In this document: one piece after another, positions 1 to 64,000 of the stretch
Layout: the number at the start of each line of letters is the position of its first letter
Numbering within the stretch: the first letter of the stretch is position 1
Sequence record: NC_047770.1
From: Escherichia phage ESCO13
Direction: 5' to 3' (one strand)
Length of the DNA stretch: 64,000 nucleotides
The notes under the pieces: generated by a model
The model's input: only the letters and a program-made list of their open reading frames with translations
What the model was told of the DNA's origin: nothing
Database searches by the model: none
Translations under genes and position numbers: made by a program

Positions 1-1084
1 ACCGACACAGAACAAAACTGAATAAATCGCGGTATCGAGCTAATCAACCAGCAAACGAATAACCATACCTCCCAGGGTTACAGGCTGTTAGAGAGCCATT
101 TAGAGCGGTTAAAATCGATCAACAACCAACAACAAACCATCAAAAACACCCTTTTACCTCCTTTCTAGTGCAATGATAACCATTATCATCTACCCATGAT
201 TATCTATGCAATATAAGCGCATAATTATAATGTTGATAATAGTTCGCAACAACTAACCAACAAACAACATAAAACAATAAGCAAACTAATCATAATCAAA
301 GGAATAATAGCAAGATGATTGATAACGACAAACAATCAAACCATGATGAATACTAAGCAAGATAACGATAACACGACAAAACAACCAACTAACGAACAAT
401 AACAAACGAAACCATTAAAATAATAACTATTAGCAAAATAGTGCATGAATGAAATCATTACAAAACGAATCATTCACAGAGTCATCATTAGCACGCTATG
501 CCGGACACATAGCGAGCTAATAATAAGCCAACTACACCCCAACAATCATAACCATCGGTGACGGTTATTTCTTGTTACTGCGTAGCTTGCAATAATTGCA
601 AGCGTAATGACGCTTACACTTATTGCGCTGGCTTATTATTAGCATTATATGTAATTACCAAGATCATAACATTAGCGCAATAACAATAATCATTGTAATG
701 GTTACATAAGGAAACAATTAGCATAGCAATAATTATTGGGGGCAATGGGAGGATGATTATCATCATTCCGATACATTGCACACTATGCACATAATAGAAT
801 AAAAGTCAATAATTTTGGGGGCGAAATGTTACCGCCACAGGCGGGAATGTTGAGCACCTTCTCTTAAACGTAAATAAAATCAGAATAATCTTGATTTATT
901 TTAATTTTTATGTTAATAAACGTTTAAATAATAATCATTCTCATATAAATAATAGTCCGTCTGTCATGAGCGGGATCAGTTGACATTGTTCTGTCATATG
1001 ATGAAGTTGCCAAGCCATTGATAAATAAGTGTTTGTGTGATTTATAATCAAGTGGCCCACCTTGTCGCTACGTTGGCATGAGCC
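1..1084. other. ORF-free A/C-rich non-coding region (+ strand T- and G-poor)
   Basis: No ORF >=60 aa in six frames; caacaa/aacaa low-complexity tracts; 8-bp inverted repeat gcttgcaa/ttgcaagc at 585-603. Confidence 0.5.
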
Positions 1085-1465
1085 TTGCATAAGTCATTGA
1101 ATACGAATGATAATTATTCTCATTCGCATGATATTTGGGAATTGTCGCTGCGTGGACCTGACGGCCCGAAAATTCGCGTTAAGCACTTCTTACGTATGCG
1201 CCATGATTTTTGCCATATCATATTGATTCTATTAGATATTCTTGCCATTATTGCCATGAAACAGGGTGTCCCGAAATAATCTCTCCCCGTAGATATTTTG
1301 GGTTACTTTTTATACAAGAGCGGGGTGTCAAAAATAATCGGTATATATGGGATAATTGATAGGAATCCCCTATGATAAATCGATTGTAATTCCTTAAGAT
1401 TGATTGTATGATGTTGGTGATTGATGATTGCCATGAAAGATGGCTAACGATGAGAGGAGATTGTC

Positions 1466-1810
1466 ATGCAAGAGAGTAAAAATGTTCCGTTGAGTAGTTT
1501 ACGTCTAATGAAGTTTTACAAAGCTTGGTTTGCTGGTGAGGTAGAAGGTCACACAACGAGTGGTTTGTGCATATGTTTGATTAAGTATGTAGAGGGAACA
1601 TACCCTGATGAACTGTTACCTCGTCTACAACAAGAGATGAAATCCCAGTTTATTGGTGCAGGACTAGATTACAATTTCCCGTTTAATGAAGGTGGTTATG
1701 AGGAATACACCTTTGAACATAAAAAACATATTTGCCATAAAAACAAACATCGTATACAATGGGTGCTAGATAGAATTCAAGATTATGAAGGAGAGAAAAA
1801 TGACAAATAG
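1466..1810 (+). CDS. hypothetical protein, early paralog family A (copy 1 of 7)
   Basis: SD gagaggag upstream; motifs FYKAW..TSGLCxCL..AGLDYNFPFN..WVLDRI shared with 6 other ORFs. Confidence 0.6.
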   Translation: MQESKNVPLSSLRLMKFYKAWFAGEVEGHTTSGLCICLIKYVEGTYPDELLPRLQQEMKSQFIGAGLDYNFPFNEGGYEEYTFEHKKHICHKNKHRIQWVLDRIQDYEGEKNDK

Positions 1811-2168
1811 TATTCCGTTGAGCAGTGCAACATTGCTTCGCTTCTATAAAGCATGGATTGCCAACTATCCTGCAATGAATCGCACAACGAGTGGCTTATG
1901 TGGTTGTCTGGTAGATTATGTAGATGATTTTGTTGGTGAGACAACTAGAGAAGAAGATAGAAGGTGGCGTGATCATTTGTTAGACCGTTTGAAATATGAA
2001 ATGAGGAAACAATTTACATGTGCAGGGCTGGACTACAATCTTCCGTTCAATGCAGATTGCATGGATTACCTTTCAGAGTGTATAAATTTGGCGTGTCATA
2101 CCAACACGTTACGTCTTCAATGGGTGAAAGATCGCATTGAAGATGCAAATAATGCTTGCATTGAATAA
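1800..2168 (+). CDS. hypothetical protein, paralog family A (copy 2)
   Basis: Start moved to ATG 1800 after SD gaaggagag; motifs FYKAW..GLCGCL..AGLDYNLPFN..WVKDRI. Confidence 0.6.
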   Translation: MTNSIPLSSATLLRFYKAWIANYPAMNRTTSGLCGCLVDYVDDFVGETTREEDRRWRDHLLDRLKYEMRKQFTCAGLDYNLPFNADCMDYLSECINLACHTNTLRLQWVKDRIEDANNACIE

Positions 2169-2226
2169 AAATGTCTGTATGATAGTTTGCATACCGCGCA
2201 TAACAAACAGCTAATGAGGAGATGAA

Positions 2227-2436
2227 ATGAAGAATTTGAAAACTGTCACAATGTTCTTGACTGATCCTACACGTGTGCAAGCACTGGCTAAAGCCAGCCG
2301 TGTAGCTGTAGAATTCCAAAACTTTAAGCCGTCCGTTGTGACAGGCAGTGAAACGTGTGTTATCGATTTCATTAACGAATACTTCCGAGGGAATCCGGTT
2401 GGTCGTTACTTTATTAAGGGTCTGAAGGATGCATAA
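2227..2436 (+). CDS. hypothetical protein
   Basis: ORF with SD gaggag 6 nt upstream. Confidence 0.5.
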   Translation: MKNLKTVTMFLTDPTRVQALAKASRVAVEFQNFKPSVVTGSETCVIDFINEYFRGNPVGRYFIKGLKDA

Positions 2437-2659
2437 CATGAAACGCATGAAAATTCGTATTGAGAATGATGGTGGTTATAAAGGACTTACCCGTGCAAAA
2501 TTTCCACTTGTGTTGGAAGCTACTGTGGAATACAGTGGGCTTGCTCATGTGCGATTCTCGAAGATGATGGAAGTGCAGGAATGGTTTTGGGACGAGATAG
2601 ATGCACGAGAAGGGGAAGATTATGTTTTCTTTCCTCACGAATATGAAATTGTCTATTAA
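2429..2659 (+). CDS. hypothetical protein (family D; C-terminus W-W-E-DYVFF shared with 7048-7269)
   Basis: ORF, weak SD; paralog-like C-terminus. Confidence 0.45.
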   Translation: MHNMKRMKIRIENDGGYKGLTRAKFPLVLEATVEYSGLAHVRFSKMMEVQEWFWDEIDAREGEDYVFFPHEYEIVY

Positions 2660-2662
2660 GGG

Positions 2663-2911
2663 TTGTGTGCAATGATCACACCACAACAGAATGAAGCAGC
2701 AATGGATCTTCTCGATAGTTTGTATTTCGATAATTGGTACTCTGAATGTGAATGGATGAATATGCAAACTCTGAAAGAGAAGACAAAAGCGTTGATTACA
2801 GTAGATCAATTTCTTGCAGAGACGGAAAGAATGAATTATGATATGGCATCTCGCGCACGACGCGTTTCCATTTTCAATAAAATGTTAGCATTATGGGGAG
2901 GTAGAAAATGA
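2663..2911 (+). CDS. hypothetical protein
   Basis: ORF packed between neighbours. Confidence 0.45.
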   Translation: MCAMITPQQNEAAMDLLDSLYFDNWYSECEWMNMQTLKEKTKALITVDQFLAETERMNYDMASRARRVSIFNKMLALWGGRK

Positions 2912-3369
2912 GACAATTCACTATACTGGCAGCTTATGTGCAATGTGTTCACGATTATGTTAGTGCTCATACAGGTTTGCTGGAAGTTACCAGTAAAATT
3001 GAAGGTAATATGGGTACTGTCTGTGTGCAACATACTTTATCCAATGTGCCGTTTAAAGTGTTCACTGTTGTAGCTGCCGATTACAATCGTGTAGATGTGC
3101 GTTTCTTGGATCATAATTTTCGTAACGCACTAGATAATATTGAAGATTATCTTCCCGTGAAACCTTTGTCGTTTCCACCGAGTCGTGCAAATAATGTAGT
3201 GACAAACCTTAATGAAAGGAATGTGGCTATGCACAAAAAAGTCCGTCAATTGAAAATGCTGATGGAAATGCAAGAAGAGATTGAAAAAGAGCTAAAAGAA
3301 GATTTTGGTATGCTTCCAAAAGACGCTTTGAAATGGTATGATGAACTAGGAGGAGAGAGCAATGTTTAA
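2908..3369 (+). CDS. hypothetical protein
   Basis: SD ggggagg upstream; start overlaps preceding stop. Confidence 0.5.
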   Translation: MRQFTILAAYVQCVHDYVSAHTGLLEVTSKIEGNMGTVCVQHTLSNVPFKVFTVVAADYNRVDVRFLDHNFRNALDNIEDYLPVKPLSFPPSRANNVVTNLNERNVAMHKKVRQLKMLMEMQEEIEKELKEDFGMLPKDALKWYDELGGESNV

Positions 3370-3820
3370 AGAAGGTCATGTCTACCGTTTCCAGGATGAG
3401 GATTATATGCGACTATATTCTACCTTTGATAACAGTATTGCGGCTATCATTGGAGAGAATTTTTTCGAGGTGTTGAGCACTGATGCAAATGGTAATATCT
3501 TGTCAATGGTTGTAATAGGTATGAGAGATGGTATTATCACTGCTGGTGATGGGGATCGTTACATAATCAATTCTGCTCATATAGATTATTTTGTTGACGG
3601 TGGTGTTCGTGGTGGTCGTGGAAAACCCCAAGAAGAACCTGTTGATACAACAAAAGAAGAGTGGTATGTTGTAATGACTGATGACACCTGTATTTCTGGA
3701 TTTGAAAGTTATGAAGAAGCTTTGAAAGAAGCAGCAGAGCATAAAATGGCTAATCCTACAGAAGAGGTTGAAGTTTATAAACGTCTGGTTGTTGCTACCA
3801 TCGGCGTATCTTTTGTTTAA
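3362..3820 (+). CDS. hypothetical protein, paralog family B (MFK-G-VY-F N-terminus)
   Basis: SD aggagg; N-terminus MFKEGHVYRFQDED similar to next two ORFs. Confidence 0.55.
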   Translation: MFKEGHVYRFQDEDYMRLYSTFDNSIAAIIGENFFEVLSTDANGNILSMVVIGMRDGIITAGDGDRYIINSAHIDYFVDGGVRGGRGKPQEEPVDTTKEEWYVVMTDDTCISGFESYEEALKEAAEHKMANPTEEVEVYKRLVVATIGVSFV

Positions 3821-3832
3821 AAGGAGAATGTT

Positions 3833-4618
3833 ATGTTTAAAGTAGGTTTTGTTTATAATTTCAAATCAGAAGATACCAAAAAGAATTTTGGTAAAGCCAG
3901 TATTCGTAACGCTTTCTTTGTAGGTTGCATTCAAGATAGCAAGTTTAAAGTTTTAGATGTTGATTTTCTAGGTTCTGTGTCAAAGGTGAAAGTATTAGAC
4001 ACAAATAAGATCATCGAAGGTAGTTCTGGGCTTTTCCCTGAAGGTTATAAGCTTGTAAGTTGTATGGATTATACTCGTTTTGAAGAACATACTCCTGAAG
4101 ATTATGAAGATTCTCCTACAGGAGGCTGTGTCTTTGTAGAAGGTGGTGTCTATAAGTTTGCAAGTGAACAAGATCGTAAGCTTTTCGCCAATTATATTGA
4201 CGGCGGACAAACGACAAACAATGTAAACCGAAAAATTTCCGATCTTATTGGCGATGATCCTTTCGTGATCACAAAGATGGTTGGACAAGATGTAACAGCA
4301 ATCCGTAGGCTTGTATGTAATACAAATCATGTAGCAGGTGAAGGTTGGTTCAAAGAAGCTTGTGCACTGCTAATCAAAAGCGATAACCCTTACTTTAAAA
4401 ATATTAAAGATGCTGTTGAGCCTAAACAAGAGGAACCCGCAGTGAATTTTAAACACTATGCTATTGTTAAAGGTATGAATGTCCAACTGGTGTCACATTC
4501 TTACGAAGAGATCGCCACAGAAGCAAAAAAGATGAAAGAAGAATACCCAATTTCTACTGTTGAGATCTATGAGCGTATTGGTGTTGTTAGTATTGAGCCT
4601 ACTGCGGTAATAAAATAA
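3833..4618 (+). CDS. hypothetical protein, paralog family B
   Basis: SD aaggag; N-terminus MFKVGFVYNFKSED. Confidence 0.55.
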   Translation: MFKVGFVYNFKSEDTKKNFGKASIRNAFFVGCIQDSKFKVLDVDFLGSVSKVKVLDTNKIIEGSSGLFPEGYKLVSCMDYTRFEEHTPEDYEDSPTGGCVFVEGGVYKFASEQDRKLFANYIDGGQTTNNVNRKISDLIGDDPFVITKMVGQDVTAIRRLVCNTNHVAGEGWFKEACALLIKSDNPYFKNIKDAVEPKQEEPAVNFKHYAIVKGMNVQLVSHSYEEIATEAKKMKEEYPISTVEIYERIGVVSIEPTAVIK

Positions 4619-4627
4619 GGAGCTATT

Positions 4628-5065
4628 ATGTTCAAAGCTAATGCTGTTTACTGTTTCAAAAGCAAAGCTGCATGTGAAGCTTTCTCTATGATCTCTGATG
4701 AAAATTTCAAAATGGCAGCTTTGATTGACGGATCTTGTTTCCGCGTCGAAGCTGTTAGTGAATCAGGATCTGTTTGCTCGTTGACTTTATTGGACAGCGG
4801 AGATATTATTGAAGCTGGACAGTATCCGTTCAGAAGTTGGGAGATATTGTTAGCTCGCGGAGAGCGTAACTTTTTTATGTGCGTGTCTGCGGGGGAAGTT
4901 GTGAAAGAAACTAAGGATGTTTCTGTTTACAATTCTGAATTTATAAGTTATAGTGAGTATCAATATCTGGAAGGCATTGTTGGTCACTTGTTATCTCTGA
5001 TTGATACTGAATGTGACTTGCCTGAATCATTGAAAGAAGAGTTGAAAGCATTAGATCTGTTATAA
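4628..5065 (+). CDS. hypothetical protein, paralog family B
   Basis: SD aaggag; N-terminus MFKANAVYCFKSK. Confidence 0.55.
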   Translation: MFKANAVYCFKSKAACEAFSMISDENFKMAALIDGSCFRVEAVSESGSVCSLTLLDSGDIIEAGQYPFRSWEILLARGERNFFMCVSAGEVVKETKDVSVYNSEFISYSEYQYLEGIVGHLLSLIDTECDLPESLKEELKALDLL

Positions 5066-5092
5066 TGTTTCGCACAACGAAAGGAGAATAAG

Positions 5093-5392
5093 ATGAATCT
5101 GACCGAACAGTTACGCCGTATTGCAAAAGAAGCTTCCTTCAACTTCCCTGTTGAAGAAGTGATCGAGACATGTTTTGCTGAAGCACGAGCGGGAAACTCT
5201 TCAAGAAATTTCACGCCATCTGATTTTGGTTTGGATAATTCCCCTACCCACCCAGGGGAGATCTACAATCAGGTGAAGTGGATGGATGAAGCAGTAGCAA
5301 TTCTTCGTGAGCGTGGGCTTATTGTTTATAAAGAAATGGATCTGAACGGGGCATACGAGTGGATCACTATTGATTGGTCGGAGGTGAAATAA
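5093..5392 (+). CDS. hypothetical protein
   Basis: SD aaggag upstream. Confidence 0.5.
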   Translation: MNLTEQLRRIAKEASFNFPVEEVIETCFAEARAGNSSRNFTPSDFGLDNSPTHPGEIYNQVKWMDEAVAILRERGLIVYKEMDLNGAYEWITIDWSEVK

Positions 5393-5601
5393 TGGTTACT
5401 ATCACATTGACAGTTACACAAGAGCAAGCAGAAGAATTACGTGATGCAGTGGCATACATGGGACGCTCTTATTATATGCCTTATAAATCACAAGATGTTT
5501 TTGCTACAGCCATTGAGAAAGCTTTAAACAAATATCGAGAAACTCATGCCGTTCCTAAAGTATCAGCAGAAGAGTTTGGCACTTGGCACGAAGTTCACTA
5601 A
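5392..5601 (+). CDS. hypothetical protein
   Basis: Start moved to ATG 5392 after SD ggaggtg. Confidence 0.45.
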   Translation: MVTITLTVTQEQAEELRDAVAYMGRSYYMPYKSQDVFATAIEKALNKYRETHAVPKVSAEEFGTWHEVH

Positions 5602-5611
5602 GGAGGTTTCG

Positions 5612-5845
5612 ATGAAAGGTAATAAGATGAAAGTTAATCAAGTGCCGAGTGCATACACTTTGTGGCTTGCGCGAGCGTTACACCAGACGATCAAAGACCC
5701 TAAGAAGCCAATGAAGAGTGGGAAGAAGTTTATGTCTAAGGGCAAAACAACCTTTGGCTTCACTCGTATGTCTGTTAAGATGAAAAGGCTGGGGTATAAG
5801 CCAAACTACGCTCGTTACCCTTCCGAATACAACTGGTTTGATTAA
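5612..5845 (+). CDS. hypothetical basic (Lys-rich) protein
   Basis: Start moved to ATG 5612 after SD aaggagg. Confidence 0.45.
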   Translation: MKGNKMKVNQVPSAYTLWLARALHQTIKDPKKPMKSGKKFMSKGKTTFGFTRMSVKMKRLGYKPNYARYPSEYNWFD

Positions 5846-5860
5846 AGAGGAGAACAAAAC

Positions 5861-6145
5861 ATGAAAACATCTATTCGCGTAAAACATGATCCAAACAGCA
5901 GTTACCCATACGCGGATGTTGAACGTCATGAAGGAGACTATTACACCATAAAACGTAAAGTCCCAACTGATACAGGGTTTAACTTTGATGTTATTGCACT
6001 GGATGATCAAGGTGTTGATAATCTGGTGAATGCATTACTCGCATTGAAGGAAGTACGATATGAAAATCAGACTAAAGGTAAAGTGGCTTTCGATTCTTGT
6101 GATCGTTTAGCCGAAGAGATTGCCGAATGGCGTGATACTCACTAA
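5861..6145 (+). CDS. hypothetical protein
   Basis: SD agaggag upstream. Confidence 0.5.
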   Translation: MKTSIRVKHDPNSSYPYADVERHEGDYYTIKRKVPTDTGFNFDVIALDDQGVDNLVNALLALKEVRYENQTKGKVAFDSCDRLAEEIAEWRDTH

Positions 6146-6160
6146 AACAGGAGAAAGATT

Positions 6161-6337
6161 ATGGCTACTTTTCAACAATTGAAAGATGTTTCACGTTTAA
6201 TAAGAAAAATCCGAGAAGCAGACGCTGCTGTGCGGAATGCATTAACGCCAGCAGAGCGTGAAGATCTTGAAGAGGAGGTGAAAACAGCCGAGAATGCTTT
6301 TGCTGCGTATCTTTCAACACTGTATACAGGAGGTTAA
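6161..6337 (+). CDS. small hypothetical protein (58 aa, not in ORF track)
   Basis: ATG with SD caggag; fills gap; stop abuts next ATG. Confidence 0.35.
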   Translation: MATFQQLKDVSRLIRKIREADAAVRNALTPAEREDLEEEVKTAENAFAAYLSTLYTGG

Positions 6338-6652
6338 ATGTCAGAGGAACTTAAAGAATTTTATCAGGCATATCATAACTGGCTATTAGCTGGTGCTCCA
6401 GATAATAATCCTTTCTGGCATGATAAAGGATTATGTAGTTGCCTCTACCTTTGGACTGGTGGTTACGATGATCTAAATTATGAAATGCAAATGCAATTCC
6501 GTGAGGCAGGATTGTCTGAAGAATACCCGTTTGATGACGGAGATTGGTTTAAATATGATTTTGCACAAAGAAACGGGCTATTGCATTTGAATGCTGCCCG
6601 TATAAAATGGGTAAAAGATCATGCTACACAGGAGGATGTGCAATGCCAATAG
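6338..6652 (+). CDS. hypothetical protein, paralog family A (copy 3)
   Basis: SD acaggagg; motifs FYQAY..GLCSCL..AGLSEEYPFD..WVKDH. Confidence 0.6.
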   Translation: MSEELKEFYQAYHNWLLAGAPDNNPFWHDKGLCSCLYLWTGGYDDLNYEMQMQFREAGLSEEYPFDDGDWFKYDFAQRNGLLHLNAARIKWVKDHATQEDVQCQ

Positions 6653-6843
6653 TGTTTAGTTTCTTGGTAATTGTTATAGTTGTTCTTTTCGCAGCATGGC
6701 TTTGGGATTTTGACCCAGGAGCAGCGCAGCAAAGAGCTACAGACTGGAAAGAACAATGTATTGTGCTCAAACATGAACGAAATGCGGAGAAATTTCTTGA
6801 CCTGGAGTGTGATCGCCTTGTAAGATACAAGCAAGATAAATAA
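6643..6843 (+). CDS. small membrane protein, family C (KEQCIVxK..KFLD)
   Basis: Start moved to ATG 6643 after SD aggagg; hydrophobic N-terminus; paralog of 12317-12523. Confidence 0.5.
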   Translation: MPIVFSFLVIVIVVLFAAWLWDFDPGAAQQRATDWKEQCIVLKHERNAEKFLDLECDRLVRYKQDK

Positions 6844-6857
6844 CCTTGAGGTGCAAA

Positions 6858-7046
6858 ATGGTAATTGAGATTAAACTTGAATATGCTGGGGCTGTTGCCT
6901 TGATCGCACAAACGTTTGGAGCAAAAATTGAAGAAGTGTATATCAATGCCTGGAGCGTAGAGATTGATGTTCCTATGGATAACATTGCGAATCGCTTGCT
7001 GGTGGCAGAGTGTGAACGCACCAACATAATCTACAAAGGAGCATAA
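6858..7046 (+). CDS. hypothetical protein
   Basis: Start moved to ATG 6858 after SD gaggtg. Confidence 0.4.
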   Translation: MVIEIKLEYAGAVALIAQTFGAKIEEVYINAWSVEIDVPMDNIANRLLVAECERTNIIYKGA

Positions 7047-7047
7047 T

Positions 7048-7269
7048 ATGAAAATTAGAGTTTGTGATGTATTGGGTTATGTTGGTTTTGAGAATGTTCA
7101 GATTCCTTTTGTTGTTGAAGCACATCTTGTTAGCGATGATATGACAACATTCTTTGTTACGATAGAAGAAATGTCCAAAGTTGAGGGATGGGAGTGGTTT
7201 GAAGAAGATGTTTGGGAAGGTTGTGATTACGTATTTTTCTCTGATGAAGTGAATGTTCTTTCGGAGTAG
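7048..7269 (+). CDS. hypothetical protein (family D)
   Basis: SD aaggag; C-terminus WEWFEEDVWEGCDYVFF resembles 2429-2659. Confidence 0.5.
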   Translation: MKIRVCDVLGYVGFENVQIPFVVEAHLVSDDMTTFFVTIEEMSKVEGWEWFEEDVWEGCDYVFFSDEVNVLSE

Positions 7270-7271
7270 GT

Positions 7272-7478
7272 ATGTCTTGTTTTACAAAAGCAGTGTCCAT
7301 ATGTAAGAAACAGTATGAAAGTGATTACGGAATATTTAATATTCCAGCAGATCATACGGAGTATTGTTCATGTGGTGGCAGGATGAAGAAAACAGTGATT
7401 TATGCGGATAGTGGAGACGAACTTGTTCCGGTTATGGTTTGCAAAGCTTGTCATTCTATTAAAACATTAAAAGCGTAA
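7272..7478 (+). CDS. hypothetical Cys-rich protein
   Basis: ORF with SD ggag; CxC..CxxC. Confidence 0.45.
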   Translation: MSCFTKAVSICKKQYESDYGIFNIPADHTEYCSCGGRMKKTVIYADSGDELVPVMVCKACHSIKTLKA

Positions 7479-7573
7479 GGAGTCGGGACACCCGACGATT
7501 GGAGCTAAAAATTTTGCGTACAACCCTTTCCGCCCAACAGGGGCGCGTCGGGTAAATAAAGAGGAGAGTTTAT

Positions 7574-7972
7574 ATGAAAAAGATCATTGTAGGTTTATTG
7601 CTACTCGTTGCATCACTTGGAACAGCAAATGCGTCTCAAGTTTATGAGTGTGTGTCAGATGTGGTTGTTAAAAATCTGAAAGGTGAAGTGATTTCTGGTC
7701 CTAAGAAAATGGCTTCTGTTGTCATTAATAAAGATAACTCCTTTATCCTTAAAAATTCAGGTGGTGCTTTGATGAGTGGCATTCTGCAATACACAGGAGA
7801 AAAAAGTAAAGATGGTAGTGCTATGTACGGTTCACAACAATTTATTGGCACTACTGAAGTAGTAATGATGCGCACAGAGTATCGAGACACTTTGGCTTGG
7901 TTTGCATTTCTAAAAAATGATAAAACAATAACGAATGTTCTTACTCTAGAAGCTGATTGTACGCAACGATAA
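7574..7972 (+). CDS. secreted hypothetical protein (signal peptide)
   Basis: SD agaggag; N-terminus MKKIIVGLLLLVASLGTANA. Confidence 0.55.
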   Translation: MKKIIVGLLLLVASLGTANASQVYECVSDVVVKNLKGEVISGPKKMASVVINKDNSFILKNSGGALMSGILQYTGEKSKDGSAMYGSQQFIGTTEVVMMRTEYRDTLAWFAFLKNDKTITNVLTLEADCTQR

Positions 7973-7981
7973 GGGGGATTT

Positions 7982-8428
7982 ATGACTAAAATGAGACATT
8001 ACGCTGTAAACTGCAACGATGTTTGGCGTTTGTGTCCTGATGATCCGACAGAAGGCACATTTGTAAGATATGAGGATTATAAAGAGTTATCGGATGCTGT
8101 AGTCGCATTGTTAACAGATATCCGTTCACGTTATCCAGGACAAGATTTCACTTGCCCTCACATCAAACTTCTTGCCCTTCTGGTAGAAGGTGAGAAAGAA
8201 GTGGAAGATGGCTTCAAGCGTGTAGAGTATCAAGGTGAAACTTTAGAGGTTCCTGAATTTGTTAATTATATTGCAACAGATTCGAGTGGCGAGCGTTATG
8301 GCTACAGCCATAAGCCAGAGATTCCTGATTGGATTCCCGCTTGGAGATATTCCGTTAGTACCGGAGACTATATCTTCCTTGGTGTAGGTAGTAGTAAGGA
8401 TTGGCGTTTCTCTTTGACAGAGGTTTAA
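7982..8428 (+). CDS. hypothetical protein
   Basis: SD aaggggg upstream. Confidence 0.5.
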   Translation: MTKMRHYAVNCNDVWRLCPDDPTEGTFVRYEDYKELSDAVVALLTDIRSRYPGQDFTCPHIKLLALLVEGEKEVEDGFKRVEYQGETLEVPEFVNYIATDSSGERYGYSHKPEIPDWIPAWRYSVSTGDYIFLGVGSSKDWRFSLTEV

Positions 8429-8432
8429 TAAT

Positions 8433-8696
8433 ATGAAAGAGACATTGCCAGCAGCATACCGTTTGAATGATGAACGTATTTGGGAGTGGACCGACGTTTC
8501 TTGTTTTTACCCTGAAATAGTTCAATATTGGCGAGCAAAAGGGTGTGTTGTAGTTATCAACCCTTGTGGACCAGTGGATGAAGATTGCTTGTATCTCGAT
8601 GGAAAGTGGCACAGTTATTGTCGCTGGCCTTTTGAGTGGATGTGTAAAGAAGATCTCCCAGAGGGTTGGGAGTATCCAAAAGCAAATAGGAGATAA
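8433..8696 (+). CDS. hypothetical Cys/Trp-rich protein
   Basis: ORF with SD gagg. Confidence 0.45.
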   Translation: MKETLPAAYRLNDERIWEWTDVSCFYPEIVQYWRAKGCVVVINPCGPVDEDCLYLDGKWHSYCRWPFEWMCKEDLPEGWEYPKANRR

Positions 8697-8697
8697 T

Positions 8698-9060
8698 ATG
8701 TCTAAAGATTTTGTTGAAGTGTTTGTCAAAGATGAAGAAACTGGTTTAGGCACGGGTTTCATTTGTGAAGAAACTTTTAAACGTGAACAAGAAAAAGCTA
8801 TCCTTATGCGAAACTATGATCATGCATTAGAACAATGGAAAAATGCAGAACAAAAATGCAAAAACCTTTATGCAGAAAATAGAAAACTACAAGATCAAAT
8901 GGAGTTGTTAGCTATCAGTTTACGATCTCTCATTTTGGCTGTAGAAGACGGTTTTAAAAATCCAGATGGTTTTCCTGTGAGCGATATTGAACATGATTTG
9001 TATCTTGCTCGTGGTGCTTACTTTTATGTTAAACAGAAGTCTGTAGAAGGAGAGAAGTGA
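8698..9060 (+). CDS. hypothetical protein
   Basis: Start moved to ATG 8698 after SD aggaga. Confidence 0.45.
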   Translation: MSKDFVEVFVKDEETGLGTGFICEETFKREQEKAILMRNYDHALEQWKNAEQKCKNLYAENRKLQDQMELLAISLRSLILAVEDGFKNPDGFPVSDIEHDLYLARGAYFYVKQKSVEGEK

Positions 9061-9257
9061 TGGAAGAAAAACTGGAACGTATTATCGAGTTAGCCATGTC
9101 TATTGGCTACGACGATTGTTTTCTCCAAACTATTGGAGAAACACAGAACGATTACGACTCTTGGGTGAAAGAGTTGGAAGAACTCAAAACTTCCTTGATT
9201 GCTGACTTTGCTGAAGCCGAGGATAAAGCAGATCGTTACAACTATCTGTGTCGATAA
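9057..9257 (+). CDS. hypothetical protein
   Basis: ATGA start/stop overlap with upstream gene. Confidence 0.45.
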   Translation: MMEEKLERIIELAMSIGYDDCFLQTIGETQNDYDSWVKELEELKTSLIADFAEAEDKADRYNYLCR

Positions 9258-9319
9258 GCCTTGACATTTATTTTATGTATGGTATACATACATTATCAAC
9301 GTGAGCAAGGTGGTGTAAT

Positions 9320-9592
9320 ATGAATAAAGATCGGTTTCTTTCTTTAGTCGCGGAAGCTCCTTTTGATGTTCTTGGGGTGAGATTATGGAAAGACAGAAAC
9401 TATGGGTTAGATGTTCAAACATACTCTCTTTGGTTGGTTGGGGAGCACAGCTTAGATGAAAGCTTGTGCATGGGTAGGGATTCTCGTTCCCTCTGTTTAA
9501 AGTTCAGAAGCTTAGAACGCGCAAACAAAGAGCAAGAAAAACTAACGAGGTGGCTAAATGAAAACAAGCACAAGGTTGATGGAGTTTTATAA
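9320..9592 (+). CDS. hypothetical protein
   Basis: SD aaggtgg upstream. Confidence 0.45.
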   Translation: MNKDRFLSLVAEAPFDVLGVRLWKDRNYGLDVQTYSLWLVGEHSLDESLCMGRDSRSLCLKFRSLERANKEQEKLTRWLNENKHKVDGVL

Positions 9593-9884
9593 AATTTATC
9601 TAGCATGGATTGATGTTGGTGCTCCTGATGGTAAACCTTTTCGGCGGGATTGTGGTTTGTGTGCCAACTTGTTCGATTATGTGCACAGAGGTAATTACAA
9701 CCCCATTATAACAACCTTGTCAGATGAAATGCACGCACAGTTTTACCACAAAGGGTTGAGTCAAGCACTCCCTTTCAATGAGAACTACGATGCATATATC
9801 TTAGAATCAGATGCAGAGGTATGTCACCTGAACGTGGACAGGATTAATTGGGTAAGAGATCGTATTGCAGAGGAGGATGAATAA
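9558..9884 (+). CDS. hypothetical protein, paralog family A (copy 4)
   Basis: SD gaggtgg; motifs FYKIY..GLCANL..KGLSQALPFN..WVRDRI. Confidence 0.6.
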   Translation: MKTSTRLMEFYKIYLAWIDVGAPDGKPFRRDCGLCANLFDYVHRGNYNPIITTLSDEMHAQFYHKGLSQALPFNENYDAYILESDAEVCHLNVDRINWVRDRIAEEDE

Positions 9885-10111
9885 TGTCGGATTATAACTG
9901 GTATGAACTTGAGGCTGTTTGTCAGTTTTATGACTCAATAGTTCTGCGTGATCCAATCTGTCAAGAATTGAGTCGCCGTGCAAGTGCATTGGCAATCCGT
10001 GTTAAAATAAACGGTTGGAACGCAGATTTGGAAAAAGAGTTGGAATTTCTCTTAGAAAACACGCGGGTCTTCCGCAAAGTGTTCCCTGAATGGTTTGAGA
10101 TGGAAGAATGA
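9884..10111 (+). CDS. hypothetical protein
   Basis: SD gaggagg; start overlaps upstream stop. Confidence 0.45.
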   Translation: MSDYNWYELEAVCQFYDSIVLRDPICQELSRRASALAIRVKINGWNADLEKELEFLLENTRVFRKVFPEWFEMEE

Positions 10112-10329
10112 TCATGTGGATTGTGCGTCTTAAATATGATGGCCCTGATCCTTGGGTGAGAACAGTTTGCGGATGTGATACTAAAGAGTCAGCAGATAAA
10201 GCTGGAAGAATGATAAGTGCCTTTTATAATAGTAAACCTCTTTGTTTAGAAATGTCTGGTGTGGTTTGTATGAGCATGTTCGAATACTACTCTTATGAAA
10301 TCAAAGAACACCAAGGGGAATGGAAATAA
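10108..10329 (+). CDS. hypothetical protein
   Basis: ATGA overlap with upstream gene. Confidence 0.4.
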   Translation: MIMWIVRLKYDGPDPWVRTVCGCDTKESADKAGRMISAFYNSKPLCLEMSGVVCMSMFEYYSYEIKEHQGEWK

Positions 10330-10391
10330 ATCGTTGACAGAAGGATTTGTCTTTGTCATAATCATCTCATCGAAACAAAGAGGAGAAAATC

Positions 10392-10946
10392 ATGAAAAAG
10401 TTTATTTGCACCCGTTCCACTAACAGTGATATCCTTGTAGGTAAAGTTATCAAAGGAGAACTCTTCCATGCAAACGGTAAGAAATATATTCTGCTGAAAG
10501 ATTCTTTCAACGGGGAATATCCACGCTGCACTTTCTTCAATTACAATACTCCATTTGCTTTAGAAGGAGATGCTTGGGACTGGGCTGAACTTCATCCTTT
10601 CTGTGAAGATGGACAGACAGAAGAGCAGGAAGAATCTACGGGAAGTTTACGTGATAAACTGCGTAATAAAGCACTGCAAGCAAATTCCCATTTTACTGAA
10701 ATGGTAGACGCCGTTCTATTAGAGATTGAAGATTGTGCGGAACAAGGGAAGTTTGAAAAATACTTTGAACCTTCCAGTTTTGGTTTGTGCAATAACCCTT
10801 CTTCTTATGAACAGATAAGTGAGCAGAAAAGAGGGGCAAATGTTGTAGCTACAATGCTACGTGCAAAAGGTTTGGATGTAACGTTGGCAACCGCAGAGCA
10901 CAGTATTTTTGGGATTATTAAACACATCATCATCAGTTGGAACTAA
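10392..10946 (+). CDS. hypothetical protein
   Basis: SD agaggag; downstream of promoter at 10334. Confidence 0.5.
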   Translation: MKKFICTRSTNSDILVGKVIKGELFHANGKKYILLKDSFNGEYPRCTFFNYNTPFALEGDAWDWAELHPFCEDGQTEEQEESTGSLRDKLRNKALQANSHFTEMVDAVLLEIEDCAEQGKFEKYFEPSSFGLCNNPSSYEQISEQKRGANVVATMLRAKGLDVTLATAEHSIFGIIKHIIISWN

Positions 10947-10959
10947 GAGGAGAGAGCAT

Positions 10960-11274
10960 ATGAAAATAGAAGAGGTAGAAGCAATCCTGCAAGCGGCTGT
11001 TGAGAAAGGTGCAATCGCTAAGTATGACCGTCAGAAAGAAGAGCACGACACTCATTTCGCTCGTGAGTTTTACATCACAGGTGTAGACGGCACAGAAGTG
11101 ATGTTGGAATGGTATGTAAACATGATGACCTTACATATTGGCAGTTTCGAGATGTGGGTGTGGAGCATAGGGATCTCCGATACCCACCCTGGCTTCCGAG
11201 TGAGTTTGGATTTCACCTCTTACGAAGGTGATCGCTGTGCCCGTATTGGTCGTCGCAATTCATTTCAAGGTTAA
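10960..11274 (+). CDS. hypothetical protein
   Basis: Start moved to ATG 10960 after SD agaggagag. Confidence 0.45.
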   Translation: MKIEEVEAILQAAVEKGAIAKYDRQKEEHDTHFAREFYITGVDGTEVMLEWYVNMMTLHIGSFEMWVWSIGISDTHPGFRVSLDFTSYEGDRCARIGRRNSFQG

Positions 11275-11285
11275 CTGGAGGGTTT

Positions 11286-11624
11286 ATGAAAAAGGCACTA
11301 CTGATCGCGCTGTTCCTGGTGACTCCTCCTGTTATGGCAGACACTGTACCTAAAGTTAATGGCTTTGGGGATTCAAAAGTTGTAACCAAGGATCGCTTTG
11401 TCCAAACTGGTATGACTGGGGCTTTGGATTATATCATTACAGACACAAAGACAGGGTGCCAGTTTGCTATCGTCTATAATGGCGGGGTCATTCCTTTGGG
11501 TTGCTTCTCGGAGACTGGGGCTTTGGATTATATCATTACAGACACAAAGACAGGGTGCCAGTTTGCTATCGTCTATAATGGCGGGGTCATTCCTTTGGGT
11601 TGCTTCTCGGAGTTCAAAAAATGA
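11286..11624 (+). CDS. secreted protein with perfect 33-aa tandem repeat
   Basis: Signal peptide MKKALLIALFLVTPPVMA; unit TGALDYIITDTKTGCQFAIVYNGGVIPLGCFSE occurs twice. Confidence 0.5.
   Translation: MKKALLIALFLVTPPVMADTVPKVNGFGDSKVVTKDRFVQTGMTGALDYIITDTKTGCQFAIVYNGGVIPLGCFSETGALDYIITDTKTGCQFAIVYNGGVIPLGCFSEFKK
11415..11612 (+). repeat. perfect 99-bp direct tandem duplication (2 copies) inside CDS
   Basis: Identical run actggggctttggattatatcattacagacacaaagacagggtgccag... repeated back to back. Confidence 0.7.
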
Positions 11625-12028
11625 AAAATATCCGTGTGAAGTTTCTTGCCTCTAAGTTTATTAATGTTCGAGACTATTTGACCATAGGTCGGATCTACAA
11701 CGCCAAAGTAGCAGATGAGAACTGTTTCATTGTTGTGGATGATGAAGGATCTGAACTCTATTGTCTGTTTGAAAATTGCAGCTATGGGGTGTGGCAAGTT
11801 ATGTCGGAAGAAGACGAAAAGAAAGAGAGCGAAATGTATATCCCAGAAGGATACGTCTTGGTCCCGAAAGAGCCTACCCCAGAAATGTTGGAGGCAGCGA
11901 AGGACTGGACGGGGCTAACCCGAACAGCAGAAGTTGTCTATAAGTCGATGATCGCGGCTTCGCCGCTTATTGGAAAAGGGGTAGGGAAAGAAAATGAGAT
12001 CAAGCGAAGCTTTACTGGAGTTTTATGA
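11621..12028 (+). CDS. hypothetical protein
   Basis: Start moved to ATG 11621 (ATGA overlap, SD ggag). Confidence 0.45.
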   Translation: MKNIRVKFLASKFINVRDYLTIGRIYNAKVADENCFIVVDDEGSELYCLFENCSYGVWQVMSEEDEKKESEMYIPEGYVLVPKEPTPEMLEAAKDWTGLTRTAEVVYKSMIAASPLIGKGVGKENEIKRSFTGVL

Positions 12029-12320
12029 GTGGTGGTTGGATCAGGCTATGGGTCAAGATCCAAACGAAAACATCAAAGCTTGTGGTTTGTGTCATGCAGT
12101 GGAAGTGTATTGCGGGGAAGACCAAGATTTGTATCTTTCCCTTTTTGATGAAATGACAGAACAGTTTGAAGCGGAAGGTTTGGAATGGAACTATCCTTTC
12201 TATGGTGAGTGGGATCTGTCAGGTTGGATTCCTTGTTATTGGATTGAGAAGAAGTCCGGCACCCAACATAAAAACTTCCACCGTCTTTCTTGGGTCTATG
12301 ACCGTCTGGAGGAGGCATGA
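11994..12320 (+). CDS. hypothetical protein, paralog family A (copy 5)
   Basis: Motifs FYEWW..GLCHAV..EGLEWNYPFY..WVYDRL. Confidence 0.55.
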   Translation: MRSSEALLEFYEWWLDQAMGQDPNENIKACGLCHAVEVYCGEDQDLYLSLFDEMTEQFEAEGLEWNYPFYGEWDLSGWIPCYWIEKKSGTQHKNFHRLSWVYDRLEEA

Positions 12321-12523
12321 GTTTTCACGCTTTCTTTAATCTTTTGTTATTATTGATCTTTTTGGGATTCCTGATTCTCCTTGCCAGTGTTGCATCAGAT
12401 ATGCAAAAAGAACAGATAGATCTTAAGGAACAATGTATCGTTTTTAAACAAGAAAAAGATGCCAATAAATTTCTTGACAACAATTGCTTCAACTTTGTAA
12501 AATGGAACCCTGATAAAGATTGA
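12317..12523 (+). CDS. small membrane protein, family C
   Basis: Hydrophobic N-terminus; KEQCIVFKQEKDANKFLD matches 6643-6843. Confidence 0.5.
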   Translation: MSFHAFFNLLLLLIFLGFLILLASVASDMQKEQIDLKEQCIVFKQEKDANKFLDNNCFNFVKWNPDKD

Positions 12524-12533
12524 GGAATAAATC

Positions 12534-13205
12534 ATGAAAAAGTTTGTTGTTTACAGTCGTCTTTCTAAACAGAAAAAAGGTGAGGCACAATATGGTATGG
12601 AGAGCCAAGAGAATGATATCCGTTACTTCTTAGACTCTGTGCCTGATGCTGAAGTTATTGGTCAATTTTCTGAATACTATTCGGGTAAGGGCGATTGGAA
12701 GCAACGTAAGGAACTGGTCAAAGCGGTTGAAATGTGTAAAGCTACCGGAGCAACTTTATTGGTAGCTAAAGTTGACCGCTTGGGTCGTAACAACGCCTCC
12801 GTAGCAACTCTTCTAGAAATGATCGATGTTAAGATAGCCATCATGCCAGATGCAGATAAAATGGTTATACAGCTTCTGTCTGTTCTGGCTGAACAAGAAG
12901 TCAGAGGTATTGCTGATCGTATTAAAAAGGGTCTTGCTGTAGCAAAAAGCAAAGGTGTTTTATTAGGCAGTGCTAATCCTAAAACTGCCGCTGCACGTAG
13001 AAAAGGAAAAATGGAATACAATTCTGTTAAAGCAGACGCTTTTGCAGAGACATTCCGTGAACGCTTGGAGATCCTTAGAGATTTAAATACACCTTACAAA
13101 ACTATTGCTGAAAAATTCAATAGTAAGAAAATCGCAACAGCACGTGGTGGTAAGTGGGATGCTAAAACTGTTTCTCGCTTGTGTGCTAGATTGAACATTA
13201 AATAG
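12534..13205 (+). CDS. serine recombinase (resolvase/invertase family)
   Basis: N-terminal YSRLS with catalytic Ser; VDRLGRN; QLLSVLAEQEVRGIADRIKKG; C-terminal HTH; SD gaggaataaatc. Confidence 0.7.
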   Translation: MKKFVVYSRLSKQKKGEAQYGMESQENDIRYFLDSVPDAEVIGQFSEYYSGKGDWKQRKELVKAVEMCKATGATLLVAKVDRLGRNNASVATLLEMIDVKIAIMPDADKMVIQLLSVLAEQEVRGIADRIKKGLAVAKSKGVLLGSANPKTAAARRKGKMEYNSVKADAFAETFRERLEILRDLNTPYKTIAEKFNSKKIATARGGKWDAKTVSRLCARLNIK

Positions 13206-13213
13206 GAGAGGAT

Positions 13214-13624
13214 ATGAAACAAGAAAATGAATCTGTAGATCACTTAATCATGCTGTCAGCCCTTTTTGCCGGATGGGAGGTATTTTTTGAAAATTTGTTC
13301 AATTCTGCTACAGATGGTTCTGATTTTATGCGCCAATTTAAACGACGAACTGTTGAGGACTATACTTTCTATTCAGGTCGGATTGAAAAAGGTTACGAAG
13401 ATACAAATACAACACTCACCATTAAAGTTTTAGATGTGATGTTTAGTGTTATAGATGCTATCGATGAAAGTCTTCCGATTTTAGAAGATTGCAATACGAA
13501 AGCTTATGTTTACAAAATAGCCCGTGCTTATGTGTCTGCAAACAGTTGTCTTCTTTCCACCCAAATTGCGGTGAACAATCTTGCCAACTTGTTCGATGAA
13601 GGAGAAACTTTTTATGACAATTGA
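13214..13624 (+). CDS. hypothetical protein
   Basis: SD ggagagg upstream. Confidence 0.45.
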   Translation: MKQENESVDHLIMLSALFAGWEVFFENLFNSATDGSDFMRQFKRRTVEDYTFYSGRIEKGYEDTNTTLTIKVLDVMFSVIDAIDESLPILEDCNTKAYVYKIARAYVSANSCLLSTQIAVNNLANLFDEGETFYDN

Positions 13625-13979
13625 TTTGAAGTGTAAGAGGATTCTTTTAGATTTCTATAATAATTGGTTAGAACACCTCCGTCTCTTTCCACGAGAAAGT
13701 GGTTACGCTGATGTTGGCTTATGCCGAGGTCTACGTATGTATATAAGTGATGAATTTCGAGCCGATCATTCTTTAGCATATTCTGTTTATGGTATGCAAT
13801 TAGCCAGTTTTGAAAATGCTGGTTTAGATACAACTTTCCCGTTTAACACAGCAAAATCTTTTGAGCAAGAGTGTAAGGAAAAACGTTGCATGTTTAATGA
13901 AAAACGTGTACAGTGGGTTAAGGATCGAGTTAAACAACTGGAACAAGAGTTGGATTTCTTCTATGATGAGGCAGAATAA
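13614..13979 (+). CDS. hypothetical protein, paralog family A (copy 6)
   Basis: Start moved to ATG 13614 after SD ggagaaa; motifs FYNNW..GLCRGL..AGLDTTFPFN..WVKDRV. Confidence 0.55.
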   Translation: MTIDLKCKRILLDFYNNWLEHLRLFPRESGYADVGLCRGLRMYISDEFRADHSLAYSVYGMQLASFENAGLDTTFPFNTAKSFEQECKEKRCMFNEKRVQWVKDRVKQLEQELDFFYDEAE

Positions 13980-14251
13980 TGGATAGACAAACCTTAAAAA
14001 CAATGGCAGATGCCACTAATTCCCCGTACTTTGAAAAAGTAAGTAAATTGGTAGCTCAAGCCGCAGAGGAAGGATATTATAACATAAACATCCACAACCC
14101 AAGTCTTATACTAGAAATGCCAAGTGATAAGAAGATACAAGAGAGTATCTGTGAAGGTATTGTTAGTTACTGGCGCGAGCGTGGGTGTGGTGCAAACATG
14201 GCTTTAGACAGTGCAAACATTGTAAGATATATAAATATTTCTTGGGGGTGA
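13979..14251 (+). CDS. hypothetical protein
   Basis: TAATG overlap with upstream gene. Confidence 0.45.
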   Translation: MDRQTLKTMADATNSPYFEKVSKLVAQAAEEGYYNINIHNPSLILEMPSDKKIQESICEGIVSYWRERGCGANMALDSANIVRYINISWG

Positions 14252-14255
14252 TTTT

Positions 14256-14867
14256 ATGATTCAATGCACTCATATCCAAATTACTTGGAGAGATGAACTT
14301 TACCATTTGGGACAATTTACTGTAGGGGAAACATACCCTGTCATTAAACATAATCCTAACATCGCAAACTTTGACAGGATGGTTCTTGTTGAGGACGATC
14401 TAGGTCAAACTTATTCTTTAGATCTAAAATATCCGTTTTCTTACGGCTACGATTGGATCGTTACTTTTGAAGACGTGGAGGAAAATAAAACAATGAACGA
14501 AAAAAATTCTTGGTATTATCGTTGTGAACTGCCGCCAGTAGGTGAAAAGGTTATCTTTGTTCCTGATTTGGAAAGATATTCTTGGGACAGTTCTTATTCT
14601 GTTCCTAAAGAAGGAACAGAAGTTGAAGTTATTGCACATCGCACAACTTCGCATGGTAACGATGTAGCAGTTGTTTTCTGGGATGATGAAGGCGCTGCTT
14701 GTGCAGGTGGCTTTGTTGCAGGTAATTTTGAACCCCTGCCAGATCCTTTGAAGGAGGCAATTTTAGGCGTAGCTTCTTTTGGACTCTCTTACACGTCTGC
14801 ACAGGAGATCGTAGAAGGTATTTTAAACGGTACCGTTCCAAACGAAATTTTCAAACAGATTAAATAA
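14256..14867 (+). CDS. hypothetical protein
   Basis: SD gggggtg; followed by terminator hairpin. Confidence 0.5.
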   Translation: MIQCTHIQITWRDELYHLGQFTVGETYPVIKHNPNIANFDRMVLVEDDLGQTYSLDLKYPFSYGYDWIVTFEDVEENKTMNEKNSWYYRCELPPVGEKVIFVPDLERYSWDSSYSVPKEGTEVEVIAHRTTSHGNDVAVVFWDDEGAACAGGFVAGNFEPLPDPLKEAILGVASFGLSYTSAQEIVEGILNGTVPNEIFKQIK

Positions 14868-14873
14868 CAGTTG

Positions 14874-14900
14874 CACCCCGTTCTTCGGGGTGTTATTGTA
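14874..14900 (+). terminator. intrinsic terminator hairpin
   Basis: caccccg-ttctt-cggggtg followed by ttattgt. Confidence 0.5.
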
Positions 14901-14918
14901 TACGTAAAGGAGGAGATA

Positions 14919-15257
14919 ATGTATTACACTGAAGACTACATACTGTATAACTTTTTTAAAGGCTGGTTGAAATGGGCTGAACAAGCTCCTGTCGGAGATT
15001 GTGTTTTTCCTTGGGATTCTCGTCAAGGTTTGTGTCGTTGTTTGGAAGATTGGCTTATAACCACAAACTACAACTCAGAAACTAAGAAATCTACATCACA
15101 GAGACTAAAAATGTTATTTGAAGAAGATGGTTTAGATCCGATTTATCCTTTCGGTGAGGAAAGTTTCCACAATGGTCTTTTCCTTGGCACTCAACATTAT
15201 GATAAAGATCGTGTAGATTGGGTAAAAGAAAAGGTAGCACAGTATGAATGGGGTTAA
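14919..15257 (+). CDS. hypothetical protein, paralog family A (copy 7)
   Basis: Start moved to ATG 14919 after SD aaaggaggag (track start would span the terminator); motifs FFKGW..GLCRCL..DGLDPIYPFG..WVKEKV. Confidence 0.55.
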   Translation: MYYTEDYILYNFFKGWLKWAEQAPVGDCVFPWDSRQGLCRCLEDWLITTNYNSETKKSTSQRLKMLFEEDGLDPIYPFGEESFHNGLFLGTQHYDKDRVDWVKEKVAQYEWG

Positions 15258-15447
15258 GAATTATCACCGCTGGTTAGAAAGCTATCTTAAGAAATGCGAA
15301 CTTGGTGTTCCAGGTTATACTTACGACACGGACGAGATTCTTGATGAAATGGAAGTTTGGTTTAAAGAGCCTCGTGAACTATTGGCAAATATTCTAATGG
15401 CTTGGGATGGTACGGCACAAAGCATCGAAGGAGGTAGAAATGAGTAA
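15244..15447 (+). CDS. hypothetical protein
   Basis: ORF overlapping upstream stop. Confidence 0.4.
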   Translation: MNGVKNYHRWLESYLKKCELGVPGYTYDTDEILDEMEVWFKEPRELLANILMAWDGTAQSIEGGRNE

Positions 15448-15574
15448 GAAATTGTTTAATATTCGTGAGAATCGTGATGGATCGTTCTCTGTAGTCAATG
15501 AATTTAACGTTTCGGTTGGGACTTTTATTACTAAACGTCAAGCAGAACAAGTAAGAGATACTTTAAACAAGTAA
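15440..15574 (+). CDS. small hypothetical protein (44 aa, not in track)
   Basis: ATG 7 nt after SD gaaggaggt. Confidence 0.3.
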   Translation: MSKKLFNIRENRDGSFSVVNEFNVSVGTFITKRQAEQVRDTLNK

Positions 15575-15591
15575 GTTTTAAGGGGGGACTT

Positions 15592-16011
15592 ATGTTAGGT
15601 AAGATCAAAGCTTTTTTCAAACGTGTTATTGAAGGAAGTCCAACAGAAGGTGCATTAGGAAGATCCCTAACAGGAGAACCACTTGCCATAATTTCTATCA
15701 GTCGGCATGGTGGATATTCCATTCGACAAACACCTTTAGGTATAAAAGGTAGTATGCTTTCTTGGACAATATCTCAAGTTGGTGATAACAGGCTTGCAGC
15801 TATAGCATTGCTTCGTGGGGAGTATGACTATTGTTTATCAGCATCTTGTAAAAAGCACCTTATAGAGCACATTAGAGACAGAGTAGAAAGAGAAGGCGGA
15901 TACTTCTTCGAAACTAAGAGAAACGAACAAGGGACTCTTGACTTCACTAAGGTTTACTGGGACAATCATACTCGTCAAACTGTTGAACAACTTCTGGAGG
16001 AAAGATGTTAA
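15592..16011 (+). CDS. hypothetical protein
   Basis: SD aagggggg upstream. Confidence 0.5.
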   Translation: MLGKIKAFFKRVIEGSPTEGALGRSLTGEPLAIISISRHGGYSIRQTPLGIKGSMLSWTISQVGDNRLAAIALLRGEYDYCLSASCKKHLIEHIRDRVEREGGYFFETKRNEQGTLDFTKVYWDNHTRQTVEQLLEERC

Positions 16012-16214
16012 AAGCTTTTGCTATATACTCTACTGTAGGATTCTTTTATTGGATTATAGTTATTGTTGGATGTTGGTTAGGTTCTTGTGTTGTGATGGGA
16101 GAATGGTTAACATACAATGTATTTGAATGGGATGTAGTTTGTAGATCATTACTTGTTATATGGACTGTTATTGTTTGTTGGATAACTGTTAGTCTAACAT
16201 TGGATCTATACTGA
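16005..16214 (+). CDS. small membrane protein (2 predicted TM helices)
   Basis: SD ggaggaaag; hydrophobic Trp/Cys-rich sequence. Confidence 0.45.
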   Translation: MLKAFAIYSTVGFFYWIIVIVGCWLGSCVVMGEWLTYNVFEWDVVCRSLLVIWTVIVCWITVSLTLDLY

Positions 16215-16371
16215 TTAATAGATGGTAGATAGATGATCATAGTTTATCTACCTTCACTTACGTTTCATACCTCACTATCGTGAGTAACATGAAACATTAT
16301 TATATAGAAATCTACTACTCGCTATCGCTCGTAAACATATGTTTAGGGTACCATATTTTTTTGAAAAAGTC

Positions 16372-16470
16372 AATGCTGATTCACCTATCAATCATCTGTT
16401 TAAGATAAGTCTTACCTATCAATCTAAGTCTTAACTAGTATTGCACCTATAGTAAGACTATTCCTATAGT
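16372..16470. repeat. intergenic repeated motifs (cctatcaatc x2, cctatag x2)
   Basis: Direct repeats in the 360-bp gap before promoter at 16508. Confidence 0.4.
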
Positions 16471-16507
16471 TATTAACCCTCTTCTTCTGTAGAATGTAAT
16501 TAGATCC

Positions 16508-16536
16508 TTGACAAACTCACAAAGCTTGTGTTACAT
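16508..16536 (+). promoter_or_regulatory. sigma70-like promoter
   Basis: TTGACA-17-TTACAT. Confidence 0.45.
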
Positions 16537-16574
16537 TGTGTCTCACAGGTGAATAATACCGAACAGGAGGAAGA

Positions 16575-16790
16575 ATGAGTTCCAATTTTCTATACAAAGC
16601 AAAAGATTCACGAGATGGAGAGAACCATTGGTGGTTGATCACAGGAGATGGTGTTATCATCCTACCGTGGGACGGAGAGACAAAAGTTCAAATACTAGAG
16701 AAAGTAAAAGGTGTTAGTTTTAATGTTAGTCATGACATAACAACTTTCAAAGCTTTTGCTATGAATCCTAGTCTTGTTGCTGAATGGTAA
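16575..16790 (+). CDS. hypothetical protein
   Basis: SD caggagg upstream. Confidence 0.45.
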   Translation: MSSNFLYKAKDSRDGENHWWLITGDGVIILPWDGETKVQILEKVKGVSFNVSHDITTFKAFAMNPSLVAEW

Positions 16791-16803
16791 TCCAGGAGAA
16801 AAT

Positions 16804-17022
16804 ATGACTAAAATGTATGCAGCCGTTGATAAGCTGGATGGGTCTGATTCTGTTTTTATTTTGAATAAAATGGGTGTCTTAGTTTATGCCCGAACTTCTC
16901 AAAACATAGAACACCAAGTGGAAGCAGCACAAATTTTAGAGCAAATAACCCCTCCATACCTATACTCAAATGTTGAGCGTTTTAACGATGCACTTGGTTT
17001 GACGTTAATAGCGGAATGGTAG
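16804..17022 (+). CDS. hypothetical protein
   Basis: Start moved to ATG 16804 after SD ccaggagaa. Confidence 0.45.
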   Translation: MTKMYAAVDKLDGSDSVFILNKMGVLVYARTSQNIEHQVEAAQILEQITPPYLYSNVERFNDALGLTLIAEW

Positions 17023-17222
17023 TAATGGCGAAAATGTTGGAAATTGATAATGTCGTAACAATCACTACGTCCATACCTTGTCCTCCTATGCCTTGCCCCT
17101 ATTGTGGTGGTGCAGGATATGTTATGGCGGACGTAGGTCAAATTTACGAGTGCAACCCGTGCAAAACCACAGGTTATATCCAAATAGAATCAGAGGAGAA
17201 ACACTATGAGCCAAAACGCTAA
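17016..17222 (+). CDS. hypothetical Cys-rich (zinc-ribbon-like) protein
   Basis: CPPMPCPYCGG...CNPCK. Confidence 0.4.
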   Translation: MVVMAKMLEIDNVVTITTSIPCPPMPCPYCGGAGYVMADVGQIYECNPCKTTGYIQIESEEKHYEPKR

Positions 17223-17655
17223 AGAAAAAGAAGTAATCACGGTAATCCGTCAGATGGAAGGTGCCGAAAACAATGCTTTTGTTACTAAGATTCTTCTTAA
17301 TATCTTTGAAGATGTTATTTTAAACAACCCTGGTCATAAAGATTATCAGTATGATGTTATGATGGGTGCTTTGCTTGAGATTAACAAAAACACTTTTGCT
17401 GAATATGAGCAACACATGCTTTTACCAGAGGAAGATCAGGATTATTTGTTATCTGGTGCTTTAAGTGCACAAGAAAATTTCTACCACGTTCTTAATATGG
17501 CTTATGCAGATGAACTTGCTGTTTCCCTTGAAGAGCGTATTCAAATGGTTCGTGATGTGATGAATGAACAAATCCAAGAAGTTGAAGACTTGGTAGCAGA
17601 ACCTTTAGCAGAAATTCGTGCAGCTATTGAAAAACAAAAAGGAACTCAATCATGA
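17206..17655 (+). CDS. hypothetical protein
   Basis: SD agaggag upstream. Confidence 0.5.
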   Translation: MSQNAKEKEVITVIRQMEGAENNAFVTKILLNIFEDVILNNPGHKDYQYDVMMGALLEINKNTFAEYEQHMLLPEEDQDYLLSGALSAQENFYHVLNMAYADELAVSLEERIQMVRDVMNEQIQEVEDLVAEPLAEIRAAIEKQKGTQS

Positions 17656-17819
17656 TGCAAGTAGGTGATGTGGTTTGCCTTAAAGGTGCAAACAAACAAA
17701 TGACAGTAATAGAAAGTTATGGTGAATCTTGTAAAGTAACTTGGTTCGATGAAAACGGGGAATTGCAACACGCCATATTCGATCAAAAAGCTTTGAGGAA
17801 GGTTGAAGAAAAAGAATGA
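17652..17819 (+). CDS. small hypothetical protein (55 aa, not in track)
   Basis: ATGA overlaps on both sides; fills gap. Confidence 0.3.
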   Translation: MMQVGDVVCLKGANKQMTVIESYGESCKVTWFDENGELQHAIFDQKALRKVEEKE

Positions 17820-18079
17820 GCCATCCGTCAATATTTTTCTGTTTTGTAGATCTTGAAAACGAGTCTTTAATCGTTGATAGTGAGGGTTACTTCACTTATT
17901 GGGAATCCGAGCACGAAACTATAAGTGTAGTGAAAGAAATTATGCAAACCAATCCAAGCCTACCAGCGCATAAGTACGGTATTGCAAAAGTGTTTGTTAC
18001 TAAAACAGAGTACACAAAAGAGCGAAGCACTTTGTACCATAATATTGAAGTGATTCACTATTTCAAAGATGTTATTTAG
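17816..18079 (+). CDS. hypothetical protein
   Basis: ATGA overlap start. Confidence 0.45.
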   Translation: MSHPSIFFCFVDLENESLIVDSEGYFTYWESEHETISVVKEIMQTNPSLPAHKYGIAKVFVTKTEYTKERSTLYHNIEVIHYFKDVI

Positions 18080-18087
18080 GAGGTTAT

Positions 18088-18696
18088 ATGGAAGAGAAGA
18101 TTTGGGATGGTAAAGATCCTTTAGAAGTTGGACACGTAGCGCGTGTCAAAAAATCTACTACAGGTCCTGGTTTTTCTGGTTTGTATCATATACCAGAAGA
18201 AGGTCAGCACGTTACAATTTTGGCTCGTGACAAACAAAACGGAGCAACGCCTGTGTGGATTGTTCGTTGGTATGACAAAGATCTTAACATTTGCTTGTCA
18301 CCTATTATGGCTCATTTGCTGGAAGCCCCTTGCTCTGAAGAAGCTCTAATTTTTGTTTCGGCTTTTCAGAAAGCCACAGGTTTAACATTAGATGCAAAAG
18401 ATGTGCAAAAAGCATTTGACATTATTCAGGAAGACAACGATACTACATCTAACGACGAACTGGTTGAAGTTACAATCTTATCTTCAGCAGATATCCGAGA
18501 GATTGATAATTGTGATTTTCCAATCACATTTAAAATGTCGCAGAAAGACATGCAGTCATCTGGAAGTTGTTTTGGTATACCTCGTTGGTTTTTTGATTCT
18601 ATCAAAAATTCTACTACAGAGGGATCAGACTATGATCAAGATGACGTGCTTTGGTTCTTAAAAAACCGAGAGATTGTTCTCTCACCACTTAAATAA
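18088..18696 (+). CDS. hypothetical protein
   Basis: SD aggaggt upstream. Confidence 0.5.
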   Translation: MEEKIWDGKDPLEVGHVARVKKSTTGPGFSGLYHIPEEGQHVTILARDKQNGATPVWIVRWYDKDLNICLSPIMAHLLEAPCSEEALIFVSAFQKATGLTLDAKDVQKAFDIIQEDNDTTSNDELVEVTILSSADIREIDNCDFPITFKMSQKDMQSSGSCFGIPRWFFDSIKNSTTEGSDYDQDDVLWFLKNREIVLSPLK

Positions 18697-18705
18697 GGAG
18701 AAATA

Positions 18706-18807
18706 ATGGTTTCATTTATCGTAGGTGTAGTTGTAGGCTATCTTATTAACAAATATCAAGACGTTATCACGGCAAAAGTAAAAGACATTTTAGACTCATC
18801 TAAATAA
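18706..18807 (+). CDS. small membrane peptide (33 aa, not in track)
   Basis: ATG after SD taaggag; hydrophobic core. Confidence 0.3.
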   Translation: MVSFIVGVVVGYLINKYQDVITAKVKDILDSSK

Positions 18808-18859
18808 TCTATCAAAGCTGCATCTTCAATAGGTGCAGCCTTTTAAAAGGAGATATGGC

Positions 18860-19033
18860 ATGACTAAACGCACTGATTTTAAATGTATGCATTGTGGGAA
18901 ATCTTTTGGGGATCATCAAGCTCGCACATTCAACTGTCCACGTAAAGGTCGCGGAAATTTTAAAGGTTTTAATCCCGCACATGTTTATTCTCCAGATTAC
19001 GATAAGCCAGAAGAAGAAAAATTTGTTATTTAA
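18860..19033 (+). CDS. small zinc-finger-like protein
   Basis: Start moved to ATG 18860 after SD aaggag; CMHCGK...CPRKG. Confidence 0.4.
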   Translation: MTKRTDFKCMHCGKSFGDHQARTFNCPRKGRGNFKGFNPAHVYSPDYDKPEEEKFVI

Positions 19034-19045
19034 TAAGGAGGTCAT

Positions 19046-19327
19046 ATGGAACTCGTTCAAGAATTGTATAATGCTTTAGGAGCAAAAGGAAAAGATTGGC
19101 CCGAACATGCGCTTATTGCTATAAGAGACTCCGATGGTGAGATTAAGTTTTCAAGCGTAAGTAAAGAGCACATCGTAGAAACAAAACTGGGTATTTACAT
19201 GCGTGGAACTTATTGCTTATTCAACACCAGAATGGTAGAAGCCCCTGTTATCGAGGATGGAACAAAAGATTGCCCCACAATCGTAACAAAATCTGAATAT
19301 GAGAAGTTTTTCTACGCTAAGGCTTGA
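19046..19327 (+). CDS. hypothetical protein
   Basis: SD aaggaggt upstream. Confidence 0.5.
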   Translation: MELVQELYNALGAKGKDWPEHALIAIRDSDGEIKFSSVSKEHIVETKLGIYMRGTYCLFNTRMVEAPVIEDGTKDCPTIVTKSEYEKFFYAKA

Positions 19328-19372
19328 CACAGAAACAATACTATAGGATAGTGATCCTATCGTAGCAATAGA

Positions 19373-19394
19373 ACCCGCTTCGGCGGGTTTTTTC
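19373..19394 (+). terminator. intrinsic terminator (UUCG tetraloop)
   Basis: acccgc-ttcg-gcgggt then T6. Confidence 0.65.
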
Positions 19395-19418
19395 ATATCT
19401 GTAGCAATAGGAGGTCGT

Positions 19419-19649
19419 GTGTTAAATAAAATCGAAGAAGGTTGTATGGCATTTTTGGTAGATAACCCGTTTCCCTTTATGGTTAAGGTCCATGTAGGAG
19501 AGTATTTAGGTTATGACGAATGGGATTGTAGTATCAATAGTGAAATGCACCACTATCAACCAACAATACTTAAGACGGATCAAATGGCGCGTATTACAGT
19601 AGAGGATGAATTGATCATTGAGTTATACGAGAGAGCACTACACAAGTAA
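19419..19649 (+). CDS. hypothetical protein (GTG start)
   Basis: GTG 5 nt after SD aggaggt. Confidence 0.45.
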   Translation: MLNKIEEGCMAFLVDNPFPFMVKVHVGEYLGYDEWDCSINSEMHHYQPTILKTDQMARITVEDELIIELYERALHK

Positions 19650-19692
19650 GCTAGAACCCACCTAAATCGAACAGAGACGCTCTAAAATAGAA

Positions 19693-19720
19693 AAGGCACC
19701 CACTTGGGTGCCTTTGTTTT
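19693..19720. terminator. bidirectional terminator at the +/- convergence point
   Basis: ggcaccc-actt-gggtgcc flanked by A-run upstream and T-run downstream. Confidence 0.6.
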
Positions 19721-19991
19721 ATTCTTCGTTAGATTGCGTCTCAGACGCGTTAAATTCGGTTTCAGTACAACTTGCTAGGTAGCTTATATTTTGCATCACT
19801 ACAACTACAGGTGTTTGAAGTTTATCTTCTAGCCCCGCAGCCACTTGAGCCAAGGCATTATCAATATTTGATTTCCTAACGCCTGTTCCATGTCCTGTTG
19901 CCAAGTAAAGATTACCTTCCCCTTTTTGTGTAGCATTGGCAAAGTAGTAAACGTAATGTGCAAGGTAGTAATCACGGATTTCTTCAGTCAT
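19719..19991 (-). CDS. hypothetical protein
   Basis: SD aggaga upstream (minus strand). Confidence 0.5.
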   Translation of the reverse strand: MTEEIRDYYLAHYVYYFANATQKGEGNLYLATGHGTGVRKSNIDNALAQVAAGLEDKLQTPVVVVMQNISYLASCTETEFNASETQSNEE

Positions 19992-20009
19992 TTTATTCTC
20001 CTAATAAGA

Positions 20010-20027
20010 AAGGGGCCGAAGCCCCTT
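20010..20027 (-). terminator. intergenic hairpin AAGGGGCCGAAGCCCCTT (copy 1 of 3)
   Basis: GGGGC-UUCG-GCCCC on the minus transcript, followed by U-rich tract. Confidence 0.45.
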
Positions 20028-20034
20028 GAGTGGT

Positions 20035-20850
20035 TTATTTGTTTAAGTGGTCTTCGACCATTTTAATGAAACCTTCATTGCTGAAGGCTGTTGCAGCTTT
20101 TTCTCGGTAAACAAAAACTCCACGATCTTCATAGAGAAGTGTTTCTTCGTAATTAACTCCAGGGTTAACTACAACCATTTTTGTACCCATACTAAGTGCA
20201 GGAAATAATTCCCAATTAAAATTGATAACTTGGTTTGAACATCCTACTACTACAACCAAATCTTGCATGGTCAAAGTATCGAACAAGTGAGCCATATCTA
20301 CATACAAAGGTGCAGCCTCACCAAAAAATACAACATTAGGCTTCACCCAGTTATAATCATCTATGTTTATACTATTGTAACCAATATCTACCAGTGTTTT
20401 GTAATCTCCAGGATGCATACGGTAAACTACTTCAGGAAGATATCCGTGTACGTGAATAACAGAATCTCTGTCTACACCTGCTCGCTCTAGTAGATCATCA
20501 ACGTTTGTTGTCAAGTTTACTATTTGGTTAGGATATTCCTTAAACCACTTTGCTATTTGAATATGTGCAGCATTAGGTTGTACATCTTTAAGCTCAACAC
20601 GTCTTTTGTTATAAAATTCGTGTGTTTTGGCATACAAATCCATACCGTTCTCATCTACACCACCGACCACTGGAAGACCTGGAGATGTTCTAACACGATA
20701 ACCTGCTTGGAAAGCTCCAATATCGCAGACCTCTTCTAAATCATATTCTTCCCATAAAGCACGACCACTATCTGTGTCTGTTCTAAATGTTCGAATCCCA
20801 CTGTCTGCACTTAAACCTGCACCGCTTACAAAAATCACTCGTCTTGGCAT
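20035..20850 (-). CDS. Sir2-like (sirtuin-family) NAD-dependent protein
   Basis: VIFVSGAGLSADSGIRTFR (GAGxS..G..FR); TTNVDDL; HG; SD gaggagg. Confidence 0.7.
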   Translation of the reverse strand: MPRRVIFVSGAGLSADSGIRTFRTDTDSGRALWEEYDLEEVCDIGAFQAGYRVRTSPGLPVVGGVDENGMDLYAKTHEFYNKRRVELKDVQPNAAHIQIAKWFKEYPNQIVNLTTNVDDLLERAGVDRDSVIHVHGYLPEVVYRMHPGDYKTLVDIGYNSINIDDYNWVKPNVVFFGEAAPLYVDMAHLFDTLTMQDLVVVVGCSNQVINFNWELFPALSMGTKMVVVNPGVNYEETLLYEDRGVFVYREKAATAFSNEGFIKMVEDHLNK

Positions 20851-21320
20851 TCTTCCTCCTCAAATGGATCATAAGAATTGTACTCGTAAGTATCATCTTC
20901 TGAAAATTCTACTTCGAAATAAATATCAAACTCTGCAAACAGACGTAGGATGTTAGACATGCTGTAATAATTATCGTAGGCAGATTCAGCTTCATAGTAA
21001 ACATAAAGCAAATGGTTAGCCTTATCATCTTCCAAATATTTCCCGTCTGCATACGCATAGTCTGCATATGCTTTACCTGCATCTTCCACAAGAGAACGAT
21101 CAAGCAGAGTAGGAAATGGTTTCTCTTTTTCTTTTAGTTTGCTCACTAACCAATGTGCAATATCATTCCATTCTGCATCCATACCACTAAAGCAACTTGC
21201 TTCTTCTCCAAAAGAAGCTTCTCCTAAATCGCCACTAATACGAATAACATTAGATGAATTATAGCCACACGTTTCACAATCAGAGTAACTATTATGCACA
21301 TTGACATTTACTTGAAACAT
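20835..21320 (-). CDS. hypothetical acidic protein
   Basis: SD aggagg upstream. Confidence 0.45.
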   Translation of the reverse strand: MFQVNVNVHNSYSDCETCGYNSSNVIRISGDLGEASFGEEASCFSGMDAEWNDIAHWLVSKLKEKEKPFPTLLDRSLVEDAGKAYADYAYADGKYLEDDKANHLLYVYYEAESAYDNYYSMSNILRLFAEFDIYFEVEFSEDDTYEYNSYDPFEEEECQDE

Positions 21321-21378
21321 ATTCCCTCCTATAAAAGAAAAGCCCCCTGAAACAGGAGGCTTTGTTCAGATGCTGGCA

Positions 21379-22032
21379 CTATACCAGACTTTGTAGGTAT
21401 TTGTCAAGGGCTTCTTGATCGCCTTGACAAACATAGCAACGGAAGTCTTGAGCCGAAGGTTGTTTATTTTCATCCCAGTCCCAATAAACATTACCCTTAT
21501 AACGTGAACCAGGAAACTCAAAAGAGGCTGTATGTGTAATGTATCCTGGGCCACCAGTGAAATCACAGAATGAGAATTGGGGGTATGCCGCCTTTACTGC
21601 CTCAATAAACCAAGCTTTACGATCTAAAGCTTCATTGATGCTATACGCATGTCTCTCCATTTCTTCCCACGTTTTCCAGACACTTCTCTCATCAGGAGAA
21701 AAGACAAGCCATTCTGGAAGGTATAGAGTGTCATAGTAATCATCATATTCGATCTCGGAGGCGCACGAAGCTGACTCCTCCAGTTTTGAGTAATCAAAAG
21801 CAGAATATACCCACCAACCATCTTCCAGTAACGCTTTGATAGGGACGAAGCCTTTATCAGCATATTGATCGAATTGTTTGACACGGTGGCTTGTGCAGTC
21901 TTCAAACTCACATTCTAAACGATATGCACCTTTTCGACGAGCCTCAAGACCGTGTGTACTGAAAATAACAACACTTCCTTCACCATCATTACGATCTACT
22001 TGATAAGCAACCACTGGTTTTGAATTTGACAT
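21379..22032 (-). CDS. hypothetical protein
   Basis: SD aaggagaaa; ATGA overlap. Confidence 0.5.
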   Translation of the reverse strand: MSNSKPVVAYQVDRNDGEGSVVIFSTHGLEARRKGAYRLECEFEDCTSHRVKQFDQYADKGFVPIKALLEDGWWVYSAFDYSKLEESASCASEIEYDDYYDTLYLPEWLVFSPDERSVWKTWEEMERHAYSINEALDRKAWFIEAVKAAYPQFSFCDFTGGPGYITHTASFEFPGSRYKGNVYWDWDENKQPSAQDFRCYVCQGDQEALDKYLQSLV

Positions 22033-22715
22033 TATTTCTCCTTATCTAGAAGATTGTTAGACAAAAACACTGCACGAGCAAAACCACGTGCGGTTAGTGA
22101 TCTAAGTTGTTTTGTTTTTGCACTAGCTCCACCTAAGCTTTTCCAACCCCAGAAGCAGCCTATATGATCTACTGGTTTCTTCACTGGTTGAACAAAACCA
22201 TTGCCGTGCCAAATACAAGTTTTCTTTGTATACCCATCACGGGTAGGCATTTTAGGATGAAAGCTTCCTTCCTCTTCAAACAAATACCCACCATACTCAT
22301 AAGGATCAAAGTAAAAATCGGGTTTACGCCATAAGGTTGAAAGTTTACCTACTGGGTTCTCAATCATCCAAGGAACATTATATTTGTTACCCAAAGCTTC
22401 CACTACACGAATATTAGCTAAAGCTTCATCCAATTCCTCTGTGCTGCGTTCGTGTTTGCTACCACTACCTGCTAACATAGTGCAAGGTGGAAATCCAAAA
22501 ATAATATCGGGTTTAGGTATCCCATGATCTTCAGGGTTGAATGTAGAATCTATCCAGGCATTCACATAGGTTATGTTTGGGTGCTCCATCCTAACCTCGT
22601 ATTTACCGTGATCCCCTTCATCAGCGTTTACACAAAAACACTTGTGACCTGCTTCGGCATAACGTAACACCATGATCCCAGATCCGTCAAACATAGACAA
22701 AACTGTTTTACTCAT
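22032..22715 (-). CDS. DNA (cytosine-5)-methyltransferase-like protein
   Basis: Start moved to ATG 22715 after SD ggagggg; SMFDGSG (FxGxG), GFPPCT (PC), MIENPVG (ENV-like). Confidence 0.5.
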   Translation of the reverse strand: MSKTVLSMFDGSGIMVLRYAEAGHKCFCVNADEGDHGKYEVRMEHPNITYVNAWIDSTFNPEDHGIPKPDIIFGFPPCTMLAGSGSKHERSTEELDEALANIRVVEALGNKYNVPWMIENPVGKLSTLWRKPDFYFDPYEYGGYLFEEEGSFHPKMPTRDGYTKKTCIWHGNGFVQPVKKPVDHIGCFWGWKSLGGASAKTKQLRSLTARGFARAVFLSNNLLDKEK

Positions 22716-23103
22716 TACCCCTCCATTCAAGACAAGCCATAACTTTACGCCAATCACTTTCTGTAAGAAAAATCTCGTTTGCTTTCTTCCACAAATCTAA
22801 ATCGTGAAGGGTTGGAATACGATATGTTAGTTCACAGAATCTATGCTCTTCTTCTGTAATATAACCAAAATGCAGAGCCACATCGTGAAACCAACACCAA
22901 CCATGCATCTCTCGAACAACATGGTCATGTTGAGACATTATTTTATGCCGTAAACCTAACCAACAAGGAACAGATACTTTAGTAGTCTTTAATCTGTGAT
23001 CAACAGTATTAGAGTATTCAATAATAGCTGTCAGTTTCAATCGTGCTTTTTCTAAATCCTCATGCGTCACTTTGAAATAACTTTCTGAAAGATATCCACA
23101 CAT
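22708..23103 (-). CDS. hypothetical protein
   Basis: Start moved to ATG 23103 after SD gaaggagg. Confidence 0.45.
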   Translation of the reverse strand: MCGYLSESYFKVTHEDLEKARLKLTAIIEYSNTVDHRLKTTKVSVPCWLGLRHKIMSQHDHVVREMHGWCWFHDVALHFGYITEEEHRFCELTYRIPTLHDLDLWKKANEIFLTESDWRKVMACLEWRGNE

Positions 23104-23104
23104 A

Positions 23105-24046
23105 TTAATAACCTCCTTCAAAAGGCTTTACTACATGTTGATTAGCTTTAAAACGTTCAACATAGTCGTTTTCGCCCATGTTTTCATATAGCTTAATAAC
23201 AACATAAAAGTTTTCCCAAGCATATTCCCTAAACCAACCACTAGTGATGGATGTGCAGACTTTAGATAAAGCCATTATAAAACTTTGCTTAGGGGTTGGA
23301 CCTCCGATCTCTCCACCGAAAGGAATTTGTGAACGTTCCAAAGCCAAAACACACGCTTCTTCATAAACACCTAACAGGCGCACATGTTTTGGTTGAGCAA
23401 AAAACTTTTCTTTGCTGGTCATAACTTCACTTCCATCTTTCATATAAGATTTATATGCCGGAGCATCCATTACCGCGATTGCTTCATGGATAGAATCATG
23501 ATCATAAACATACGGAACCTCATCACCTTTAAAAAAGTCTTTACTTTTTACGTTTAAGTTCGGATGAGAGTAAGTGTATGTTTCTTTCTCACGCAACTCA
23601 TAAATACTCTTAAGATTTTCTGGGATCTTTGCGCCCAGTGATCGCATGAAATGAATATCTTTCATAGTTTTAAAGAAGTGAGGACTATCCTTTTTAAAAC
23701 GATGACTCATTTTAAGAAGGTAGAGCACATCTAAAGGAGCAACAACATGTCCAGCGTAAGTTCGACGAACATCATCAGAATCTTCACAATAACTAATCAA
23801 AGCTTCTGTGCTATCTCCTTGAGAAGCAATATCGTATTCCAAATGTGCACCAGCTATCATTTTGACATGGCCTTTGTTTCCTTTACGTTCTACAAGTTCA
23901 ACAAACTCCTCTTGAGAGAACATTTTTGATAATTCTTCCCACTCTTGTTCTGTACACAGGTAATCTAAATCTACACAAGGGCGATACAAGTCTTTTCCCA
24001 TGCCCATAGCATGAATTTGCAATGCACGGCTACCAATTAACACCAT
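23105..24046 (-). CDS. hypothetical protein, possible nucleotidyltransferase fold
   Basis: N-terminal LIGSRAL ... CVDLDY (GS...DxD pattern); SD agaggag. Confidence 0.4.
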   Translation of the reverse strand: MVLIGSRALQIHAMGMGKDLYRPCVDLDYLCTEQEWEELSKMFSQEEFVELVERKGNKGHVKMIAGAHLEYDIASQGDSTEALISYCEDSDDVRRTYAGHVVAPLDVLYLLKMSHRFKKDSPHFFKTMKDIHFMRSLGAKIPENLKSIYELREKETYTYSHPNLNVKSKDFFKGDEVPYVYDHDSIHEAIAVMDAPAYKSYMKDGSEVMTSKEKFFAQPKHVRLLGVYEEACVLALERSQIPFGGEIGGPTPKQSFIMALSKVCTSITSGWFREYAWENFYVVIKLYENMGENDYVERFKANQHVVKPFEGGY

Positions 24047-24100
24047 AATATTTCTCCTCTATTGGTTGATAGGTTAAGTTTATCAAGCTTCCAGATTCCT

Positions 24101-24127
24101 GTCAATAAAAAACCCGCCGAAGCGGGT
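24101..24127 (-). terminator. minus-strand intrinsic terminator
   Basis: acccgc-uucg-gcgggu on minus RNA, then U6. Confidence 0.5.
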
Positions 24128-24136
24128 TATTATTTA

Positions 24137-24409
24137 CTAACACATTGAGGAAGAAGAGATCCAAACACCTCTTGTGGTTAAACCATTTTCATCCAACTCT
24201 ACACCATAATCTTCACAAATAAAATCAATATAGTGATCTGCGGCTGGCGTTCCTGTAGGGTAATAAGTTTCTCCGTTACCGTAGTCACCTATCCAAGCTT
24301 GTTCCTGAAACTGTTCACAAAGTTCTTCAATTTCCTTACGAAACTTTCTTTGTGCTTGTTCCATCTCTTTAACTTTCTTTTTTATCAGCAGTTCGCCTTC
24401 AGACTCCAC
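24137..24409 (-). CDS. hypothetical acidic protein
   Basis: SD aaggagag upstream. Confidence 0.45.
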   Translation of the reverse strand: MESEGELLIKKKVKEMEQAQRKFRKEIEELCEQFQEQAWIGDYGNGETYYPTGTPAADHYIDFICEDYGVELDENGLTTRGVWISSSSMC

Positions 24410-24418
24410 AATCTCTCC

Positions 24419-24637
24419 TTAACAGCTACTACTGTGCCAAACGCCTTGAGAATTAACGACGAAACCCTCATCACCTTCACCATAACAAGAAGAGGATTGC
24501 CAATCTTCAAAACAGATTGCGTCATCTTCTAAACTAAGACCAAAACCAGCATCTTCAGCTTCTTTTGTAAGTTCGTCCACTAAAGCCATAATAGCTTGGG
24601 CTTTTTCAGTTAATTCTTCAACATTACGATAACTCAT
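24419..24637 (-). CDS. hypothetical protein
   Basis: Start moved to ATG 24637 after SD agaggag; TAATG overlap. Confidence 0.4.
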   Translation of the reverse strand: MSYRNVEELTEKAQAIMALVDELTKEAEDAGFGLSLEDDAICFEDWQSSSCYGEGDEGFVVNSQGVWHSSSC

Positions 24638-24906
24638 TAGTATTTCTCCTCTGGTTGGAAAACGGAACGACAGGCCCACATAGAAGCTTCTTTCAACTTA
24701 GTCTTTGCTATTGAAATTTGGTCAAGGCGGGTGGATATATTGGTAGACTCTTCCAAATCTTCACAATCATCCAATTCAGTCCACAATTCAGACATTAGAG
24801 CATCAAAGATTAAGCCTAATCGAACTTCAGCATCTTTAATAGCATTCACTTTACCAATTTTGTCATCGGTATGCGGTTTATAACCTTTGATATCTTCGAT
24901 TCCCAC
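24637..24906 (-). CDS. hypothetical protein (GTG start)
   Basis: Start moved to GTG 24906 after SD aggaggt. Confidence 0.4.
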   Translation of the reverse strand: MGIEDIKGYKPHTDDKIGKVNAIKDAEVRLGLIFDALMSELWTELDDCEDLEESTNISTRLDQISIAKTKLKEASMWACRSVFQPEEKY

Positions 24907-24917
24907 TTTACCTCCTA

Positions 24918-25115
24918 TTAACAACTTAAAGAAGATGGATGCCAATTTGTTCCAGTATTCTCATTTTCATCTTCTGGATCATAATAACCACCCATCCCAT
25001 ATTCAGGGGAGAAACTGAAACCTTCACCAGTCTCGTCTGCTAACTGCTCTGCTTCTGCTAAAGCCTCATAAGCTGCTTTTACGGCTTCTTCTACTGTTTT
25101 AAACTTGGTCGTCAT
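24918..25115 (-). CDS. hypothetical protein
   Basis: SD gagaggag upstream. Confidence 0.4.
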   Translation of the reverse strand: MTTKFKTVEEAVKAAYEALAEAEQLADETGEGFSFSPEYGMGGYYDPEDENENTGTNWHPSSLSC

Positions 25116-25389
25116 AAAATTTCTCCTCTCCTAAAGACATGTTGACATGAAATGCGCGGTATGTAAATTCGTTGTCCGTTGTGTTTGAATAAAACTCAAA
25201 TTGAACAACACCGTCTTGAGAAGACAAATACATGCCAATTTGAACTGTTCCTTCTGGTACCAGGTAAGCATACTCTGGACGTAGGGTTACATTGTAAAAA
25301 TAAAGTTCCCCAACACCCATTTCATCCCAAGCTTCCCAAGCGGTAACGAAGTTACTTTCAAAACTTGTTACTGATCCGAACTCTGCCAT
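25099..25389 (-). CDS. hypothetical protein
   Basis: SD gaggagg upstream. Confidence 0.45.
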   Translation of the reverse strand: MAEFGSVTSFESNFVTAWEAWDEMGVGELYFYNVTLRPEYAYLVPEGTVQIGMYLSSQDGVVQFEFYSNTTDNEFTYRAFHVNMSLGEEKFYDDQV

Positions 25390-25880
25390 AAAACCTCCTC
25401 AATCTTGTAGTTTGACTCCATCTCCAACACATTTCCACGAACGTCTCTCCGAAGAAAGGCATAAGCTTTATTAGGTATTGTAGACTCATATTTAACCATA
25501 TCTGGCACAGCAAAAGATACTACTACTCCTGCTGGGCTTCTGTCAAGAGCCTTATTAATATTTCTAAGGATATCATTAGCCAAGATTTCTGCCAATTCTC
25601 CAAGAACAGTTTCGGTTATATCTTTATATCCCATTAAGTATTTGTTGATATCTTTCATCTCTGTATTGTTCAGAGTATAATCCAAAGGATAGAAATTCAA
25701 AGCGGAGTCACTTTTATGTGTCCACATGAAATGCACCCGATCCGAGCAGAATCGTAACCCTCTTTGAAGAATATCTTCTACAACAGGCAGAATTTCTTTT
25801 GTCACATCATTAACCATGTTGTAATCTAAGATTTCTGCCAAGTTTGTTCTTTGTTCACCACGTTTACGTTTAGGAATCAC
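25368..25880 (-). CDS. hypothetical protein
   Basis: ORF with weak SD. Confidence 0.45.
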   Translation of the reverse strand: MIPKRKRGEQRTNLAEILDYNMVNDVTKEILPVVEDILQRGLRFCSDRVHFMWTHKSDSALNFYPLDYTLNNTEMKDINKYLMGYKDITETVLGELAEILANDILRNINKALDRSPAGVVVSFAVPDMVKYESTIPNKAYAFLRRDVRGNVLEMESNYKIEEVLWQSSDQ

Positions 25881-26451
25881 TTGTTATTGCCCTCATTACC
25901 AAAGGTCGTAGAAAATCGTAAATCTCTTGTTTTGTTTTCCCACGAATGTTTAAACAAGGAACATTATTGGCTTTAGCTATCTTCCAAGCCGTAGCTGTTC
26001 CACCTTTTGCATCTCCATGTTTATCAGTATTAGCACAAGCCAACAAGAAACATGATGGAGCAGGATTCTCCAAATCTCTACCTAACACTTGATGCACATT
26101 ACGTTGGTGCAATTTTCTAGCACCCTGCTTAAGCTTTTCATAGGCTGGGTGAACATCTTTGATCCATTGCACAGAGATAGCATAGTTCATTGTATCTGGT
26201 TTTGCAAGAACAATAACATCTCCTGGAATCTGATTACCTTTGAAATTTTCCCAAGGAACATAAATCTCCTTGTTAGTAGGATTTTCAGACTCTTGGACAC
26301 CTGTTTCAAAAGCAGAATCACTACCCTCTGCCTTCCCAGACCTTAATTTAAACCCAAGGTTTGAAAGCCATTTCCCTATGCCTACCATCAAAGCCCACTC
26401 TTCTTCGGATATGTCTCTACTTCCAACTCCCGTATAGAACAGTTCTGCCAT
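25870..26451 (-). CDS. hypothetical protein, possible DprA/SLOG-like nucleotide-binding fold
   Basis: Start moved to ATG 26451 after SD gaggtga; GVGSRD ... SGKAEGSDSAF. Confidence 0.35.
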   Translation of the reverse strand: MAELFYTGVGSRDISEEEWALMVGIGKWLSNLGFKLRSGKAEGSDSAFETGVQESENPTNKEIYVPWENFKGNQIPGDVIVLAKPDTMNYAISVQWIKDVHPAYEKLKQGARKLHQRNVHQVLGRDLENPAPSCFLLACANTDKHGDAKGGTATAWKIAKANNVPCLNIRGKTKQEIYDFLRPLVMRAITSDS

Positions 26452-26458
26452 AATCACC

Positions 26459-26767
26459 TCAACAAGTAATTTCAAAAGGTGTATACGGTTCCGTATTTCT
26501 CATGATCCAAGGACTGCTAGGATTGCTCGGATCATAAGGACCAAAAGGTTTTATGGTCGGTTGTGTTTCTTTCTTCTGAATCTCTTCAAAAATACGACGA
26601 AGTTCAGAATATTCTTGATCCACCATAAGATTCGGTGCATCTGATTCTACAGCTTGCAGGTTATCTTCCTTAAGAACAATCTCACGAACAAGATTAACAT
26701 CTTCTGTTTCTAAGATAACTTCTTTACGGATATTACCTACACTTTGAATAATTGTAATCTTATACAT
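26459..26767 (-). CDS. hypothetical protein
   Basis: SD gaggagg upstream. Confidence 0.45.
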   Translation of the reverse strand: MYKITIIQSVGNIRKEVILETEDVNLVREIVLKEDNLQAVESDAPNLMVDQEYSELRRIFEEIQKKETQPTIKPFGPYDPSNPSSPWIMRNTEPYTPFEITC

Positions 26768-27510
26768 TAATCCTCCTCAAGAGTTGAATAAAATTGAAGA
26801 CCACCGTCCATATCGAAATAAGCAAATGTTAAGTTATTATTGAACACAGATCCAGTATCCATATAAACACGATTCGCATTGATAATAGGTGTTTTTACAT
26901 AAGAGTGTCCATGAAACACATAATCCACACCCATCACAACAGGAAGTTTCATTCCCTCTTTAGCACAGTCTACCATATCTCTGTCCCACATAAGTGCTTC
27001 AGCAAAACGGTTTTCCTGTGTTTTTGTCATCTTCGAAATGTATTCTGGAATATCTGTTACAGGGAGATATTCCAAAGAAGATGGATACCCACCATGAATA
27101 AACGCAAGTTTCATGCCTCTGTAGTTAACAATGAGAACAACAGGTAAATCTTCTGTCATCATTGCTAAGGCTGTAGCTCCTTCTTCACCACATTCTTCAA
27201 AGACCGTATATCCTCCATTTTGATACCAACACTCGTAGTAGCTACGATCTCCTTCCAGCATACCTTTAATCATCATGTCTTCATGATTGCCACGAATAGC
27301 GTAGCGATTGTGTTTACGAGTAAATTCTAAAACACAACGAAAGTTTTGCTTTCCACGGTCAGTAAGATCTCCTAGAGATACAACCACATCTGTATCTCGG
27401 ATACCTAACTTTGCCTTTCCTTTTTCATACAAATTATAACAACCGTGTAGATCTCCAATTATAAAAAGATCTTGATCGCTTTTAACAGTAATTTCTCTGT
27501 GTATGATCAC
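26767..27510 (-). CDS. Ser/Thr protein phosphatase (PPP-type metallophosphoesterase)
   Basis: GDLHGCY; GDLTDRG; GNHE; SD gaggagg. Confidence 0.7.
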   Translation of the reverse strand: MIIHREITVKSDQDLFIIGDLHGCYNLYEKGKAKLGIRDTDVVVSLGDLTDRGKQNFRCVLEFTRKHNRYAIRGNHEDMMIKGMLEGDRSYYECWYQNGGYTVFEECGEEGATALAMMTEDLPVVLIVNYRGMKLAFIHGGYPSSLEYLPVTDIPEYISKMTKTQENRFAEALMWDRDMVDCAKEGMKLPVVMGVDYVFHGHSYVKTPIINANRVYMDTGSVFNNNLTFAYFDMDGGLQFYSTLEED

Positions 27511-27836
27511 TTATCCTCCTCAAAATCTAAGAAAATAAAAATATTCACCTTTCCTTCAATCTCTTGTTCTAAAACAAGATCGGCAAATTCTGCATAAGCT
27601 TTCTCTTCAACTTTTTCAATATGTTCTGCGGCATCTTTAAAAGGTGTATCCCCATCCACCTTTACTAATAAGAAAAGAGATCGCATTTCGACGCTTTTAC
27701 TGTTACGAGGAAGGAAATCTACAGCTTCAACAATTCTCCAACCCAAATAGCCAGGGGTTTTATGAATCTCCCCTAAATACTTTTCTAAGATTTTACGACC
27801 CTCGTCGATAAGGGCTTGTTCTGTAGTAATTTCCAT
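27507..27836 (-). CDS. hypothetical protein
   Basis: SD gaggagg upstream. Confidence 0.45.
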   Translation of the reverse strand: MEITTEQALIDEGRKILEKYLGEIHKTPGYLGWRIVEAVDFLPRNSKSVEMRSLFLLVKVDGDTPFKDAAEHIEKVEEKAYAEFADLVLEQEIEGKVNIFIFLDFEEDK

Positions 27837-27846
27837 TCCTTCCTCC

Positions 27847-28419
27847 TCAAATTATTAACGAAACCGCATGACTAAATCTTGGTTCAGATATAACCTCTGC
27901 TACAGTCACATATGTATCGTGCAGCCAAAAAGATTCTACTCTACAAACACAAATACCGTTGATAATGAAATCTACACAGGATTTATTATTTTCGCACACC
28001 TGTTGACTATAAACAACCCCTAAAGAGTCATAAAGTGATCTCACTGTTGCTACCATTTCATCTGTTTCGTCTTCCTGTGAAACAAAGAAAACGAATACAG
28101 ACAAGTTATTAGCGAAAGTATTGCTATTCTCTACTTCAACCGACTTACAAGGTAAAAAGGAGTAATATTTACCGTTAGGTATCAATTTCGCCTCAACCTG
28201 GTTAAGTATGCTTTGAGATGGTTTTGTTACATAAAAAAGATTTTCTGTTGGGTTTTCAACATTACTCCTTACTATGCAACGAGTGGGGTTCGAAGGATCA
28301 AAAACATGATCGAAATCGACACACACAGGTAAGTTAACAACTTTAAACTTTTTGCTAAGAATGCTTACTGCTGTAAAAATCAAACCAGCATTTATTTTGC
28401 CAGTGAAAGTTGAACGCAT
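27847..28419 (-). CDS. hypothetical protein
   Basis: Start moved to ATG 28419 after SD gaggag. Confidence 0.45.
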   Translation of the reverse strand: MRSTFTGKINAGLIFTAVSILSKKFKVVNLPVCVDFDHVFDPSNPTRCIVRSNVENPTENLFYVTKPSQSILNQVEAKLIPNGKYYSFLPCKSVEVENSNTFANNLSVFVFFVSQEDETDEMVATVRSLYDSLGVVYSQQVCENNKSCVDFIINGICVCRVESFWLHDTYVTVAEVISEPRFSHAVSLII

Positions 28420-28433
28420 AACTACTCCTCGGA

Positions 28434-28628
28434 TCATTCTACCAAAGAGAATTCCGCCTCTTCCAGGTAGATTACAGACCTTGTTGCATGATATTTAACG
28501 CTCCAGAAATTACCTTCGCGCCGTAAAAGTATCTCATTCACATCAAGATTGCTTAGAAAAACCATATAACTTAAAGCTTGTTGACGCGTTGAGAATTGTT
28601 TCTCTAAAAGTTCTTCTCCGCTCTGCAT
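28434..28628 (-). CDS. hypothetical protein
   Basis: SD aaggaggg upstream. Confidence 0.4.
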   Translation of the reverse strand: MQSGEELLEKQFSTRQQALSYMVFLSNLDVNEILLRREGNFWSVKYHATRSVIYLEEAEFSLVE

Positions 28629-28673
28629 AATCCCTCCTTAAAATACTCCCTCCGAAAAGGGAGTATAAGTATA

Positions 28674-28877
28674 TCACGTAGTTGTTATGTTGTCTTCTTG
28701 GATACTAGAATCCACTTCTGCAAACATATCTTCTGCACTGTAATTATTTCCAGTCCAGCGTGATAAAAGGATAGCACCAATCTCTTTTGCATGAGATTCG
28801 GACTCTGCATAAACGTTAGTCCCAGTGTCACCTTTTTTCTTTTCATGTGCATAAATGCAGTAATAATTGTAAGCCAT
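28674..28877 (-). CDS. hypothetical protein
   Basis: TAATG overlap start. Confidence 0.4.
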   Translation of the reverse strand: MAYNYYCIYAHEKKKGDTGTNVYAESESHAKEIGAILLSRWTGNNYSAEDMFAEVDSSIQEDNITTT

Positions 28878-29113
28878 TAATCTTCCCAGTCATTGCCCTC
28901 GGTAGAGTGAACTAAAGCTCGCACGATACCACCGTAATCTACTGCCTGATTTGCAGCATGTTCGGCATAAACTTCAATGGCTTTTTTGAAGAAAAGAGCA
29001 GTAGCTGCTTCAATATTATCCATTTCGCCATCTACGTCAGTAGAAAGTGAAAGGTTGAGGCTTTCATCTACTTCATCAAAATCAATAGCCACTGTCATAA
29101 TTAGTTTACCCAT
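28877..29113 (-). CDS. hypothetical acidic protein
   Basis: SD aaggag upstream. Confidence 0.4.
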   Translation of the reverse strand: MGKLIMTVAIDFDEVDESLNLSLSTDVDGEMDNIEAATALFFKKAIEVYAEHAANQAVDYGGIVRALVHSTEGNDWED

Positions 29114-29125
29114 AGTTCACACTCC

Positions 29126-29635
29126 TTAAACAAAATAAAATGGTTGAGAGAGGCCCAAACGATTCTTTGGGTCGTATACATACCAAGCGTATGCTGTCTT
29201 ATCTGTTCCACCTGCAACAAACGAAGGCCGTTCTGAAAGGACTATAAGGTTTGTTGGTGGATTCTTTTGATGGAACTCTCGTCGTTTCTTTGACTCCAAG
29301 AAGCCCAACCGAAGAAGATAAATACAAACATCCGCCTCTTTTAAGCTCTTTTCCAAGAACTCCATTGCTAACTTAAATGGAGGATTTGTGATTATAATGT
29401 CGGGACGATTTTCCCATTCATGACTAAAATAATCTTTACCTTCTTCAAGTTCGCAATATTCTGAACCTTCAGGAAAATGGCGATAAATCGCTTCAGCTTC
29501 ACCTCTGCAAGGTTCTGCAAAAACCCAACCTTCTTCCTTTAGATTTTTGAAATCTATAACACTAAACAAACTATTGATTGCTTTTTGCGGTGTCGGATAA
29601 TAATCGCTCGTTGGGCGATCATAATCTAATGCCAT
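29126..29635 (-). CDS. phage-type DNA N6-adenine methyltransferase-like protein
   Basis: DYYPTP; EPCRGEAEAI; IITNPPF (NPPF motif IV); SD agaggag. Confidence 0.6.
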   Translation of the reverse strand: MALDYDRPTSDYYPTPQKAINSLFSVIDFKNLKEEGWVFAEPCRGEAEAIYRHFPEGSEYCELEEGKDYFSHEWENRPDIIITNPPFKLAMEFLEKSLKEADVCIYLLRLGFLESKKRREFHQKNPPTNLIVLSERPSFVAGGTDKTAYAWYVYDPKNRLGLSQPFYFV

Positions 29636-30053
29636 CTAAAATCTCCTCTTTTGTAATATTATCCAACTCTTTAAAGGATGAAATCTCGTTTAATAATCCT
29701 ATTTGATCAGCCTCTAGAGGATAAGTGTTTTTATCTGTTTTTCTAGACAGAATATCTTCAACAAACTTATCAATAGCCAAAGAAGAATCATAAAATTTTA
29801 AAAGTTGGTAATCCATAGGAGATATTTTGTCATCTCTTAGAAATATTTCTAACATGTTTTCAGGAGTATCGTGGTTTAGTTTATGTTCACCAAAAATATT
29901 AACTTCGTAAACATCTTTGCCAAACCAACGTTTCTTCTTTTCAACAGTATAGGTTTTTGCCACCAGACCATCTAAACAGTTTCTTGCCCTCTTACATGTT
30001 TGACGGTAAGAGTGGATAGCGCCTTCAACAAACTTAGCAGGAACTTGTAACAT
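29619..30053 (-). CDS. hypothetical protein
   Basis: SD taggagatt upstream. Confidence 0.45.
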   Translation of the reverse strand: MLQVPAKFVEGAIHSYRQTCKRARNCLDGLVAKTYTVEKKKRWFGKDVYEVNIFGEHKLNHDTPENMLEIFLRDDKISPMDYQLLKFYDSSLAIDKFVEDILSRKTDKNTYPLEADQIGLLNEISSFKELDNITKEEILDGIRL

Positions 30054-30065
30054 TATTAATCTCCT

Positions 30066-30093
30066 ATGTTTAAGAAATGCCCCCGAAGGGGCA
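30066..30093 (-). terminator. minus-strand hairpin with U-rich tail
   Basis: ugcccc-uucg-ggggca on minus RNA, then uuucuu. Confidence 0.4.
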
Positions 30094-30098
30094 GTTTG

Positions 30099-30791
30099 TT
30101 AAATAGCGGTTCCTTCGAAATCCGCCACATTTACGAGATTAATATTTTCAGATTTAGAAGTCAAGTTGTTTTCTGCAACAGATTTTTCTTCAGTATCCGC
30201 CTCGTTACCTGCCACGTTACGAGGTTCTTCTTCACCGTAGGGATTACCGAATTTCAAAAGATTGATCAATTCTTCTTTGGAGAAGTTTTCTAAATCATCA
30301 TCTGTTAATTCAATAATCTCGTCTTGTTCTTCAATAAATGTTTCACCACCAGAAAAAGCATCTCGCTTTTTAGCTACTTCCATAGCCTGTTCTGGTGTTG
30401 CCCCTGCATCAAGAGCAGCTAAAGCAAAGTCTGACCCGCTTCCTACCGCATAATATTCTTCATCAATCGGATATGCACGTGTTGGGTTATTACCTTCGTG
30501 CAGGAAAATACGTCCGTCTGGATGAACAACAAGTGCAATAAACTCTTCATCTTCTTTATCTGGATCAGAGTGAATCATCAAACCAGGGACAGCATCACGT
30601 GCTGCTTCGCACTGTAGATTTTGTTCAAACCATTGAAAGAAAGAAAGCACGGAGGTCAGACGACCAGCACCACCTACAAGGTAATCTCCAATTTTTCGGA
30701 CCTTTTTGAAATTAATAGAATCTACACGTCCACCAAAAGTTACCTTACCGTCACTCAAAATCTTATTTTTGGTTGCAATAATTGTCGTCAC
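30099..30791 (-). CDS. HslV (ClpQ)/proteasome beta-subunit-like Ntn peptidase with acidic C-terminal extension
   Basis: MTTIIATK (Thr2 nucleophile); KKVRK; GGAG; GSGSDFALAA; resembles E. coli HslV (from memory); SD gaggagg. Confidence 0.65.
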   Translation of the reverse strand: MTTIIATKNKILSDGKVTFGGRVDSINFKKVRKIGDYLVGGAGRLTSVLSFFQWFEQNLQCEAARDAVPGLMIHSDPDKEDEEFIALVVHPDGRIFLHEGNNPTRAYPIDEEYYAVGSGSDFALAALDAGATPEQAMEVAKKRDAFSGGETFIEEQDEIIELTDDDLENFSKEELINLLKFGNPYGEEEPRNVAGNEADTEEKSVAENNLTSKSENINLVNVADFEGTAI

Positions 30792-31294
30792 TATTCTTCC
30801 TCCTCTGTTAATGTTTTAAGAACCGCTTTCCCGCCATTCACATATTTGCAGATGTATTCTATCGCACGTAGTGTCTCTTTGTCAACAAAAATTTGATCAG
30901 ACGTTGCGAGCGGGTTATTAAGAAGATCACTACAATCACGAACAAGCAGTGCTTTCTTATTAAACAAATTACTTAAGAACAGTAACTTCGCCTCTTCTTC
31001 TGTTATGTGCAGAAGGCTGGGATCGGAGCCAGCTATTCCTATTATACAATCAAACAAGCTTTCTTTACTATCAGAAAGTTCTTGAAAATGGTTTAAAAGC
31101 CAATCTTCTCCTAGACACCAACATTTAAACATTTCCAGTTTATCTCGGAGGGTCATATTCTCTAAAGTAAGAGCAATCTCTTTTTCAATATGGTTTACAC
31201 AAATTTGACGAAATTCGTTAGGTTTTACGAGTCCCGTTTGATAGCACTCATCTATACCGCTTCTTCCGATAGCTATTGTTGCTACACCCATCAA
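30791..31294 (-). CDS. hypothetical protein
   Basis: SD aaggagg upstream. Confidence 0.45.
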   Translation of the reverse strand: MMGVATIAIGRSGIDECYQTGLVKPNEFRQICVNHIEKEIALTLENMTLRDKLEMFKCWCLGEDWLLNHFQELSDSKESLFDCIIGIAGSDPSLLHITEEEAKLLFLSNLFNKKALLVRDCSDLLNNPLATSDQIFVDKETLRAIEYICKYVNGGKAVLKTLTEEEE

Positions 31295-31326
31295 TCCTCC
31301 TTATAAATGGCTTCCCTGCCACATTA

Positions 31327-32085
31327 TTAAATAAACACTTCAGTAATCAGTTTAGACAAACGTCCACGTTTATTATCGTCCGTTGTCAGTTCAACGTATC
31401 CAATAAAATCTACAATTGGCTCACGAACACCTTCTTCATTTTCTGGATATAAAAGTTCCAAAATTTGATGCAGACCATTGCTACGTTTTTTAATTGCATA
31501 TGTCTGGCGAACATCGCCTAATACAATAACATGCGTATTAATACCTGCACGTTCAATAAGAAGTTTAAGTGTTTCTGTTGACATAAGTTGTGCTTCGTCA
31601 ATAATGACGATTGTATTATCCAGGGTAGCCCCCAACAAATAGTTAGGAATATTCAATTCGATCTTACCTGATCCAATATCGTTTTCCAATTTGTTGGCGG
31701 TCATGAATTGCTGGAAAATACGTTTTGTAGATTCATAGTGTGCTGCTAGTTTATCTGTTTTATCCCCAGACAAGAAACCAATCTGGTCATCTCCGACTTC
31801 AGTAGGGTTCTTGATAAAAAGTAGTTTACGGAAGTCTCCTGAACGAAGCATCTGCAAAGCTTTCCATAAAGCAACAGAGGTTTTACCAGTCCCTGCCGGA
31901 GCATTTACAACAGTCAGATCATTCCAGATCATGCTTTGAACAATCTTATTTTGGTCCCCTTCAGGCATAAATTCATCTAAACGGTAATCGTCATTACCTA
32001 CCGCTTTTGCTGCATAACGGCTTTCAATCTTTGCTGAATTAGCCAGTTTCTGCCGTTGTGTTTTAGCTGCGGTTTTATTTCCCAT
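31327..32085 (-). CDS. phoH: PhoH-like ATPase
   Basis: Walker A NAPAGTGKTSVAL; Walker B-like IVIIDEAQ; start moved to ATG 32085 after SD aaggag, which places the GGGGCCGAAGCCCC hairpin in the intergenic gap. Confidence 0.75.
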   Translation of the reverse strand: MGNKTAAKTQRQKLANSAKIESRYAAKAVGNDDYRLDEFMPEGDQNKIVQSMIWNDLTVVNAPAGTGKTSVALWKALQMLRSGDFRKLLFIKNPTEVGDDQIGFLSGDKTDKLAAHYESTKRIFQQFMTANKLENDIGSGKIELNIPNYLLGATLDNTIVIIDEAQLMSTETLKLLIERAGINTHVIVLGDVRQTYAIKKRSNGLHQILELLYPENEEGVREPIVDFIGYVELTTDDNKRGRLSKLITEVFI

Positions 32086-32102
32086 AGTAGCACTCCTTTT
32101 AG

Positions 32103-32120
32103 AAGGGGCCGAAGCCCCTT
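32103..32120 (-). promoter_or_regulatory. intergenic hairpin AAGGGGCCGAAGCCCCTT (copy 2 of 3)
   Basis: Identical 18-mer between lysozyme stop and phoH SD. Confidence 0.45.
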
Positions 32121-32122
32121 TA

Positions 32123-32623
32123 TTAGTTGTAAGCATCTAAAGTTCCAGAAGTCAGAACTTTAATTACTCGTTCAGCACGGTTTGGCGTCTGGCTATACCA
32201 TCGGCTTTTACGCATGTTTTTACCTGCTTGAGTATAATATGCATTGCTGATTAAAGTCAAGCTATTTTGAAACCCTTCAGCACCTTTTAACCCCAACTGG
32301 AAAACCATGTTGATTATTCCCAATTTACGAGTATCACTCACCTTATCATAGATTGGTGATAAGATAGCACTGTTTTTTATGTCTCTCTTCACTTTTGCAA
32401 CATCGTCAGCAAAGATTTGACGGGCTTCTTTTTCTGTGATAACTCCATTAGTCTTACGACCAAGAAGATTATCTAAGATTTGAATAGCCTTTGCTTTATC
32501 TTTTATTTTAGTCAGAAGGTGTCCTATGCCGACTGTCCAATAACCAAGATGATCTTGGTAAACAGTAAGCTTCAGTCCTTCATCGACTCGTAGCATATCA
32601 AACTCATCTACTACTTTAGCCAT
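32123..32623 (-). CDS. T4-type lysozyme (endolysin)
   Basis: EGLKLTVYQDHLGYWTVGIGHLL resembles the T4 lysozyme catalytic region; SD aggaag. Confidence 0.75.
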   Translation of the reverse strand: MAKVVDEFDMLRVDEGLKLTVYQDHLGYWTVGIGHLLTKIKDKAKAIQILDNLLGRKTNGVITEKEARQIFADDVAKVKRDIKNSAILSPIYDKVSDTRKLGIINMVFQLGLKGAEGFQNSLTLISNAYYTQAGKNMRKSRWYSQTPNRAERVIKVLTSGTLDAYN

Positions 32624-32630
32624 TTACTTC

Positions 32631-32780
32631 CTATTCGTCGTCTCCTACTCCGTGATCCAACTCATTAAACAACAGATGTTCTGGAGAAGTTTCACGTTTT
32701 GGTTTCGTTTTCTTTATGTTGGACTTCAGCTCATTTGCCAAAGCACGAGAAAAGATCTTACGTTTCTGTTTACTTTTCAT
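32631..32780 (-). CDS. small basic protein (49 aa, not in track)
   Basis: ATG after SD ggagtaa; fills lysozyme-glutaredoxin gap. Confidence 0.3.
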   Translation of the reverse strand: MKSKQKRKIFSRALANELKSNIKKTKPKRETSPEHLLFNELDHGVGDDE

Positions 32781-32785
32781 AATTG

Positions 32786-33046
32786 TTACTCCGCAATTTG
32801 AGCCATGAGATCACGCAGTTCGGTAAAACCGCCTACGTATGTTACCTCCCCGTTCACTTCAGACAGAATTTGTGGAAATGTGCGTGGAGGAACTCCGGTA
32901 AGATCAACAACTGTTTTAGTCATTGATTCTAAATCATAGTCTTGGTCAAGACTTAAATATTCAAACTGTTTATTGCGCATAGTCAATAGTTGTTTTGACA
33001 TTTCACAAAATTGACAGTTAGGTTTACCAAAAATTACAAATTCCAT
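32786..33046 (-). CDS. glutaredoxin/NrdH-like redoxin
   Basis: CQFC active site near N-terminus; about 86 aa; SD aaggagagg. Confidence 0.6.
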   Translation of the reverse strand: MEFVIFGKPNCQFCEMSKQLLTMRNKQFEYLSLDQDYDLESMTKTVVDLTGVPPRTFPQILSEVNGEVTYVGGFTELRDLMAQIAE

Positions 33047-33888
33047 TACCTCTCCTTATTAAGTAATACTGCTAAAGACTGTTCAATACCTTTATTTAAA
33101 TCTGATTTTGTAAGATAGTGACTGGTTACTAGTTGTGACTTCACCGGACGTGCTGCTGGAGCATTATAGGTTGAAGCTGATACCGCCGATATCTTAACAG
33201 GTTCTGGCATCTGTGTCAAGATCTTTTCCGCAAACTCCGCCCAAGAAATAAGATGGCTTCCTGCAAAATGGTAAGTCTTAACAGACCTTGACCAACCTGT
33301 TTTTAATACTTCAAAAATAGCTTCTGCTAAATCTGGAGCATATGTTGGACAAGAGAACTGATCAGCAACAATAATAAAATCACGTTGTCCATCATTATAG
33401 CGAGACAACATAGTTTTTAGAAAGTTATTTCCAAATTCGCTATATACCGAGGCTGTTCGAATAATATATGCATTTGGGTTAACTCCTCGCACCATTTTTT
33501 CACCAAGTTCTTTCGTATACCCATAATTGTTTATTGGGTTAGGTGTAGTGTCTTCAAAAATAGGATGAGAATAATTAAAAATATAGTCTGTGGAAATATG
33601 CACAAAATCAATTTTAAGTTTGCTGCACACTGCCGCAATATTTGCAGGGCCATAAGCATTAACAGCCAAAGCAGTAGCAAAATCTTGTTCGGCTTTATCT
33701 ACAGCCGTATAAGCGGCGCAATTAATAACACCATCTACATAATCTTCAACAATAGCGTTTCGCACAGCTTCAAAATTTGTAATATCTACACGTTCTTTAG
33801 GATAAATTAAAGATACATTTGCAGGGGCAACTTTACGTAAAGCTTGTCCCAGTTGTCCATTACCACCCAATACCAGATATGTTAGCAT
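33046..33888 (-). CDS. rmlD: dTDP-4-dehydrorhamnose reductase
   Basis: [17 protein letters not shown] Rossmann N-terminus; last gene of rml order. Confidence 0.65.
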   Translation of the reverse strand: MLTYLVLGGNGQLGQALRKVAPANVSLIYPKERVDITNFEAVRNAIVEDYVDGVINCAAYTAVDKAEQDFATALAVNAYGPANIAAVCSKLKIDFVHISTDYIFNYSHPIFEDTTPNPINNYGYTKELGEKMVRGVNPNAYIIRTASVYSEFGNNFLKTMLSRYNDGQRDFIIVADQFSCPTYAPDLAEAIFEVLKTGWSRSVKTYHFAGSHLISWAEFAEKILTQMPEPVKISAVSASTYNAPAARPVKSQLVTSHYLTKSDLNKGIEQSLAVLLNKER

Positions 33889-34448
33889 ACACCCTCGCTA
33901 CGTAACTGTTGAAAAGATTTAGCCATTGCATCTTTTGTTGATAGGATAGGTTTAAAACCTTCATCAAAAATCATATCGAAGCCCCAATCGATCCCTATAT
34001 CAGGATCATCCCAACGTAAACTTTCTTCACTAGAAGGGTCGTATGGAGTTGTGCATTTGTATTCAAAGATAGCATCCATACTCAAAACTATAAAACCATG
34101 TGCCAAACCAGGTGGAAGCCAAAACTGCGTATGGTGTCGTGCACGAAGAACAACACCGTCCCAAGCACCGTAAGTAGGACTATCTTTACGTAAGTCTACA
34201 GCGAAATCCAATACTTCACCACTTACACAACGAACAAGCTTACCTTGCGGATTATTTGTTTGAAAGTGCATTCCTCGCAAAACACCGAAGTTTGATTTAG
34301 ACATGTTATCTTGAACGAAAGTTTGTCTACCAATGATATCTTCGTATTTTTGTTCATTATATGTTTCTAAAAAGAAACCACGGTCGTCTTTATAAACGTC
34401 TGGTTTGATAATTACCGCACCTTCAATTTTTGTTTTTTCTACTTTCAT
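33882..34448 (-). CDS. rmlC: dTDP-4-dehydrorhamnose 3,5-epimerase
   Basis: Start moved to ATG 34448 (ATGA overlap with rmlA stop); cupin-like RmlC sequence. Confidence 0.65.
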
Positions 34449-35323
34449 TTTCCCTCCGCTAATTTGAGTAGGTATTGCCCGTACTCTGTTTTCTTCAGTG
34501 AGTTTCCATGGTAGACCAAAGTCTCTAAAGAAATCCACCCTTTTTTGAAAGCAATTTCTTCCAGGCACGCAATCTTCAATCCTTGACAGTTCTCAATAGT
34601 CTGCACGAATTGACCAGCTTCCATCAGACTGGCGTGTGTTCCTGTGTCAAGCCAAGTAAATCCTCGTCCGAGAACTTCCACTTGTAACTTCCTGTCTTCG
34701 AGGTAGCTGCGATTGATATCAGTGATCTCCAGTTCTCCACGCGCGGAAGGGGTTACTTCTAATGCACGTTGAATAACAGAGTTATCATAGAAATACAAAC
34801 CTGTGACAGCATAATCTGATTTAGGATTTTCAGGTTTCTCTTCAATAGAAATAACTTGACGATTACTCCCAAATTCAACCACACCGAATCGTTCAGGATC
34901 TTTCACCAAACACCCGAAGATACAAGCTCCGCCCCAAACATCTACCATCTCACTAGCGTCAATCAGTAGTTTACCAAAGCTTTGTCCGAAGAATAGGTTG
35001 TCACCTAAAATAAGAGCAACAGAGTCTTCTCCGATAAAATCTTTACCGATGATGAAAGCGTCCGCAAGACCTCGTGGCTTGGATTGGATTGCGTAAGTGA
35101 GTTTTATCCCAAACATAGACCCATCTCCAAGAAGATACTCAAAGTCTTCCTGATCGCCTGGTGTGGTGATGATTAAGATATCCTTAATGTCAGCCAACAT
35201 CAATACCGATAAAGGGTAGTAGATCATGGGTTTGTCATACACAGGGAGCAATTGCTTGCTCACACTGCGTGTTACCGGATGAAGGCGGGTTCCACTTCCT
35301 CCCGCCAAAATAATACCTTTCAT
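34445..35323 (-). CDS. rmlA: glucose-1-phosphate thymidylyltransferase
   Basis: [20 protein letters not shown] aaggagg. Confidence 0.8.
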
Positions 35324-35331
35324 AACCCTCC

Positions 35332-36324
35332 TTAAATCTTCTCACTCCACCATTGAGGGTTGTTTAAGTACCATTCAATCGTTGAGTAGAGATCTTGTTC
35401 AAATGTAGAGTTTGCACTCCAACCCAGTTCAGACTCTATTTTAGAAGGATTGATTTCATAACGCAAGTCATGTCCTTTACGATCTTCAACAAAAGTTATC
35501 AAGTTGGAAGAAGGGTAGGTTCCTGCTTCTGGATGTACAGCATCCATGTAGTCACAAACCATATAGATGATCTCCATATTGGTTTTGGGATTACGTGTTC
35601 CAACATTATACGTTTGACCTGGTTCTCCACCTGTTGCCACTTGAAGAATAGCTCGCGCATGATCCTCAACAAAAAGCCAGTCTCGCACCTGATCGCCTTT
35701 ACCATACACCGGAATCTCTTTATTCGTCAAGATACTTGTGATGATTTTTGGGATCAGCTTTTCTGGATGTTGATAAGGTCCAAAGTTATTGGAGCAGTTG
35801 GTTATCACAACAGGTAAACCGTAGGTACGGTACCAAGCTTTCACAAGATGGTCAGATGCTGCCTTAGACGCACTGTACGGGCTTGAAGGGGCATAAGCTG
35901 TCTCTTCGGTAAAGGGAACGCCAGAGTCTGCCATATCGCCGTACACTTCGTCTGTGGAGACATGTACGAACATCTTAAGTTTATTTTTTGGGAGGAGCCT
36001 TGCAGCTTCCAATAAATTGTATGTACCAATAATATTGGAGTCGATGAAAACTCGTGGATTCTTGATAGAATTATCCACATGACTCTCTGCCGCTAAGTGA
36101 ATGATGAAATCGGGATTGCACTCTACTACTAAACTTTTGACCTGGGTTTCGTTTGCCAAATCTGTTATGCTCAGTTTAACGTGAGTGATATCGCCTACAT
36201 TCTCAATATCTGCTGCATAGCCCATCTTATCAACGACAAAAACTTCGTTATTGGGATCTTGACAAAGAGAGCGCACCACGGCACTCCCAATAAAACCAAG
36301 ACCACCTGTTACCAGATAGCGCAT
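35332..36324 (-). CDS. rmlB: dTDP-glucose 4,6-dehydratase
   Basis: [22 protein letters not shown] (YxxxK); SD aaggagaa. Confidence 0.8.
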
Positions 36325-36333
36325 CAGTTCTCC

Positions 36334-36660
36334 TTACCAGACATGTTGAGAAATAATAGTTTCCGTTTTAATGTTATATTTTTCAAGTAGCTTTGCATAG
36401 GCTTCTTTTGCATTCTCATTCAATTGCTCAAGATCTACAGCTATGCTTCCTTCTCCGCCTTCTAAATCAAGGCCATATATGCAATAAGACTCATCCGCAT
36501 CGTAGAAAGGAGAGATGCGGCTTAAGTCAAGACCTTCTTGTAAGAACCAGTTAAAATCTCCGTCAAATTCTTCTTCAATTCTAGGATCTTCTCCTACAGC
36601 CTCTTCCCACTTATTTAAAGGTGCACCCTGTAACATACGCCATTCGATATCAATACCCAT
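36334..36660 (-). CDS. hypothetical acidic protein
   Basis: SD ggaggag upstream. Confidence 0.45.
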   Translation of the reverse strand: MGIDIEWRMLQGAPLNKWEEAVGEDPRIEEEFDGDFNWFLQEGLDLSRISPFYDADESYCIYGLDLEGGEGSIAVDLEQLNENAKEAYAKLLEKYNIKTETIISQHVW

Positions 36661-36814
36661 TTTTCATCTCCTCCTCTTCTTGAGCAGCTTTAATAATTGC
36701 TTCATAAATATCGTAAGCAATGCCTCCACAACATCTAGCTTCGAAAGCTATTGCTTCTGCAATGTGATCTGTTAATTCTCGTGGAATGCGAACATACTCT
36801 TTTTCACTCTCCAT
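36650..36814 (-). CDS. small hypothetical protein (54 aa, not in track)
   Basis: ATG after SD ggaggtag. Confidence 0.3.
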   Translation of the reverse strand: MESEKEYVRIPRELTDHIAEAIAFEARCCGGIAYDIYEAIIKAAQEEEEMKNGY

Positions 36815-36956
36815 CTTCTACCTCCAACCCTTCTTTTTCAAAGACTACTACTCGTCCCTCACCATGACAATTCAGGCAAGGAAATGTTACCATAATTTCC
36901 ACTTCCATCTGTCCCGTCCCACCGCACACAGGACAAAAAATAAGTTTTTCAGCCAC
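36804..36956 (-). CDS. small zinc-ribbon protein (50 aa, GTG start, not in track)
   Basis: GTG after SD aaggagg; CPVC...CLNC. Confidence 0.3.
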   Translation of the reverse strand: MAEKLIFCPVCGGTGQMEVEIMVTFPCLNCHGEGRVVVFEKEGLEVEDGE

Positions 36957-37165
36957 TATTCCTCCTTAATTATTTCAAATTTGGCAACACCATTTACAAT
37001 AATATGACCACAAGACATAACTCCTAGCCAAGGATCGCCGTTTTTCTTCAGGCGTTTACCGAATACATCACAAAAACCATTCTTCATTTCAGAGGCTTCA
37101 TAAGAAGCCCCTTTATCAAAAACGTCTTTGAATGTGTCGATTATACCAACACATTTCAAAATCAT
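36956..37165 (-). CDS. hypothetical protein
   Basis: SD gaggag; ATGA overlap with nrdB stop. Confidence 0.4.
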   Translation of the reverse strand: MILKCVGIIDTFKDVFDKGASYEASEMKNGFCDVFGKRLKKNGDPWLGVMSCGHIIVNGVAKFEIIKEE

Positions 37166-38250
37166 TCGAAGTCAAGCTCCTCATCATCAGAGAGATCTTT
37201 GTTAGCTGAATTCAATTTGTAGTTAGTTAACTGAATCTCTTGGGCTGCTGACTGAATCAAATCAGGATTCAACCATTTTTCCATCCAAGCTAAAGGGCTA
37301 TGTTTAGGTGCTTTAAACTTGGCTTTCATTTTCAATCGACGATAAATAGGAGCAGCATTGAAATAAACCCACTGTTTAGACAATTCGGCGTTAAGACCTA
37401 CAATAAAACGACCTTCACTAAACAGGTAGTCACACCACTGTTCCTCTTGTTCAACAACAGTGTCGAGGATCAAAGTCAACTCTTCAATATTGTCTTCGTA
37501 AATTTTACGCCAAATTGGGTCATGCATCAATGCATCAATTACAGCATAATCCATCTTAACATGCAAGATTTCATCTAGCATAATTTTCTGGATCAGTTTA
37601 CAAGCCCCAACAAACAGTTGTTGTTCTGCCATAGCAAAAGTAGCAGAGAAGGAAGATATAAACTGAATACCTTCTAATCCAATCAGGGCTACCATCCCTT
37701 TAAGAATCAGCAGTCGAAGTTCATCGTTAGCTTCAATCAATCCTAGAGCATACTTATGACCAGCTTCTTCCAACTGACCCATGATATCAGCAATGATACC
37801 CATACGATTGAAAATTTTATCATTAATCATAATCTGATTGATGACTTCAATTGGATCTGGAGTACATTGACGGATTATTTCAGAATACGTTAACGCATGG
37901 AGAACTTCCATTTCACTCTGCTTCATCATCATAGCACAGGCTTCATTGTTACTCAAAAATGGAGAGAACAAAGTGATGATTGATTTTGCAAGAGAATCAT
38001 TTTCCCATTGGAACGATAAGTTTTTAATCATAACATCATAGTTGTTTTTAGAACAAGCTACGAAATCTTTACGTGTCTGATCCAGATTGACTTCATTCTC
38101 ATCCCAATCTTGTGCTTTTTGAAGTTTGTAGAGTTTGTGCATTTCTGGATAAGTTACGTTAACAGAATCAAAGATCCCTAATTGCTCCCCCAAAAATACT
38201 GGATATTTTCCTGTTTTGTAAACTTCATTGTGTAAATTAATTGCTGCCAT
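37162..38250 (-). CDS. nrdB: ribonucleotide reductase class Ia small subunit
   Basis: Ferritin-like motifs EVLHALTY and GLEGIQFISSF; acidic C-terminal tail DDEELDFE; SD gtggagga. Confidence 0.8.
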   Translation of the reverse strand: MAAINLHNEVYKTGKYPVFLGEQLGIFDSVNVTYPEMHKLYKLQKAQDWDENEVNLDQTRKDFVACSKNNYDVMIKNLSFQWENDSLAKSIITLFSPFLSNNEACAMMMKQSEMEVLHALTYSEIIRQCTPDPIEVINQIMINDKIFNRMGIIADIMGQLEEAGHKYALGLIEANDELRLLILKGMVALIGLEGIQFISSFSATFAMAEQQLFVGACKLIQKIMLDEILHVKMDYAVIDALMHDPIWRKIYEDNIEELTLILDTVVEQEEQWCDYLFSEGRFIVGLNAELSKQWVYFNAAPIYRRLKMKAKFKAPKHSPLAWMEKWLNPDLIQSAAQEIQLTNYKLNSANKDLSDDEELDFE

Positions 38251-38575
38251 TTAAGTCCTCCACTATATAACACATGCTTTTAAGTTCTGCAATATCTTCT
38301 TCGCTTGCTCCGTCTATCTTATAAACACCTTCTAGACCATCCCATACACTTTTAGTTAAGATTATTGTTATGTTATTTTCTGATCTTGCTCTACCTAATG
38401 CAAAAGCCGTTGCACTAGGATCATCAGAAGCCCATATTTGTATATCCCTAAGTTGGTAGGCAGCAATATAATTGCAACACCAATGTAAAGTAAAATCTTT
38501 GGAATCTACCAAGATAACGGTTCCATCACGTTTATGGATAGGTGATGCGCCTGGTAACACTATTAATGTTTCCAT
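38237..38575 (-). CDS. hypothetical protein
   Basis: SD aaggaga upstream. Confidence 0.45.
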   Translation of the reverse strand: METLIVLPGASPIHKRDGTVILVDSKDFTLHWCCNYIAAYQLRDIQIWASDDPSATAFALGRARSENNITIILTKSVWDGLEGVYKIDGASEEDIAELKSMCYIVEDLNGSN

Positions 38576-38594
38576 ATTTTCTCCTTAGAAAATA

Positions 38595-38612
38595 AAGGGG
38601 CCGAAGCCCCTT
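38595..38612 (-). terminator. intergenic hairpin AAGGGGCCGAAGCCCCTT (copy 3 of 3)
   Basis: Directly after nrdA stop; U-rich tail on minus transcript. Confidence 0.5.
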
Positions 38613-38616
38613 GATA

Positions 38617-40863
38617 TCACATAGAGCAGCCTTCACAACCAGATTCTTTTAAGTTATCTTCTTGTGCTAAAGAGTCTGCTGATTTTGTTCTACTGTTAAG
38701 GTAATACAATGACTTGCCACCCAGTCTAGCAAAATTCAGAATAAACTGCATCTCAGCTTTCACTGATAAACGTCCACCTACCAATTTAGAATAATCTAGC
38801 CAAGAATCACAAGAAATTCCTTGGTCCGTAAACTTGGTAAAGATACCATACATTTCTGCAAGATCTTTAGCCGGAGTGTCCCAGGCAGACTGGTAGAACA
38901 TTTTCAGTTTTTCATAATCTGGAACAATAAATAATACGCTACCTTTCTGACTTTGTTTATACATAATAGTATCACGAACAGGGTACAGAGAGTTAGTAGT
39001 ATTGCTTACCAAACTGCTGGACTCATTAGGTGCAATAGCAGCCAAGACACTGTTACGGATACCACCTTGTTCAATGATTTCAGCACGTAAGCCTTCCCAG
39101 TCCATTTTAAGATCAAAATTACCGATACTATCTACTGTTTTAGCATAAGTGTCAATTGGTAGCCAACCTTGAGGCCATTTGGTCTTATCGATCCATTCTG
39201 CATTACCTTTTTCCTTAGCCAGACGCAGAGAGGCTTTTGCCAACCAAAAGTAATGACGTTCTGCAAGTTCATGCATTAATTTTTTAGCATAAGCATCTGA
39301 ATAATTTACAAAATTACTTGCCAAATAATGCGCTAAGTTTGTAATACCTACACCAATAGATCTACGTGCTTTAGCAGTTATTTCGTTATGTTTAAATGGA
39401 TAATCCATTGTTTCAATAACGTTGTCAATTGTCAATACAGTGTAGTATGCAACATCCTCATATTCTTCAGGTAAGACACGACCAGCGACAATAGAAGATA
39501 AGAAGCATAAAGCCAATTCTTGATCTTCTGTATTCTCACCAGTAAAGAGATCCGGCATATTGTGGAAAGCTTTAGTTGGTAAGAAGATCTCTTGACACAG
39601 GTTTGATTGATACACCGTATCCAGGAAAGGTGTATGGTTGTTAACGTTGTCAGCAAAGAACATGTAAATACGTCCTGTTTCTGCACGTTGAACAATAATC
39701 TCTGTCAGAAGATCACGAGCCTTAACAAATTTTTTCTTAATGCGACGACGGCTTACTTTGTCATAAACTGCATCAAACTCTTCTTCACTTTTATACAAGG
39801 CTTCATAAAGTTCAGGAGCATCATCACAACTAACTAACATCCAGTCTTCGTTTTTTGCTGCTCGACGCAAGAACGAACGGTTAACAACAATAGAATAATC
39901 TAGTTTGTCTACTCGTTTATCTATAGGTGTTGTTGGATTCTTCAGTCGAATCAGATCGTCGAAGTCTGGTTCAAGTATGGTAAAGGTAACTGTAGCACTA
40001 CCTCCACGGCTTGCTTGCTTCGAAGCTCCAACACTATCTTCCATCCATTTCAGATATGGAAGAAGACCACCATGAATAATACGATTATTCTTAACACCTT
40101 GACCTGTGGCACGAGTTTGAAGATTAACACCAATACCTGCGTTATTCAACGTATACTCATGAGCTAAGTAATTAGCAATGGCTAAAGACTCTGCCGTATC
40201 GTCTGCACGGAACAAACAACAAGACGCACTTCCTTTGATTGGAGTTCGTAGAGTTGTCAGATATGGCGATGGCAGATTAATCTTAAGATCGCTGACATAA
40301 GTATAAAGTTTTTTAATATCTTCTATACGGCGTTCTTTTGGTTGGATCTCCATAACCTTCATTGCGATACCAATGAAAAGGAACTGTGGAGACTCATGCA
40401 CCACATCGTTTACTGCATCTCGAATAAGATATTTATCCACCATTTGACGTAAAACAGAATAACCATAAGTTAGATTTTTATTATGCTTTACAATCTTACC
40501 GATTTCTTTGATCTCTTCATCAGTATAATCCATTTTAGCCCAATGACCACGTTCTACCATATCATGATAAAAGGTATTCAGTGAAGGGATACTGTGGTAT
40601 CCCCCATGAGCCTGTTTGTAAATCATACCCAGAAGAAGTCTTCCTGCCATATCACTGTAAGCTTGTGTTTTCTTGTCAATACACGCTGCAATCATTGCTT
40701 TATGCAGATCACGTGTAGACACACCGTCATAACACCGCTTCACAGCTTCTAATTCAATTTCAGACCAGTTTAGTTTACCTGCTGCAAATTCAGACCACTT
40801 GCGAAGTTTTTCTGGATTAAACTCCTCTGTCTTACCGTTAGATTTAGTTACAAAACGAATCAA
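38617..40863 (-). CDS. nrdA: ribonucleotide reductase class Ia large subunit
   Basis: 748 aa; N-terminal ATP-cone-like region; C-terminal Cys pair CEGC; adjacent nrdB; SD gggaggag. Confidence 0.85.
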   Translation of the reverse strand: MIRFVTKSNGKTEEFNPEKLRKWSEFAAGKLNWSEIELEAVKRCYDGVSTRDLHKAMIAACIDKKTQAYSDMAGRLLLGMIYKQAHGGYHSIPSLNTFYHDMVERGHWAKMDYTDEEIKEIGKIVKHNKNLTYGYSVLRQMVDKYLIRDAVNDVVHESPQFLFIGIAMKVMEIQPKERRIEDIKKLYTYVSDLKINLPSPYLTTLRTPIKGSASCCLFRADDTAESLAIANYLAHEYTLNNAGIGVNLQTRATGQGVKNNRIIHGGLLPYLKWMEDSVGASKQASRGGSATVTFTILEPDFDDLIRLKNPTTPIDKRVDKLDYSIVVNRSFLRRAAKNEDWMLVSCDDAPELYEALYKSEEEFDAVYDKVSRRRIKKKFVKARDLLTEIIVQRAETGRIYMFFADNVNNHTPFLDTVYQSNLCQEIFLPTKAFHNMPDLFTGENTEDQELALCFLSSIVAGRVLPEEYEDVAYYTVLTIDNVIETMDYPFKHNEITAKARRSIGVGITNLAHYLASNFVNYSDAYAKKLMHELAERHYFWLAKASLRLAKEKGNAEWIDKTKWPQGWLPIDTYAKTVDSIGNFDLKMDWEGLRAEIIEQGGIRNSVLAAIAPNESSSLVSNTTNSLYPVRDTIMYKQSQKGSVLFIVPDYEKLKMFYQSAWDTPAKDLAEMYGIFTKFTDQGISCDSWLDYSKLVGGRLSVKAEMQFILNFARLGGKSLYYLNSRTKSADSLAQEDNLKESGCEGCSM

Positions 40864-40879
40864 CTTCTCCTCCCTATTA

Positions 40880-41122
40880 TTAATGCATATTCAAAACATC
40901 TACATCATAACCGAACTTCATTTCATTAAAAAGTCCATTAGCATATAGAAAACCTTCAAAATGAGTTATGTCATCAAACCCTTTTGCTTTTGCTCGACGG
41001 TCTGCTTCTTGTCTTTTAGGAGATAAACGTTTTGAAGTGTCTAGAATTACAGTTACATTACAACCAACAGTTTCATCAAAATAGACTTCGATTTCACAGC
41101 CTTCATATTTATTATCAGTCAT
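40880..41122 (-). CDS. hypothetical protein
   Basis: Start moved to ATG 41122 after SD gagagg. Confidence 0.4.
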   Translation of the reverse strand: MTDNKYEGCEIEVYFDETVGCNVTVILDTSKRLSPKRQEADRRAKAKGFDDITHFEGFLYANGLFNEMKFGYDVDVLNMH

Positions 41123-41130
41123 TGTCCCTC

Positions 41131-41574
41131 TCATTGATTAGTATCATCTGCTTTCGCAGGATCATAAGAGTTACCGAAATCATCCATCTTAATATGTGAC
41201 GCACCCCAACCTGTAAATTCTTCATCACCAAAATGAAAAATATCATTTTCTTGATAGATTCGTTTAAAACCACAATTAGGTGAAACAGGGAAAGTGAAAA
41301 GCGTTGTATTTGCAAACACTACTCGCTTATCGTTATTGCTTCGGATATTCACATTACGCTCAACAGAATAGTGTGAATCTTCAGCCATACCCAGCATTAC
41401 AAGCGACGCTCTAATAACAGCATTTTGTTTCTCGTGTGGGATATTGCCATTGTGTTTATTTGATTCTAGTTTCCAGATAGGGGTAGACATTACAGTAGAC
41501 ATGCTTACGGTAGCCCAAGTTGTAGTATTTACTAATGACATATTTTCTCCTTCATTTTGAATGGGAGGACTCAC
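41131..41574 (-). CDS. hypothetical protein
   Basis: SD ggaggagg upstream. Confidence 0.45.
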   Translation of the reverse strand: MSPPIQNEGENMSLVNTTTWATVSMSTVMSTPIWKLESNKHNGNIPHEKQNAVIRASLVMLGMAEDSHYSVERNVNIRSNNDKRVVFANTTLFTFPVSPNCGFKRIYQENDIFHFGDEEFTGWGASHIKMDDFGNSYDPAKADDTNQ

Positions 41575-41639
41575 CTCCTCCCAGTATTGTGCTATATTAT
41601 ACTAAAACTAATACTAAAGTCAATAACTATTTAAACAGA

Positions 41640-42638
41640 TCACCATTTAGTATGATTTGTTAAAAGTTGACGATGTTGAATCCAGCCTTTGAAATTGCCA
41701 GACCAAAACTTACCATTACGATCTACATGGGTAATACCTGGTTCCCAAGAGTTAAAATCCCAAGGAGCATTGATAAACAAATCTTCAAAACAGTTCTCTC
41801 CATATTGTTCGCATGTTTCTTGCATTGGAGTGGCTTGATGTTCAAACGGAGAAGCATGAACCTTGCGCCCAGTCAGCAAGCGACCATAGATATCTAAAGC
41901 TTTATCTTTAGTTGCATTTAAACGACGATAGCTAACCTGTGCACAACACGAAGCTGAAATAGCTTTGGCTTCTTCCAAAGTAAGCACAACGACTTCTCCA
42001 GATTCATTTTGAACGTAGTATCCACCAAAAACAAAATGATCGTCACCTTCTGTGCCAATAGTATCATAGAAATGGTCTACATAAGGTGTGTGCCATTGCC
42101 CTGGTTTCAGCACTTCTGGTGTAGATCCTTCATACTCTTTGTGCATCTCTTTAGCCAAAGCTTCGATAGTAGGATCGGCTTCTTTGTCATCACGTAGCCA
42201 CCAGAAATTTTCATATTCTGTTGCTGTCAGAACTGTTTTAATTCGTTGGAAAGGTTCCAGAAGACGGTTTGCAACTTGTTTGTGGTACCCTGCCAAAGAA
42301 AATTCTTCTGCAAAACGTGCTGCACTAAGCGCGGCAAGATCCCACCACTCTTGAGCAGTATAACCTGCATCAATAAGAGCGTCATGATCAACACCTTTAT
42401 CCTGCATACCAGGTTGGTTAGCCCCAAAACGATAAGGACGAGCAGGTTGATTTCGCACCATTTCAATCAGTGTTTTAACAGGTATAGCACGGCTAGAAGC
42501 AGCATTACGACTGAACAGGCGGTGAGTCATCAATTCTGAATGAATAATACGTGGATATTCTAGTTCAAAAGTTACAATCTCTTTTCCGTCTTCAGTGATG
42601 GAATGCGCAATAATACTAGCCGAAATCTGTTTTGTCAT
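41640..42638 (-). CDS. ThyX-like flavin-dependent thymidylate synthase homolog (long, divergent)
   Basis: THRLFSRNAASSRA resembles the ThyX RHRxxSxNExSxRY motif with first Arg replaced by Thr; 332 aa; SD aaggaga. Confidence 0.5.
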   Translation of the reverse strand: MTKQISASIIAHSITEDGKEIVTFELEYPRIIHSELMTHRLFSRNAASSRAIPVKTLIEMVRNQPARPYRFGANQPGMQDKGVDHDALIDAGYTAQEWWDLAALSAARFAEEFSLAGYHKQVANRLLEPFQRIKTVLTATEYENFWWLRDDKEADPTIEALAKEMHKEYEGSTPEVLKPGQWHTPYVDHFYDTIGTEGDDHFVFGGYYVQNESGEVVVLTLEEAKAISASCCAQVSYRRLNATKDKALDIYGRLLTGRKVHASPFEHQATPMQETCEQYGENCFEDLFINAPWDFNSWEPGITHVDRNGKFWSGNFKGWIQHRQLLTNHTKW

Positions 42639-42647
42639 TTTTTCTCC

Positions 42648-43256
42648 TTAGTTTTTAAAATTGTTCAAAGTGTTAAAAACATCCAAACATGTTAGCCACT
42701 GATCTTCTAAACCTGTGATCACAACATTTGGTTTTTTCTTTAGTTCTTCTAGATGGTTATCTTTATAAGGCGTATTAAAATATATTTTAACCACTTCATC
42801 TGGAAAATATAGTAGGTTATCAGCCCTGTCATCTATTGCTATATCACAAGGCAATAAGTATTTTTCTTTCGTAGCAAAAAAGCCGTTGCCAGATCCTTTG
42901 CTAAAATCAATCGTATCTAATGTTCTTAAAACATGCTTATGTTTAGAACTTAAGTGACCACCTTTTGTCACACTCGCGATCAAAAGATTGCTACCTTTCC
43001 TTGAAACATACTTTAAGAAATCTGGCATACCTGGAACAAAACCCATTGTATCGTAGAGATGAGGATTATCCAGAAATCCGTAAGGATCTATGTTGAACTC
43101 TTCCCTGAAACCAGGAAAATAGTTGGTAAGATCATAATCTGCATTTTTTGTGAATGTGTCGATTTTAACACCAAGGCCACTAATCTTATTCAACCATTCT
43201 AACCAAGCAACATCTAACGGAGCCACAACTAAATCCCAATCACATACTATCTGCAT
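42648..43256 (-). CDS. HAD-like phosphatase, possible 5'(3')-deoxyribonucleotidase
   Basis: N-terminal VCDWDLVV (DxD-type motif I); IAIDDRADN; SD gaggagg. Confidence 0.4.
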   Translation of the reverse strand: MQIVCDWDLVVAPLDVAWLEWLNKISGLGVKIDTFTKNADYDLTNYFPGFREEFNIDPYGFLDNPHLYDTMGFVPGMPDFLKYVSRKGSNLLIASVTKGGHLSSKHKHVLRTLDTIDFSKGSGNGFFATKEKYLLPCDIAIDDRADNLLYFPDEVVKIYFNTPYKDNHLEELKKKPNVVITGLEDQWLTCLDVFNTLNNFKN

Positions 43257-43292
43257 AAAACCTCCTCTCTCTTTTAGTATAGTTATCTTATA

Positions 43293-43868
43293 CTAACTTT
43301 CAATTTCCTGCAATAGGATTTTGACTATTTGTTTACGGCGTTTTGCTACTGTGCTTTCAGGTTCTATTTTACGCTTCTTCAGCCATGCTTTATCTTTCTT
43401 AGCTCTACACAAAGCTATCGCTTCTTTTTCAGCTTTTGCTTCTTCAAAAGATATGCCTTGCTTGTCTGCATAAGCAAGAATAGAGTTGCACAATTTACAA
43501 ACCATTCGCAAATCTTCTTCTTTCACATAGATCAAACGGAAAACAAAAAGAGGAATATCATCAAAACATTGAAGTTGTTTTGCTGCGTGAATATGATCCA
43601 CTTGGAAGTCTTTCATTCCTCCTCTATGTCCACATATTTCGCACTCACAATTCCAAACTTGTTTTGGTTTTCCAGTTTTCTTATCTAGTATTACATTGCC
43701 GTCTTTATCTACGCGATCAACTTTAAAACGCCTTGCATTGATAACCTTAATTTTATTAGGGTGTCTCATCCATGCTTTTCTAAAACATCCCCTAAGATAA
43801 GTATAAAATTCCGCTTGTGTTTTCCAGGGTGTTCCTTCACCCCACATTATTTTTGGTTCACCTGCCAA
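43293..43868 (-). CDS. HNH endonuclease
   Basis: CECEICGH ... VDHIHA ... CKLCN. Confidence 0.65.
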   Translation of the reverse strand: MAGEPKIMWGEGTPWKTQAEFYTYLRGCFRKAWMRHPNKIKVINARRFKVDRVDKDGNVILDKKTGKPKQVWNCECEICGHRGGMKDFQVDHIHAAKQLQCFDDIPLFVFRLIYVKEEDLRMVCKLCNSILAYADKQGISFEEAKAEKEAIALCRAKKDKAWLKKRKIEPESTVAKRRKQIVKILLQEIES

Positions 43869-44035
43869 TATTGCTCACCTTTTTAGCTGTATATTCCCCT
43901 GGTGGGATATTGTGTTTAAAAAACAAAAGGCGGTCTAACCCCGCCTTGCACATTGTTTCTGGAATAGTCAAAGTTAGTAAAAGTTTATCACCTTTTCGGT
44001 TGAATATTTTATAAACTTCTCCTGCTCCATATTGT

Positions 44036-44437
44036 TTAGTATTGCTCGCCACTAATACGTTCCTTAAGTTGTTTAATAGCTTCGATTGCATCTACATAAG
44101 AAGAGTTATACATGTGTTTCAGTGCCACTCGGATTAAAGGATCTTTTGTGAAGAAATCAATAAGAAGCATAGCTTGATCATGTTTAGCTGCATTTGTCAT
44201 AGATGGATAATTTTCACGAACCATATACGTGTTATTTTGCATAAGGGTTCTTTCTAGTTCGATACAATGAATAGCTTTATCTAGGTTAATCTGACGTTCA
44301 CCTTTAATACGTGTTGCGTATTTTGCCAATTTGCAAAAACAAGGTGTGCCACCAACCAAATAAGCTAGTTCAATAGGTTGCATTGCCATTTTTGTGTAGT
44401 GATCACCGTCAACCTGATTATCAAAAGCATTAGACAT
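44036..44437 (-). CDS. hypothetical protein
   Basis: SD caggagg upstream. Confidence 0.45.
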   Translation of the reverse strand: MSNAFDNQVDGDHYTKMAMQPIELAYLVGGTPCFCKLAKYATRIKGERQINLDKAIHCIELERTLMQNNTYMVRENYPSMTNAAKHDQAMLLIDFFTKDPLIRVALKHMYNSSYVDAIEAIKQLKERISGEQY

Positions 44438-44657
44438 AATTTTCCTCCTGAATTCCTACTGCGCCTTCTTCTGGGTAATCTGTGTAATAAGCTACCCTAC
44501 CTTGATAGATAACATCACCATCATCATTGTAGATTGCTGTATCTTCTTGAATTGTTATTTTAACGTCAAGTAAATCTGGGTCTTTCTCGATGGTATAGTT
44601 TAAACCTAACATTTCAAACAGTTCGAAAATTTCGTTACCTGTTAATGTAATGCTCAT
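44430..44657 (-). CDS. hypothetical protein
   Basis: Start moved to ATG 44657 after SD aaaggagg; downstream of minus promoter. Confidence 0.4.
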   Translation of the reverse strand: MSITLTGNEIFELFEMLGLNYTIEKDPDLLDVKITIQEDTAIYNDDGDVIYQGRVAYYTDYPEEGAVGIQEENYV

Positions 44658-44684
44658 ATTTCCTCCTTTTATTGTGGTTAGCAG

Positions 44685-44713
44685 AGTATACACTAATATA
44701 AAATTTTTGTCAA
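44685..44713 (-). promoter_or_regulatory. sigma70-like promoter (minus strand)
   Basis: TTGACA-17-TATACT read on the minus strand. Confidence 0.5.
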
Positions 44714-44740
44714 TAAAAAAGGGAGCAATAAGCTCCCTGA
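44713..44740 (-). terminator. minus-strand intrinsic terminator
   Basis: agggagc-uuauu-gcucccu then U6 on minus RNA, directly after the exonuclease gene. Confidence 0.55.
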
Positions 44741-44743
44741 TTA

Positions 44744-45703
44744 TTAGATTCCAATAATAGTTGCTGCTCGTTTATCTTTGGATCTGGTGTTTGCTCTACT
44801 ACGTGACAAACCTCCACAAGATTCACAACGAATGATATCGAAAGAACTTACCGCAGTGTGGTATTGCTTACCAGTAACAACGTGAACATGATCACTGCCG
44901 CAACGAGAACAACGGACTTTCTCATCTGGGTAATAAGCGGATAAGTTAGGATGCTGTGGAATCCACGGAAGGATTTTCATATACAAATCACGGAGTGAAA
45001 CAACATCACCGTCATTGTAAATCTGCATACGTTCAAAAGCATCACGATCACCTTCACAACATGCTTTCCATAAAGGGAACCCCTCGTTATCCAGTTTTTC
45101 ACTTTCTGTTTCGAAATATGCTCCCATTTCTTTAAGGGAGTTGGAAGGAAGTGCAAATTGTTTCTTAGCTGCCTTCAATGTATCAACAACTACATAATTA
45201 GAAGGAGGAGCCATATCGTGATATGCAAATCGTTGGTTAATGTATGCACGGTCAAACTTATATCCGTTGTGTGCCACAACTACATCTGCCTCATTCAGAA
45301 GGTTCCAAAGATCTTGGCAAAGCTCCCAATCATCTGTATGATCAATATCAAAAAGAGGATAAGAAGACAAGTTCTTACCTTCCACTTCACCAGTATACAG
45401 GTCGGCAGAAGAGTAAGATAACAAATAACCCCTACGAATTACTTGATCTGGAGAAATGAAGGCTTTGAATCGACGGAAAGTATATGCAATCTCTGGTGCA
45501 GTTTCAACATCAATAATTTTAATAACTGGTTGTTTCTTTTTAACTGGCTCTTGTTTACTTGCACCGAAACGTGCAAGGAAATCATTTACTGTGCTTTTTC
45601 TTGTCGGGCTACCTAAAACAATTGCTGCAATATTGCGAGAAGACATACCCTCTGCACTCATACTAAGGATATCTGCTTTCTGCTCTTCTGTTAATCTGCT
45701 CAC
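44744..45703 (-). CDS. DnaQ-like (DEDD) 3'-5' exonuclease with N-terminal HTH and C-terminal zinc ribbon
   Basis: IIDVETA (Exo I), VAHNGYKFD (Exo II), YNDGDVVSLRDLY (Exo III); CSRCGS...CESCGG; SD aggagg. Confidence 0.55.
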   Translation of the reverse strand: MSRLTEEQKADILSMSAEGMSSRNIAAIVLGSPTRKSTVNDFLARFGASKQEPVKKKQPVIKIIDVETAPEIAYTFRRFKAFISPDQVIRRGYLLSYSSADLYTGEVEGKNLSSYPLFDIDHTDDWELCQDLWNLLNEADVVVAHNGYKFDRAYINQRFAYHDMAPPSNYVVVDTLKAAKKQFALPSNSLKEMGAYFETESEKLDNEGFPLWKACCEGDRDAFERMQIYNDGDVVSLRDLYMKILPWIPQHPNLSAYYPDEKVRCSRCGSDHVHVVTGKQYHTAVSSFDIIRCESCGGLSRSRANTRSKDKRAATIIGI

Positions 45704-46389
45704 TCTGCCTCCTGTTGTGAGATGTATGACTGAAGCATACTCTCAAATGTTGTATCGTCATTATCCCAGCGTTTCATGTATACCAACTGGAAAATTGTTT
45801 CTATCCATTCATCTGTTGTCATATGGACTTCTTCTCCATCCCAAGAAGTAAAATTAACACCATCTGGGAACCACGAGTAGTAAGTATCTTTAACTGTTTG
45901 GAAAAGCTCTGCTTGAGTTTTACAAGCTGAAAGAAGATTAAAACAAGTAATATCTCCAAACTTAATATCAAAATCTTGATAAGGTCGGATACTATCTGTT
46001 TTATCTCCCATTAGCATCTGATAGGCTAACCAATAACTTCCCCAACCTTTAACTTCTTTCTTTTTACCTTTATCTACGATCCATATGTCGCCAATAGACT
46101 CGTCAATAAGAATTATATCTGGATTTTTAAATACTCCATCCTCTTTGTAGAAATTAAAAAGGATACTAGGAGTATGTAAACTATCTTTATCTATAGACAC
46201 TACAATATAAGAAAATTTACCCGTCCTTTTATAATCTTTATAACCTTGGAAACCATACTTCTCTAACTCATCGTCAGCCTCTATTACAGTAACAACATCA
46301 CCATTGTGGAACTCCACAAGATAATCTTTGGTTTCTGAAAGCTGAAGTGGTTTGATATCTAATCGTTCAGACTTATATTCTACAGGCAT
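45700..46389 (-). CDS. hypothetical protein; reading frame stays open 147 codons further upstream (to 46830) with no ATG/GTG/TTG
   Basis: Track ORF from ATG 46389 has no SD; the in-frame extension contains Walker A-like GVIGVGKT. Confidence 0.4.
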   Translation of the reverse strand: MPVEYKSERLDIKPLQLSETKDYLVEFHNGDVVTVIEADDELEKYGFQGYKDYKRTGKFSYIVVSIDKDSLHTPSILFNFYKEDGVFKNPDIILIDESIGDIWIVDKGKKKEVKGWGSYWLAYQMLMGDKTDSIRPYQDFDIKFGDITCFNLLSACKTQAELFQTVKDTYYSWFPDGVNFTSWDGEEVHMTTDEWIETIFQLVYMKRWDNDDTTFESMLQSYISQQEAE

Positions 46390-46830
46390 TTTGAAGGCGT
46401 GTCTGAAAGTTTTTCCTACGCCAATAACTCCGCAATATTTTTCTAAACGTAGATGTTTTAGAATACCTAAGACTTTTGTTTTAGCTGCTTGGAAGGTGTG
46501 TCCGATATCTTCTGGCGGGTATTGCTTATCAATAATTTCGAACTCTTCCTTTGTGAAGGGACGTTTGTTTTTGGAGGCTCTTTCTGCATTTGTATCTCCT
46601 AGCCAACCTCCAATTTTAGTCTTACTTTTACCCCAAAACTCTGTCTTATTTTTAAATTCCTTTTGAGCACCTGAAGGGATGTGCTTCGCAATGATTGTTC
46701 TTTTCTCTAATGCAGACGCTGCTTGGAAAGCAATCTGATCATAATCAATTGCAGCTATTGTCTCTTCGTTGACATATAAATGAAGATCTTCAGGTTTAAT
46801 TAAAATATAACCGCTAATATTTCCCCCTAA

Positions 46831-47040
46831 TTATTCATCGTCATCCTCTGTTGAGAATGTTTTAGTATACGGACATTGACGACTTTTCGGGATTGCTATA
46901 ACTTCATCTTGGTTAGCGTTAGAATAGTAGCAATATTTTGTGTTGCCATTAACTTCAGAATCAGACAAGATTAAAGTAATTTGACCTGCTGCTACTGTGA
47001 AACTAAAAGCTAAAAGAACGACTGTCAGAATCTTTTTCAT
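46831..47040 (-). CDS. small secreted protein (signal peptide)
   Basis: MKKILTVVLLAFSFTVAAG; SD aggagg. Confidence 0.45.
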   Translation of the reverse strand: MKKILTVVLLAFSFTVAAGQITLILSDSEVNGNTKYCYYSNANQDEVIAIPKSRQCPYTKTFSTEDDDE

Positions 47041-47112
47041 AACGCCTCCTAAAAAGCCTACCTCATTAAGTAGGTAGGCATAATATCATAACTAATCCCG
47101 CAAGTCAAGAAC

Positions 47113-47991
47113 TTATTTAAGGATTGTTGCTTTGGTTAAATCTTCCATCAGACCTCGAATCTCATTGAAGCACAGAAGGACTGAAGCTTCAATACTACCT
47201 TCTTCGTCTGCAAAATATTTCGGAAAACGTAGTTTAGAAAGTTTAAACTCTTTATCCACTACAAAATCTACAACACCGTCATATTCAAGACCGATTGCAA
47301 CAACATCTTTACCATCTTCTTTTAGTTCGACAGCTTTAGACTCGTATAGAGATTCTTTACTCCAAACAACAACGCCCTCGCTATCCTCCATTTTGATATA
47401 ATTTCCGAGAGTAATACGATCTGCTTCGTGATTCTCCAGCAATTCACCAAAACCTTTTACAATAGCTTCTTCGTGCACACTAAAACCTACCGAAGGGAAA
47501 GTCCCCAGGACGGAACGGAGGAAAGAAGTAATCTCTTCTGCAACCTTTTTACTTCCATTAAGAACATAAAGAAGATTCGTAGTTTTATCCAAGACAACAT
47601 AGTTAAAGAAATCTTCAGGTTCTGTTTCAGGCAATAGTGCAAATTCAATATCTTCTTTCATTGCTTTGACTACTTCTTTATCGACATAAAACTCTTTACC
47701 TTCGCTCTCCATGTCCTGACGCATTTCTTCTAGACGTTCATTCAGAATACGTTTAACTTTCTTTTTATCTACCTTCTTCACAGATTGACCTACATTAAGC
47801 AGTTCAAGATCTGAAAACTCTTTTACAAATTTAGAGTCATCTTCGAAACGAACAAGACCGATAGTGTGTGACTGGGAGCCTTCTGCTGTTACAAATTCCA
47901 GAGGAATATCTGTAATGCTGTTAAGGGATGCTACAGAAGCATTGTCACCAACAACCATAGGCAGAGCGGATTTAAAAGATTTTACAAACAT
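47113..47991 (-). CDS. RdgC-like recombination-associated protein
   Basis: Central LLPE...NLLYVLNGSKKVAEEI..LRSVLGTFP resembles E. coli RdgC (from memory); about 290 aa; SD taggagg. Confidence 0.45.
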   Translation of the reverse strand: MFVKSFKSALPMVVGDNASVASLNSITDIPLEFVTAEGSQSHTIGLVRFEDDSKFVKEFSDLELLNVGQSVKKVDKKKVKRILNERLEEMRQDMESEGKEFYVDKEVVKAMKEDIEFALLPETEPEDFFNYVVLDKTTNLLYVLNGSKKVAEEITSFLRSVLGTFPSVGFSVHEEAIVKGFGELLENHEADRITLGNYIKMEDSEGVVVWSKESLYESKAVELKEDGKDVVAIGLEYDGVVDFVVDKEFKLSKLRFPKYFADEEGSIEASVLLCFNEIRGLMEDLTKATILK

Positions 47992-48047
47992 GTTTCCTCC
48001 TATTTAATACATCTCACATTACCGCCCATAAAGGGCGGCTTACAACA

Positions 48048-48773
48048 TTACTTATTAATAATACCTGCAATATTAGGTTTGACAAAGGTCGATGGTTTCA
48101 TGATCTTACCTTTATCATCAAAGAACACATACACTTTCTGTTTTTCATTATAAACAGCATGAACACCAGTGTATGCCCCTTCTGGACGATTGGCATTTCG
48201 TTCTTCAATTGCAGCGCATTCTTGTGCAATGGCTGAATCGATATCCGAAGTTTTCCAAGTTTTCAGCAACTGTTGTTTAGTTGGATACTTGGAATCATTA
48301 CTTTTCAATACCTCTTTAATAACTTTCTTTTCTGGATATTTTGAACGGATTAGAGTGTCACGAGACATACGCATAATACCAGCAGCCATTAGTGCCATTT
48401 GAACTGGCTCTGTAAATGTTTGTTCCAAAGCATCAAAATCAGTATACACAGTTGGAGTAAAAACATCGCCTACAGCATAGTCCAAGAAATTCATCGTATG
48501 TTCTTCACCAAAGAACATGTAGGTCAGATAACTGGATACTACAAAAATATCCGCTGCTGCATCCAAGAGTTCTACATGATCGTTTACTTTCGCGGCTGTT
48601 TCATACTCTTTAAGCTCTTCACGAACGAATCCGATTTGGGACATAAATAGCTCTTGAGTGAATTCAGGTTGTTCACCACCTCGTGCTTTAGCATTCCAAT
48701 CAATCACGTGCTTCGCTGCATTTTTGAAAAATTCAGTATCGAACTTAATATCTTTAAAAAAATTCTCGATCAT
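48048..48773 (-). CDS. MazG-like nucleotide pyrophosphohydrolase (putative)
   Basis: REELKEYE ... ELLDAAADIFVV resembles the MazG EExxE...D core; SD aaggag. Confidence 0.4.
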   Translation of the reverse strand: MIENFFKDIKFDTEFFKNAAKHVIDWNAKARGGEQPEFTQELFMSQIGFVREELKEYETAAKVNDHVELLDAAADIFVVSSYLTYMFFGEEHTMNFLDYAVGDVFTPTVYTDFDALEQTFTEPVQMALMAAGIMRMSRDTLIRSKYPEKKVIKEVLKSNDSKYPTKQQLLKTWKTSDIDSAIAQECAAIEERNANRPEGAYTGVHAVYNEKQKVYVFFDDKGKIMKPSTFVKPNIAGIINK

Positions 48774-48782
48774 TATAACTCC

Positions 48783-48965
48783 TTATTTAAAATAGCTTTC
48801 TAGAAAGTTGCTAATATTTACTACAGTCTCACCCATGTAAATTCCTGCGAAACCGAAAACAAGCATACGTGGAATATTGAAATACCATTTATCCGCTGGA
48901 AAAGATGCCAGAATTACAATAGCAATTGCTATCAGCATCATAAGAATTGTTGCTAAAATTATCAT
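48783..48965 (-). CDS. small membrane protein
   Basis: Start moved to ATG 48965 after SD ggaggc; hydrophobic. Confidence 0.4.
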   Translation of the reverse strand: MIILATILMMLIAIAIVILASFPADKWYFNIPRMLVFGFAGIYMGETVVNISNFLESYFK

Positions 48966-49156
48966 AAAAATGCCTCCAGGTATTTTGAACAATGATAAGC
49001 TAAGAAACAAGAAACTACCGCATACCCAACTCCAGACATACATGAATCAATCACAACACATACGGTTCTTTTCTTTGAATTCTTAGGAAAGTTTTCCGAA
49101 GCATTCATACAATAAAAAGAAAGTACACTGAAAACGATTAAAATGGCTAAGAACAT
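48962..49156 (-). CDS. small membrane protein
   Basis: SD aaggagg; hydrophobic N-terminus. Confidence 0.45.
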   Translation of the reverse strand: MFLAILIVFSVLSFYCMNASENFPKNSKKRTVCVVIDSCMSGVGYAVVSCFLAYHCSKYLEAFL

Positions 49157-49165
49157 TTTTCCTCC

Positions 49166-50281
49166 TTACTCTGCTGGTTCCCAAGTGCCTGGGATCATTT
49201 CTCGAATACGAACACCAACAGGTTTTGTTGGAATACCTTCATCTGAAAATTCTTCATACTCTATTTCAACGAACTGATTAATCAAGGTAGAAGCATTCTC
49301 TGCTTTACGATAATTGATAGTCTCATGAGCATCTTTACGCATTAAGAATTCGACTACTTTACCATTTTCCATCTCACCTGTCAACACTCCATCGCCATTT
49401 TTATCGCTTTTTGAATTTGTTACTTTAACTTCAAGGGTGTGGCGAGGCTTACGTTTAATAACGTCATAAGAACGTTTATCAAATTCGTAAACTCCGTGAG
49501 CATTACGATATACTACACCTTCAGCTTTCTCAAGTAAAGCTTTTTCATAGAAAGCGTCAAACTGCTCTTGGTTTTCAATATACTCTGTATGAACTACACA
49601 AATAAGCTCGTCAAGACCATAATCTTCAACTACTGCCTTAAGAGCAGCAAGAGCATCAACACGTTTTTCAAACGGTAGACCTGGAACTGGAATATCGTAT
49701 ACGTAATAATTCAGCAAAGGTGTATTTGCATTATGCTTCTTCCAAGCACTGTTAATTTGTTGCAGACTAAGGACACCTAACCCAGCAAACACTTCACCAT
49801 CAAGAGGATGACCAACAACTTCACTAATAAAGTTTGGAATACCTTTCCAATGAGGTGGCAGGTTATACACTTCCCCAGCTTTTGATAAACACTCCCCTTT
49901 CATGTTAATCATAGAACGTAACCCGTTCAGTTTGTATTGTGCATAACCAGGGAACACAACCCTTTCAGGATAATCTTTATAATCCTGGCATTTCATTGGT
50001 GTGGAAGGAACATGGTTTTCAGCTTCTTCTTTTGTTTTATAATAGCCATTCTTTAACTGTTTTGTCCATTTGGCAAAAGCTTCAAGTTCAGCTTGTTCTT
50101 CCGGTGTTGTTTCATTGGAACGACCAATGTTTTTTGCTTCTGCTGTATAAGATTTTTCTGTGATCTTTCCACCTACTCTTCCATGAGCTACAGTAACAAC
50201 TGCACCATCTGTATATACTGTCCACTGTTTAAGTTTTCCTTTTGAATCTTTACCATACAGCGTTTGATTTGTTTGTTGCAT
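49166..50281 (-). CDS. ATP-dependent DNA ligase
   Basis: KLNGLR (motif I), LDGEVF (III), EGVVYR (IV), VIKRK (V); start uncertain between 50281 and 50293. Confidence 0.7.
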   Translation of the reverse strand: MQQTNQTLYGKDSKGKLKQWTVYTDGAVVTVAHGRVGGKITEKSYTAEAKNIGRSNETTPEEQAELEAFAKWTKQLKNGYYKTKEEAENHVPSTPMKCQDYKDYPERVVFPGYAQYKLNGLRSMINMKGECLSKAGEVYNLPPHWKGIPNFISEVVGHPLDGEVFAGLGVLSLQQINSAWKKHNANTPLLNYYVYDIPVPGLPFEKRVDALAALKAVVEDYGLDELICVVHTEYIENQEQFDAFYEKALLEKAEGVVYRNAHGVYEFDKRSYDVIKRKPRHTLEVKVTNSKSDKNGDGVLTGEMENGKVVEFLMRKDAHETINYRKAENASTLINQFVEIEYEEFSDEGIPTKPVGVRIREMIPGTWEPAE

Positions 50282-50502
50282 TAGTCCTCCCATTTAAAAA
50301 CTGAAATTTTCAATCTGTTACACACTTCATCCAAATCTGCGTCGAGTAACGTTGTAGATGTTGCCAACATATAATCAATGCTTGTGAAACCTTGCCCTTT
50401 GGCATAGTCAAGCATATCTTCATACATATCTTCAAGATCACCGTCATCAAAAGTAGCTAGAAAATCCTCGTCTCCGCTACGAACATAAAATGCAGTACTC
50501 AT
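50281..50502 (-). CDS. hypothetical acidic protein
   Basis: ATGA overlap with upstream gene. Confidence 0.4.
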   Translation of the reverse strand: MSTAFYVRSGDEDFLATFDDGDLEDMYEDMLDYAKGQGFTSIDYMLATSTTLLDADLDEVCNRLKISVFKWED

Positions 50503-50690
50503 TCTTCTTCATCCCAAGATTCAAAAGCACAACAATCATCGGTTTCTATAATACCAACACGTCCGCAGGTATTGCAAGTGATTTTATCCCCGTAGAATAA
50601 ATAATTTTTATCACCCTCTGTGTTTACAGTTATGTCATTACTACCACAAGGGCAAGTCAGCCAACCAACAACAACGATATCTTTTTTCAT
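50499..50690 (-). CDS. small zinc-ribbon protein
   Basis: CPCGS ... CNTCGR; SD aaggaggg. Confidence 0.4.
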   Translation of the reverse strand: MKKDIVVVGWLTCPCGSNDITVNTEGDKNYLFYGDKITCNTCGRVGIIETDDCCAFESWDEEE

Positions 50691-50699
50691 AATCCCTCC

Positions 50700-51026
50700 T
50701 TAAGCGTTCAGTTCGTTGTTGAGTTCGTAAATCTCTTCTTGAAGAGCATCAATCTCTTCCTCCAAACGGGAGATCTCTTCTTTTAGATATACCATTTCGG
50801 ATTCTTTCTCTTCTAATTCATTTTCAAATTTTACTTTATTAGCCTCATTTTCATAATGCAGTTCAGCGTAATCATCACGCATTTGTTCAATAAGATGAAT
50901 CAGAGACAAGATATAATTGTCTCCCGTTTCATCACGCCACTCTTCACCGTGACGGAGAACGGTAATTCGTCCAGTATCTTCATCTAAAATTGTCTCATAT
51001 TTACGATCATCTGTATAAATCTGCAT
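50700..51026 (-). CDS. hypothetical coiled-coil protein
   Basis: SD aaggagaaa; heptad-rich acidic C-terminus. Confidence 0.45.
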   Translation of the reverse strand: MQIYTDDRKYETILDEDTGRITVLRHGEEWRDETGDNYILSLIHLIEQMRDDYAELHYENEANKVKFENELEEKESEMVYLKEEISRLEEEIDALQEEIYELNNELNA

Positions 51027-51035
51027 TATTTCTCC

Positions 51036-51440
51036 TTATTGAAGTTTAAGTGAACCACGAAGACGTTTCTCTTGCTGATCACGGATATATTGTGGAACCT
51101 CGTGAATTGAATCATTACCGTGCCTATTTTCAACAATTAAAGAGATAACTTGATAACCAAACTCTTCAGCAAGAGCTAGATAAGGTTTAAGTTCTTTCTC
51201 TGTGGTTGAAGTATTAGAAACAATAATCTTGTTAAGATTAGATGCCATAGCATCACGAACAATACCCTGACACCATGCGTGTGCTTTACCTACATTTTCT
51301 GGCTTCCAATCGTAAACACCACTCTCTGTGTAATGATATTGATCTGCCTCACAGATAGGCCAATAACCTTCAGAAATAATTTCTGCTACTGTAGATTTAC
51401 CAGCACCTGAAACGCCACGTAAAATGATAAGTTGTTTCAT
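51036..51440 (-). CDS. Pnk-like P-loop 5'-OH polynucleotide kinase
   Basis: LIILRGVSGAGKSTVAE (Walker A) and IIVSNTSTTEKELKPY resemble the T4 Pnk kinase domain (from memory); SD ggagga. Confidence 0.55.
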   Translation of the reverse strand: MKQLIILRGVSGAGKSTVAEIISEGYWPICEADQYHYTESGVYDWKPENVGKAHAWCQGIVRDAMASNLNKIIVSNTSTTEKELKPYLALAEEFGYQVISLIVENRHGNDSIHEVPQYIRDQQEKRLRGSLKLQ

Positions 51441-52373
51441 TTATCCTCCAAAAAAGTTTTCGATTTTTTCACGTCGCTCTTGCTGATTTAAAGCAGCCCA
51501 TTGAGTCTTCGTAAAATTATTTCGAATCCATTCTAACAAAGCGTAATATTCTTCGTCAACCATTTGTTTGGCATTTTTTGGATTATCCCAAATCAGATCC
51601 CACTTTTTATCTCCACCGCGCATAAGAAACTTCTTAGTAAGATAGTGTGGTGATTTAATTTTTAAAAGTAAGTTGAACGGATAGTTTGTTTCACGAACTA
51701 CAAACCCTTCGTGTTTACAATGTTTAGACATTTCAACAACATCTGAAAACTTAACCATTGGATGAACTTCAGGACGCTTAAATTTGGTGACAGAAGCAAT
51801 TCCATCAAGAGCACCTTCAGGTAACATAAAACTTGTCCCATCAGGATTTTGAATTCTGGCACCAATTAAGTATGCACCTGGTTCTTCTTCGACAATATGC
51901 GGATCAGAAGGATCACAGATTTCAAAAAGGAAAGTTGCTTTTGCACTCTCTGTCCATTTGATGAAATGTTCTATGTCATCACACTCTGAAACAATACGAT
52001 TCTTTGCAATACTTGCAAAATCTGATTCAAGGCTTCCTGTTGTCGATACAATAAGTTGACCTTTATATACACCTACAGAGGCCATAAAACCATTTACTTT
52101 ACGAACCACATCTACAAGTTCATCCAATGGTAGATCTGTGCCATTCTCAAAACGATTAAAAATCTTAGTGAAAGGCCAAATAACAACATTGTCATCAGCA
52201 TCAACAACGATTCCGCGACATTCTAGAAGACGAGAATCAATGCTCCATAAGTTATCCCAGAAAACTTTGTTCTTATACTTAAGAACAGATAGACCAGAAT
52301 ACTCTCCTTCTTTATATGTTTTCTTATGAACTAAACCTTTTTCAACCAAATCGTCGCAATTAAATTTATTCAC
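51441..52373 (-). CDS. RNA ligase-like nucleotidyltransferase (Rnl2-like)
   Basis: KVNG (motif I), HEGFVVRE (IV), LLLKIKSP (V); SD aaggagag. Confidence 0.6.
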   Translation of the reverse strand: MNKFNCDDLVEKGLVHKKTYKEGEYSGLSVLKYKNKVFWDNLWSIDSRLLECRGIVVDADDNVVIWPFTKIFNRFENGTDLPLDELVDVVRKVNGFMASVGVYKGQLIVSTTGSLESDFASIAKNRIVSECDDIEHFIKWTESAKATFLFEICDPSDPHIVEEEPGAYLIGARIQNPDGTSFMLPEGALDGIASVTKFKRPEVHPMVKFSDVVEMSKHCKHEGFVVRETNYPFNLLLKIKSPHYLTKKFLMRGGDKKWDLIWDNPKNAKQMVDEEYYALLEWIRNNFTKTQWAALNQQERREKIENFFGG

Positions 52374-52374
52374 A

Positions 52375-52926
52375 TTACTCTCCTTTGATTATTTTGTGAT
52401 GGTCTACAGTCACGATATCTCGTTTACTCATCATAGAAATTATCTCATCAAAATGCAAGATTTTTCCGTGTGCATCCCAACCCACATCTAACATTTTACC
52501 ATAAGCTTCATCAGGGAAAGATCCGTGGGAATGCCCGTGTAGCATGATTGATCCACGACCTTGTTTATTCCAGGAGGCCATAGGGTAATGACTTAAGACG
52601 AAGAACAGCTTCTGATATTTCACTTCGTCATAATACACCACTTCACCATACTCTGCAAGCACTTCTCGGTGTTTGCTGTAGTCATGGTTCCCAACACAGT
52701 AGGTGATATCTCCTTGGAGACGAGAAGCAATTTTACGGGTATCTTCTTCAGTTCCGAAACAGAAGTCGCCCAAATGCCACATCTTAACACCAGGAGTAGT
52801 AGCACATTTGTTCCATGCTTCGATCAAGGCTTCTGTCATGTGGTCCATATCTTCCCACGGACGATATTCAGGAGCAAACTCTCGAATACGTTTATGCATA
52901 AAATGCAAATCGCTTGTAATAAACAT
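52375..52926 (-). CDS. calcineurin-like metallophosphoesterase (end-healing phosphatase candidate)
   Basis: SDLHF (DxH), LGDF (GD), GNHD, HGHSH; SD gaggga. Confidence 0.65.
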   Translation of the reverse strand: MFITSDLHFMHKRIREFAPEYRPWEDMDHMTEALIEAWNKCATTPGVKMWHLGDFCFGTEEDTRKIASRLQGDITYCVGNHDYSKHREVLAEYGEVVYYDEVKYQKLFFVLSHYPMASWNKQGRGSIMLHGHSHGSFPDEAYGKMLDVGWDAHGKILHFDEIISMMSKRDIVTVDHHKIIKGE

Positions 52927-53282
52927 TAGTATAATCCCTCGCTAAATAATTCATGGTCGTGACCATTACGCTCATGGTCGATCTGGTCAGCATTTTCCGC
53001 GATGATGTAAGCATCCGCACGACTCCACCAATTGTAATACTGATCGATAAAGCCTTGATTATCTGGTGTGCACAAAGTTTTGTTGATTACACCTGCTTCT
53101 TTCAACACGTTTAACTGTGCATATAGTACAGGATTTGCATGTCGAACACAAGGAATAATTAACTCTTCACCATTATTCAAAATATACTTATTTGCAGCAC
53201 AGACGATAACACGTTGCGCATAATGACCCTCACCCATCCAGGTAAGAGGTTGGTAACAAATATTGTTTTCAATACCACTCAT
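52926..53282 (-). CDS. hypothetical protein
   Basis: SD gaggagg upstream. Confidence 0.45.
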   Translation of the reverse strand: MSGIENNICYQPLTWMGEGHYAQRVIVCAANKYILNNGEELIIPCVRHANPVLYAQLNVLKEAGVINKTLCTPDNQGFIDQYYNWWSRADAYIIAENADQIDHERNGHDHELFSEGLY

Positions 53283-53288
53283 TGTTTC

Positions 53289-53432
53289 CTAATCCTCCTC
53301 TCTTAAGTTATCCTCGAAAAAACTAGTGTCTGGAAGTAAAAGATCATTACTTGTGTCGGGCCAATCCTCTTCTTCTCGGTAGATAAAGTAACCTTCGTCC
53401 TCTTCTTGTTCCGACCAAACCGAATGATGCAT
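53289..53432 (-). CDS. small acidic protein (47 aa, not in track)
   Basis: ATG after SD aaggaga; fills 150-nt gap. Confidence 0.3.
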   Translation of the reverse strand: MHHSVWSEQEEDEGYFIYREEEDWPDTSNDLLLPDTSFFEDNLREED

Positions 53433-53441
53433 GTTCTCTCC

Positions 53442-53786
53442 TTAGTAGTGCACACGAATCATTTTAATACCATAACGCAGCATAGATTCTTTTGCAAGCA
53501 TGAATTTATCCCCAGCGGCGGGATTAGAAGTATGCACGAAAATGGTGGGTGAACCAAAGCAAGGTTTACCAAACGCCAGAAGTTCTTCCAGGTACAGGAA
53601 AACATCATACCCATCTTGGTCTGACTCCATACCTAAATCATTGTCAAAAGACCACTCGGTTACTCTTCGATACAGTTTAGCAGGATCGTTGAGAAAGGCC
53701 ATAGCTTCTTGTGACGTTTTAAACCAAATTGCATCCTCCTGTCCATAGTCGGCTGGGTTCCGCATATCATCTATCCAAACTTTCAT
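53442..53786 (-). CDS. hypothetical protein
   Basis: SD aaggagg upstream. Confidence 0.45.
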   Translation of the reverse strand: MKVWIDDMRNPADYGQEDAIWFKTSQEAMAFLNDPAKLYRRVTEWSFDNDLGMESDQDGYDVFLYLEELLAFGKPCFGSPTIFVHTSNPAAGDKFMLAKESMLRYGIKMIRVHY

Positions 53787-53796
53787 ATAACCTCCT

Positions 53797-54267
53797 TTAA
53801 GCTGGCATGATTAAAAAAGAACTTTCCACTTCAAAATGCCAATCATCAACAAGCCCTGATTCCCAATCCTTCTCTTCATGGAAAGAGCAAATCCAACGGT
53901 ACATACCTGGCGGTGTATTCTCAACATCTTCTGGCAACCCATAATCCAAAGCTGTCTTACCGTTCTCTGTAAAACTAGGATGGAGATTAGGAGCCTTCAG
54001 TACAGAAACCATACCTCCAACATCCACAGCTACGATCCACTCTGTCATGTATGGGCTGTCATATTGAGGCTCATCAGAACCTACCTCAACAGCCTCTGTG
54101 CGTAAGATGATAATAGCCTGCTCTGTGATTGGGGCTTTGACAATATAACCGTGGTCCTCAAAAAGATCGATAACCTCGAACTCATCGCCGTTTTCGACAC
54201 CATAACTCTTATTCAAAGAGATAAACTTCGGGTTATCATCGTAAGCTTTAGTTACTTTAATTCTCAT
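53797..54267 (-). CDS. hypothetical protein
   Basis: SD gaaggagg upstream. Confidence 0.45.
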   Translation of the reverse strand: MRIKVTKAYDDNPKFISLNKSYGVENGDEFEVIDLFEDHGYIVKAPITEQAIIILRTEAVEVGSDEPQYDSPYMTEWIVAVDVGGMVSVLKAPNLHPSFTENGKTALDYGLPEDVENTPPGMYRWICSFHEEKDWESGLVDDWHFEVESSFLIMPA

Positions 54268-54467
54268 TTTTCCTCCTTCACTTTAACCTCAAATTCTACA
54301 GGATTACCCTCAATGTAAAAACACTGATACTCTGCCTTATCATCATCACGAGGCCAAGTTACCAAGGAGTTATAGCAATCTTCTGGTGCTTTGAAGATGG
54401 TTTTAGTCTCCACAGTAACATTCCCATTAAGTGTTGCCAATACCACCCACCCAGCTACAGGGATCAT
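54264..54467 (-). CDS. hypothetical protein
   Basis: Start moved to ATG 54467 after SD ggagg. Confidence 0.35.
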   Translation of the reverse strand: MIPVAGWVVLATLNGNVTVETKTIFKAPEDCYNSLVTWPRDDDKAEYQCFYIEGNPVEFEVKVKEEK

Positions 54468-54646
54468 AGTGCCTCCACTTTCCACGTTTTACCATTATCA
54501 ACCAAGGTTTTTGCTACAGCATACTCCTTCCCATTAATAATGAAATAATAAACTATAAAAGATTTTCCGATTGTTACTGTCTTAGTAACCTCTACACGTT
54601 TAACACCTTGCATGTATTTCGCCTTACCGGAATAAAGTAAAATCAT
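54464..54646 (-). CDS. hypothetical protein
   Basis: SD agagga upstream. Confidence 0.4.
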   Translation of the reverse strand: MILLYSGKAKYMQGVKRVEVTKTVTIGKSFIVYYFIINGKEYAVAKTLVDNGKTWKVEAL

Positions 54647-54924
54647 TTTGCATTCCTCTTATTGTTGATAACATCCATAGTAGTATATGGTTTATTAGTG
54701 CCATGATATTCCAGAATCATTGGAGAGCCTTCTTGCACTACTTCAAAAATACCATAAACAGAACTTTCAGCAAATACCATTTGCTTCGTGCCTTCATCGT
54801 TTACAACGAGAGAAAACTTCTTGCCTGTCCCGTTGAGGATCTCGTATTTCTTGCCAGCAGTGAATAATCCAGAGTACCACTCGTTATCTGTTGCTTTTAC
54901 ACACTTCAGGAAAGTCTTGATCAT
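54643..54924 (-). CDS. hypothetical protein
   Basis: SD agaggag; ATGA overlap. Confidence 0.45.
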   Translation of the reverse strand: MIKTFLKCVKATDNEWYSGLFTAGKKYEILNGTGKKFSLVVNDEGTKQMVFAESSVYGIFEVVQEGSPMILEYHGTNKPYTTMDVINNKRNAK

Positions 54925-55274
54925 TTCTTTTTGCTCCTCTTTTTAGATTTCTCATACAAACCTAACACAGCCGCTTCTTTTGCACAAGTAGGAACCGAAG
55001 TCATTCCCCTTCTTTTTGCTTCTGGTAGTTGCAAAGTCCATATTCCCCACCAATAAATTTGGTCTGCCGTGAGTGGTTCAGCCATTGGATCTGCCTCCTG
55101 CTCCTCAAGACGTTGCAACGCTTCTTCAATCTTCTCGATTGGTGTGTCAAAGACGAATGCCTCCGTATCAAATTTATCTTTCTTAGGAACTGATTTGGCT
55201 ACTTTGAGAACCTCGTTTTTCGGTTTCTTAGTAACGTTCTTTGGCTTTGATAACTTCTTCGGTGTTTTCGCCAC
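54921..55274 (-). CDS. hypothetical Lys-rich basic protein
   Basis: SD ggaggt; Lys-rich termini. Confidence 0.45.
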   Translation of the reverse strand: MAKTPKKLSKPKNVTKKPKNEVLKVAKSVPKKDKFDTEAFVFDTPIEKIEEALQRLEEQEADPMAEPLTADQIYWWGIWTLQLPEAKRRGMTSVPTCAKEAAVLGLYEKSKKRSKKK

Positions 55275-55467
55275 TTACTACCTCCATACGATCTAAAAAG
55301 TCATTCACAAATCTCCAGTAACGTTGACCTGTTCTAAGATCTTCATAGATAACCACAGGATCAAACACTTTAGATATTCCGGCAGGTTTTGGAAATTCCA
55401 CTACCGTATATAAACCACCTTTTGCTACACAAGAATAGGTTACGCCTGTAATTGGATAGTTGCTCAT
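55228..55467 (-). CDS. hypothetical protein
   Basis: SD ggag upstream. Confidence 0.45.
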   Translation of the reverse strand: MSNYPITGVTYSCVAKGGLYTVVEFPKPAGISKVFDPVVIYEDLRTGQRYWRFVNDFLDRMEVVSGENTEEVIKAKERY

Positions 55468-55658
55468 TTCTTTACGTACTCCATGATTGGGGTATGGTCG
55501 CCAGTAAGCGTAACACGGCTGTAGGACACATCTTGTGTCTTCAGTGTATCAATCCACTCTAAGAAGTGTTCTTTCGCTTCTGTGTAGTTCTGTGTGCCTT
55601 TAACAACGTGTATACCATCTAGAGTTACACGGAATACCATTTGAATAACGTCTTTCAT
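55464..55658 (-). CDS. hypothetical protein
   Basis: SD aaggagg; ATGA overlap. Confidence 0.4.
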   Translation of the reverse strand: MKDVIQMVFRVTLDGIHVVKGTQNYTEAKEHFLEWIDTLKTQDVSYSRVTLTGDHTPIMEYVKK

Positions 55659-55771
55659 TTCTTACCTCCTTTGTTGTCAAAATAACTTACCAGAACATCG
55701 TGAACCACACACATGGCAAAAATCAGAACAATTGTTGTCAGGACTGGATTCTCACTAATTAGTGCTATCAT
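55655..55771 (-). CDS. small membrane peptide (38 aa)
   Basis: Start moved to ATG 55771 after SD ggaggtgg. Confidence 0.3.
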   Translation of the reverse strand: MIALISENPVLTTIVLIFAMCVVHDVLVSYFDNKGGKK

Positions 55772-56078
55772 CTTTAACCACCTCCAATTGCCTTTCGAGT
55801 TTGACTTTGTTTGAGAACTGATAATGACACAACTTACATTGCATGTCAACAATCTGATCGTGATTTAACCCTACAATTTTAACTTCCTTTGCACCATCCC
55901 ATTCCAAATACTCAAAGCCATCCAAATGAGTACTCTTGTCCAACAAAAATGCTATCTGCTGCCATTCGATCTGAATGTCATTTAAATGATATGCTGCACA
56001 GAAGATATCCTCGTAGTAAAAGACGATCATTGTCATTGCTTCGTCCAGCACAACTACCTCTTGTCTTGTAAATCTCAT
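55755..56078 (-). CDS. hypothetical protein (first gene of the minus-strand block)
   Basis: SD aggagg 5 nt upstream. Confidence 0.45.
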   Translation of the reverse strand: MRFTRQEVVVLDEAMTMIVFYYEDIFCAAYHLNDIQIEWQQIAFLLDKSTHLDGFEYLEWDGAKEVKIVGLNHDQIVDMQCKLCHYQFSNKVKLERQLEVVKDDSTN

Positions 56079-56332
56079 TCTAGCCTCCTAAACGCGTCTC
56101 TGACGCACTTTTTATATATAAGATGATAAATCACCTTACCTAGTAAGTGAACTTGCTCTACGAGCCTCTTATGAAGCTTATGTTATAGGCTATACTATTG
56201 CTACCTGTTTAAGCAAGGTTTTTGCACACAGAAAATAATTTTAATAAAACTCTTGACTTTTGTGTTCGAAGTATGCTACCCTAGAAATCTATTAACGAGC
56301 GCAGCGAGTTAAGGTTTTAGGTTGTTGATGTA

Positions 56333-56366
56333 GTACTCTGTACTCAAGTACTGTACTCCGTACTAG
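56333..56366. repeat. five tandem GTACT(C) heptamer repeats
   Basis: gtactct gtactca agtact gtactcc gtactag in the divergent intergenic region. Confidence 0.6.
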
Positions 56367-56520
56367 ATTAATAATTATTAAATATTAATAATAAATAATT
56401 ATTAGATCTAACAAACAGGTACAGTGTATCAGAACTGGTACGTACAGATCAACTTCTATCAATTAAAAATAAAATAATAAATTATTATAAATAATACTTG
56501 ATCTATAGATCAGTATGAAG
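56367..56520. promoter_or_regulatory. AT-rich palindromic block with further GTAC-containing motifs
   Basis: attaataattattaaatattaataataaataattatt; ggtacagtg, ggtacgtacag, gtacagtacgg. Confidence 0.4.
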
Positions 56521-56558
56521 TACAGTACGGAACATCTTAACAAGAATGGAGGTGTGCA

Positions 56559-56744
56559 ATGATTAGCGAGAATCCGTGCAAATGGCATCATGTACCTATT
56601 AAAGATTGTATGTCTTGTAATCCACGTTCTATTTATAACATTGCATCTTATGACGATGACAATGTGTTAGACGATGATGAAGGCTGGGAGGATTTAGATT
56701 GGACTGGTTATGAAACCAAAAAGGATAAAATTATTCCTAGTTGA
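56559..56744 (+). CDS. hypothetical protein
   Basis: SD ggaggtg upstream. Confidence 0.45.
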   Translation: MISENPCKWHHVPIKDCMSCNPRSIYNIASYDDDNVLDDDEGWEDLDWTGYETKKDKIIPS

Positions 56745-56781
56745 CTTAAGATATCCTTCGTGCTAAACTAGAAGTGAGGAG

Positions 56782-57033
56782 ATGCCGATCACTCCCCATT
56801 TGGGGTTCGAAGGATATATGCAAAATAGTTTTTATTTTAGGTGCCGTGCTTGTAATAGGCATTTGACAAACCACTCCAGACGTGATAAAAATGGAGTCAT
56901 CAAGGAATCAGACCTCTGTTCTATTTGCACAGGTTTGGCTTTTGATGATAGTCCCGAAAGGGTTTATCAGCATCAATGTATAACAGACGTTCTCGTGTCA
57001 AACTTGGTAGAGGACGAACAACTAACAGATTAG
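56782..57033 (+). CDS. hypothetical Cys-rich protein
   Basis: SD gaggag; CRACN...CSIC. Confidence 0.45.
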   Translation: MPITPHLGFEGYMQNSFYFRCRACNRHLTNHSRRDKNGVIKESDLCSICTGLAFDDSPERVYQHQCITDVLVSNLVEDEQLTD

Positions 57034-57041
57034 GAGGAACA

Positions 57042-57290
57042 ATGTCTCTATTAGAAAAACACGTGTTTGAAGATGGTAACGGCAATGCAGTTTTTCTTTT
57101 CCATCCAGAAAAATACACATCTGAAAACAATGGTACAACTTCTATTGTAATCACTAAAGATGTTAAAGTTATTGATTTCTTGGCTCTGATGCGAGAGATG
57201 GATCTTGAAATTAACACTTTTAACGCAGAAGCTTTGGTTGTTGCTCTTCTGGAAAAGAAAGATAGTGAAGAAGTAGCAGAATATGCTTAA
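57042..57290 (+). CDS. hypothetical protein
   Basis: Start moved to ATG 57042 after SD taggagg. Confidence 0.45.
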   Translation: MSLLEKHVFEDGNGNAVFLFHPEKYTSENNGTTSIVITKDVKVIDFLALMREMDLEINTFNAEALVVALLEKKDSEEVAEYA

Positions 57291-57297
57291 ATAACTA

Positions 57298-57327
57298 TTG
57301 ACAAACGTATCCTTCATATGTTAGGAT
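57298..57327 (+). promoter_or_regulatory. possible promoter ahead of the tRNA cluster
   Basis: TTGACA-18-TAGGAT (weak -10). Confidence 0.3.
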
Positions 57328-57536
57328 ACGTTCATCAAGTGTGGTAACAGGGTCGTTGACTTTTGTTAAGAGGGGCTTGCACTGCGGTAGTGTTAGAGAC
57401 TACTTCTTCAGAGGTTAGCTACCAAAGAGGAAAAGGAATAGTCTCGGCTCAAGAACTTTTACGCTGAAAGTTGGGCTTGGTCTTAGAGAATGTAGCGGTT
57501 CTCTACAATCGTCAGCGTCTCTGTTACCACATTTAT

Positions 57537-57608
57537 GGCCCTGTAGCTCAATGGGAGAGCTGTCGGCTCATAACCGATAGGTAGCTGGATCGAAACCAGC
57601 CAGGGCCA
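57537..57608 (+). tRNA. tRNA-Met or Ile2 (anticodon CAT)
   Basis: Hand-folded cloverleaf; acceptor ggccctg/cagggcc; loop cuCAUaa; CCA encoded; resembles E. coli tRNA-Ile2 (from memory). Confidence 0.7.
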
Positions 57609-57613
57609 CCAAA

Positions 57614-57685
57614 GTCTTTATGGTGTAATGGATAGCACAGGAGTCTTCTAAACTCTTAGTCAAGGTTCGATTCCTTGTAAAGACA
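57614..57685 (+). tRNA. tRNA-Arg (anticodon TCT)
   Basis: Acceptor gtcttta/taaagac; loop cuUCUaa; T-arm caagg-ttcgatt-ccttg; CCA encoded. Confidence 0.7.
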
Positions 57686-57884
57686 CCAGAACATTTTAAC
57701 ATGAATTAGCTCAAGTGATTTGAACCCACTACTGATCATGGTGGCAGAGAATGAGGCAAGTATGTCAGACATTATAAACAAAGGCCACGGTTATATTAGA
57801 AGACATAAATGCTCGAAGAGCACCGTTCGTGGAGAACGGGGGTTGGTGGAGTCACCATTCATGGTAAAATGTTTTAAAAAACTA

Positions 57885-57914
57885 TTGACAACAAACATTA
57901 TTTTATGTTAGATT
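57885..57914 (+). promoter_or_regulatory. sigma70-like promoter inside the tRNA cluster
   Basis: TTGACA-18-TAGATT. Confidence 0.4.
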
Positions 57915-57922
57915 ATAAGTAT

Positions 57923-58010
57923 GGAAGGGCAAATCGATGTGGCGACGAAAACGGTCTTGAAAACCGCCGAGCTTGAAAGAGCCTTGGGAGTTCGACTCTC
58001 CCTCCTTCCG
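57923..58010 (+). tRNA. tRNA-Ser (anticodon TGA)
   Basis: Long variable arm; loop cuUGAaa; T-arm gggag-ttcgact-ctccc; CCA encoded. Confidence 0.6.
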
Positions 58011-58018
58011 CCAGATTA

Positions 58019-58101
58019 GGTAGATTGGTGAAATGGTAGCCACGACAGTTTGCTAAACTGTAGTCGGAAACGGCGTGTAGGTTCGAGTCCTACATCTACC
58101 G
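58019..58101 (+). tRNA. tRNA-Ser (anticodon GCT)
   Basis: Acceptor ggtagat/atctacc; loop uuGCUaa; long variable arm; CCA encoded. Confidence 0.6.
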
Positions 58102-58234
58102 CCAAGTTCTTTTTAATGTAGCTTACTTTAGCAGAGTAAATCTTCGGCAAGTGGCGGTAACCACTTTACCGATACCTCATAGTTAGTGGTGTGAACACTG
58201 GCTATTTTAAAAAGAATTTAAATATTAGTATTTA

Positions 58235-58319
58235 GGTGAGTTAATTCCGTAGGGGTAGCGGGGCAGACTGTAAATCTGTTATCATTGCGATTCGGGTGGT
58301 TCGACTCCATCACTCACCA
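58235..58319 (+). tRNA. tRNA-Tyr (anticodon GTA)
   Basis: Acceptor ggtgagt/actcacc; loop cuGUAaa; long variable arm; CCA encoded. Confidence 0.65.
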
Positions 58320-58328
58320 CCAAATTAA

Positions 58329-58411
58329 GATGAGTTGGCTGAATGGTTTAAGCGGCGGACTGTTAATCCGTGTTCGAAAGAACAATATAGGTTCGAATCC
58401 TATACTCATCG
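58329..58411 (+). tRNA. tRNA-Asn (anticodon GTT) with unusually long variable arm
   Basis: Anticodon arm gcgga-cuGUUaa-tccgt matches E. coli tRNA-Asn (from memory); extra gttc-gaaa-gaac hairpin in variable region; CCA encoded. Confidence 0.55.
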
Positions 58412-58505
58412 CCAGAATTATGGACTTGTAGAGTTAAGGTAAACCCCCCAGTCGCCAATAGGCTTCTGGAATTGCAGGTATCGAATCCTGCCGAGTCCCA
58501 GCATT

Positions 58506-58577
58506 GCTCCTATAGTATAATGGCTATTACAACGGTTTTGTAATCCGTGGATCTCTGTTCGATTCAGTGTGGGAGCA
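58506..58577 (+). tRNA. tRNA-Thr (anticodon TGT)
   Basis: Acceptor gctccta/tgggagc; loop uuUGUaa; one mismatch each in anticodon and T stems; CCA encoded. Confidence 0.5.
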
Positions 58578-58854
58578 CCAACACAACATTAAGAGCACTG
58601 TGATTGATCGTCGTATCCTGTGCACAAGGTCTGCTCGAAAGACAGTGTTCTTAGTATTGTGTTGATCACAAAAAGAGTCACCCGAAACTTGACCGGAGTA
58701 GGGTTGGATGGGGCAAAATGAGAAGCGGCTCTCCCATCGACAGCAACGAAGAATAATATTTGACTTTGGTTTTGTATTATTTTAAGTTAGCTTACCGAAC
58801 GTAGGGCTAGTCACCCAACGGGATACTCGTCACTGTCCCAATCAATAAAAGTCT

Positions 58855-58883
58855 TGACAACAAATAGTAAAATGTAGTATAGT
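58855..58883 (+). promoter_or_regulatory. sigma70-like promoter upstream of tRNA-Gly
   Basis: TTGACA-17-TATAGT. Confidence 0.5.
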
Positions 58884-58894
58884 AAATATATATG

Positions 58895-58965
58895 GCGTTC
58901 TTGGTGTAGCGGTAGCATTCCGTCCTTCCAAGTCGGCGGCACGAGTTCGATCCTCGTAGAACGCT
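58895..58965 (+). tRNA. tRNA-Gly (anticodon TCC)
   Basis: Acceptor gcgttct/agaacgc; loop cuUCCaa; T-arm acgag-ttcgatc-ctcgt; CCA encoded. Confidence 0.65.
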
Positions 58966-59066
58966 CCAAATTATTTAATAAAGGGTTGCCAGAAAACTTT
59001 CTCTTTTACTCATGGTTTTCTCCTTCTCTCACACTTCTTCTGGTTGCCCTTCATTAAATGATTTAT

Positions 59067-59139
59067 TGGTTTGTAGTGTAGTCCGGTAGCACACGACACT
59101 TTGACTGTCGTAGGTTTGGTTCAAATCCAGACAGACCAG
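59067..59139 (+). tRNA. tRNA-Gln (anticodon TTG)
   Basis: U1-A72 and discriminator G as in E. coli tRNA-Gln (from memory); loop cuUUGac; CCA encoded. Confidence 0.65.
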
Positions 59140-59235
59140 CCATATAACAAAGGTGAGTCACTACCTTAAGTGTGAAGTTAAAAACGAGGAGCCGCCGAAC
59201 ACTTTCTTTTGCGGTGTACCTTTAGAATGTTATCA

Positions 59236-59309
59236 CGGGACGTAGCACAGCTTGGTAGTGCGCTCGCTTTGGGAGCGAGAGGTCGAGTGTTCGAATCACT
59301 CCGTCCCGA
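59236..59309 (+). tRNA. tRNA-Pro (anticodon TGG)
   Basis: C1-G72 start as in bacterial tRNA-Pro; loop uuUGGga; T-arm gagtg-ttcgaat-cactc; CCA encoded. Confidence 0.7.
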
Positions 59310-59318
59310 CCAATTAAA

Positions 59319-59389
59319 TGTTTCGTAGTTCAATGGTAGAACCCACGACTGATAATCGTGAGACACAAGTTCGATTCTTGTCGAAACAA
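59319..59389 (+). tRNA. tRNA-Ile (anticodon GAT)
   Basis: Anticodon arm cacga-cuGAUaa-tcgtg; T-arm acaag-ttcgatt-cttgt; CCA encoded. Confidence 0.65.
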
Positions 59390-59470
59390 CCAGTTTCCCG
59401 TTAGACTTACAGGATAAGAGTTCCACAGCTTATTGTGATGCTGGTTCGAATCCAGCACGGGATACATAAT

Positions 59471-59546
59471 AGCGGGATAGAGGAGTCTGGTCGTCCTCGC
59501 CAGTTTCATATGCTGGAGATCATCGGTTCAAATCCGATTCCCGCCT
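59471..59546 (+). tRNA. tRNA-Met (anticodon CAT), A1-C72 mismatch
   Basis: D-stem gagg/cctc; anticodon arm ccagt-uuCAUau-gctgg; T-arm atcgg-ttcaaat-ccgat; CCA encoded. Confidence 0.6.
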
Positions 59547-59664
59547 CCAAATATCGCTTGCCAGCGGTATCTTTGAAGACCTTGCCTGGTTCCTTCTAAG
59601 ATGGAGGGGTGCGACTCCTTAACGCACAATTATAATAAAGCATTTCAACTTAACAGTATTTACT

Positions 59665-59688
59665 AGCCTCCTTATTGGAGGCTTTTTG
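59665..59688 (+). terminator. intrinsic terminator after the tRNA cluster
   Basis: agcctcc-ttatt-ggaggct then TTTT. Confidence 0.65.
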
Positions 59689-59706
59689 CTATCTATTGAA
59701 TAAAAC

Positions 59707-59735
59707 TTGACTTATTATTTTTTATATGTTAAGAT
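59707..59735 (+). promoter_or_regulatory. sigma70-like promoter
   Basis: TTGACT-17-TAAGAT; precedes SD aggagg and ATG 59757. Confidence 0.5.
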
Positions 59736-59756
59736 AAAGTTTAGGAGGATTTTATT

Positions 59757-60053
59757 ATGCCTAAACTAAAACGTGGTCGTGGAAGACCAACAGCCGAAAT
59801 GCAACAGATCTACGCAATGGATGCGGCGCAAGCAAGTGTAAAAGAATTATTTGCAGAGCATTATTTAGAAGCTATGCGATATATTGTTGAACTTGTTAAT
59901 GATAAGGATGCAGCAAAACCTCTCCGCTTCCAAGCAGCTAAAGCTATTAAAGAGCAAGTAGAAGAATGGTTAGAAGAACATTATGAAGCTATGGAAGAAG
60001 AAACTCCTGCCGTGCAGAATACAGATGACGTTCCTAAAAAGATCGTAATCTAA
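59757..60053 (+). CDS. hypothetical protein with basic N-terminus (KRGRGRPT)
   Basis: SD taggagga; possible DNA-binding or small terminase candidate (speculative). Confidence 0.5.
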   Translation: MPKLKRGRGRPTAEMQQIYAMDAAQASVKELFAEHYLEAMRYIVELVNDKDAAKPLRFQAAKAIKEQVEEWLEEHYEAMEEETPAVQNTDDVPKKIVI

Positions 60054-60194
60054 TCCCTCTCCTCTCTTGGGGCTTTGCCCCCTCCTCCTTGTTATTTTTA
60101 ACACCCCTCTCCGAAAGGTTAGGGGCTTTTTTATTTTTAATGCTTGCAATTGTATATACTTTTGTGATAAGATCAGATATGAGGAGGATAAAAT

Positions 60195-60365
60195 ATGCGC
60201 AATTTTGTAGTTAAAAATGATTTTAACCGTTCTTCTTATCATAAAGATAAAAAGAATGATTACACACGGGCTTGGAACTTGGAGGAAGAACTTTATGATG
60301 ACAGAGAAGACGTGGGAAGAGATCCTAGTGGAGGCTCAACCGATGGAAGTGAAGAAGATAGTTAA
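60195..60365 (+). CDS. small hypothetical protein (56 aa); alternative overlapping ORF 60295-60432
   Basis: ATG 7 nt after SD gaggagg; a second SD/ATG at 60295 in another frame. Confidence 0.3.
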   Translation: MRNFVVKNDFNRSSYHKDKKNDYTRAWNLEEELYDDREDVGRDPSGGSTDGSEEDS

Positions 60366-60415
60366 CAACGCCCCTTCTCTTCCTAAAATAAAATTTTATG
60401 AGGAAGTAGAAGATA

Positions 60416-60808
60416 ATGAATCTAAAGACTAAAACTGTATTAGGTTTTGTTTTAATTGTTGTTCTTATTCTTGCCGGAATGTTTGCTTATAACAAGATAC
60501 ATGAGTCTGGCTACAAAGATGGTGTTGCCTATCAAGCGCAATTATATCAAGCAGCCCAAGCAAAAGCAAAACAGGATTTTGATGTTCTTCAAAAAAGAGC
60601 AGATGAAGAAAGAGCATTATTAAATACCCAAATAAACAACTTGTCTAAAAACAATGCACAATTAAAAGCAGATTTAGAGAAGAAGAAACAAACGATCAAT
60701 GAGGATACAACGAATTATGCAAAAACTAATTCTGGCAGTATGTCTTGCTTTGCCCCTAATGATGACGGGTTGTTCATCATCAACAAAAGTTTCCCCAGTT
60801 CTTATTGA
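60416..60808 (+). CDS. i-spanin-like protein (N-terminal TM helix plus coiled coil)
   Basis: LGFVLIVVLILAGMFAY TM segment followed by Q/A/K-rich helix. Confidence 0.45.
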   Translation: MNLKTKTVLGFVLIVVLILAGMFAYNKIHESGYKDGVAYQAQLYQAAQAKAKQDFDVLQKRADEERALLNTQINNLSKNNAQLKADLEKKKQTINEDTTNYAKTNSGSMSCFAPNDDGLFIINKSFPSSY

Positions 60809-61043
60809 TGAGTGTAAGGCTGTAGCCATAGAAAAGGTTAAAGGTCCAGATTCGGATTTGATGGATAAAGTATCGACACCTGTGCCATACACTAAAAATC
60901 AAATTGCAAAAGGGGTTAGTAGATCTGAAGTTGTTAACAACCAAACTCAAAACAACGCTCTTTGGGAGCAAGATAGACGAAAGGTTTTAGGTTTACAAAC
61001 ATATATTAAAACACTGCAAGAAAAAGGTATTATTGCTGAATAA
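60699..61043 (+). CDS. o-spanin-like outer-membrane lipoprotein, gene overlaps the i-spanin candidate
   Basis: Lipobox LMMTGC after signal peptide; out-of-frame overlap with 60416-60808. Confidence 0.45.
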   Translation: MRIQRIMQKLILAVCLALPLMMTGCSSSTKVSPVLIDECKAVAIEKVKGPDSDLMDKVSTPVPYTKNQIAKGVSRSEVVNNQTQNNALWEQDRRKVLGLQTYIKTLQEKGIIAE

Positions 61044-61052
61044 GGAGGGAAT

Positions 61053-63128
61053 GTGGCAAAGAAAAAGGCAGCAGGTAGTTTAGCTGGAGTAGATATTGAA
61101 GTAAAGGCTCAACCAGGTAAACAGACTCTTGCAATGGATTTAATGCCAGAAGTTATGATTTATGGTGGTGCCGCTGGATGTGTTTCTGCTGAAACGGAAT
61201 ATCTTACAAAAGATGGTTGGAAACAGATTAGTGAATATTCGGGAGAGGATATTTACCAATACAACCCTAAGAATAAGCGTTTAGAATTGGTAACACCTTA
61301 CTTTGTAGAATACGATTTAAATGGAGATAATCTATACAGAATAACAAATGGTGTAGGATTGTTCCAAGAACTTAGTATGGAACACCGTTTTGTATTCTAT
61401 AAGAAAAAGAAATCAAAGAAACATTTCGAGATTCTTGTAGGAGATCTTATTGCATTACAGCAAATAGGAAAACCCCTGCAAGGTTATGTAGAAAATCCAT
61501 TCGGTAAACGTGTTCCTTTTAACATACCTGGTAAAAAGAGCACTTACTTAAAAATACACGAGGTTATTTCAACAGATGATAAGAAATATTGTTTTGAGAC
61601 TCCAAGCAGCTATATTGTCTTTAGACGTGGCGATCACTGCTTCGTTACTGGGAATAGCGGCAAGTCTCGTCTGCTATTGCTGAAAGCTTTAAAATACGCC
61701 TACAAAGACCCTTTGTTTGGTGGAATACTTTTCCGTAAGAACACCACTGCTCACCGTAAACCAGGTGGTCTGTTTACAGAAGCAAAACGTTTGTATCTTC
61801 CTTTACAACCGCACGTAAAAGAAAGTACAATGGATATCATTTTTGAAGCCACTGGCGGCGGAACCCTCAAATTTGACCATTTGGAAAACGATAACGTAAC
61901 CGCAGAAACAAACCATCAGGGTACACAGTATTCAATGGTAGGTTTTGACGAGTTAACCCACTTCACACAGTATGAAATGCTCTATCTTCTGGGACGTATG
62001 CGTTCAGAATCAGAAACAAGCTTCATGTTGTGCACATGTAACCCCGATGCAGATAGTTGGGTTTTGAATTGGGTACTACCTTATCTCGATGAGGGCGGTT
62101 ATCCTAGAGAAGATATGTGTGGTAAACAAAAATATTTCATCATTGTTAACGATGAACCTGTTTTTGCTGACACACCTGAAGAACTGAAAGAAAAATATCC
62201 AGAAAACTGTTTCATGGAAAACCCTAATACAGGGGAGACAGTTGTTATTGAACCACAAACTTTCGTATTTATCGGTGGGACAATATTTGATAACCCAGAA
62301 TTGATTAGGCTTAACCCTAATTATTTAGCACAGCTTAAATCACAAACAGCAATCAAAAGAGCACAACTCTTGGACGGCTGTTGGTTTGCACGTATACAGA
62401 AAGAGTCTTTCTTCCAACGTGAATGGTTGCATAAGATATCTTATAAAGATGTTCCTAATAATCTTAAACTAATGCGAGCATGGGATAAAGCTGTTTCAGT
62501 TCCTACAGAAACTTATCGTTATCCAGACTATACAACATCTGTCAAAATGGGTAAAGACCAAGATGGTAATATCTACATCTTTGGTGACTATGATTATGAT
62601 GCTGTGGATGAGAAAAGTAAAATTTTCGGAAGGTTTCGAAGATTACCTGGGGAAAGGGATAACCTGATTCTAAATCAATGTAAGATTGATGGACCAGAAG
62701 TTACAGTAGTTCTTCCTAAAGACCCATCTGGTGCTGGGACAATAGAATATACAGAGTCTGCAAAGAAACTTATTCTAGAGGGTTTTGTTGTTAAACCAGA
62801 TGCTATGCCAGGCAACAAGAAAAAGCTTCAGCGTTTTATGCCTTTTAGTAGTGCGTGTCAAAACGGTTTTGTTTATATTGTTGAAGATTCTTTCCCTAAT
62901 GTGGAAACTTTAACCCACTTTTATAAAGAATTGGAATCTTTCAATGGTGAAAGATCTACAGCCACTATTAAAGATGACATTCCCGATGCTGCTGCTTCTT
63001 GTTTCAATACTCTGTCAAAAGAGAATACTTTCAAAGCAGTAGCTATCCCTGCAACAACAAATGCTCCTACAGGATACAGTAGAATGAACAGCGGATTTCA
63101 CCAACCGTATAGTGTCCGTAAAAGATAA
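61053..63128 (+). CDS. terminase large subunit with mini-intein inserted in Walker A (GTG start)
   Basis: Extein junction GGAAG/SGKS reconstitutes Walker A; Walker B-like MVGFDE; about 690 aa directly upstream of probable portal; SD aaggaggg. Confidence 0.6.
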   Translation: MAKKKAAGSLAGVDIEVKAQPGKQTLAMDLMPEVMIYGGAAGCVSAETEYLTKDGWKQISEYSGEDIYQYNPKNKRLELVTPYFVEYDLNGDNLYRITNGVGLFQELSMEHRFVFYKKKKSKKHFEILVGDLIALQQIGKPLQGYVENPFGKRVPFNIPGKKSTYLKIHEVISTDDKKYCFETPSSYIVFRRGDHCFVTGNSGKSRLLLLKALKYAYKDPLFGGILFRKNTTAHRKPGGLFTEAKRLYLPLQPHVKESTMDIIFEATGGGTLKFDHLENDNVTAETNHQGTQYSMVGFDELTHFTQYEMLYLLGRMRSESETSFMLCTCNPDADSWVLNWVLPYLDEGGYPREDMCGKQKYFIIVNDEPVFADTPEELKEKYPENCFMENPNTGETVVIEPQTFVFIGGTIFDNPELIRLNPNYLAQLKSQTAIKRAQLLDGCWFARIQKESFFQREWLHKISYKDVPNNLKLMRAWDKAVSVPTETYRYPDYTTSVKMGKDQDGNIYIFGDYDYDAVDEKSKIFGRFRRLPGERDNLILNQCKIDGPEVTVVLPKDPSGAGTIEYTESAKKLILEGFVVKPDAMPGNKKKLQRFMPFSSACQNGFVYIVEDSFPNVETLTHFYKELESFNGERSTATIKDDIPDAAASCFNTLSKENTFKAVAIPATTNAPTGYSRMNSGFHQPYSVRKR
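61179..61655 (+). mobile_element. candidate mini-intein (about 159 aa) within the terminase gene
   Basis: Starts Cys (CVSAETEYLTKDGW), ends ...FVTGN followed by Ser; no homing-endonuclease-sized insert. Confidence 0.5.
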
Positions 63129-63132
63129 TTGT

Positions 63133-63161
63133 TGACAAAAGTCACTTTAAAGTGTATTATA
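63133..63161 (+). promoter_or_regulatory. sigma70-like promoter between terminase and portal
   Basis: TTGACA-17-TATTAT. Confidence 0.5.
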
Positions 63162-63228
63162 ACTAGATAGGTGAGGTTGTATATAATACAGCCTTGCCTT
63201 AACGATTTTATACCTGACTGGAGGAACA

Positions 63229-64000
63229 AGTGTCAACAGGAAAAAGAACGTACACTAAAAAGTCAGAATACTGGGACAAAGGTGCTGCAAATAAAGCTGC
63301 TCTCTCTCCAACAAAAGAGGCAGAGAAAGAGAAAACGTTACTCCTGTCACCTGAAATAGGAACGATCGGATTAAACTCAATCAAAGCATTTACGAATTTC
63401 ATGCAACCTTATGAGACTCGTTTCCCAGAATGTATTCGCACTTTTAAAGAGATGGGTGAAGACCCTGATGTAGCTACTGCTCTTGACGCTACATATATCT
63501 TTGTAGATAGAGCATTCTTTGATTTCAAGATAAAATACAATGTAAACTCGGCAAAGTCAAGAAAAGCTGCTAAGTTTATTGATTACATGTTACGCAATAT
63601 GCAAGCCCCTCTACGTCAATATGTTAGATCACTTTTGACATATAAGCAATATGGTTTTGCATTCGCAGAGAAAGTTTATGAGTTGGATGAAGATCCTAAG
63701 AGTCCTTACTTTGGGTATTGGCGATTGACCAAACTGGCTTTTAGACCACAAGACACTCTTCACATGGCTCAACCTTTTACATATTCGGCAGACGGACGTT
63801 CTATTCTATCTGTTAACCAGAATATCACCAATACGATGTTAGCTCCAGGTAATACAACTTTAGAAACTGGTATTAAAGAAATTCCTTTCAGTAAAGTTTT
63901 ATTTGTTGGTAGTAACATTACAGAGAATAACCCACTAGGAGTTAGTCCGCTTTTAGCTGTATATCGTAGCTGGCGTGAAAAATCTCTTATTCAGGAATTT
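63229..64000 (+). CDS. probable portal protein, 5' partial (runs off window end; GTG start)
   Basis: Open frame to the end of the window after SD ggagg; position right after terminase. Confidence 0.45.

What the first reader, a model, noticed from the sequence alone, without database searches (positions are those of the whole stretch)
1..1084. One-kilobase ORF-free region with extreme strand composition bias
The + strand is dominated by A and C with few T or G, no ORF of 60 aa or more in any frame, low-complexity caacaa tracts, an 8-bp inverted repeat at 585-603 and a repeated ttgggggc motif near 735 and 815. It could be a genome terminus or packaging region, an origin, or a non-coding RNA locus.
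Basis: seen in the sequence. Interest (0 to 1): 0.5.

Follow-up and report, generated by a model that had tools for sequence, protein, structure and literature searches.

The report
Phage genome end region with folded element
This gene-free stretch is where the physical ends of a phAPEC8-like E. coli phage genome lie: a 329-bp terminal repeat with its two cutting sites, preceded by a conserved, tightly folded 166-base element that has not been described.

Summary
The window is a Phapecoctavirus genome (97.7% identical to phage nepoznato), written so that its physical ends fall inside it. The finding lies in a 1.46-kb gene-free gap (1-1465). The gap is real, but the A/C bias covers only 1-560. 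Eleven GenBank records of relatives open at window position 853. Phage Schickermooser has an exact 329-bp repeat at both ends, and phi92's annotated right repeat has the same boundaries. So 853-1181 is the direct terminal repeat, 1-852 is the unique DNA before the right-hand copy, and 1182-1465 is the leader of the first early genes. Both boundaries carry GTTR^AGCAC. At 482-647 sits a 166-nt multi-helix element found in every sampled clade of the subfamily: 61 pairs, 95% paired, 16 pairs with compensatory changes, z about -10. All non-Watson-Crick pairs are G.U on the minus strand. It has no Rfam match. Fur-box-like sites are enriched roughly 40-fold (8 seen, 0.21 expected). About 80 bp around the right cut site recurs in chromosomal islands of 242 E. 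coli genomes. Whether the folded element and the G-poor tract serve packaging, replication priming or act as an RNA is unresolved.

The parts
18..47 (.). Most conserved sequence block of the right-end region (CTGAATAAATCGCGGTATCGAGCTAATCAA). In relatives it lies about 90 nt after a strong, apparently bidirectional intrinsic terminator that is just outside the window.
   Evidence: Nearly identical in Phapecoctavirus, the Wec179 clade and Justusliebigvirus. A short match is also found in Avunavirus-like phages. No convincing sigma-70 promoter was found (and reading of the sequence).
100..480 (+). G-poor, A-rich tract (the strand bias that was flagged). As plus-strand RNA it is almost structure-free. 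It is 67-74% A+T.
   Evidence: Composition. The MFE of 120-nt windows is only -0.8 to -10 kcal/mol on the plus strand. G depletion recurs in KP13-26 (3-10% G) and Tr1 (5-10% G) although the sequence has diverged to about 50-55% identity. There is no conserved ORF, no phased A-tracts and no Hfq-type motif excess.
482..647 (-). Conserved 166-nt folded element. A 15-bp closing helix (516-530 with 629-643) encloses a three-way junction with two arms. One arm ends in hairpin B (548-568). The other pairs half of the 585-603 palindrome with 612-626. Hairpin A (487-521) is adjacent.
   Evidence: RNA MFE is -76.4 kcal/mol with z -10.1 on the minus strand, against -56.5 and z -6.7 on the plus strand. 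On 18 distinct sequences: 61 pairs, 95.3% paired, 16 pairs changed on both sides, 0 of 500 shuffles as good. There are 105 G.T cells and 0 A.C cells on the minus strand. The covariance model finds one copy in the 64 kb. No Rfam match.
429..722 (+). Five copies of ATTAGC(A), at 429, 487, 638, 671 and 717. Two of them are strands of helices of the folded element. KP13-26 has four tandem GGTATTATTAGC copies.
   Evidence: ATTAGCA occurs 4 times in 1-1465 and 4 times in the other 62.5 kb. KP13-26 and Tr1 repeats were read.
648..846 (.). Fast-evolving spacer with indels. It holds G-run plus small-hairpin modules (736-775 and 815-844). Its length differs among relatives: the distance from the palindrome to the repeat is 238 to 525 bp.
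   Evidence: Alignment; distances and module copies.
815..857 (+). Left cut-site module: TTGGGGGCGAAA, a hairpin (CCGCC-ACA-GGCGG, 832-844), then ATGTTG^AGCAC. The cut lies between 852 and 853.
   Evidence: Eleven records of relatives begin or end exactly at 853. phi92's annotated right repeat starts after TTTGTTG. The hairpin's sequence differs in each clade but its pairing is kept. There are 1-3 tandem copies of the module depending on the phage.
853..1181 (.). Direct terminal repeat (329 bp). It is present once in this permuted window and would be at both ends of virion DNA.
   Evidence: The first and last 329 bp of the Schickermooser record are identical and match these coordinates. The repeat is reported as 328 bp in PMC6563267. 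phi92 has an annotated right terminal repeat of 343 bp. BME3 has a 342-bp repeat by PhageTerm (PMC12210895). Four records carry it at both ends. There is no second copy in the window.
1129..1186 (+). Right cut-site module: TGATATTTGGG, about 45 nt, then TTCGCGTTA^AGCAC. The cut lies between 1181 and 1182.
   Evidence: The Schickermooser and phi92 records end at ...CGCGTTA. Both conserved blocks are kept in all clades. About 80 bp (1129-1209) recurs at 83-84% identity beside a recombinase gene in tRNA-linked islands of E. coli.
169..1127 (.). Cluster of Fur-box-like palindromes at 169-193, 631-649, 679-697, 749-770, 924-942 and 1103-1127. Two of them are inside the repeat.
   Evidence: There are 8 hits of at least 14/19 to GATAATGATAATCATTATC, against 0.21 expected from dinucleotide shuffles. 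At 13/19 or better there are 11 hits in 1-1465 and 36 in the remaining 62.5 kb. The sites at the positions of 169-193, 924-942 and 1103-1127 are kept in other clades, reaching 17/19.
1182..1465 (+). Left-end leader between the repeat and the first early gene (ATG at 1466). It has promoter-like sites, two GGGTGTC-N3-AAATAATC repeats (1264-1281 and 1323-1339), TTGCCAT(GA) repeats and a ribosome-binding site.
   Evidence: Promoter scan (TTGCCA-18-AATAAT at 1251-1280, 10/12). Repeats. The stretch 1300-1465 is 82-92% identical to Justusliebigvirus.

Best explanation
The region is the cis-acting terminal region of a phAPEC8-like (Phapecoctavirus, Stephanstirmvirinae) myovirus. The source record is permuted, so the physical ends lie inside the window.

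Shown by comparison:
- 853-1181 is the 329-bp direct terminal repeat.
- 1-852 is the unique non-coding DNA that precedes the right-hand repeat copy in the virion.
- 1182-1465 follows the left-hand copy and leads into the first early genes.
- Both repeat boundaries carry the same short motif, GTTG^AGCAC and GTTA^AGCAC.

Inferred mechanism. On concatemers, terminase recognises these two sites and nicks or cuts at both boundaries. The repeat is duplicated by strand-displacement synthesis, as proposed for T7-type ends. The early genes read inward from the left end, which suggests that end enters the cell first and the right end is packaged first. On that reading, the conserved right-end module (1-650) is where packaging and/or replication is started.

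Inside that module, a 166-nt element (482-647) folds on the minus strand into a closing helix, a three-way junction and an extra hairpin. It is flanked by a G-poor tract of about 400 nt. Read on the minus strand, that tract is C-poor with G exceeding C. My preferred reading (inferred, not shown) is that a minus-strand transcript, or the transiently single minus strand, forms this structure. The module would then act like the T7 right-end region, which combines a replication promoter and packaging signals next to the repeat.
For: Identity of the genome: 97.7% over 1-1450 to phage nepoznato, and 74 related records.

Terminus:
- Eleven records open at 853, and four also end at 1180/1181.
- Schickermooser has an exact 329-bp repeat at both ends, reported in PMC6563267.
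- The phi92 right repeat is annotated with the same boundaries.
- BME3 has a 342-bp repeat by PhageTerm.
- The subfamily is said to end in direct terminal repeats (PMC12695924).
- The boundary motif is conserved in all clades.
- The right-boundary module is portable: it occurs in islands of 242 E. coli genomes.

Folded element.

G-poor property kept across clades.

Flanking terminator with T-runs on both strands: read.
Against: - No reads or virion-end data exist for this genome. The window holds one repeat copy, so the ends are inferred from relatives.
- Terminase binding, nicking and the direction of packaging are untested.
- No convincing conserved sigma-70 promoter was found for either strand near the folded element. 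TATAAT at 644-649 on the minus strand is present in some clades only, has a poor -35, and abuts the closing helix.
- High identity of 1-600 with the Wec179 clade (86-97%) may reflect mosaic exchange together with the very conserved upstream gene rather than constraint.
- The related rV5 group has a different non-coding region without this element.
Confidence: 0.8

Rival explanations
1. The core of the finding is a gene for a trans-acting non-coding RNA. A minus-strand transcript would have a 166-nt structured 5' domain (482-647) and a long G/U-rich tail ending at the bidirectional terminator left of the window. It would act on host or phage targets rather than in cis on the DNA.
For: - Covariation in 16 pairs, including a closing helix whose strands lie about 100 nt apart.
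- Three invariant G.U pairs and no A.C cells on the minus strand, a pattern typical of RNA.
- z about -10.
- A -10-like hexamer just upstream on the minus strand in several clades (TATAAT, TACAAT, TAGAAT, TATATT; read).
- Only one copy per genome.
Against: - No transcript data were found in the library.
- The -35 is poor and the -10 is missing in Justusliebigvirus, KP13-26 and Tr1.
- The -10 abuts the closing helix, so a transcript from it would lose part of that helix.
- No Rfam family matches.
- DNA energy parameters give a similar z (-9.9), so a DNA structure fits as well.
Confidence: 0.3
2. The right-end module is an RNA-primed origin of replication. Transcription on the minus strand through the C-poor tract, where G exceeds C, would form a stable R-loop. 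The structured domain would control it, as in ColE1 RNA II or the T4 and T7 origins, and DNA synthesis would proceed leftward across the genome.
For: - The tract is 67-74% A+T against a genome value of 61.5%.
- On the minus strand G is 23% and C 13% over 1-560. From general knowledge, this skew favours R-loops.
- The property, rather than the sequence, is kept in distant clades.
- The folded strand is the same minus strand.
- The T7 right end also carries a replication promoter beside the repeat (own knowledge, Dunn and Studier 1983).
Against: - No promoter, initiator gene or DnaA-type boxes were identified.
- Cumulative GC skew in the window follows gene orientation only.
- ATTAGC repeats are few, and two of them are explained by helices.
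- Nothing was tested directly.
Confidence: 0.25
3. The region is mainly a host-factor control region. The Fur-box-like palindromes would bind E. coli Fur (or a phage protein of similar specificity), tying early transcription or end processing to iron status.
For: - 8 sites at 14/19 or better against 0.21 expected.
- Sites at matching positions in other clades reach 17/19.
- The site at 1103-1127 overlaps a weak promoter-like ATGATA-17-GATATT (reading of the sequence).
Against: - This is sequence resemblance only; the consensus is recalled from the literature and is not a curated matrix.
- A/T-rich palindromes are common in phage operators.
- One hit (631-649) is simply a strand of the closing helix.
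- The E. coli island copy of the cut-site module lacks the adjacent box.
Confidence: 0.2
4. The stretch is a decayed or unannotated protein-coding region, or a spacer without function whose composition reflects mutational drift.
For: Plus-strand G poverty occurs elsewhere in the window too. Some pipelines call tiny ORFs here.
Against: - No ORF of 60 aa or more, and no small ORF conserved across clades.
- Strong covariation.
- Conserved motifs at fixed positions relative to the genome ends.
Confidence: 0.03

Closest known systems
Terminal repeats of phi92, BME3 and vB_EcoM_Schickermooser (Stephanstirmvirinae)
   Same: The element is homologous. The boundaries are the same (GTTG^AGC... and ...CGCGTTA), the repeat length is 329-343 bp, and it sits in the same place between the same small early genes.
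   Different: Published descriptions that I could read give only the repeat length. None of those texts mentions the boundary motif, the tandem cut-site modules, the folded element or the G-poor tract.
Right-end / concatemer-junction region of phage T7 and T3 (own knowledge: Dunn and Studier 1983; Chung et al. 1990; Fujisawa and Morita 1997)
   Same: Both have a short direct terminal repeat. Both have a non-coding stretch before the right-hand copy with short repeats and palindromes. In T7 and T3 that stretch combines packaging signals and a replication promoter, and early genes read inward from the left end.
   Different: There is no sequence similarity. This phage has no phage RNA polymerase promoter of the T7 kind, and it is a 150-kb myovirus. 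The 166-nt multi-helix element and a direct-repeat motif at both boundaries are not features I know from T7.
phi29 packaging RNA (pRNA)
   Same: It is encoded close to a genome end, is about 170 nt, and has a closing helix, a three-way junction with two arms and an extra hairpin.
   Different: The Rfam search, whose library I recall includes a pRNA model, gave no match. I found no complementary loop pair that covaries (reading). phi29 packages protein-primed DNA without a terminase, whereas these phages cut concatemers at a repeat.
ColE1 RNA II and T4 oriF/oriG type RNA-primed origins
   Same: A structured RNA domain is followed by a tract where the RNA-like strand has G exceeding C and the duplex is A+T-rich.
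   Different: No promoter, RNase H site or primer end is known here. The resemblance is one of layout only.
Helper-phage packaging sites carried by satellites (P4 with the P2 cos site, cos-type PICIs)
   Same: A short copy of the phage's end-processing site (about 80 bp around 1181/1182) lies in roughly 12-kb tRNA-linked islands with integrase, capsid-like, tape-measure and replication-initiator genes.
   Different: Mobilisation is untested. Only the right-boundary module is present. The islands are not classified as any known satellite type here.

Membership tests
Phapecoctavirus / Stephanstirmvirinae genome | High nucleotide identity and synteny with type members | tested here: met
   97.7% to nepoznato and 93.2% to phAPEC8 over 1-1450, with the same flanking small genes.
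Short direct terminal repeat genome ends (T7-type) | The same sequence is present at both ends of the linear virion DNA | tested here: met
   Met for close relatives: Schickermooser has an exact 329 bp at both record ends; four more records carry both copies; phi92's right repeat is annotated. For this genome itself it is inferred, because the window holds one copy.
Short direct terminal repeat genome ends (T7-type) | Fixed, sequence-specific boundaries | tested here: met
   Eleven records open at 853. GTTG^AGC and CGCGTTA^AGCAC are conserved in all clades.
Short direct terminal repeat genome ends (T7-type) | Read-start peaks at the boundaries and about twofold coverage over the repeat | not testable with these tools
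   No sequencing reads are available. PhageTerm results are reported only for the relative BME3.
Short direct terminal repeat genome ends (T7-type) | Terminase large subunit that groups with repeat-generating terminases | not tested
   The terminase gene was not located or analysed.
Any described RNA family (Rfam 15) | Covariance-model match | tested here: not met
   No match at E up to 1 in window 1-3000, and none at E up to 0.1 in three other clades.
Structured functional RNA (generic) | Conserved secondary structure with compensatory changes | tested here: met
   61 pairs, 95.3% paired, 16 pairs with changes on both sides, 0 of 500 shuffles; slid controls give 26-52% paired.
Structured functional RNA (generic) | The region is transcribed (promoter, transcript) | tested here: inconclusive
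   Only weak, partly conserved promoter-like hexamers. No transcriptome was found.
phi29-type packaging RNA | Two loops complementary between molecules, forming a ring | tested here: not met
   The loops of the two arms (CAUU and ACC in this phage) are not complementary. Loop changes among clades have no covarying partner (reading).
Fur-regulated site | Match to the 19-bp Fur box consensus | tested here: met
   8 hits at 14/19 or better against 0.21 expected; up to 17/19 in relatives. The consensus comes from memory of the literature.
Fur-regulated site | Fur binding and iron-dependent effect | not testable with these tools
   Needs EMSA or ChIP and infection of a fur deletion host.
Hfq/Crc-titrating A-rich RNAs (CrcZ-like) | Excess of AANAANAA or (ARN)n motifs | tested here: not met
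   Not above dinucleotide shuffles in the window, and absent in Tr1 and KP13-26.
Iteron or RNA-primed replication origin | A+T-rich unwinding tract next to repeated initiator sites or a priming promoter | tested here: inconclusive
   The A+T-rich tract is present and ATTAGC repeats are enriched. No promoter or initiator was identified.
Intrinsically bent packaging site (SPP1 pac, lambda cosB type) | A-tracts phased at about 10.5 bp | tested here: not met
   No periodicity at 10-11 bp in any of five clades.

The most novel reading that the evidence does not exclude
The 166-nt element at 482-647 is a new class of phage RNA, transcribed from the minus strand beside the genome end. Together with its C-poor tail it would either prime replication or take part in end recognition and packaging. 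That would be an RNA component in the end biology of a terminase-type myovirus, the nearest parallels being phi29 pRNA or ColE1 RNA II. A linked possibility is that E. coli chromosomal islands carrying a copy of the phage's right cut site are satellites that exploit this end-processing machinery.
Probability: 0.25. Interest if true: 0.75.

Novelty: new variant of a known kind. Interest (0 to 1): 0.5.

Why it matters
Phages of the phAPEC8 and phi92 groups are common in sewage and the gut and are used in therapy cocktails. Yet their records are opened at arbitrary positions, and their ends are rarely annotated.

Fixing the repeat to exact boundaries, with a recognisable cut-site motif, allows the roughly 130 related records to be co-linearised and their ends predicted from sequence alone.

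The folded element is a clean, testable candidate for a cis-acting packaging or replication signal, or for a new RNA. Its helices could be tested with compensatory mutants.

If the chromosomal islands that carry the right cut site are mobilised, that would be a satellite system for a virulent E. coli myovirus.

Tried and rejected
- Rfam at permissive thresholds on the window and on three other clades: nothing.
- tRNA and tmRNA search: none.
- Intrinsic terminators inside the region: none.
- Sigma-70 promoter scan: 15 sites against 11.9 expected, so not informative.
- Hfq or Crc sponge idea: A-rich motif counts are not above shuffles and are not conserved.
- Bent DNA: no 10-11 bp A-tract phasing.
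- Small proteins: no ORF conserved across clades in 1-850. A strong minus-strand ribosome-binding sequence (AAGGAGGT, 155-162) with a 24-codon hydrophobic ORF is lost in the Wec179 clade.
- Homology with the non-coding box of rV5: none by motif or by covariance model.
- The plus strand as the folded strand: the same core helices form, but with A.C mismatches and a weaker z.
- The 585-603 palindrome as a free-standing hairpin: its 'loop' bases covary with 612-626, so the three-way-junction pairing is preferred.
- Collection scans for more distant copies found only 4 viral and 6 metagenome loci, all of the same subfamily.
- The phi92 genome paper is not held in the library.

Full report
WHAT THE SEQUENCE IS

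Window 1-1450 is 97.7% identical to Escherichia phage nepoznato and 93% identical to phAPEC8. Seventy-four phage records match closely, and 133 match at lower stringency. The window is therefore a Phapecoctavirus genome (Stephanstirmvirinae; about 150 kb, 39% G+C).

In every annotated relative, the finding lies in a gene-free gap of about 1.5 kb inside a dense array of small plus-strand early genes. In phAPEC8 the gap runs from the terminator after gp17 (5494-5512) to gp18 (7022). Window position 1 corresponds to phAPEC8 5556, so it is not a physical end.

CHECK OF THE OBSERVATION

- The longest ORF within 1-1084 is 56 aa, so the ORF-free claim holds.
- The A/C bias is real but covers only 1-560: A 44%, C 23%, G 13%, T 20%. 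A+C is 67%, the highest value among 500-nt windows of the 64 kb (mean 50.3%, sd 3.4).
- From 561 onward the composition is ordinary.
- G poverty alone is matched elsewhere in the window, at positions that fall in the span of negative GC skew. The unusual part is that A also far exceeds T.
- The inverted repeat at 585-603 and the two ttgggggc copies are present.

THE PHYSICAL ENDS

Eleven GenBank records of relatives begin, or on the other strand end, exactly at window position 853. Four of these also end at 1180/1181.

The Schickermooser record has an exact 329-bp identity between its first and last bases, AGCA...GCGTTA. Its authors report a 328-bp terminal repeat (PMC6563267).

The phi92 record annotates a 343-bp right terminal repeat. 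It starts after TTTGTTG and ends at ...CGCGTTA, the same two boundaries. BME3 has a 342-bp repeat by PhageTerm. The subfamily is described as ending in direct terminal repeats.

From this I conclude:
- 853-1181 is the direct terminal repeat.
- 1-852 is the unique non-coding DNA before its right-hand copy.
- 1182-1465 is the leader after its left-hand copy.

The window has a single copy of the repeat, as expected for a record assembled as a circle.

CUT-SITE ANATOMY

Both boundaries read GTTR^AGCAC (ATGTTG^AGCACCTTCT and CGCGTTA^AGCACTTCT), in the same orientation and in all clades. By itself the 9-mer is not rare: 3 copies in the window against 1.1 expected. The evidence lies in its position and conservation.

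The left site is preceded by a G-run and a small hairpin. The hairpin's sequence differs in every clade, but its pairing is kept. This module occurs in one to three tandem copies: three in nepoznato and KP13-26, two in Tr1.

The right site is preceded, about 45 nt upstream, by the conserved TTGATATTTGRG.

THE FOLDED ELEMENT

Between the G-poor tract and the variable spacer lies a block conserved in all sampled clades: Phapecoctavirus, the Wec179/PsgM04F clade, Justusliebigvirus/phi92, KP13-26, Tr1 and ten uncultivated contigs.

A first structure of three hairpins gave 96% pairing with 9 doubly changed pairs. RNAalifold then found a long-range closing helix that covaries: AAGCC/GGCTT, ACCGC/GCGGT, AACGC/GCGTT and AACAC/GTGTT.

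Strand comparison:
- As RNA, the minus strand of 482-647 folds to -76.4 kcal/mol (z -10.1). The plus strand gives -56.5 (z -6.7).
- With DNA parameters the z-scores are -9.9 and -7.3.
- A sliding scan shows this is the only strongly structured part of 1-1600.

The minus-strand structure has a 15-bp closing helix, a three-way junction with two composite arms, and an adjacent hairpin. Projected on 18 distinct sequences it gives 61 pairs, 95.3% paired, 16 pairs changed on both sides and 0 of 500 shuffles as good. Slid controls give 26-52% paired.

All 105 non-Watson-Crick cells in the stems are G.T on the minus strand and none is A.C. Three G.U pairs are invariant. This count favours the minus strand partly by construction, because the structure was derived from that strand. 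However, in helices predicted on both strands the same rule holds. One example is hairpin B, with three or four independent transitions.

The 'loop' of the 585-603 palindrome covaries with 612-626, so the junction pairing is preferred over a free hairpin.

A covariance model finds one copy in the window and none in the non-coding region of rV5. No Rfam family matches.

THE G-POOR TRACT

Its sequence is 86-97% identical between Phapecoctavirus and the Wec179 clade, more than the repeat itself. This may reflect mosaic exchange together with the highly conserved upstream gene.

In KP13-26 and Tr1 the sequence has diverged to about 50-55% identity, yet plus-strand G stays at 3-10%. What is conserved is therefore the composition rather than the sequence.

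The tract is not coding. It is not phased-A bent DNA, and it is not enriched in Hfq-type motifs. As plus-strand RNA it would be almost unstructured. As the minus strand it has G exceeding C and T exceeding A.

OTHER SIGNALS

Fur-box-like palindromes are strongly enriched: 8 at 14/19 or better against 0.21 expected. Two lie inside the repeat, and the sites at matching positions in other clades reach 17/19. Binding is untested.

ATTAGC(A) is enriched, but two of its copies are strands of helices.

A PORTABLE COPY OF THE RIGHT CUT SITE

About 80 bp (1129-1209), spanning the right boundary, occurs at 83-84% identity in the chromosomes of 242 of 5426 complete E. coli genomes.

In two genomes examined, it lies directly after a small serine recombinase gene (DNA invertase type). 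This is at the tRNA-proximal end of an element integrated at tRNA-Leu in one genome and tRNA-Thr in the other. In the tRNA-Leu genome, where the element was examined in full (about 12 kb), it encodes an integrase, a tape-measure protein, a tail-fibre-like protein, a weak major-head-like protein and an O-like replication initiator. It also has its own iteron-rich gap. In the tRNA-Thr genome the stretch examined shows an annotated major capsid protein, small hypothetical genes and the same recombinase.

The copy keeps both blocks that are conserved among all phage clades, including a 26-nt run that is specific to the Phapecoctavirus core clade. This suggests that the right-boundary module is a self-contained functional unit. 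It also raises the untested possibility that these islands use the phage's end-processing machinery.

HOW IT MOST LIKELY WORKS

Shown: the positions of the repeat and its boundaries in relatives, the boundary motif, and the conserved folded element with its strand preference.

Inferred: terminase acts at the two GTTR^AGCAC sites on concatemers, and the repeat is duplicated as in T7-type phages. The right-end module (1-650) starts packaging and/or replication. This matches the layout of the T7 right end, where a replication promoter and packaging signals sit beside the repeat (own knowledge).

The G/C asymmetry and the strand of the fold are both consistent with a minus-strand transcript. That transcript would be structured at its 5' end and would then run through a tract prone to R-loops. 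No conserved promoter supports this, however.

The trans-acting RNA, origin and Fur-control readings are not mutually exclusive with the terminus reading.

VERDICT

The flagged feature is real. Its terminus/packaging interpretation is essentially right, and at the level of 'this family has a short terminal repeat' it is already known.

I found no description, in the papers I could search and read, of the following:
- the exact boundary motif and its tandem modules;
- the covarying 166-nt element with minus-strand preference;
- the conserved G-poor tract;
- the Fur-box-like cluster;
- the chromosomal copy of the cut site.

Noticed in passing
L026 39498-39576 (E. coli NZ_CP024257.1) and L027 7001-7079 (NZ_CP031546.1); window 1129-1209: About 80 bp spanning the phage's right repeat boundary recurs in 242 of 5426 complete E. 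coli genomes. In the two genomes examined it lies directly after a small DNA-invertase-type recombinase gene, at the tRNA-proximal end of a tRNA-integrated element. The tRNA-Leu element (about 12 kb) has integrase, tape-measure, tail-fibre-like, head-like and O-like replication genes. These islands may be satellites or defective prophages that share or exploit the phage's end-processing site.
   Followed up: partly
L001 about 6840-7000 (phage nepoznato); also KP13-26 (L016) and Tr1 (L015): The G-run, hairpin and ATGTTGAGCAC module before the repeat is present in two or three tandem copies in some phages. Only the last copy is followed by the repeat sequence. The extra copies look like footprints of duplicated end sites.
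   Followed up: partly
L024 4421-7024 (phage rV5): After the homologue of the same upstream gene (91% aa identity), rV5 has a 2.6-kb gene-free region that is unrelated in sequence. It holds about ten GT(A/G)AACAG-type repeats around 990-1140, and the folded element is absent.
   Followed up: partly
window 1264-1281 and 1323-1339; 1210-1260 and 1428-1436: The left-end leader holds two GGGTGTC-N3-AAATAATC repeats, conserved in Justusliebigvirus, and several TTGCCAT(GA) repeats. The iterons in the E. coli island's non-coding gap also contain GGGGTGTC. The similarity is weak.
   Followed up: no
window 1303-1434, minus strand: A 43-aa ORF (MAIINHQHHTINLKELQSIYHRGF...) is kept in muut (90% aa) and Wec179 (67% aa). 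It overlaps the conserved leader and promoter region, so the conservation may be at the DNA level only.
   Followed up: no
window 155-162, minus strand (plus strand ACCTCCTT): A perfect ribosome-binding sequence AAGGAGGT on the minus strand is followed by a 24-codon hydrophobic ORF. On the plus strand the same bases mimic the 3' end of 16S rRNA. Neither the start codon nor the reading frame is kept in the Wec179 clade.
   Followed up: partly
L002 (phAPEC8) 556-575, 937-956, 1787-1806, 3202-3221: The 'phage promoters' annotated in phAPEC8 are a conserved hairpin (GTAGGGCGGCAATGGTGCCGCC). At 3165-3221 it lies just downstream of an annotated sigma-70-type promoter. It is more likely a 5' stem-loop of early transcripts than a promoter.
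   Followed up: no
window 1466-1810 and 1785-2168: The first two genes after the left end are paralogues, with shared motifs such as PLSS...FYKAW...TSGLC...GLDYN(F/L)PFN. A further copy of the family occurs downstream in relatives (VOG7392).
   Followed up: no
phage records: Records labelled as Campylobacter, Pseudomonas, Acinetobacter, Klebsiella and Dompiswa phages are 79-96% identical to these E. coli phages in this region. The host labels deserve checking.
   Followed up: no
window about 20000 and about 56000: Cumulative GC skew turns at about 20 kb and about 56 kb. The changes look like switches in gene orientation rather than replication landmarks.
   Followed up: no

What the first reader, a model, noticed from the sequence alone, without database searches (positions are those of the whole stretch)
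1466..15257. Seven-copy paralog family of small Cys-containing early proteins
ORFs at 1466, 1800, 6338, 9558, 11994, 13614 and 14919 (about 105-130 aa) share the ordered motifs L-x-FY-x-x-W, GLCxCL, AGLDYNxPF and WV(K/R)DRI. Seven diverged copies spread across the early region suggest diversifying selection, as seen in host-takeover or anti-defence proteins. I do not recognise the family.
Basis: seen in the sequence. Interest (0 to 1): 0.7.

Follow-up and report, generated by a model that had tools for sequence, protein, structure and literature searches.

The report
Seven-copy unknown phage early-protein family
The seven small genes are real, diverged copies of one protein domain that is widespread in phages of Gram-negative bacteria (coliphage N4 gp3 is a member). 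Its predicted fold matches no solved structure and its function is untested, so it is a good but still uncharacterised candidate for a host-interaction module.

Summary
Exactly seven + strand genes in the 64 kb window (1466, 1800, 6338, 9558, 11994, 13614, 14919) belong to one family, with 27-51% pairwise identity and HMM E-values of 1e-35 to 1e-43. The window is a Phapecoctavirus, a phAPEC8-like E. coli myovirus.

The family is PHROG 2510 (function unknown). It has no Pfam, NCBIfam or PADLOC match and no sequence or fold match in the PDB. It is large: 1902 clusters at 50% identity. It occurs in many Proteobacteria phages and includes N4 gp3. The AlphaFold model is confident (pLDDT 92) and shows five helices. 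Cys, Pro-Phe, Arg and Trp are invariant.

Multi-copy arrays, adjacent pairs and two- or three-domain fusions recur in unrelated phages. A natural two-domain fusion models as one rigid unit (pTM 0.81).

"Diversifying selection" is only partly supported. Five copies are under strong purifying selection (dN/dS 0.02-0.09). Only copy 4 is elevated (0.30-0.59), with changes clustered in loops. Most variation comes from gain, loss and exchange of whole copies: 5-7 per genome, drawn from at least 11 types.

My best guess, at low-to-moderate confidence, is a dimer-forming helical binding scaffold whose paralogs address different host or defence targets. A conserved ligand or catalytic pocket remains a live rival.

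The parts
1466..1810 (+). Copy 1 (114 aa). Accessory: absent from phage vB_Ec-G1.
   Evidence: ORF. HMM E 3.2e-41. PHROG 2510 E 1.7e-25. GAGAGGAG Shine-Dalgarno sequence upstream. Ortholog dN/dS 0.09. Missing in L001.
1800..2168 (+). Copy 2 (122 aa from the ATG at 1800). Tandem to copy 1, overlapping it by 11 nt. Carries a ~20-aa insertion in the helix 2-helix 3 loop.
   Evidence: ORF 1785-2168. The start at 1800 is preceded by AAGGAG and matches the 369-nt CDS annotated in relatives. HMM E 4.4e-40. dN/dS 0.06.
6338..6652 (+). Copy 3 (104 aa). Present in all six compared genomes.
   Evidence: HMM E 1.2e-37. PHROG 2510 E 8e-29. AGGAGG Shine-Dalgarno sequence. dN/dS 0.02.
6643..6843 (+). Small single-pass membrane protein (66 aa). 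Its start overlaps the end of copy 3 by 10 nt. Paralog of 12317-12523. Possible partner of copy 3.
   Evidence: BLASTP 36.5% identity, E 1.9e-10 against 12317-12523. Kyte-Doolittle 19-residue maximum 2.91. Annotated as a 201-nt CDS overlapping copy 3 in relatives.
9558..9884 (+). Copy 4 (108 aa). The fastest-evolving copy, and the one used for the structure model.
   Evidence: HMM E 3.4e-43. AlphaFold2 pLDDT 91.6, pTM 0.85, five helices. dN/dS 0.59 and 0.30 with clustered substitutions.
11994..12320 (+). Copy 5 (108 aa; Trp-rich, pI 4.25). Accessory: absent from five close relatives but about 92% identical in DNA in phiWec phages, and 95% and 86% identical in protein in more distant contigs.
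   Evidence: HMM E 1.3e-39. No ortholog in L001 or L003-L006. This segment is found in only 6 of 50,697 phage records. Orthologs in L010 and L018.
12317..12523 (+). Small single-pass membrane protein (68 aa). ATGA overlap with the stop of copy 5. Paralog of 6643-6843. Gained and lost together with copy 5.
   Evidence: Its ortholog is also present downstream of the copy-5 ortholog in phiWec190, separated by one inserted gene.
13614..13979 (+). Copy 6 (121 aa). Present in all six compared genomes.
   Evidence: HMM E 9.2e-39. GAAGGAG Shine-Dalgarno sequence upstream of the ATG at 13614. dN/dS 0.04.
14919..15257 (+). Copy 7 (112 aa). Present in all six compared genomes. The most divergent copy (FF instead of FY; WVKEKV).
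   Evidence: HMM E 4.5e-35. AGGAGG Shine-Dalgarno sequence. dN/dS 0.08.

Best explanation
The seven genes encode diverged paralogs of one small (~100 aa), cytoplasmic, acidic, five-helix domain that phages of Proteobacteria carry in their early or accessory gene blocks.

The most likely working model is a modular binding scaffold. A strongly conserved core and signature (FY..W, G-L-C, G-L-x4-P-F, H/Y-x-N-x-x-R-x-x-W-V) fixes the fold. Variable surface elements give each paralog its own partner among host or defence proteins. These elements are chiefly the helix 2-helix 3 hairpin, the N-terminus of helix 1, and the loops after helices 3 and 4.

The domains probably act as homo- or hetero-dimers. 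Some (copies 3 and 5) may work with a small co-translated membrane protein.

A genome carries a changeable selection from a larger pool: 5-7 in the compared early regions, drawn from at least 11 types.

Shown here: homology, the fold model, conservation pattern, purifying selection, copy-number flux, and recurrence of arrays and fusions. Inferred: early timing, dimerisation, target binding, and any host-takeover or anti-defence role.
For: - The family is real and coding. HMM and BLAST statistics are strong. Every start has a Shine-Dalgarno sequence. Ortholog dN/dS is 0.02-0.09 for 5 of 6 testable copies.
- The family is large and confined to phage contexts. It has 1902 clusters at 50% identity with E<=1e-3 and 922 at E<=1e-10. 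tblastn finds it in 254 phage records of Escherichia, Klebsiella, Rhizobium, Achromobacter, Salmonella, Erwinia, Ralstonia, Delftia and others, including the N4 gp3 gene. BFVD structural matches are all uncharacterised phage proteins.
- The genomic context is always a co-directional run of small ORFans without Pfam hits. In N4-like phages and Autographiviridae it lies near a genome end or upstream of replication genes.
- The model is confident (pLDDT 91.6, pTM 0.85) and all-helical.
- Expansion behaviour is typical of binding modules rather than enzymes. There are 7 copies here. Unrelated contigs carry 6 in 11.6 kb (L018), 6 in 15 kb (L010), and adjacent or overlapping gene pairs (L020, L021) or near-adjacent pairs (L009). 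Of 167 representatives, 19 are two-domain and 1 is a three-domain fusion. Both halves of the fusions keep the signature (A4).
- A two-domain fusion models as one rigid body (pLDDT 95.0, pTM 0.81). This supports dimer formation by the single-domain forms.
- Paralogs share 27-51% identity while orthologs share 90-100%, so the copies have stable, distinct roles.
- Copy 4's substitutions cluster in loops and leave every signature residue untouched. The helix 2-helix 3 element varies most in length: copy 2 has a long insertion and the K59PH2 member has almost none.
- The repertoire changes between close relatives, and the copy-5 type is shared at 86-95% protein identity with contigs whose other copies are at most 52% identical.
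- There is a membrane link. Overlapping small TM genes follow copies 3 and 5, and some remote homologs carry N-terminal TM segments (P0035, P0037, P0113, P0140).
Against: - No partner, phenotype or expression datum exists. The literature searches found nothing on this family.
- The near-invariance of polar residues (Cys35, Asn92, Arg95, mostly Gln61, Glu57, Glu83, His90) across very distant phages is stronger than usual for a pure binding scaffold. It would fit a shared ligand or catalytic site.
- I could not inspect model coordinates, so I do not know whether these residues form a pocket or a buried structural network.
- Purifying selection on most copies argues against an active arms race at the sequence level.
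- The TM-partner association is not general: the downstream neighbours in Bas95, Akira, K59PH2 and an N4-like phage are not TM proteins.
Confidence: 0.4

Rival explanations
1. The domain binds a common small ligand or metal, or is a thiol-dependent enzyme. The invariant Cys at the N-terminus of helix 2, together with Asn92, Arg95 and usually His90, Gln61, Glu57 and Glu83, would form a pocket. The paralogs would differ in ligand specificity or localisation, for example as sponges for different immune-signalling nucleotides.
For: - C35, P72, F73, R95 and W98 are invariant in 116 diverse sequences. Q61 and N92 are at least 90% conserved.
- Cys is present in 184 of 185 domains and Arg in 184 of 185.
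- In helices 1, 3 and 5 the conserved residues fall on an i, i+3/4, i+7 face together with the hydrophobic core residues, so the polar ones point inward. This is my inference.
- The proteins are small, early-placed and predicted to oligomerise, as known phage sponges are.
- Purifying selection fits a conserved biochemical activity.
Against: - His90 is Tyr or Trp in about 15% of domains and is not conserved in the second domain of fusions.
- Glu57 and Gln61 lie in a helix that is largely missing in the 92-aa K59PH2 member.
- Seven to eight paralogs per genome and triple tandem fusions that all keep the same signature would be unusual for an enzyme.
- The second Cys of the CxC motif is not conserved.
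Confidence: 0.27
2. The proteins serve the phage's own programme, for example as cofactors or adaptors of phage transcription or replication complexes, or as chaperones for other early proteins. They would not target host or defence factors.
For: - N4 gp3 lies directly after gp1 and gp2, the RNAPII cofactors, in the early block (PMC4496689).
- Five of the copies are present in all six compared Phapecoctavirus genomes and are under strong purifying selection.
Against: - The family spans phages with entirely different transcription and replication machineries: Schitoviridae, Autographiviridae, Stephanstirmvirinae and jumbo phages.
- Copies are gained, lost and exchanged between close relatives, which is not expected for essential cofactors.
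Confidence: 0.15
3. The similarity is chance or compositional, or the ORFs are not expressed genes.
For: None, beyond the absence of direct expression data.
Against: - HMM E-values are 1e-35 to 1e-43, with no other ORF in the window reported even at the E<=10 reporting threshold.
- There are thousands of homologs.
- dN/dS is far below 1.
- Shine-Dalgarno sequences are present.
- The fold prediction is confident.
Confidence: 0.01

Closest known systems
PHROG 2510 (with weaker matches to PHROGs 6418, 27059 and 2176), automated phage protein clusters of unknown function
   Same: All seven copies match phrog_2510 at E 1.4e-20 to 6.6e-32. The profile length of 219 fits the two-domain fusions seen.
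   Different: PHROG gives no function, fold or description. The multi-copy arrays, the invariant signature and the link to N4 gp3 are not recorded anywhere I could search.
Coliphage N4 gp3 and its orthologs in N4-like phages (Schitoviridae), an uncharacterised early-block protein
   Same: It is homologous: tblastn E 7e-7 at 32% identity over 93% of copy 4, and family HMM E 3e-20. It has the same size and signature (GLC, PFN, CHLNxxRIxWI). It lies in the left-end block that holds the vRNAP-transcribed early genes gp1, gp2 and RNAPII (PMC4496689).
   Different: It is single-copy in N4-like phages, against seven here. Its function is also unknown, so the relationship gives timing context only.
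Small helical phage counter-defence proteins and signal sponges with solved structures (for example Acb2, Ocr, AsiA-type early proteins); the comparison is from my own knowledge
   Same: They are small, acidic, helical, early-region, probably oligomeric phage proteins that spread widely between phage families.
Expanded binding-module families in conflict systems (for example SUKH/Imm-type immunity domains and ankyrin arrays); an analogy from my own knowledge
   Same: They share a conserved core with variable surfaces, tandem arrays, multi-domain fusions and a variable repertoire between related genomes.
   Different: The fold and sequence are unrelated. The analogy concerns the evolutionary pattern only.

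Membership tests
PHROG 2510 | Significant match to the family HMM over most of the protein | tested here: met
   E 1.4e-20 to 6.6e-32 for all seven copies, covering about 100 residues each.
N4 gp3-like early proteins | Sequence homology to N4 gp3 | tested here: met
   tblastn hit annotated 'gp3 [Escherichia phage N4]' at E 7e-7. HMM E 3.2e-20 on that ORF.
N4 gp3-like early proteins | Transcription in the early phase of infection | not testable with these tools
   There is only positional evidence. The genes lie in a + strand ORFan block that starts about 400-600 bp after the position several related records use as base 1. The best sigma-70-like sites fall upstream of genes in the right orientation, two of them in intergenic gaps: 10334-10362, 12474-12503 (inside the end of the TM gene) and 16508-16537. 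The overall count of such sites is not above the shuffled expectation.
DUF695 (Pfam PF05117), a label one public source gave to the exact copy-5 sequence | Match to the Pfam model | tested here: not met
   No PF05117 hit for any of the seven copies at E<=1, or for 26 family members at E<=10.
Structurally characterised anti-defence proteins and nucleotide sponges | Fold or sequence similarity to a solved member | tested here: not met
Thiol-disulfide oxidoreductases (CxxC or CxC redox motif) | A conserved pair of redox cysteines | tested here: not met
   Only one Cys is conserved (184 of 185 domains). The position two residues later is Asn in 112, Cys in 30 and Ala in 16 of 185 domains.
Bacterial lipoproteins (the 'GLC' motif read as a lipobox) | A signal peptide with a hydrophobic h-region directly before the Cys | tested here: not met
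   The Cys is at residue ~35, after an amphipathic helix and a charged loop. No hydrophobic segment is present (sequences; GRAVY -0.48 to -0.77).
Winged-helix/HTH DNA-binding proteins | Significant fold match and a basic DNA-binding surface | tested here: not met
Known anti-phage defence system components (PADLOC) | Match to a PADLOC model | tested here: not met
   Only one chance-level hit (PifA, E 0.021, 11 bits) for copy 2.

The most novel reading that the evidence does not exclude
The domain is a previously undescribed fold that phages of Proteobacteria use as a general counter-defence platform. In this reading the invariant Cys/Asn/Arg site binds or modifies a common class of immune signal or effector. 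The variable loops and dimer combinations tune specificity, so the seven to eight copies per genome form a combinatorial anti-immunity repertoire, partly tethered to the membrane through the co-translated small TM proteins.
Probability: 0.15. Interest if true: 0.8.

Novelty: new variant of a known kind. Interest (0 to 1): 0.55.

Why it matters
The domain is one of the more abundant uncharacterised phage protein families seen here: about 1900 clusters at 50% identity, across several phage families that infect Escherichia, Klebsiella, Salmonella, Pseudomonas-group, Burkholderia, Rhizobium and other hosts.

It is present in therapeutic-candidate coliphages and in the model phage N4. It has no solved structure or fold relative, and no assigned function.

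Its strict signature, its repeated expansion into arrays and fusions, and its variable repertoire between near-identical phages make it a tractable target. A few knock-outs in N4 (single copy) or a Phapecoctavirus, interaction screens and one crystal structure could assign a function to thousands of 'hypothetical proteins'.

If the function is host takeover or counter-defence, it would also bear on host-range prediction for phage therapy.

Tried and rejected
- Pfam, NCBIfam and PADLOC scans gave only chance-level hits: SufE, YaeQ, ARMC9_LisH, PifA and a zinc peptidase.
- The 'DUF695' name attached to copy 5 by one source is not reproducible.
- Profile searches of PDB sequences gave nothing: A1 had a best E of 0.34 and A3 had no hits.
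- Larger homologs (P0027, P0056, P0122, P0154 and others) were scanned for informative fused domains. None were found, apart from a weak zinc-ribbon tail in P0154.
I therefore did not test for prophage or bacterial copies.
- The IMG/VR scan with copy 4 gave only two loci.
- A second word-indexed protein search with a 116-sequence profile added few members and no Pfam-annotated fusions.
- Literature searches found no description of the family. Terms tried: phAPEC8, Phapecoctavirus, Stephanstirmvirinae with anti-defense, N4 gp3, phrog_2510, and N4-like early paralogs.
- Rfam found nothing in 1-20000.
- The lipobox, CxC-redox, HTH and DNA-mimic readings were considered and rejected. The first three are covered in the membership tests. 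A DNA mimic would not need an invariant Cys/Arg/Trp signature.
- A general downstream TM partner was checked in four other phages and not found.


Full report
**Observation**

The window carries seven + strand ORFs at 1466-1810, 1785/1800-2168, 6338-6652, 9558-9884, 11994-12320, 13581/13614-13979 and 14871/14919-15257. They align end to end, with 27-51% identity to copy 1 and 14 invariant columns (alignment A1).

A profile built from them finds exactly these seven among 669 six-frame ORFs of the whole 64 kb window. E-values run from 4.5e-35 to 3.4e-43, and nothing else appears even at E<=10. All-against-all BLASTP of the window's ORFs makes this the largest paralog group, with pairwise E-values of 1.7e-5 to 3e-20; the other groups have two members.

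Position 1800 is the start annotated in related genomes.

The second Cys of 'GLCxCL' occurs in 4 of 7 copies and in 30 of 185 domains of the wider family.

**Source and setting**

The first 16 kb of the window is 96-98% identical to many Phapecoctavirus genomes. These are phAPEC8-like E. coli myoviruses of about 150 kb in the Stephanstirmvirinae. Exact protein matches include Escherichia phage ESCO13.

The family lies in a co-directional block of small genes. Nearly all are 'hypothetical protein' in every record. The block is preceded by about 1.4 kb without annotated genes. Several deposited genomes place base 1 at window positions 853-1106.

GC skew changes sign near 20 kb, where the coding strand switches.

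The strongest sigma-70-like sites (11 of 12 matches) are at 10334-10362 and 12474-12503. A further 10-of-12 site is at 16508-16537. All three are in the right orientation. The first and third lie in intergenic gaps; the second lies inside the end of the TM gene, just upstream of the recombinase gene. The overall count of such sites is not above the shuffled expectation. 'Early' is therefore a positional inference only.

**What the family is**

Pfam, NCBIfam and PADLOC give nothing above chance. PHROGs places all seven in phrog_2510, function unknown, at E 1e-20 to 7e-32.

An exhaustive HMM search of 1.84 billion representatives finds 1902 clusters at 50% identity with E<=1e-3, and 922 at E<=1e-10. 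tblastn finds the family in 254 phage records. Hosts include Escherichia, Klebsiella, Rhizobium, Achromobacter, Salmonella, Erwinia, Ralstonia and Delftia.

One of these hits is annotated gp3 of coliphage N4. It lies directly after gp2 in the left-end block that also holds the RNAPII genes. The family HMM scores it at E 3e-20. By published N4 biology, gp1, gp2 and RNAPII are early products of virion RNA polymerase transcription from the left end (PMC4496689).

Every context I examined is a run of small co-directional ORFans without Pfam hits:
- BASEL phage Bas95
- Salmonella phage Akira
- an Autographiviridae Klebsiella phage
- three metagenomic contigs

No paper in the searchable library mentions the family.

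**Structure and conservation**

AlphaFold2 on a 26-sequence alignment gives a confident five-helix model for copy 4, with pLDDT 91.6 and pTM 0.85. The helices span residues 5-19, 34-42, 50-64, 77-85 and 93-107. The only softer segment is the helix 2-helix 3 loop.

The model matches no solved structure:
- best Foldseek E is 0.96 against the PDB
- sequence profiles find nothing in the PDB

Against BFVD it matches only uncharacterised phage proteins, 17 of them at E<=1e-3. These include several per genome in Delftia PhiW-14 and Burkholderia BcepSaruman. More remote matches occur in PAK_P1-like Pseudomonas phages.

In 116 diverse members, C35, P72, F73, R95 and W98 are invariant. L7, F10, Y11, G33, L34, Q61, F62, L67, N92 and V99 are at least 90% conserved. 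His90 is His in 136 of 185 domains, Tyr in 22 and Trp in 5.

Within helices 1, 3 and 5 the conserved residues follow an i, i+3/4, i+7 spacing. They therefore share one face with the hydrophobic core. This is my inference. I could not inspect coordinates, so I cannot say whether the conserved polar residues form a pocket or a buried network.

The proteins are acidic (pI 4.25-6.20) and aromatic-rich. They have no signal peptide.

**Expansion is a family trait**

Among 167 representatives, 19 have two domains and one has three (BcepSaruman gp339). Both halves of the fusions keep the signature (A4).

Unrelated contigs repeat the array pattern:
- L018: six copies in 11.6 kb, including three consecutive overlapping family ORFs, the third a two-domain fusion
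- L010: six copies in 15 kb
- L020 and L021: overlapping pairs
- the 43 kb Autographiviridae phage K59PH2 (L009): two copies

Copies 1 and 2 in the window are such a pair, overlapping by 11 nt. A natural two-domain fusion (P0021) models with pLDDT 95.0 and pTM 0.81. That implies a defined packing of the two domains. By Rosetta-stone reasoning, the single-domain proteins probably dimerise. This is inference, not demonstration.

**Selection and repertoire**

I compared the window with five close relatives. Orthologs of copies 1, 2, 3, 6 and 7 are 92-100% identical in protein sequence. Their NG86 dN/dS values are 0.09, 0.06, 0.02, 0.04 and 0.08. The pooled value for 27 non-family genes of the block is 0.12. 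These are expressed, constrained genes.

Copy 4 is the exception.

| Comparison | Copy 4 dN/dS | Neighbouring genes |
|---|---|---|
| Five genomes | 0.59 | 0.12 (pooled, 27 genes) |
| 45 pairs of 10 distinct sequences | 0.30 | 0.14 and 0.12 (two flanking genes) |

Copy 4's amino-acid changes cluster at residues 5-6, 43-50, 60-70 and 86-88. Every signature residue is unchanged. The sample is small and not phylogenetically corrected, and omega stays below 1. This is suggestive of local relaxation or positive selection, but it is not proof.

Copy number differs between near-identical genomes: 5 in vB_Ec-G1, 6 in phAPEC8_ev052 and 7 elsewhere. The sets also differ:
- Copy 5 and the membrane-protein gene that follows it are absent from all five relatives.
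- Three of those relatives carry an eighth type, 50-52% identical to copy 4, that the window lacks.
- The copy-5 segment occurs in only 6 of 50,697 phage records.
- Copy-5 orthologs of 95% and 86% identity sit in contigs (L010, L018) whose other copies are at most 52% identical to any window copy.

The pool therefore holds at least 11 types: the seven window types, the eighth type, and three more in L010. Whole genes are exchanged between genomes. Variation in this family comes mainly from repertoire change, not from sequence-level diversifying selection.

**Membrane link**

Copies 3 and 5 are each followed by an overlapping gene for a 66-68 aa single-pass membrane protein. The two membrane proteins are paralogs (36.5% identity, E 2e-10).

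The copy 3-TM pair is conserved in all compared genomes. The copy 5-TM pair travels together, and in phiWec190 one extra gene sits between them. At least four remote homologs carry N-terminal TM segments fused to the domain.

The association is not general, however.

**Interpretation**

I rank the readings as follows.

- **Modular, dimer-forming helical binding scaffold (0.40).** The paralogs address different host or defence targets. This fits the combination of features best: a small helical domain with a rigid conserved signature, variable loops, acidic surface, placement in early/accessory blocks across unrelated phage families, repeated expansion into arrays and fusions, long-lived diverged paralogs each under purifying selection, and gain, loss and exchange between close relatives.
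- **Conserved ligand- or metal-binding or catalytic site (0.27).** The centre would be Cys35, Asn92 and Arg95. The unusual invariance of polar residues keeps this alive. Against it are the non-conserved His, the dispensable helix 3 in minimal members, the retention of the signature in every repeat of the fusions, and the lack of any fold relative.
- **Phage-internal cofactor role (0.15).** This is less likely, because the family crosses phage groups with unrelated transcription and replication machinery, and because copies come and go.
- **Chance or non-coding (0.01).** Excluded.

**Novelty**

The cluster is catalogued automatically as PHROG 2510, but it is undescribed. It has no curated family, no structure, no fold relative and no literature. 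As small early-region phage proteins likely to act on the host it belongs to a known kind. The fold, the signature and the expansion behaviour make it a new variant worth experimental attention. It is not yet a demonstrated new mechanism.

Noticed in passing
window 11414-11612 (inside ORF 11286-11624): A perfect 99-bp tandem duplication (2.0 copies, 100% match) doubles a 33-aa segment of a signal-peptide protein. The phiWec190 ortholog (79 aa) has a single copy, so this is either a very recent duplication or an assembly artefact.
   Followed up: partly
window 12534-13205: A serine recombinase/resolvase gene lies in the middle of the ORFan block of a virulent myovirus. It is very strongly conserved (dN/dS 0.01) and sits directly downstream of the most variable cassette region (about 10.3-12.5 kb). 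A resolvase also sits among family copies in the more distant contig L018 (8279-8950). Some records mislabel it 'methionine ABC transporter ATP-binding protein'. Whether it drives cassette exchange is unknown.
   Followed up: partly
window 10329-12534, compared with L004 12593-14564: This is a variable hotspot between copy 4 and the recombinase. The window has a 184-aa protein, a secreted protein, a 135-aa protein, copy 5 and a TM protein. Relatives instead have the eighth family type plus unrelated small genes, including another TM protein.
   Followed up: partly
window 2429-2659 / 7048-7269; 3362-3820 / 3833-4618 / 4628-5065; 5093-5392 / 10392-10946: There are further two- or three-member paralog groups in the same block (BLASTP E 1e-6 to 1e-10). 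The 'MFK.G.VY.F' group is labelled goF-like mRNA metabolism modulator in some records. The whole block looks shaped by repeated segmental duplication.
   Followed up: partly
window 1-1465: About 1.4 kb of AT-rich sequence has no annotated gene in most relatives; one record calls seven small minus-strand ORFs there. It lies just upstream of copy 1. It contains short direct repeats holding TTGCCA (1247-1266 and 1424-1443) and a 24-nt inverted repeat (507-530 / 629-652). Several deposited genomes place their first base at window 853-1106, so this may be a terminus or early-promoter region.
   Followed up: no
window 57537-59549: A cluster of 10 tRNA genes lies on the + strand: Met, Arg, Ser, Asn, Thr, Gly, Gln, Pro, Ile, Met.
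   Followed up: no
L017 (OR584014.1, 'Pseudomonas phage PsgM04F'): This record is a Phapecoctavirus about 92% identical to the window over the copy-5 segment (80% protein identity for copy 4). It shows 9 tblastn places for copy 4, the most seen. The stated Pseudomonas host is surprising for this E. coli phage genus.
   Followed up: no

What the first reader, a model, noticed from the sequence alone, without database searches (positions are those of the whole stretch)
6338..13205. Duplicated two-gene module (family A + family C) with an adjacent serine recombinase
A family A gene followed by a small membrane protein with KEQCIVxKxE..A.KFLD occurs twice (6338-6843 and 11994-12523). The second copy is followed directly by a resolvase/invertase-type serine recombinase (YSRLS, VDRLGRN, C-terminal HTH). 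A small serine recombinase is unexpected in a virulent-phage early region and could drive inversion or resolution; no target site was identified.
Basis: partly seen in the sequence, partly recalled or inferred. Interest (0 to 1): 0.6.

Follow-up and report, generated by a model that had tools for sequence, protein, structure and literature searches.

The report
Phage serine recombinase beside shuffled genes
A small, apparently active site-specific DNA recombinase that is a fixed core gene of a group of virulent E. coli phages sits here, by an accident of gene shuffling, next to a second copy of a conserved pair of tiny early genes; the two are not one system, and the enzyme's DNA target is still unknown.

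Summary
The window is a Phapecoctavirus (phAPEC8-like, roughly 145-160 kb E. coli myovirus).

- **Family A and family C.** Family A (PHROG 2510) has seven copies in the window. Family C (PHROG 15662) has two, each overlapping the end of an A gene. The two pairs share only 32% (A) and 36-50% (C) identity, so this is not a recent duplication.
- **First pair.** It is a conserved unit. It is also found in Justusliebigvirus, about 16 kb from that genus's recombinase.
- **Second pair.** It lies in a 1.6-kb cassette that most Phapecoctavirus genomes lack. The cassette was acquired from a phiWec179-like lineage, and its junctions sit at a ribosome-binding site and the recombinase start codon. In phiWec179 the two genes are separated by a gene X (DUF7202), which is missing here.
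- **Recombinase (12534-13205).** It is 100% identical in about 60 phage genomes and about 57% identical in phi92. All catalytic residues are invariant. It always has its own sigma-70-like promoter, which here lies inside the 3' end of C2.
- **Relatives outside phages.** Its closest non-phage relatives sit on plasmids, many of them small; in two of three inspected they lie near replication and partition genes.
- **Invertible segment.** None was found.

Best reading: a resolvase-type enzyme acting on one unidentified site. Its adjacency to A+C is incidental.

The parts
6338..6652 (+). Family A gene of pair 1 (104 aa, PHROG 2510; small all-alpha protein)
   Evidence: ORF; phrog_2510 E=8e-29; family HMM E=1e-43; conserved in Ro121c4YLVW and nepoznato.
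6643..6843 (+). Family C gene of pair 1 (66 aa). It has an N-terminal hydrophobic helix and the C-terminal motif KEQCIVxKxxxxAxKFL[DE]xxC. It overlaps the end of the A gene by 10 nt.
   Evidence: (phrog_15662 E=1.9e-42). The same A-C overlap is seen in Justusliebigvirus alia and EmilieFrey.
6797..6826 (+). Weak sigma-70-like promoter match (TTGACC-18-TAAGAT, 9/12) inside the 3' end of C1
   Evidence: aligned with the C2 promoter.
10950..12556 (+). Mosaic cassette that most Phapecoctavirus genomes lack. It is about 91% identical to phiWec179/181/186/188/190 and PsgM04F. The left junction is in the ribosome-binding site of gene 10960-11274. The right junction is in the 23 nt ATGAAAAAGTTTGTTGTTTACAG shared by all recombinase alleles.
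11994..12320 (+). Family A gene of pair 2 (108 aa)
   Evidence: (E=1.4e-20). 89% identical to cluster P0100. AlphaFold2 model has mean pLDDT 86 and is all-alpha, with no significant solved-structure match.
12317..12523 (+). Family C gene of pair 2 (68 aa). Its start overlaps the stop of the A gene (ATGA). In phiWec179 a gene X (DUF7202) lies between the two.
12474..12503 (+). Sigma-70-like promoter (TTGACA-18-TAAAAT, 11/12) inside the 3' end of C2, 31 nt upstream of the recombinase start codon. It aligns with the intergenic promoter-like site of standard Phapecoctavirus.
   Evidence: Equivalent sites lie upstream of the homologues in phi92, ICP1 and two metagenomic lineages.
12534..13205 (+). 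Small serine recombinase, 223 aa. Residues 1-147 form the catalytic domain plus helix E (Ser11 nucleophile). Residues 148-223 form a helical DNA-binding domain that resembles the start of the Pfam 'Recombinase' domain.
1466..2168 (+). Two further family A paralogues in tandem (1466-1810 and ~1785/1800-2168)
   Evidence: E=6.9e-24 and 1.2e-18.
9558..9884 (+). Family A paralogue, the closest relative of A6338 (40% identity)
13614..13979 (+). Family A paralogue, two genes downstream of the recombinase
14919..15257 (+). Family A paralogue

Best explanation
Three separate things lie side by side here.

**1. The A-then-C pair.** This is a conserved, probably translationally coupled pair of early genes in Stephanstirmvirinae. 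A is a soluble all-alpha protein. C is a single-pass membrane protein with a two-cysteine tail. Their function is unknown. Family A has expanded to seven paralogues in this window.

**2. The second pair.** It arrived on a 1.6-kb cassette by ordinary homologous recombination with a phiWec179-like phage. The crossovers lie at a ribosome-binding site and within the first 23 nt of the recombinase gene. Its A/C juxtaposition differs from the donor-like arrangement A-X-C by the absence of gene X. The break lies between two GGAGGA(G/C)G ribosome-binding-site repeats.

**3. The recombinase.**
- It is the subfamily-wide core small serine recombinase.
- Host RNA polymerase probably transcribes it from its own early promoter. 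In this phage that promoter lies inside the 3' end of C2.
- Ser11 is the expected nucleophile, and the C-terminal helical domain is the expected DNA-reading part.
- It most likely works as a resolvase-type enzyme on a single, still unidentified site in the phage genome. That would mean cyclising or resolving replicating circular or multimeric genomes, as Cre/lox does for P1. I do not think it is an invertase switch.

**Shown:** the identity, conservation and intact active site of the recombinase; the mosaic history of the cassette; the lack of a link between A+C and the recombinase.

**Inferred:** promoter function, translational coupling, and the resolvase role. My confidence is about 0.85 for points 1, 2 and the identity part of 3, and about 0.35 for the resolvase role.
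For: **Recombinase identity and conservation**
- PF00239 scores 66 bits.
- The catalytic residues are invariant.
- The AlphaFold2 model has mean pLDDT 88. Its best fold matches are Sin, gamma-delta resolvase and the Bxb1/TP901-1/PhiC31 catalytic domains.
- It is 100% identical in about 60 genomes, and phi92 is about 57% identical.
- Against nepoznato there are 8 synonymous and 0 non-synonymous changes.

**Own promoter in every lineage, despite unrelated upstream genes**
- This window: 11/12 match.
- Ro121c4YLVW: 10/12.
- phi92: 9/12.
- ICP1: 10/12.
- Two metagenomic lineages have TTGACA-17-TAAGCT and TTGACA-17-TATTGT.

**Resolvase-type reading**
- 109 plasmid records carry full-length homologues at 33-40% identity. 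92 of them are typed non-mobilizable, and several are only 5.8-10 kb.
- In pLM20P5 the gene lies between repA and parA. In pMaD11 it lies near RepA and a ParA-like gene.
- A resolvase needs only one site per genome. That fits the absence of repeated sites.

**Mosaic history**
-.

**Independence of A-C from the recombinase**
-.
Against: - No target site was found. The only good dyad upstream of the standard allele (AATAAATACCTTGACAAGTGTTTATT) is unique in Ro121c4YLVW and absent from this window. It therefore cannot be an essential site.
- There is no evidence that these phages need multimer resolution or pass through a circular stage. No Phapecoctavirus DNA occurs as a plasmid or in complete E. 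coli assemblies.
- The plasmid homologues are themselves uncharacterised, so calling them 'resolvases' is an inference from gene context.
- Promoter calls are consensus matches only.
- In ICP1 the homologue was matched here only in a few isolates (three 2017 records are listed), so it is probably not universal in that phage and may not be essential there.
Confidence: 0.6

Rival explanations
1. The recombinase is a Gin/Hin-type DNA invertase. It would flip a phage segment, such as a tail-fibre or promoter segment, to switch host range or gene expression. This is what several GenBank annotations imply ('DNA invertase', 'gin').
For: - The best PHROG match, phrog_125, is named 'DNA invertase'.
- It is a small serine recombinase with an intact active site.
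- Database records carry those names.
Against: - The complete Ro121c4YLVW genome has no inverted repeat of 20 nt or more apart from terminator hairpins.
- Inverted pairs within about 8 kb of the gene are only 73-94% matches of 16-34 nt, all inside coding sequence. This is chance grade.
- The window is colinear with Ro121c4YLVW.
- The 24.5-kb tail and baseplate module is one colinear match covering at least 80% of the query in 64 genomes. The listed records with two matches are ones where the match reaches an end of the record.
- Similarity to Gin is weak (4m6f, E=6e-3).
- The Mpi invertase model scores 22.6 bits against a cut-off of 272.
- The C-terminal domain gives no HTH_7 match. It weakly matches PF07508 instead.
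Confidence: 0.07
2. The recombinase itself drives cassette exchange in the early region. On this view the mosaic junction at its start codon is a site-specific crossover, and A+C arrived as a recombinase-mobilised cassette, as in an integron or at a res site.
For: - The right boundary of the 1.6-kb cassette coincides with the 5' end of the recombinase gene.
- The region upstream of the recombinase differs between lineages.
- The phiWec-type allele keeps 95% identity in the catalytic domain but only about 30% in the DNA-binding domain. This shows recombination within or next to the gene.
Against: - The right junction lies in a 23-nt stretch identical in both parental types.
- The left junction lies in a ribosome-binding-site region.
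- The gene X difference lies between two ribosome-binding-site-like repeats.
- All three are typical of homology or microhomology-driven exchange at gene boundaries.
- The two ends share no dyad or repeated site.
- The phiWec-like upstream sequence is here paired with the standard DNA-binding domain. This argues against a matched site and enzyme pair at that spot.
Confidence: 0.05
3. A, C and the recombinase form one functional operon. For example, A and C would be accessory or regulatory factors of the recombinase.
For: - The three genes are contiguous and co-directional here, with 4-nt and 10-nt spacings.
- phiWec179 has A-X-C-recombinase-A.
Against: - In about 60 genomes with the identical recombinase, the gene directly upstream is the unrelated gene X (DUF7202), and no family-C gene lies there.
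- In alia and EmilieFrey the A-C pair is about 16 kb from the recombinase.
- Two further lineages have other genes upstream.
- The recombinase has its own promoter.
Confidence: 0.04
4. The recombinase acts on DNA other than the phage genome, such as the host chromosome, a resident prophage or a phage satellite. It would then be a host-takeover or counter-defence tool. Alternatively it has been recruited as a DNA-binding regulator.
For: - Promoter matches suggest early expression in every lineage.
- No phage-borne site was found.
- The DNA-binding domain is swapped between closely related phages, as expected for arms-race specificity.
- Relatives of this phage group are reported to carry nucleases aimed at putative E. 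coli satellites (PMC10055350, read).
Against: - There is no direct evidence.
- The invariant catalytic residues argue against a purely regulatory role.
- There is no match to known defence-system models.
- Plasmid-borne homologues suggest action on the element that encodes them.
Confidence: 0.2

Closest known systems
phi92 gene 053 'DNA invertase' and the identical Phapecoctavirus genes annotated 'serine recombinase (gin)', 'DNA invertase' or 'resolvase'
   Same: These are orthologues. The protein is 100% identical in about 60 Phapecoctavirus records and about 57% identical in phi92. Length and domain order are the same.
   Different: - None has been characterised, and the names are automatic or by similarity.
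- Many records call it 'hypothetical' or, wrongly, 'methionine ABC transporter ATP-binding protein'.
- One paper on ESCO5 and ESCO37 states that no recombinase genes were predicted in them (PMC10269720). ESCO5 nevertheless carries the identical gene.
- This window differs from all listed records in what lies upstream of the gene.
Uncharacterised small serine recombinases on plasmids, some next to rep/par genes (for example pLM20P5 of Paracoccus yeei and pMaD11 of Marinovum algicola)
   Same: They align over the full length at 33-40% identity, including the C-terminal domain. Each is a single recombinase gene on its replicon.
   Different: - They sit on plasmids, not on a virulent phage.
- In the three plasmids inspected, about 155-680 bp of non-coding DNA lies next to the gene. 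In the phages the upstream space is 70 bp or less.
- Their role as multimer resolvases is inferred from gene context, not tested.
Tn3 / gamma-delta resolvase and Sin (solved structures)
   Same: Same catalytic fold and active-site residues: Y, R, S...R...D, R..R.
   Different: - Sequence similarity is only remote (E about 1e-6, catalytic domain only).
- There is no transposase neighbour.
- No three-subsite res region was seen.
- The C-terminal domain is longer and weakly resembles the start of the Pfam 'Recombinase' domain.
Mu Gin / Salmonella Hin DNA invertases
   Same: Small serine recombinases. Mu Gin is phage-encoded (own knowledge).
   Different: No flanking inverted sites, no invertible segment, weak similarity.
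P1 Cre/lox (analogy for the proposed role)
   Same: A phage-encoded site-specific recombinase acting on one site per genome to cyclise or resolve the phage DNA (own knowledge).
   Different: Cre is a tyrosine recombinase and P1 is temperate with a plasmid prophage. No circular or plasmid state of Phapecoctavirus was found.

Membership tests
Serine recombinase superfamily (Pfam PF00239 Resolvase) | Catalytic-domain profile match above the curated cut-off | tested here: met
   66 bits against a cut-off of 23.3, residues 5-142.
Serine recombinase superfamily (Pfam PF00239 Resolvase) | Nucleophilic serine with its conserved Arg/Asp partners (gamma-delta Y6, R8, S10, R45, D67, R68, R71) | tested here: met
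   Y7, R9, S11, R58, D81, R82 and R85 are invariant in 43 homologues. Mapping to gamma-delta numbering is by motif position and my own knowledge.
Serine recombinase superfamily (Pfam PF00239 Resolvase) | Long helix E followed by a helical DNA-binding domain | tested here: met
   The AlphaFold2 model has helix 109-139 followed by five short helices to residue 219. Fold matches are to Sin, gamma-delta resolvase and Bxb1.
Hin/Gin/Cin/Pin DNA invertases | Close sequence relationship to the invertase clade, with an HTH_7-type C-terminal domain | tested here: not met
   Gin (4m6f) E=6e-3. The Mpi invertase model scores 22.6 bits against a cut-off of 272. Pfam reports no HTH_7 match, only a weak PF07508 match.
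Hin/Gin/Cin/Pin DNA invertases | Two inverted crossover sites flanking an invertible segment next to the gene | tested here: not met
   None in the window or in the complete Ro121c4YLVW genome at 20 nt or more. Only chance-grade pairs lie near the gene. Sites sharing fewer than about 14 nt cannot be excluded.
Hin/Gin/Cin/Pin DNA invertases | Both orientations of a segment seen among related genomes | tested here: not met
   The window is colinear with Ro121c4YLVW. The tail module is colinear in 64 genomes. The rest of the genome was not compared across all relatives.
Hin/Gin/Cin/Pin DNA invertases | Fis-dependent recombinational enhancer | not tested
   No scan was made, and there is no reliable sequence model in these tools.
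Tn3-family resolvases | Gene next to a transposase, with a res region of three dimer-binding subsites upstream | tested here: not met
   There is no transposase in the neighbourhood. The upstream space is 0-70 bp and holds a promoter-like site. It has a single dyad in the standard type only, and that dyad is absent here.
Large serine integrases | 400-700 aa with a full recombinase domain, zinc-ribbon domain and coiled coil | tested here: not met
   The protein is 223 aa. Only residues 187-216 weakly match the first part of PF07508 (E=0.003, below the cut-off).
Plasmid-borne small serine recombinases (presumed multimer resolvases) | Full-length homology, including the C-terminal domain | tested here: met
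   109 plasmid records at 33-40% identity over 94-100% of the query.
Plasmid-borne small serine recombinases (presumed multimer resolvases) | Acts on one site per replicon to resolve multimers | not testable with these tools
   This needs recombination assays. Only the rep/par gene context was seen, in two of three plasmids inspected.
PHROG 2510 (family A) and PHROG 15662 (family C) | Profile match | tested here: met
   A: E from 1.4e-20 to 6.6e-32 for the five copies scanned. C: E 1.9e-42 and 4.8e-13. Both families have no assigned function.

The most novel reading that the evidence does not exclude
The early-expressed, catalytically intact serine recombinase kept by a whole subfamily of strictly virulent phages does not act on the phage genome. 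Instead it is aimed at foreign DNA, such as the host chromosome, resident prophages or phage satellites, as a takeover or counter-defence weapon. The swap of its DNA-binding domain between close relatives would then reflect an arms race over target specificity. A less radical version is that it is a Cre-like cyclase or resolvase that a virulent phage needs in order to replicate.
Probability: 0.12. Interest if true: 0.75.

Novelty: new member of a known kind. Interest (0 to 1): 0.3.

Why it matters
It would matter modestly.

- **The open question.** Serine recombinases in phages are known mainly as integrases and as tail-fibre invertases of temperate phages. Here one is conserved, apparently active and probably early-expressed in a whole subfamily of virulent phages that are used in phage-therapy collections. 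It has no known job. At least one paper on these phages states that no recombinase genes were predicted in two of them (ESCO5, ESCO37), although ESCO5 carries the identical gene.
- **Safety assessment.** For therapy phages it matters that this gene is not an integrase and that no episomal or integrated copies were found in the databases searched.
- **Annotation.** The result warns against reading function from gene adjacency in these mosaic early regions. It also corrects recurrent mis-annotations ('ABC transporter ATP-binding protein').
- **The A/C pair.** It remains a conserved pair of unknown function.

Tried and rejected
- **Repeated sites.**
  - Window-wide and local repeat searches found nothing convincing.
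  - A self-comparison of the complete 151,671-bp Ro121c4YLVW genome gave only terminator hairpins. It also showed a direct array of hairpin-plus-promoter cassettes at 124-134.5 kb, outside the window.
- **Dyad near the gene.** A 26-bp dyad overlaps the -35 element of the standard allele's promoter. It is unique in that genome and absent from this window and from phiWec179, phi92 and ICP1. I rejected it as an essential site.
- **Fur-box-like palindromes as targets.** The palindromes in the non-coding region 1-1450 are conserved in phiWec179 even though its recombinase has a different DNA-binding domain. I rejected them as targets.
- **Episomal or carrier state.** There is no match in complete E. 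coli genomes or PLSDB plasmids.
- **Defence-system models (PADLOC).** No match for A, C, the recombinase or their neighbours.
- **Pfam and NCBIfam for A and C.** Nothing above the cut-offs.
- **Literature.** Searches on Phapecoctavirus, phi92, ICP1 and virulent-phage serine recombinases found nothing on function.
- **Rfam.** Only the tRNA cluster was found.

Full report
**What the window is.** An 8-kb query around the finding matches 69 phage records, nearly all Escherichia phages of the genus Phapecoctavirus (phAPEC8-like, subfamily Stephanstirmvirinae, roughly 145-160 kb). Identity is 95-99% for 61 of them, but coverage is only 74-81%. The window is colinear with phage vB_EcoM-Ro121c4YLVW over its whole length. 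Position 1 falls inside a 1.5-kb non-coding gap of that genome. From about 1.4 to 19.7 kb the predicted genes (long ORFs and the annotation of relatives) are small, closely packed and on the + strand. This is typical of an early region, but I have no expression data.

**Checking the observation.**
- Family A is PHROG 2510 and family C is PHROG 15662. Neither has a known function.
- An HMM built from the A copies finds seven A genes in the window: 1466-1810, ~1785-2168, 6338-6652, 9558-9884, 11994-12320, 13614-13979 and 14919-15257. Only two C genes are found.
- A6338 and A11994 are 32% identical (E=2.6e-8). A6338 is closer to A9558 (40%). C1 and C2 are 36-50% identical.
- The similarities are therefore real, but the two pairs are old paralogues and not a recent duplication of a module.
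- In both pairs the C gene starts inside the end of the A gene, by 10 nt in pair 1 and by the ATGA overlap in pair 2. This suggests translational coupling (sequence).

**Is A-then-C a real unit?** Yes, for pair 1.
- The same overlapping A-C pair occurs in a different genus, Justusliebigvirus: phage alia gp134/gp135 and phage EmilieFrey. The family HMMs confirm both.
- There the pair is about 16 kb away from that genus's recombinase (for alia's recombinase position, for the pair).
- C is a 66-79-aa protein with an N-terminal hydrophobic helix. Its conserved tail is KEQCIVxKxxxxAxKFL[DE]xxC.
- A is predicted with good confidence (mean pLDDT 86, pTM 0.81) to be a small all-alpha protein.
- A has no Pfam, NCBIfam or PADLOC match.
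- In the 5.8-billion-sequence protein search, family A gave only 19 clusters; the longest contigs that carry them are typically about 140-155 kb.
- I cannot assign a function to the pair.

**History of the second pair.**
- Window 10974-12533 has no counterpart in Ro121c4YLVW or nepoznato. Those phages carry three other genes there, followed by a 70-bp spacer.
- The segment is found at about 91% identity only in phiWec179/181/186/188/190 and PsgM04F.
- At the left end the window switches from Ro121c4-like to phiWec-like sequence in the ribosome-binding-site region of gene 10960-11274.
- At the right end it switches back within ATGAAAAAGTTTGTTGTTTACAG, the first 23 nt of the recombinase gene. 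These 23 nt are identical in both types.
- In phiWec179 the gene order is A, X, C, recombinase, A.
- X is 48% identical to the 70-aa gene that lies directly upstream of the recombinase in standard Phapecoctavirus. Records mis-annotate that gene as 'ABC transporter ATP-binding protein'. A close homologue in a metagenomic relative carries Pfam DUF7202.
- The window lacks X. The break lies between two GGAGGA(G/C)G ribosome-binding-site repeats.
- The A/C overlap of pair 2 is therefore best explained by a 248-bp deletion, or conversely by an insertion in phiWec179.
- The spacer upstream of the standard recombinase aligns with the last 70 nt or so of C2. It looks like a remnant of a C gene that kept its promoter.
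- All of these junctions are of the homology or microhomology kind. None shows a recombinase-type crossover site.

**The promoter inside C.**
- The second-best sigma-70 match in the first 20 kb is TTGACA-18-TAAAAT at 12474-12503. It lies inside C2, 31 nt upstream of the recombinase start codon.
- The -35 element is the codons for F-L-D of the 'KFLD' motif. C1 carries a weaker version, TTGACC-18-TAAGAT.
- Promoter-like sites lie at the same place upstream of the recombinase in every lineage examined:
  - Ro121c4YLVW, 10/12
  - phi92, 9/12
  - ICP1, 10/12
  - two metagenomic lineages, TTGACA-17-TAAGCT and TTGACA-17-TATTGT
- The upstream genes in these lineages are unrelated.
- These are consensus matches, not proof. 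Their recurrence suggests that the recombinase is an independently transcribed early gene.

**The recombinase.**
- It matches PF00239 at 66 bits.
- In an alignment of 43 homologues down to about 30% identity, Y7, R9, S11, R58, D81, R82 and R85 are invariant. By my knowledge of gamma-delta resolvase these correspond to Y6, R8, S10, R45, D67, R68 and R71.
- The AlphaFold2 model (mean pLDDT 88) has the expected catalytic fold, a long helix E and a five-helix C-terminal domain. Its best solved matches are Sin, gamma-delta resolvase and the catalytic domains of Bxb1, TP901-1 and PhiC31.
- Only the catalytic domain is detectably similar in sequence to solved recombinases (E about 1e-6). No NCBIfam equivalog is reached.
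- The protein is 100% identical in about 60 Phapecoctavirus records, about 57% in phi92 and other Justusliebigvirus, about 55% in Klebsiella relatives, and 30-39% in Vibrio phages including some ICP1 isolates.
- Against nepoznato the gene has 8 synonymous and no non-synonymous differences.
- It is therefore a conserved, selected and almost certainly active enzyme, and not a peculiarity of this genome.
- In the phiWec-type allele, residues 1-147 are 95% identical to the standard allele. Residues 148-223, the DNA-binding domain, are only about 30% identical. This is a sharp domain-boundary mosaic and implies a different target specificity.

**What it acts on.** I could not find a site.
- The window has no convincing inverted repeats.
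- The complete Ro121c4YLVW genome has none of 20 nt or more except terminator hairpins.
- The tail and baseplate module is one colinear match covering at least 80% of the query in 64 genomes.
- The invertase label is therefore unsupported.
- The single good dyad upstream of the standard allele is missing from this window.
- Fur-box-like palindromes in the non-coding region 1-1450 are conserved in phiWec179 despite its different DNA-binding domain. They are unlikely to be the target.

**Evidence from plasmids.**
- The most informative lead is that 109 plasmid records carry full-length homologues at 33-40% identity. Many are tiny non-mobilizable plasmids.
- In pLM20P5 the gene sits between repA and parA. 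In pMaD11 it sits near RepA and a ParA-like gene.
- This is the usual place for a plasmid multimer-resolution gene (own knowledge).
- Such an enzyme needs only one site per replicon. That would explain why no repeated site is seen.
- I therefore favour a resolvase or cyclase role on the phage genome, with confidence of about 0.35.
- Action on non-phage DNA is the main rival, at about 0.2.
- No Phapecoctavirus DNA occurs in complete E. coli genomes or in plasmid records, so there is no sign of an episomal or integrated state.

**Comparison with what is known.**
- Orthologues are already annotated in GenBank as 'DNA invertase' (phi92 gene 053), 'serine recombinase (gin)' and 'resolvase'. Others are labelled 'hypothetical' or 'methionine ABC transporter ATP-binding protein'.
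- A paper on ESCO5 and ESCO37 states that no recombinase genes were predicted in them (PMC10269720). ESCO5 nevertheless carries the identical gene.
- I found no paper on its function.
- It belongs to the serine recombinase superfamily. It fails the tests for the Hin/Gin invertases, the Tn3-type resolvases and the large serine integrases. Its nearest relatives are uncharacterised plasmid genes.

**Verdict.**
- The proposed link between the A+C pair and the recombinase is not supported.
- The recombinase is real, active-looking and already in the databases, but its role is unknown.
- Interest is low to moderate.
- The open question worth an experiment is why a whole subfamily of virulent phages keeps an apparently early-expressed serine recombinase.

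Noticed in passing
window 11414-11611 (inside ORF 11286-11624): An exact 99-nt tandem duplication (two copies, 100% identical) adds 33 aa in frame to a small signal-peptide-bearing protein. The phiWec179 orthologue (240-nt gene) has a single copy. This is either a very recent duplication or an assembly artefact.
   Followed up: partly
window 1-1450; also Ro121c4YLVW 135,081-135,163 (L009): A 1.45-kb non-coding AT-rich region carries Fur-box-like palindromes at 169-187, 749-767, 924-942 and 1103-1127. A 19-nt version of the motif gives 3 matches in the window against 0.23 expected by chance. Three of these positions (169, 924, 1103) are conserved in phiWec179, which has a site only 2 mismatches from the E. 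coli Fur consensus. This may indicate iron/Fur control of a phage regulatory or origin region.
   Followed up: partly
window 12975-13202; L003 6173-6406: The recombinase of the phiWec179 group is 95% identical in the catalytic domain but only about 30% identical in the C-terminal DNA-binding domain. This is a domain-boundary mosaic and implies a change of target specificity between closely related phages.
   Followed up: partly
L009 24,000-34,500 (Ro121c4YLVW 124-134.5 kb), just upstream of the window start: An array of small genes is separated by a direct repeat of about 40 nt. The repeat contains a hairpin (GCGGCACCATTGCCGC) within a promoter-like context. It resembles the promoter-stem-loop cassettes described in T4-type phages (from memory). 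None of these repeats lies inside the window.
   Followed up: no
L001 6949-7161; L002 7413-7625; L003 5264-5518; L017 2536-2784: Gene X (70-84 aa) is annotated 'putative ABC transporter ATP-binding protein' in several records. It is a small phage protein, and a close homologue in L017 carries Pfam DUF7202. In other records the recombinase itself is labelled 'methionine ABC transporter ATP-binding protein'. These are annotation errors that propagate between records.
   Followed up: partly
window 57537-59546: A cluster of 11 tRNA genes on the + strand. It corresponds to the tRNA block annotated in Ro121c4YLVW.
   Followed up: no
window 19372-19393 and 24107-24128; 19692-19715: Two perfect 22-nt GC-rich hairpin terminators lie in inverted orientation 4.7 kb apart, and a bidirectional terminator lies at the strand-switch point near 19.7 kb. 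They look like ordinary transcription terminators, not crossover sites.
   Followed up: partly
L005 4001-4756 (ICP1 isolate 2017_DRC_82): Some Vibrio cholerae phage ICP1 isolates carry a 251-aa homologue of this recombinase (about 30% identity). It lies in a block of genes without the classical gp numbers, so it is probably an accessory gene in ICP1.
   Followed up: no
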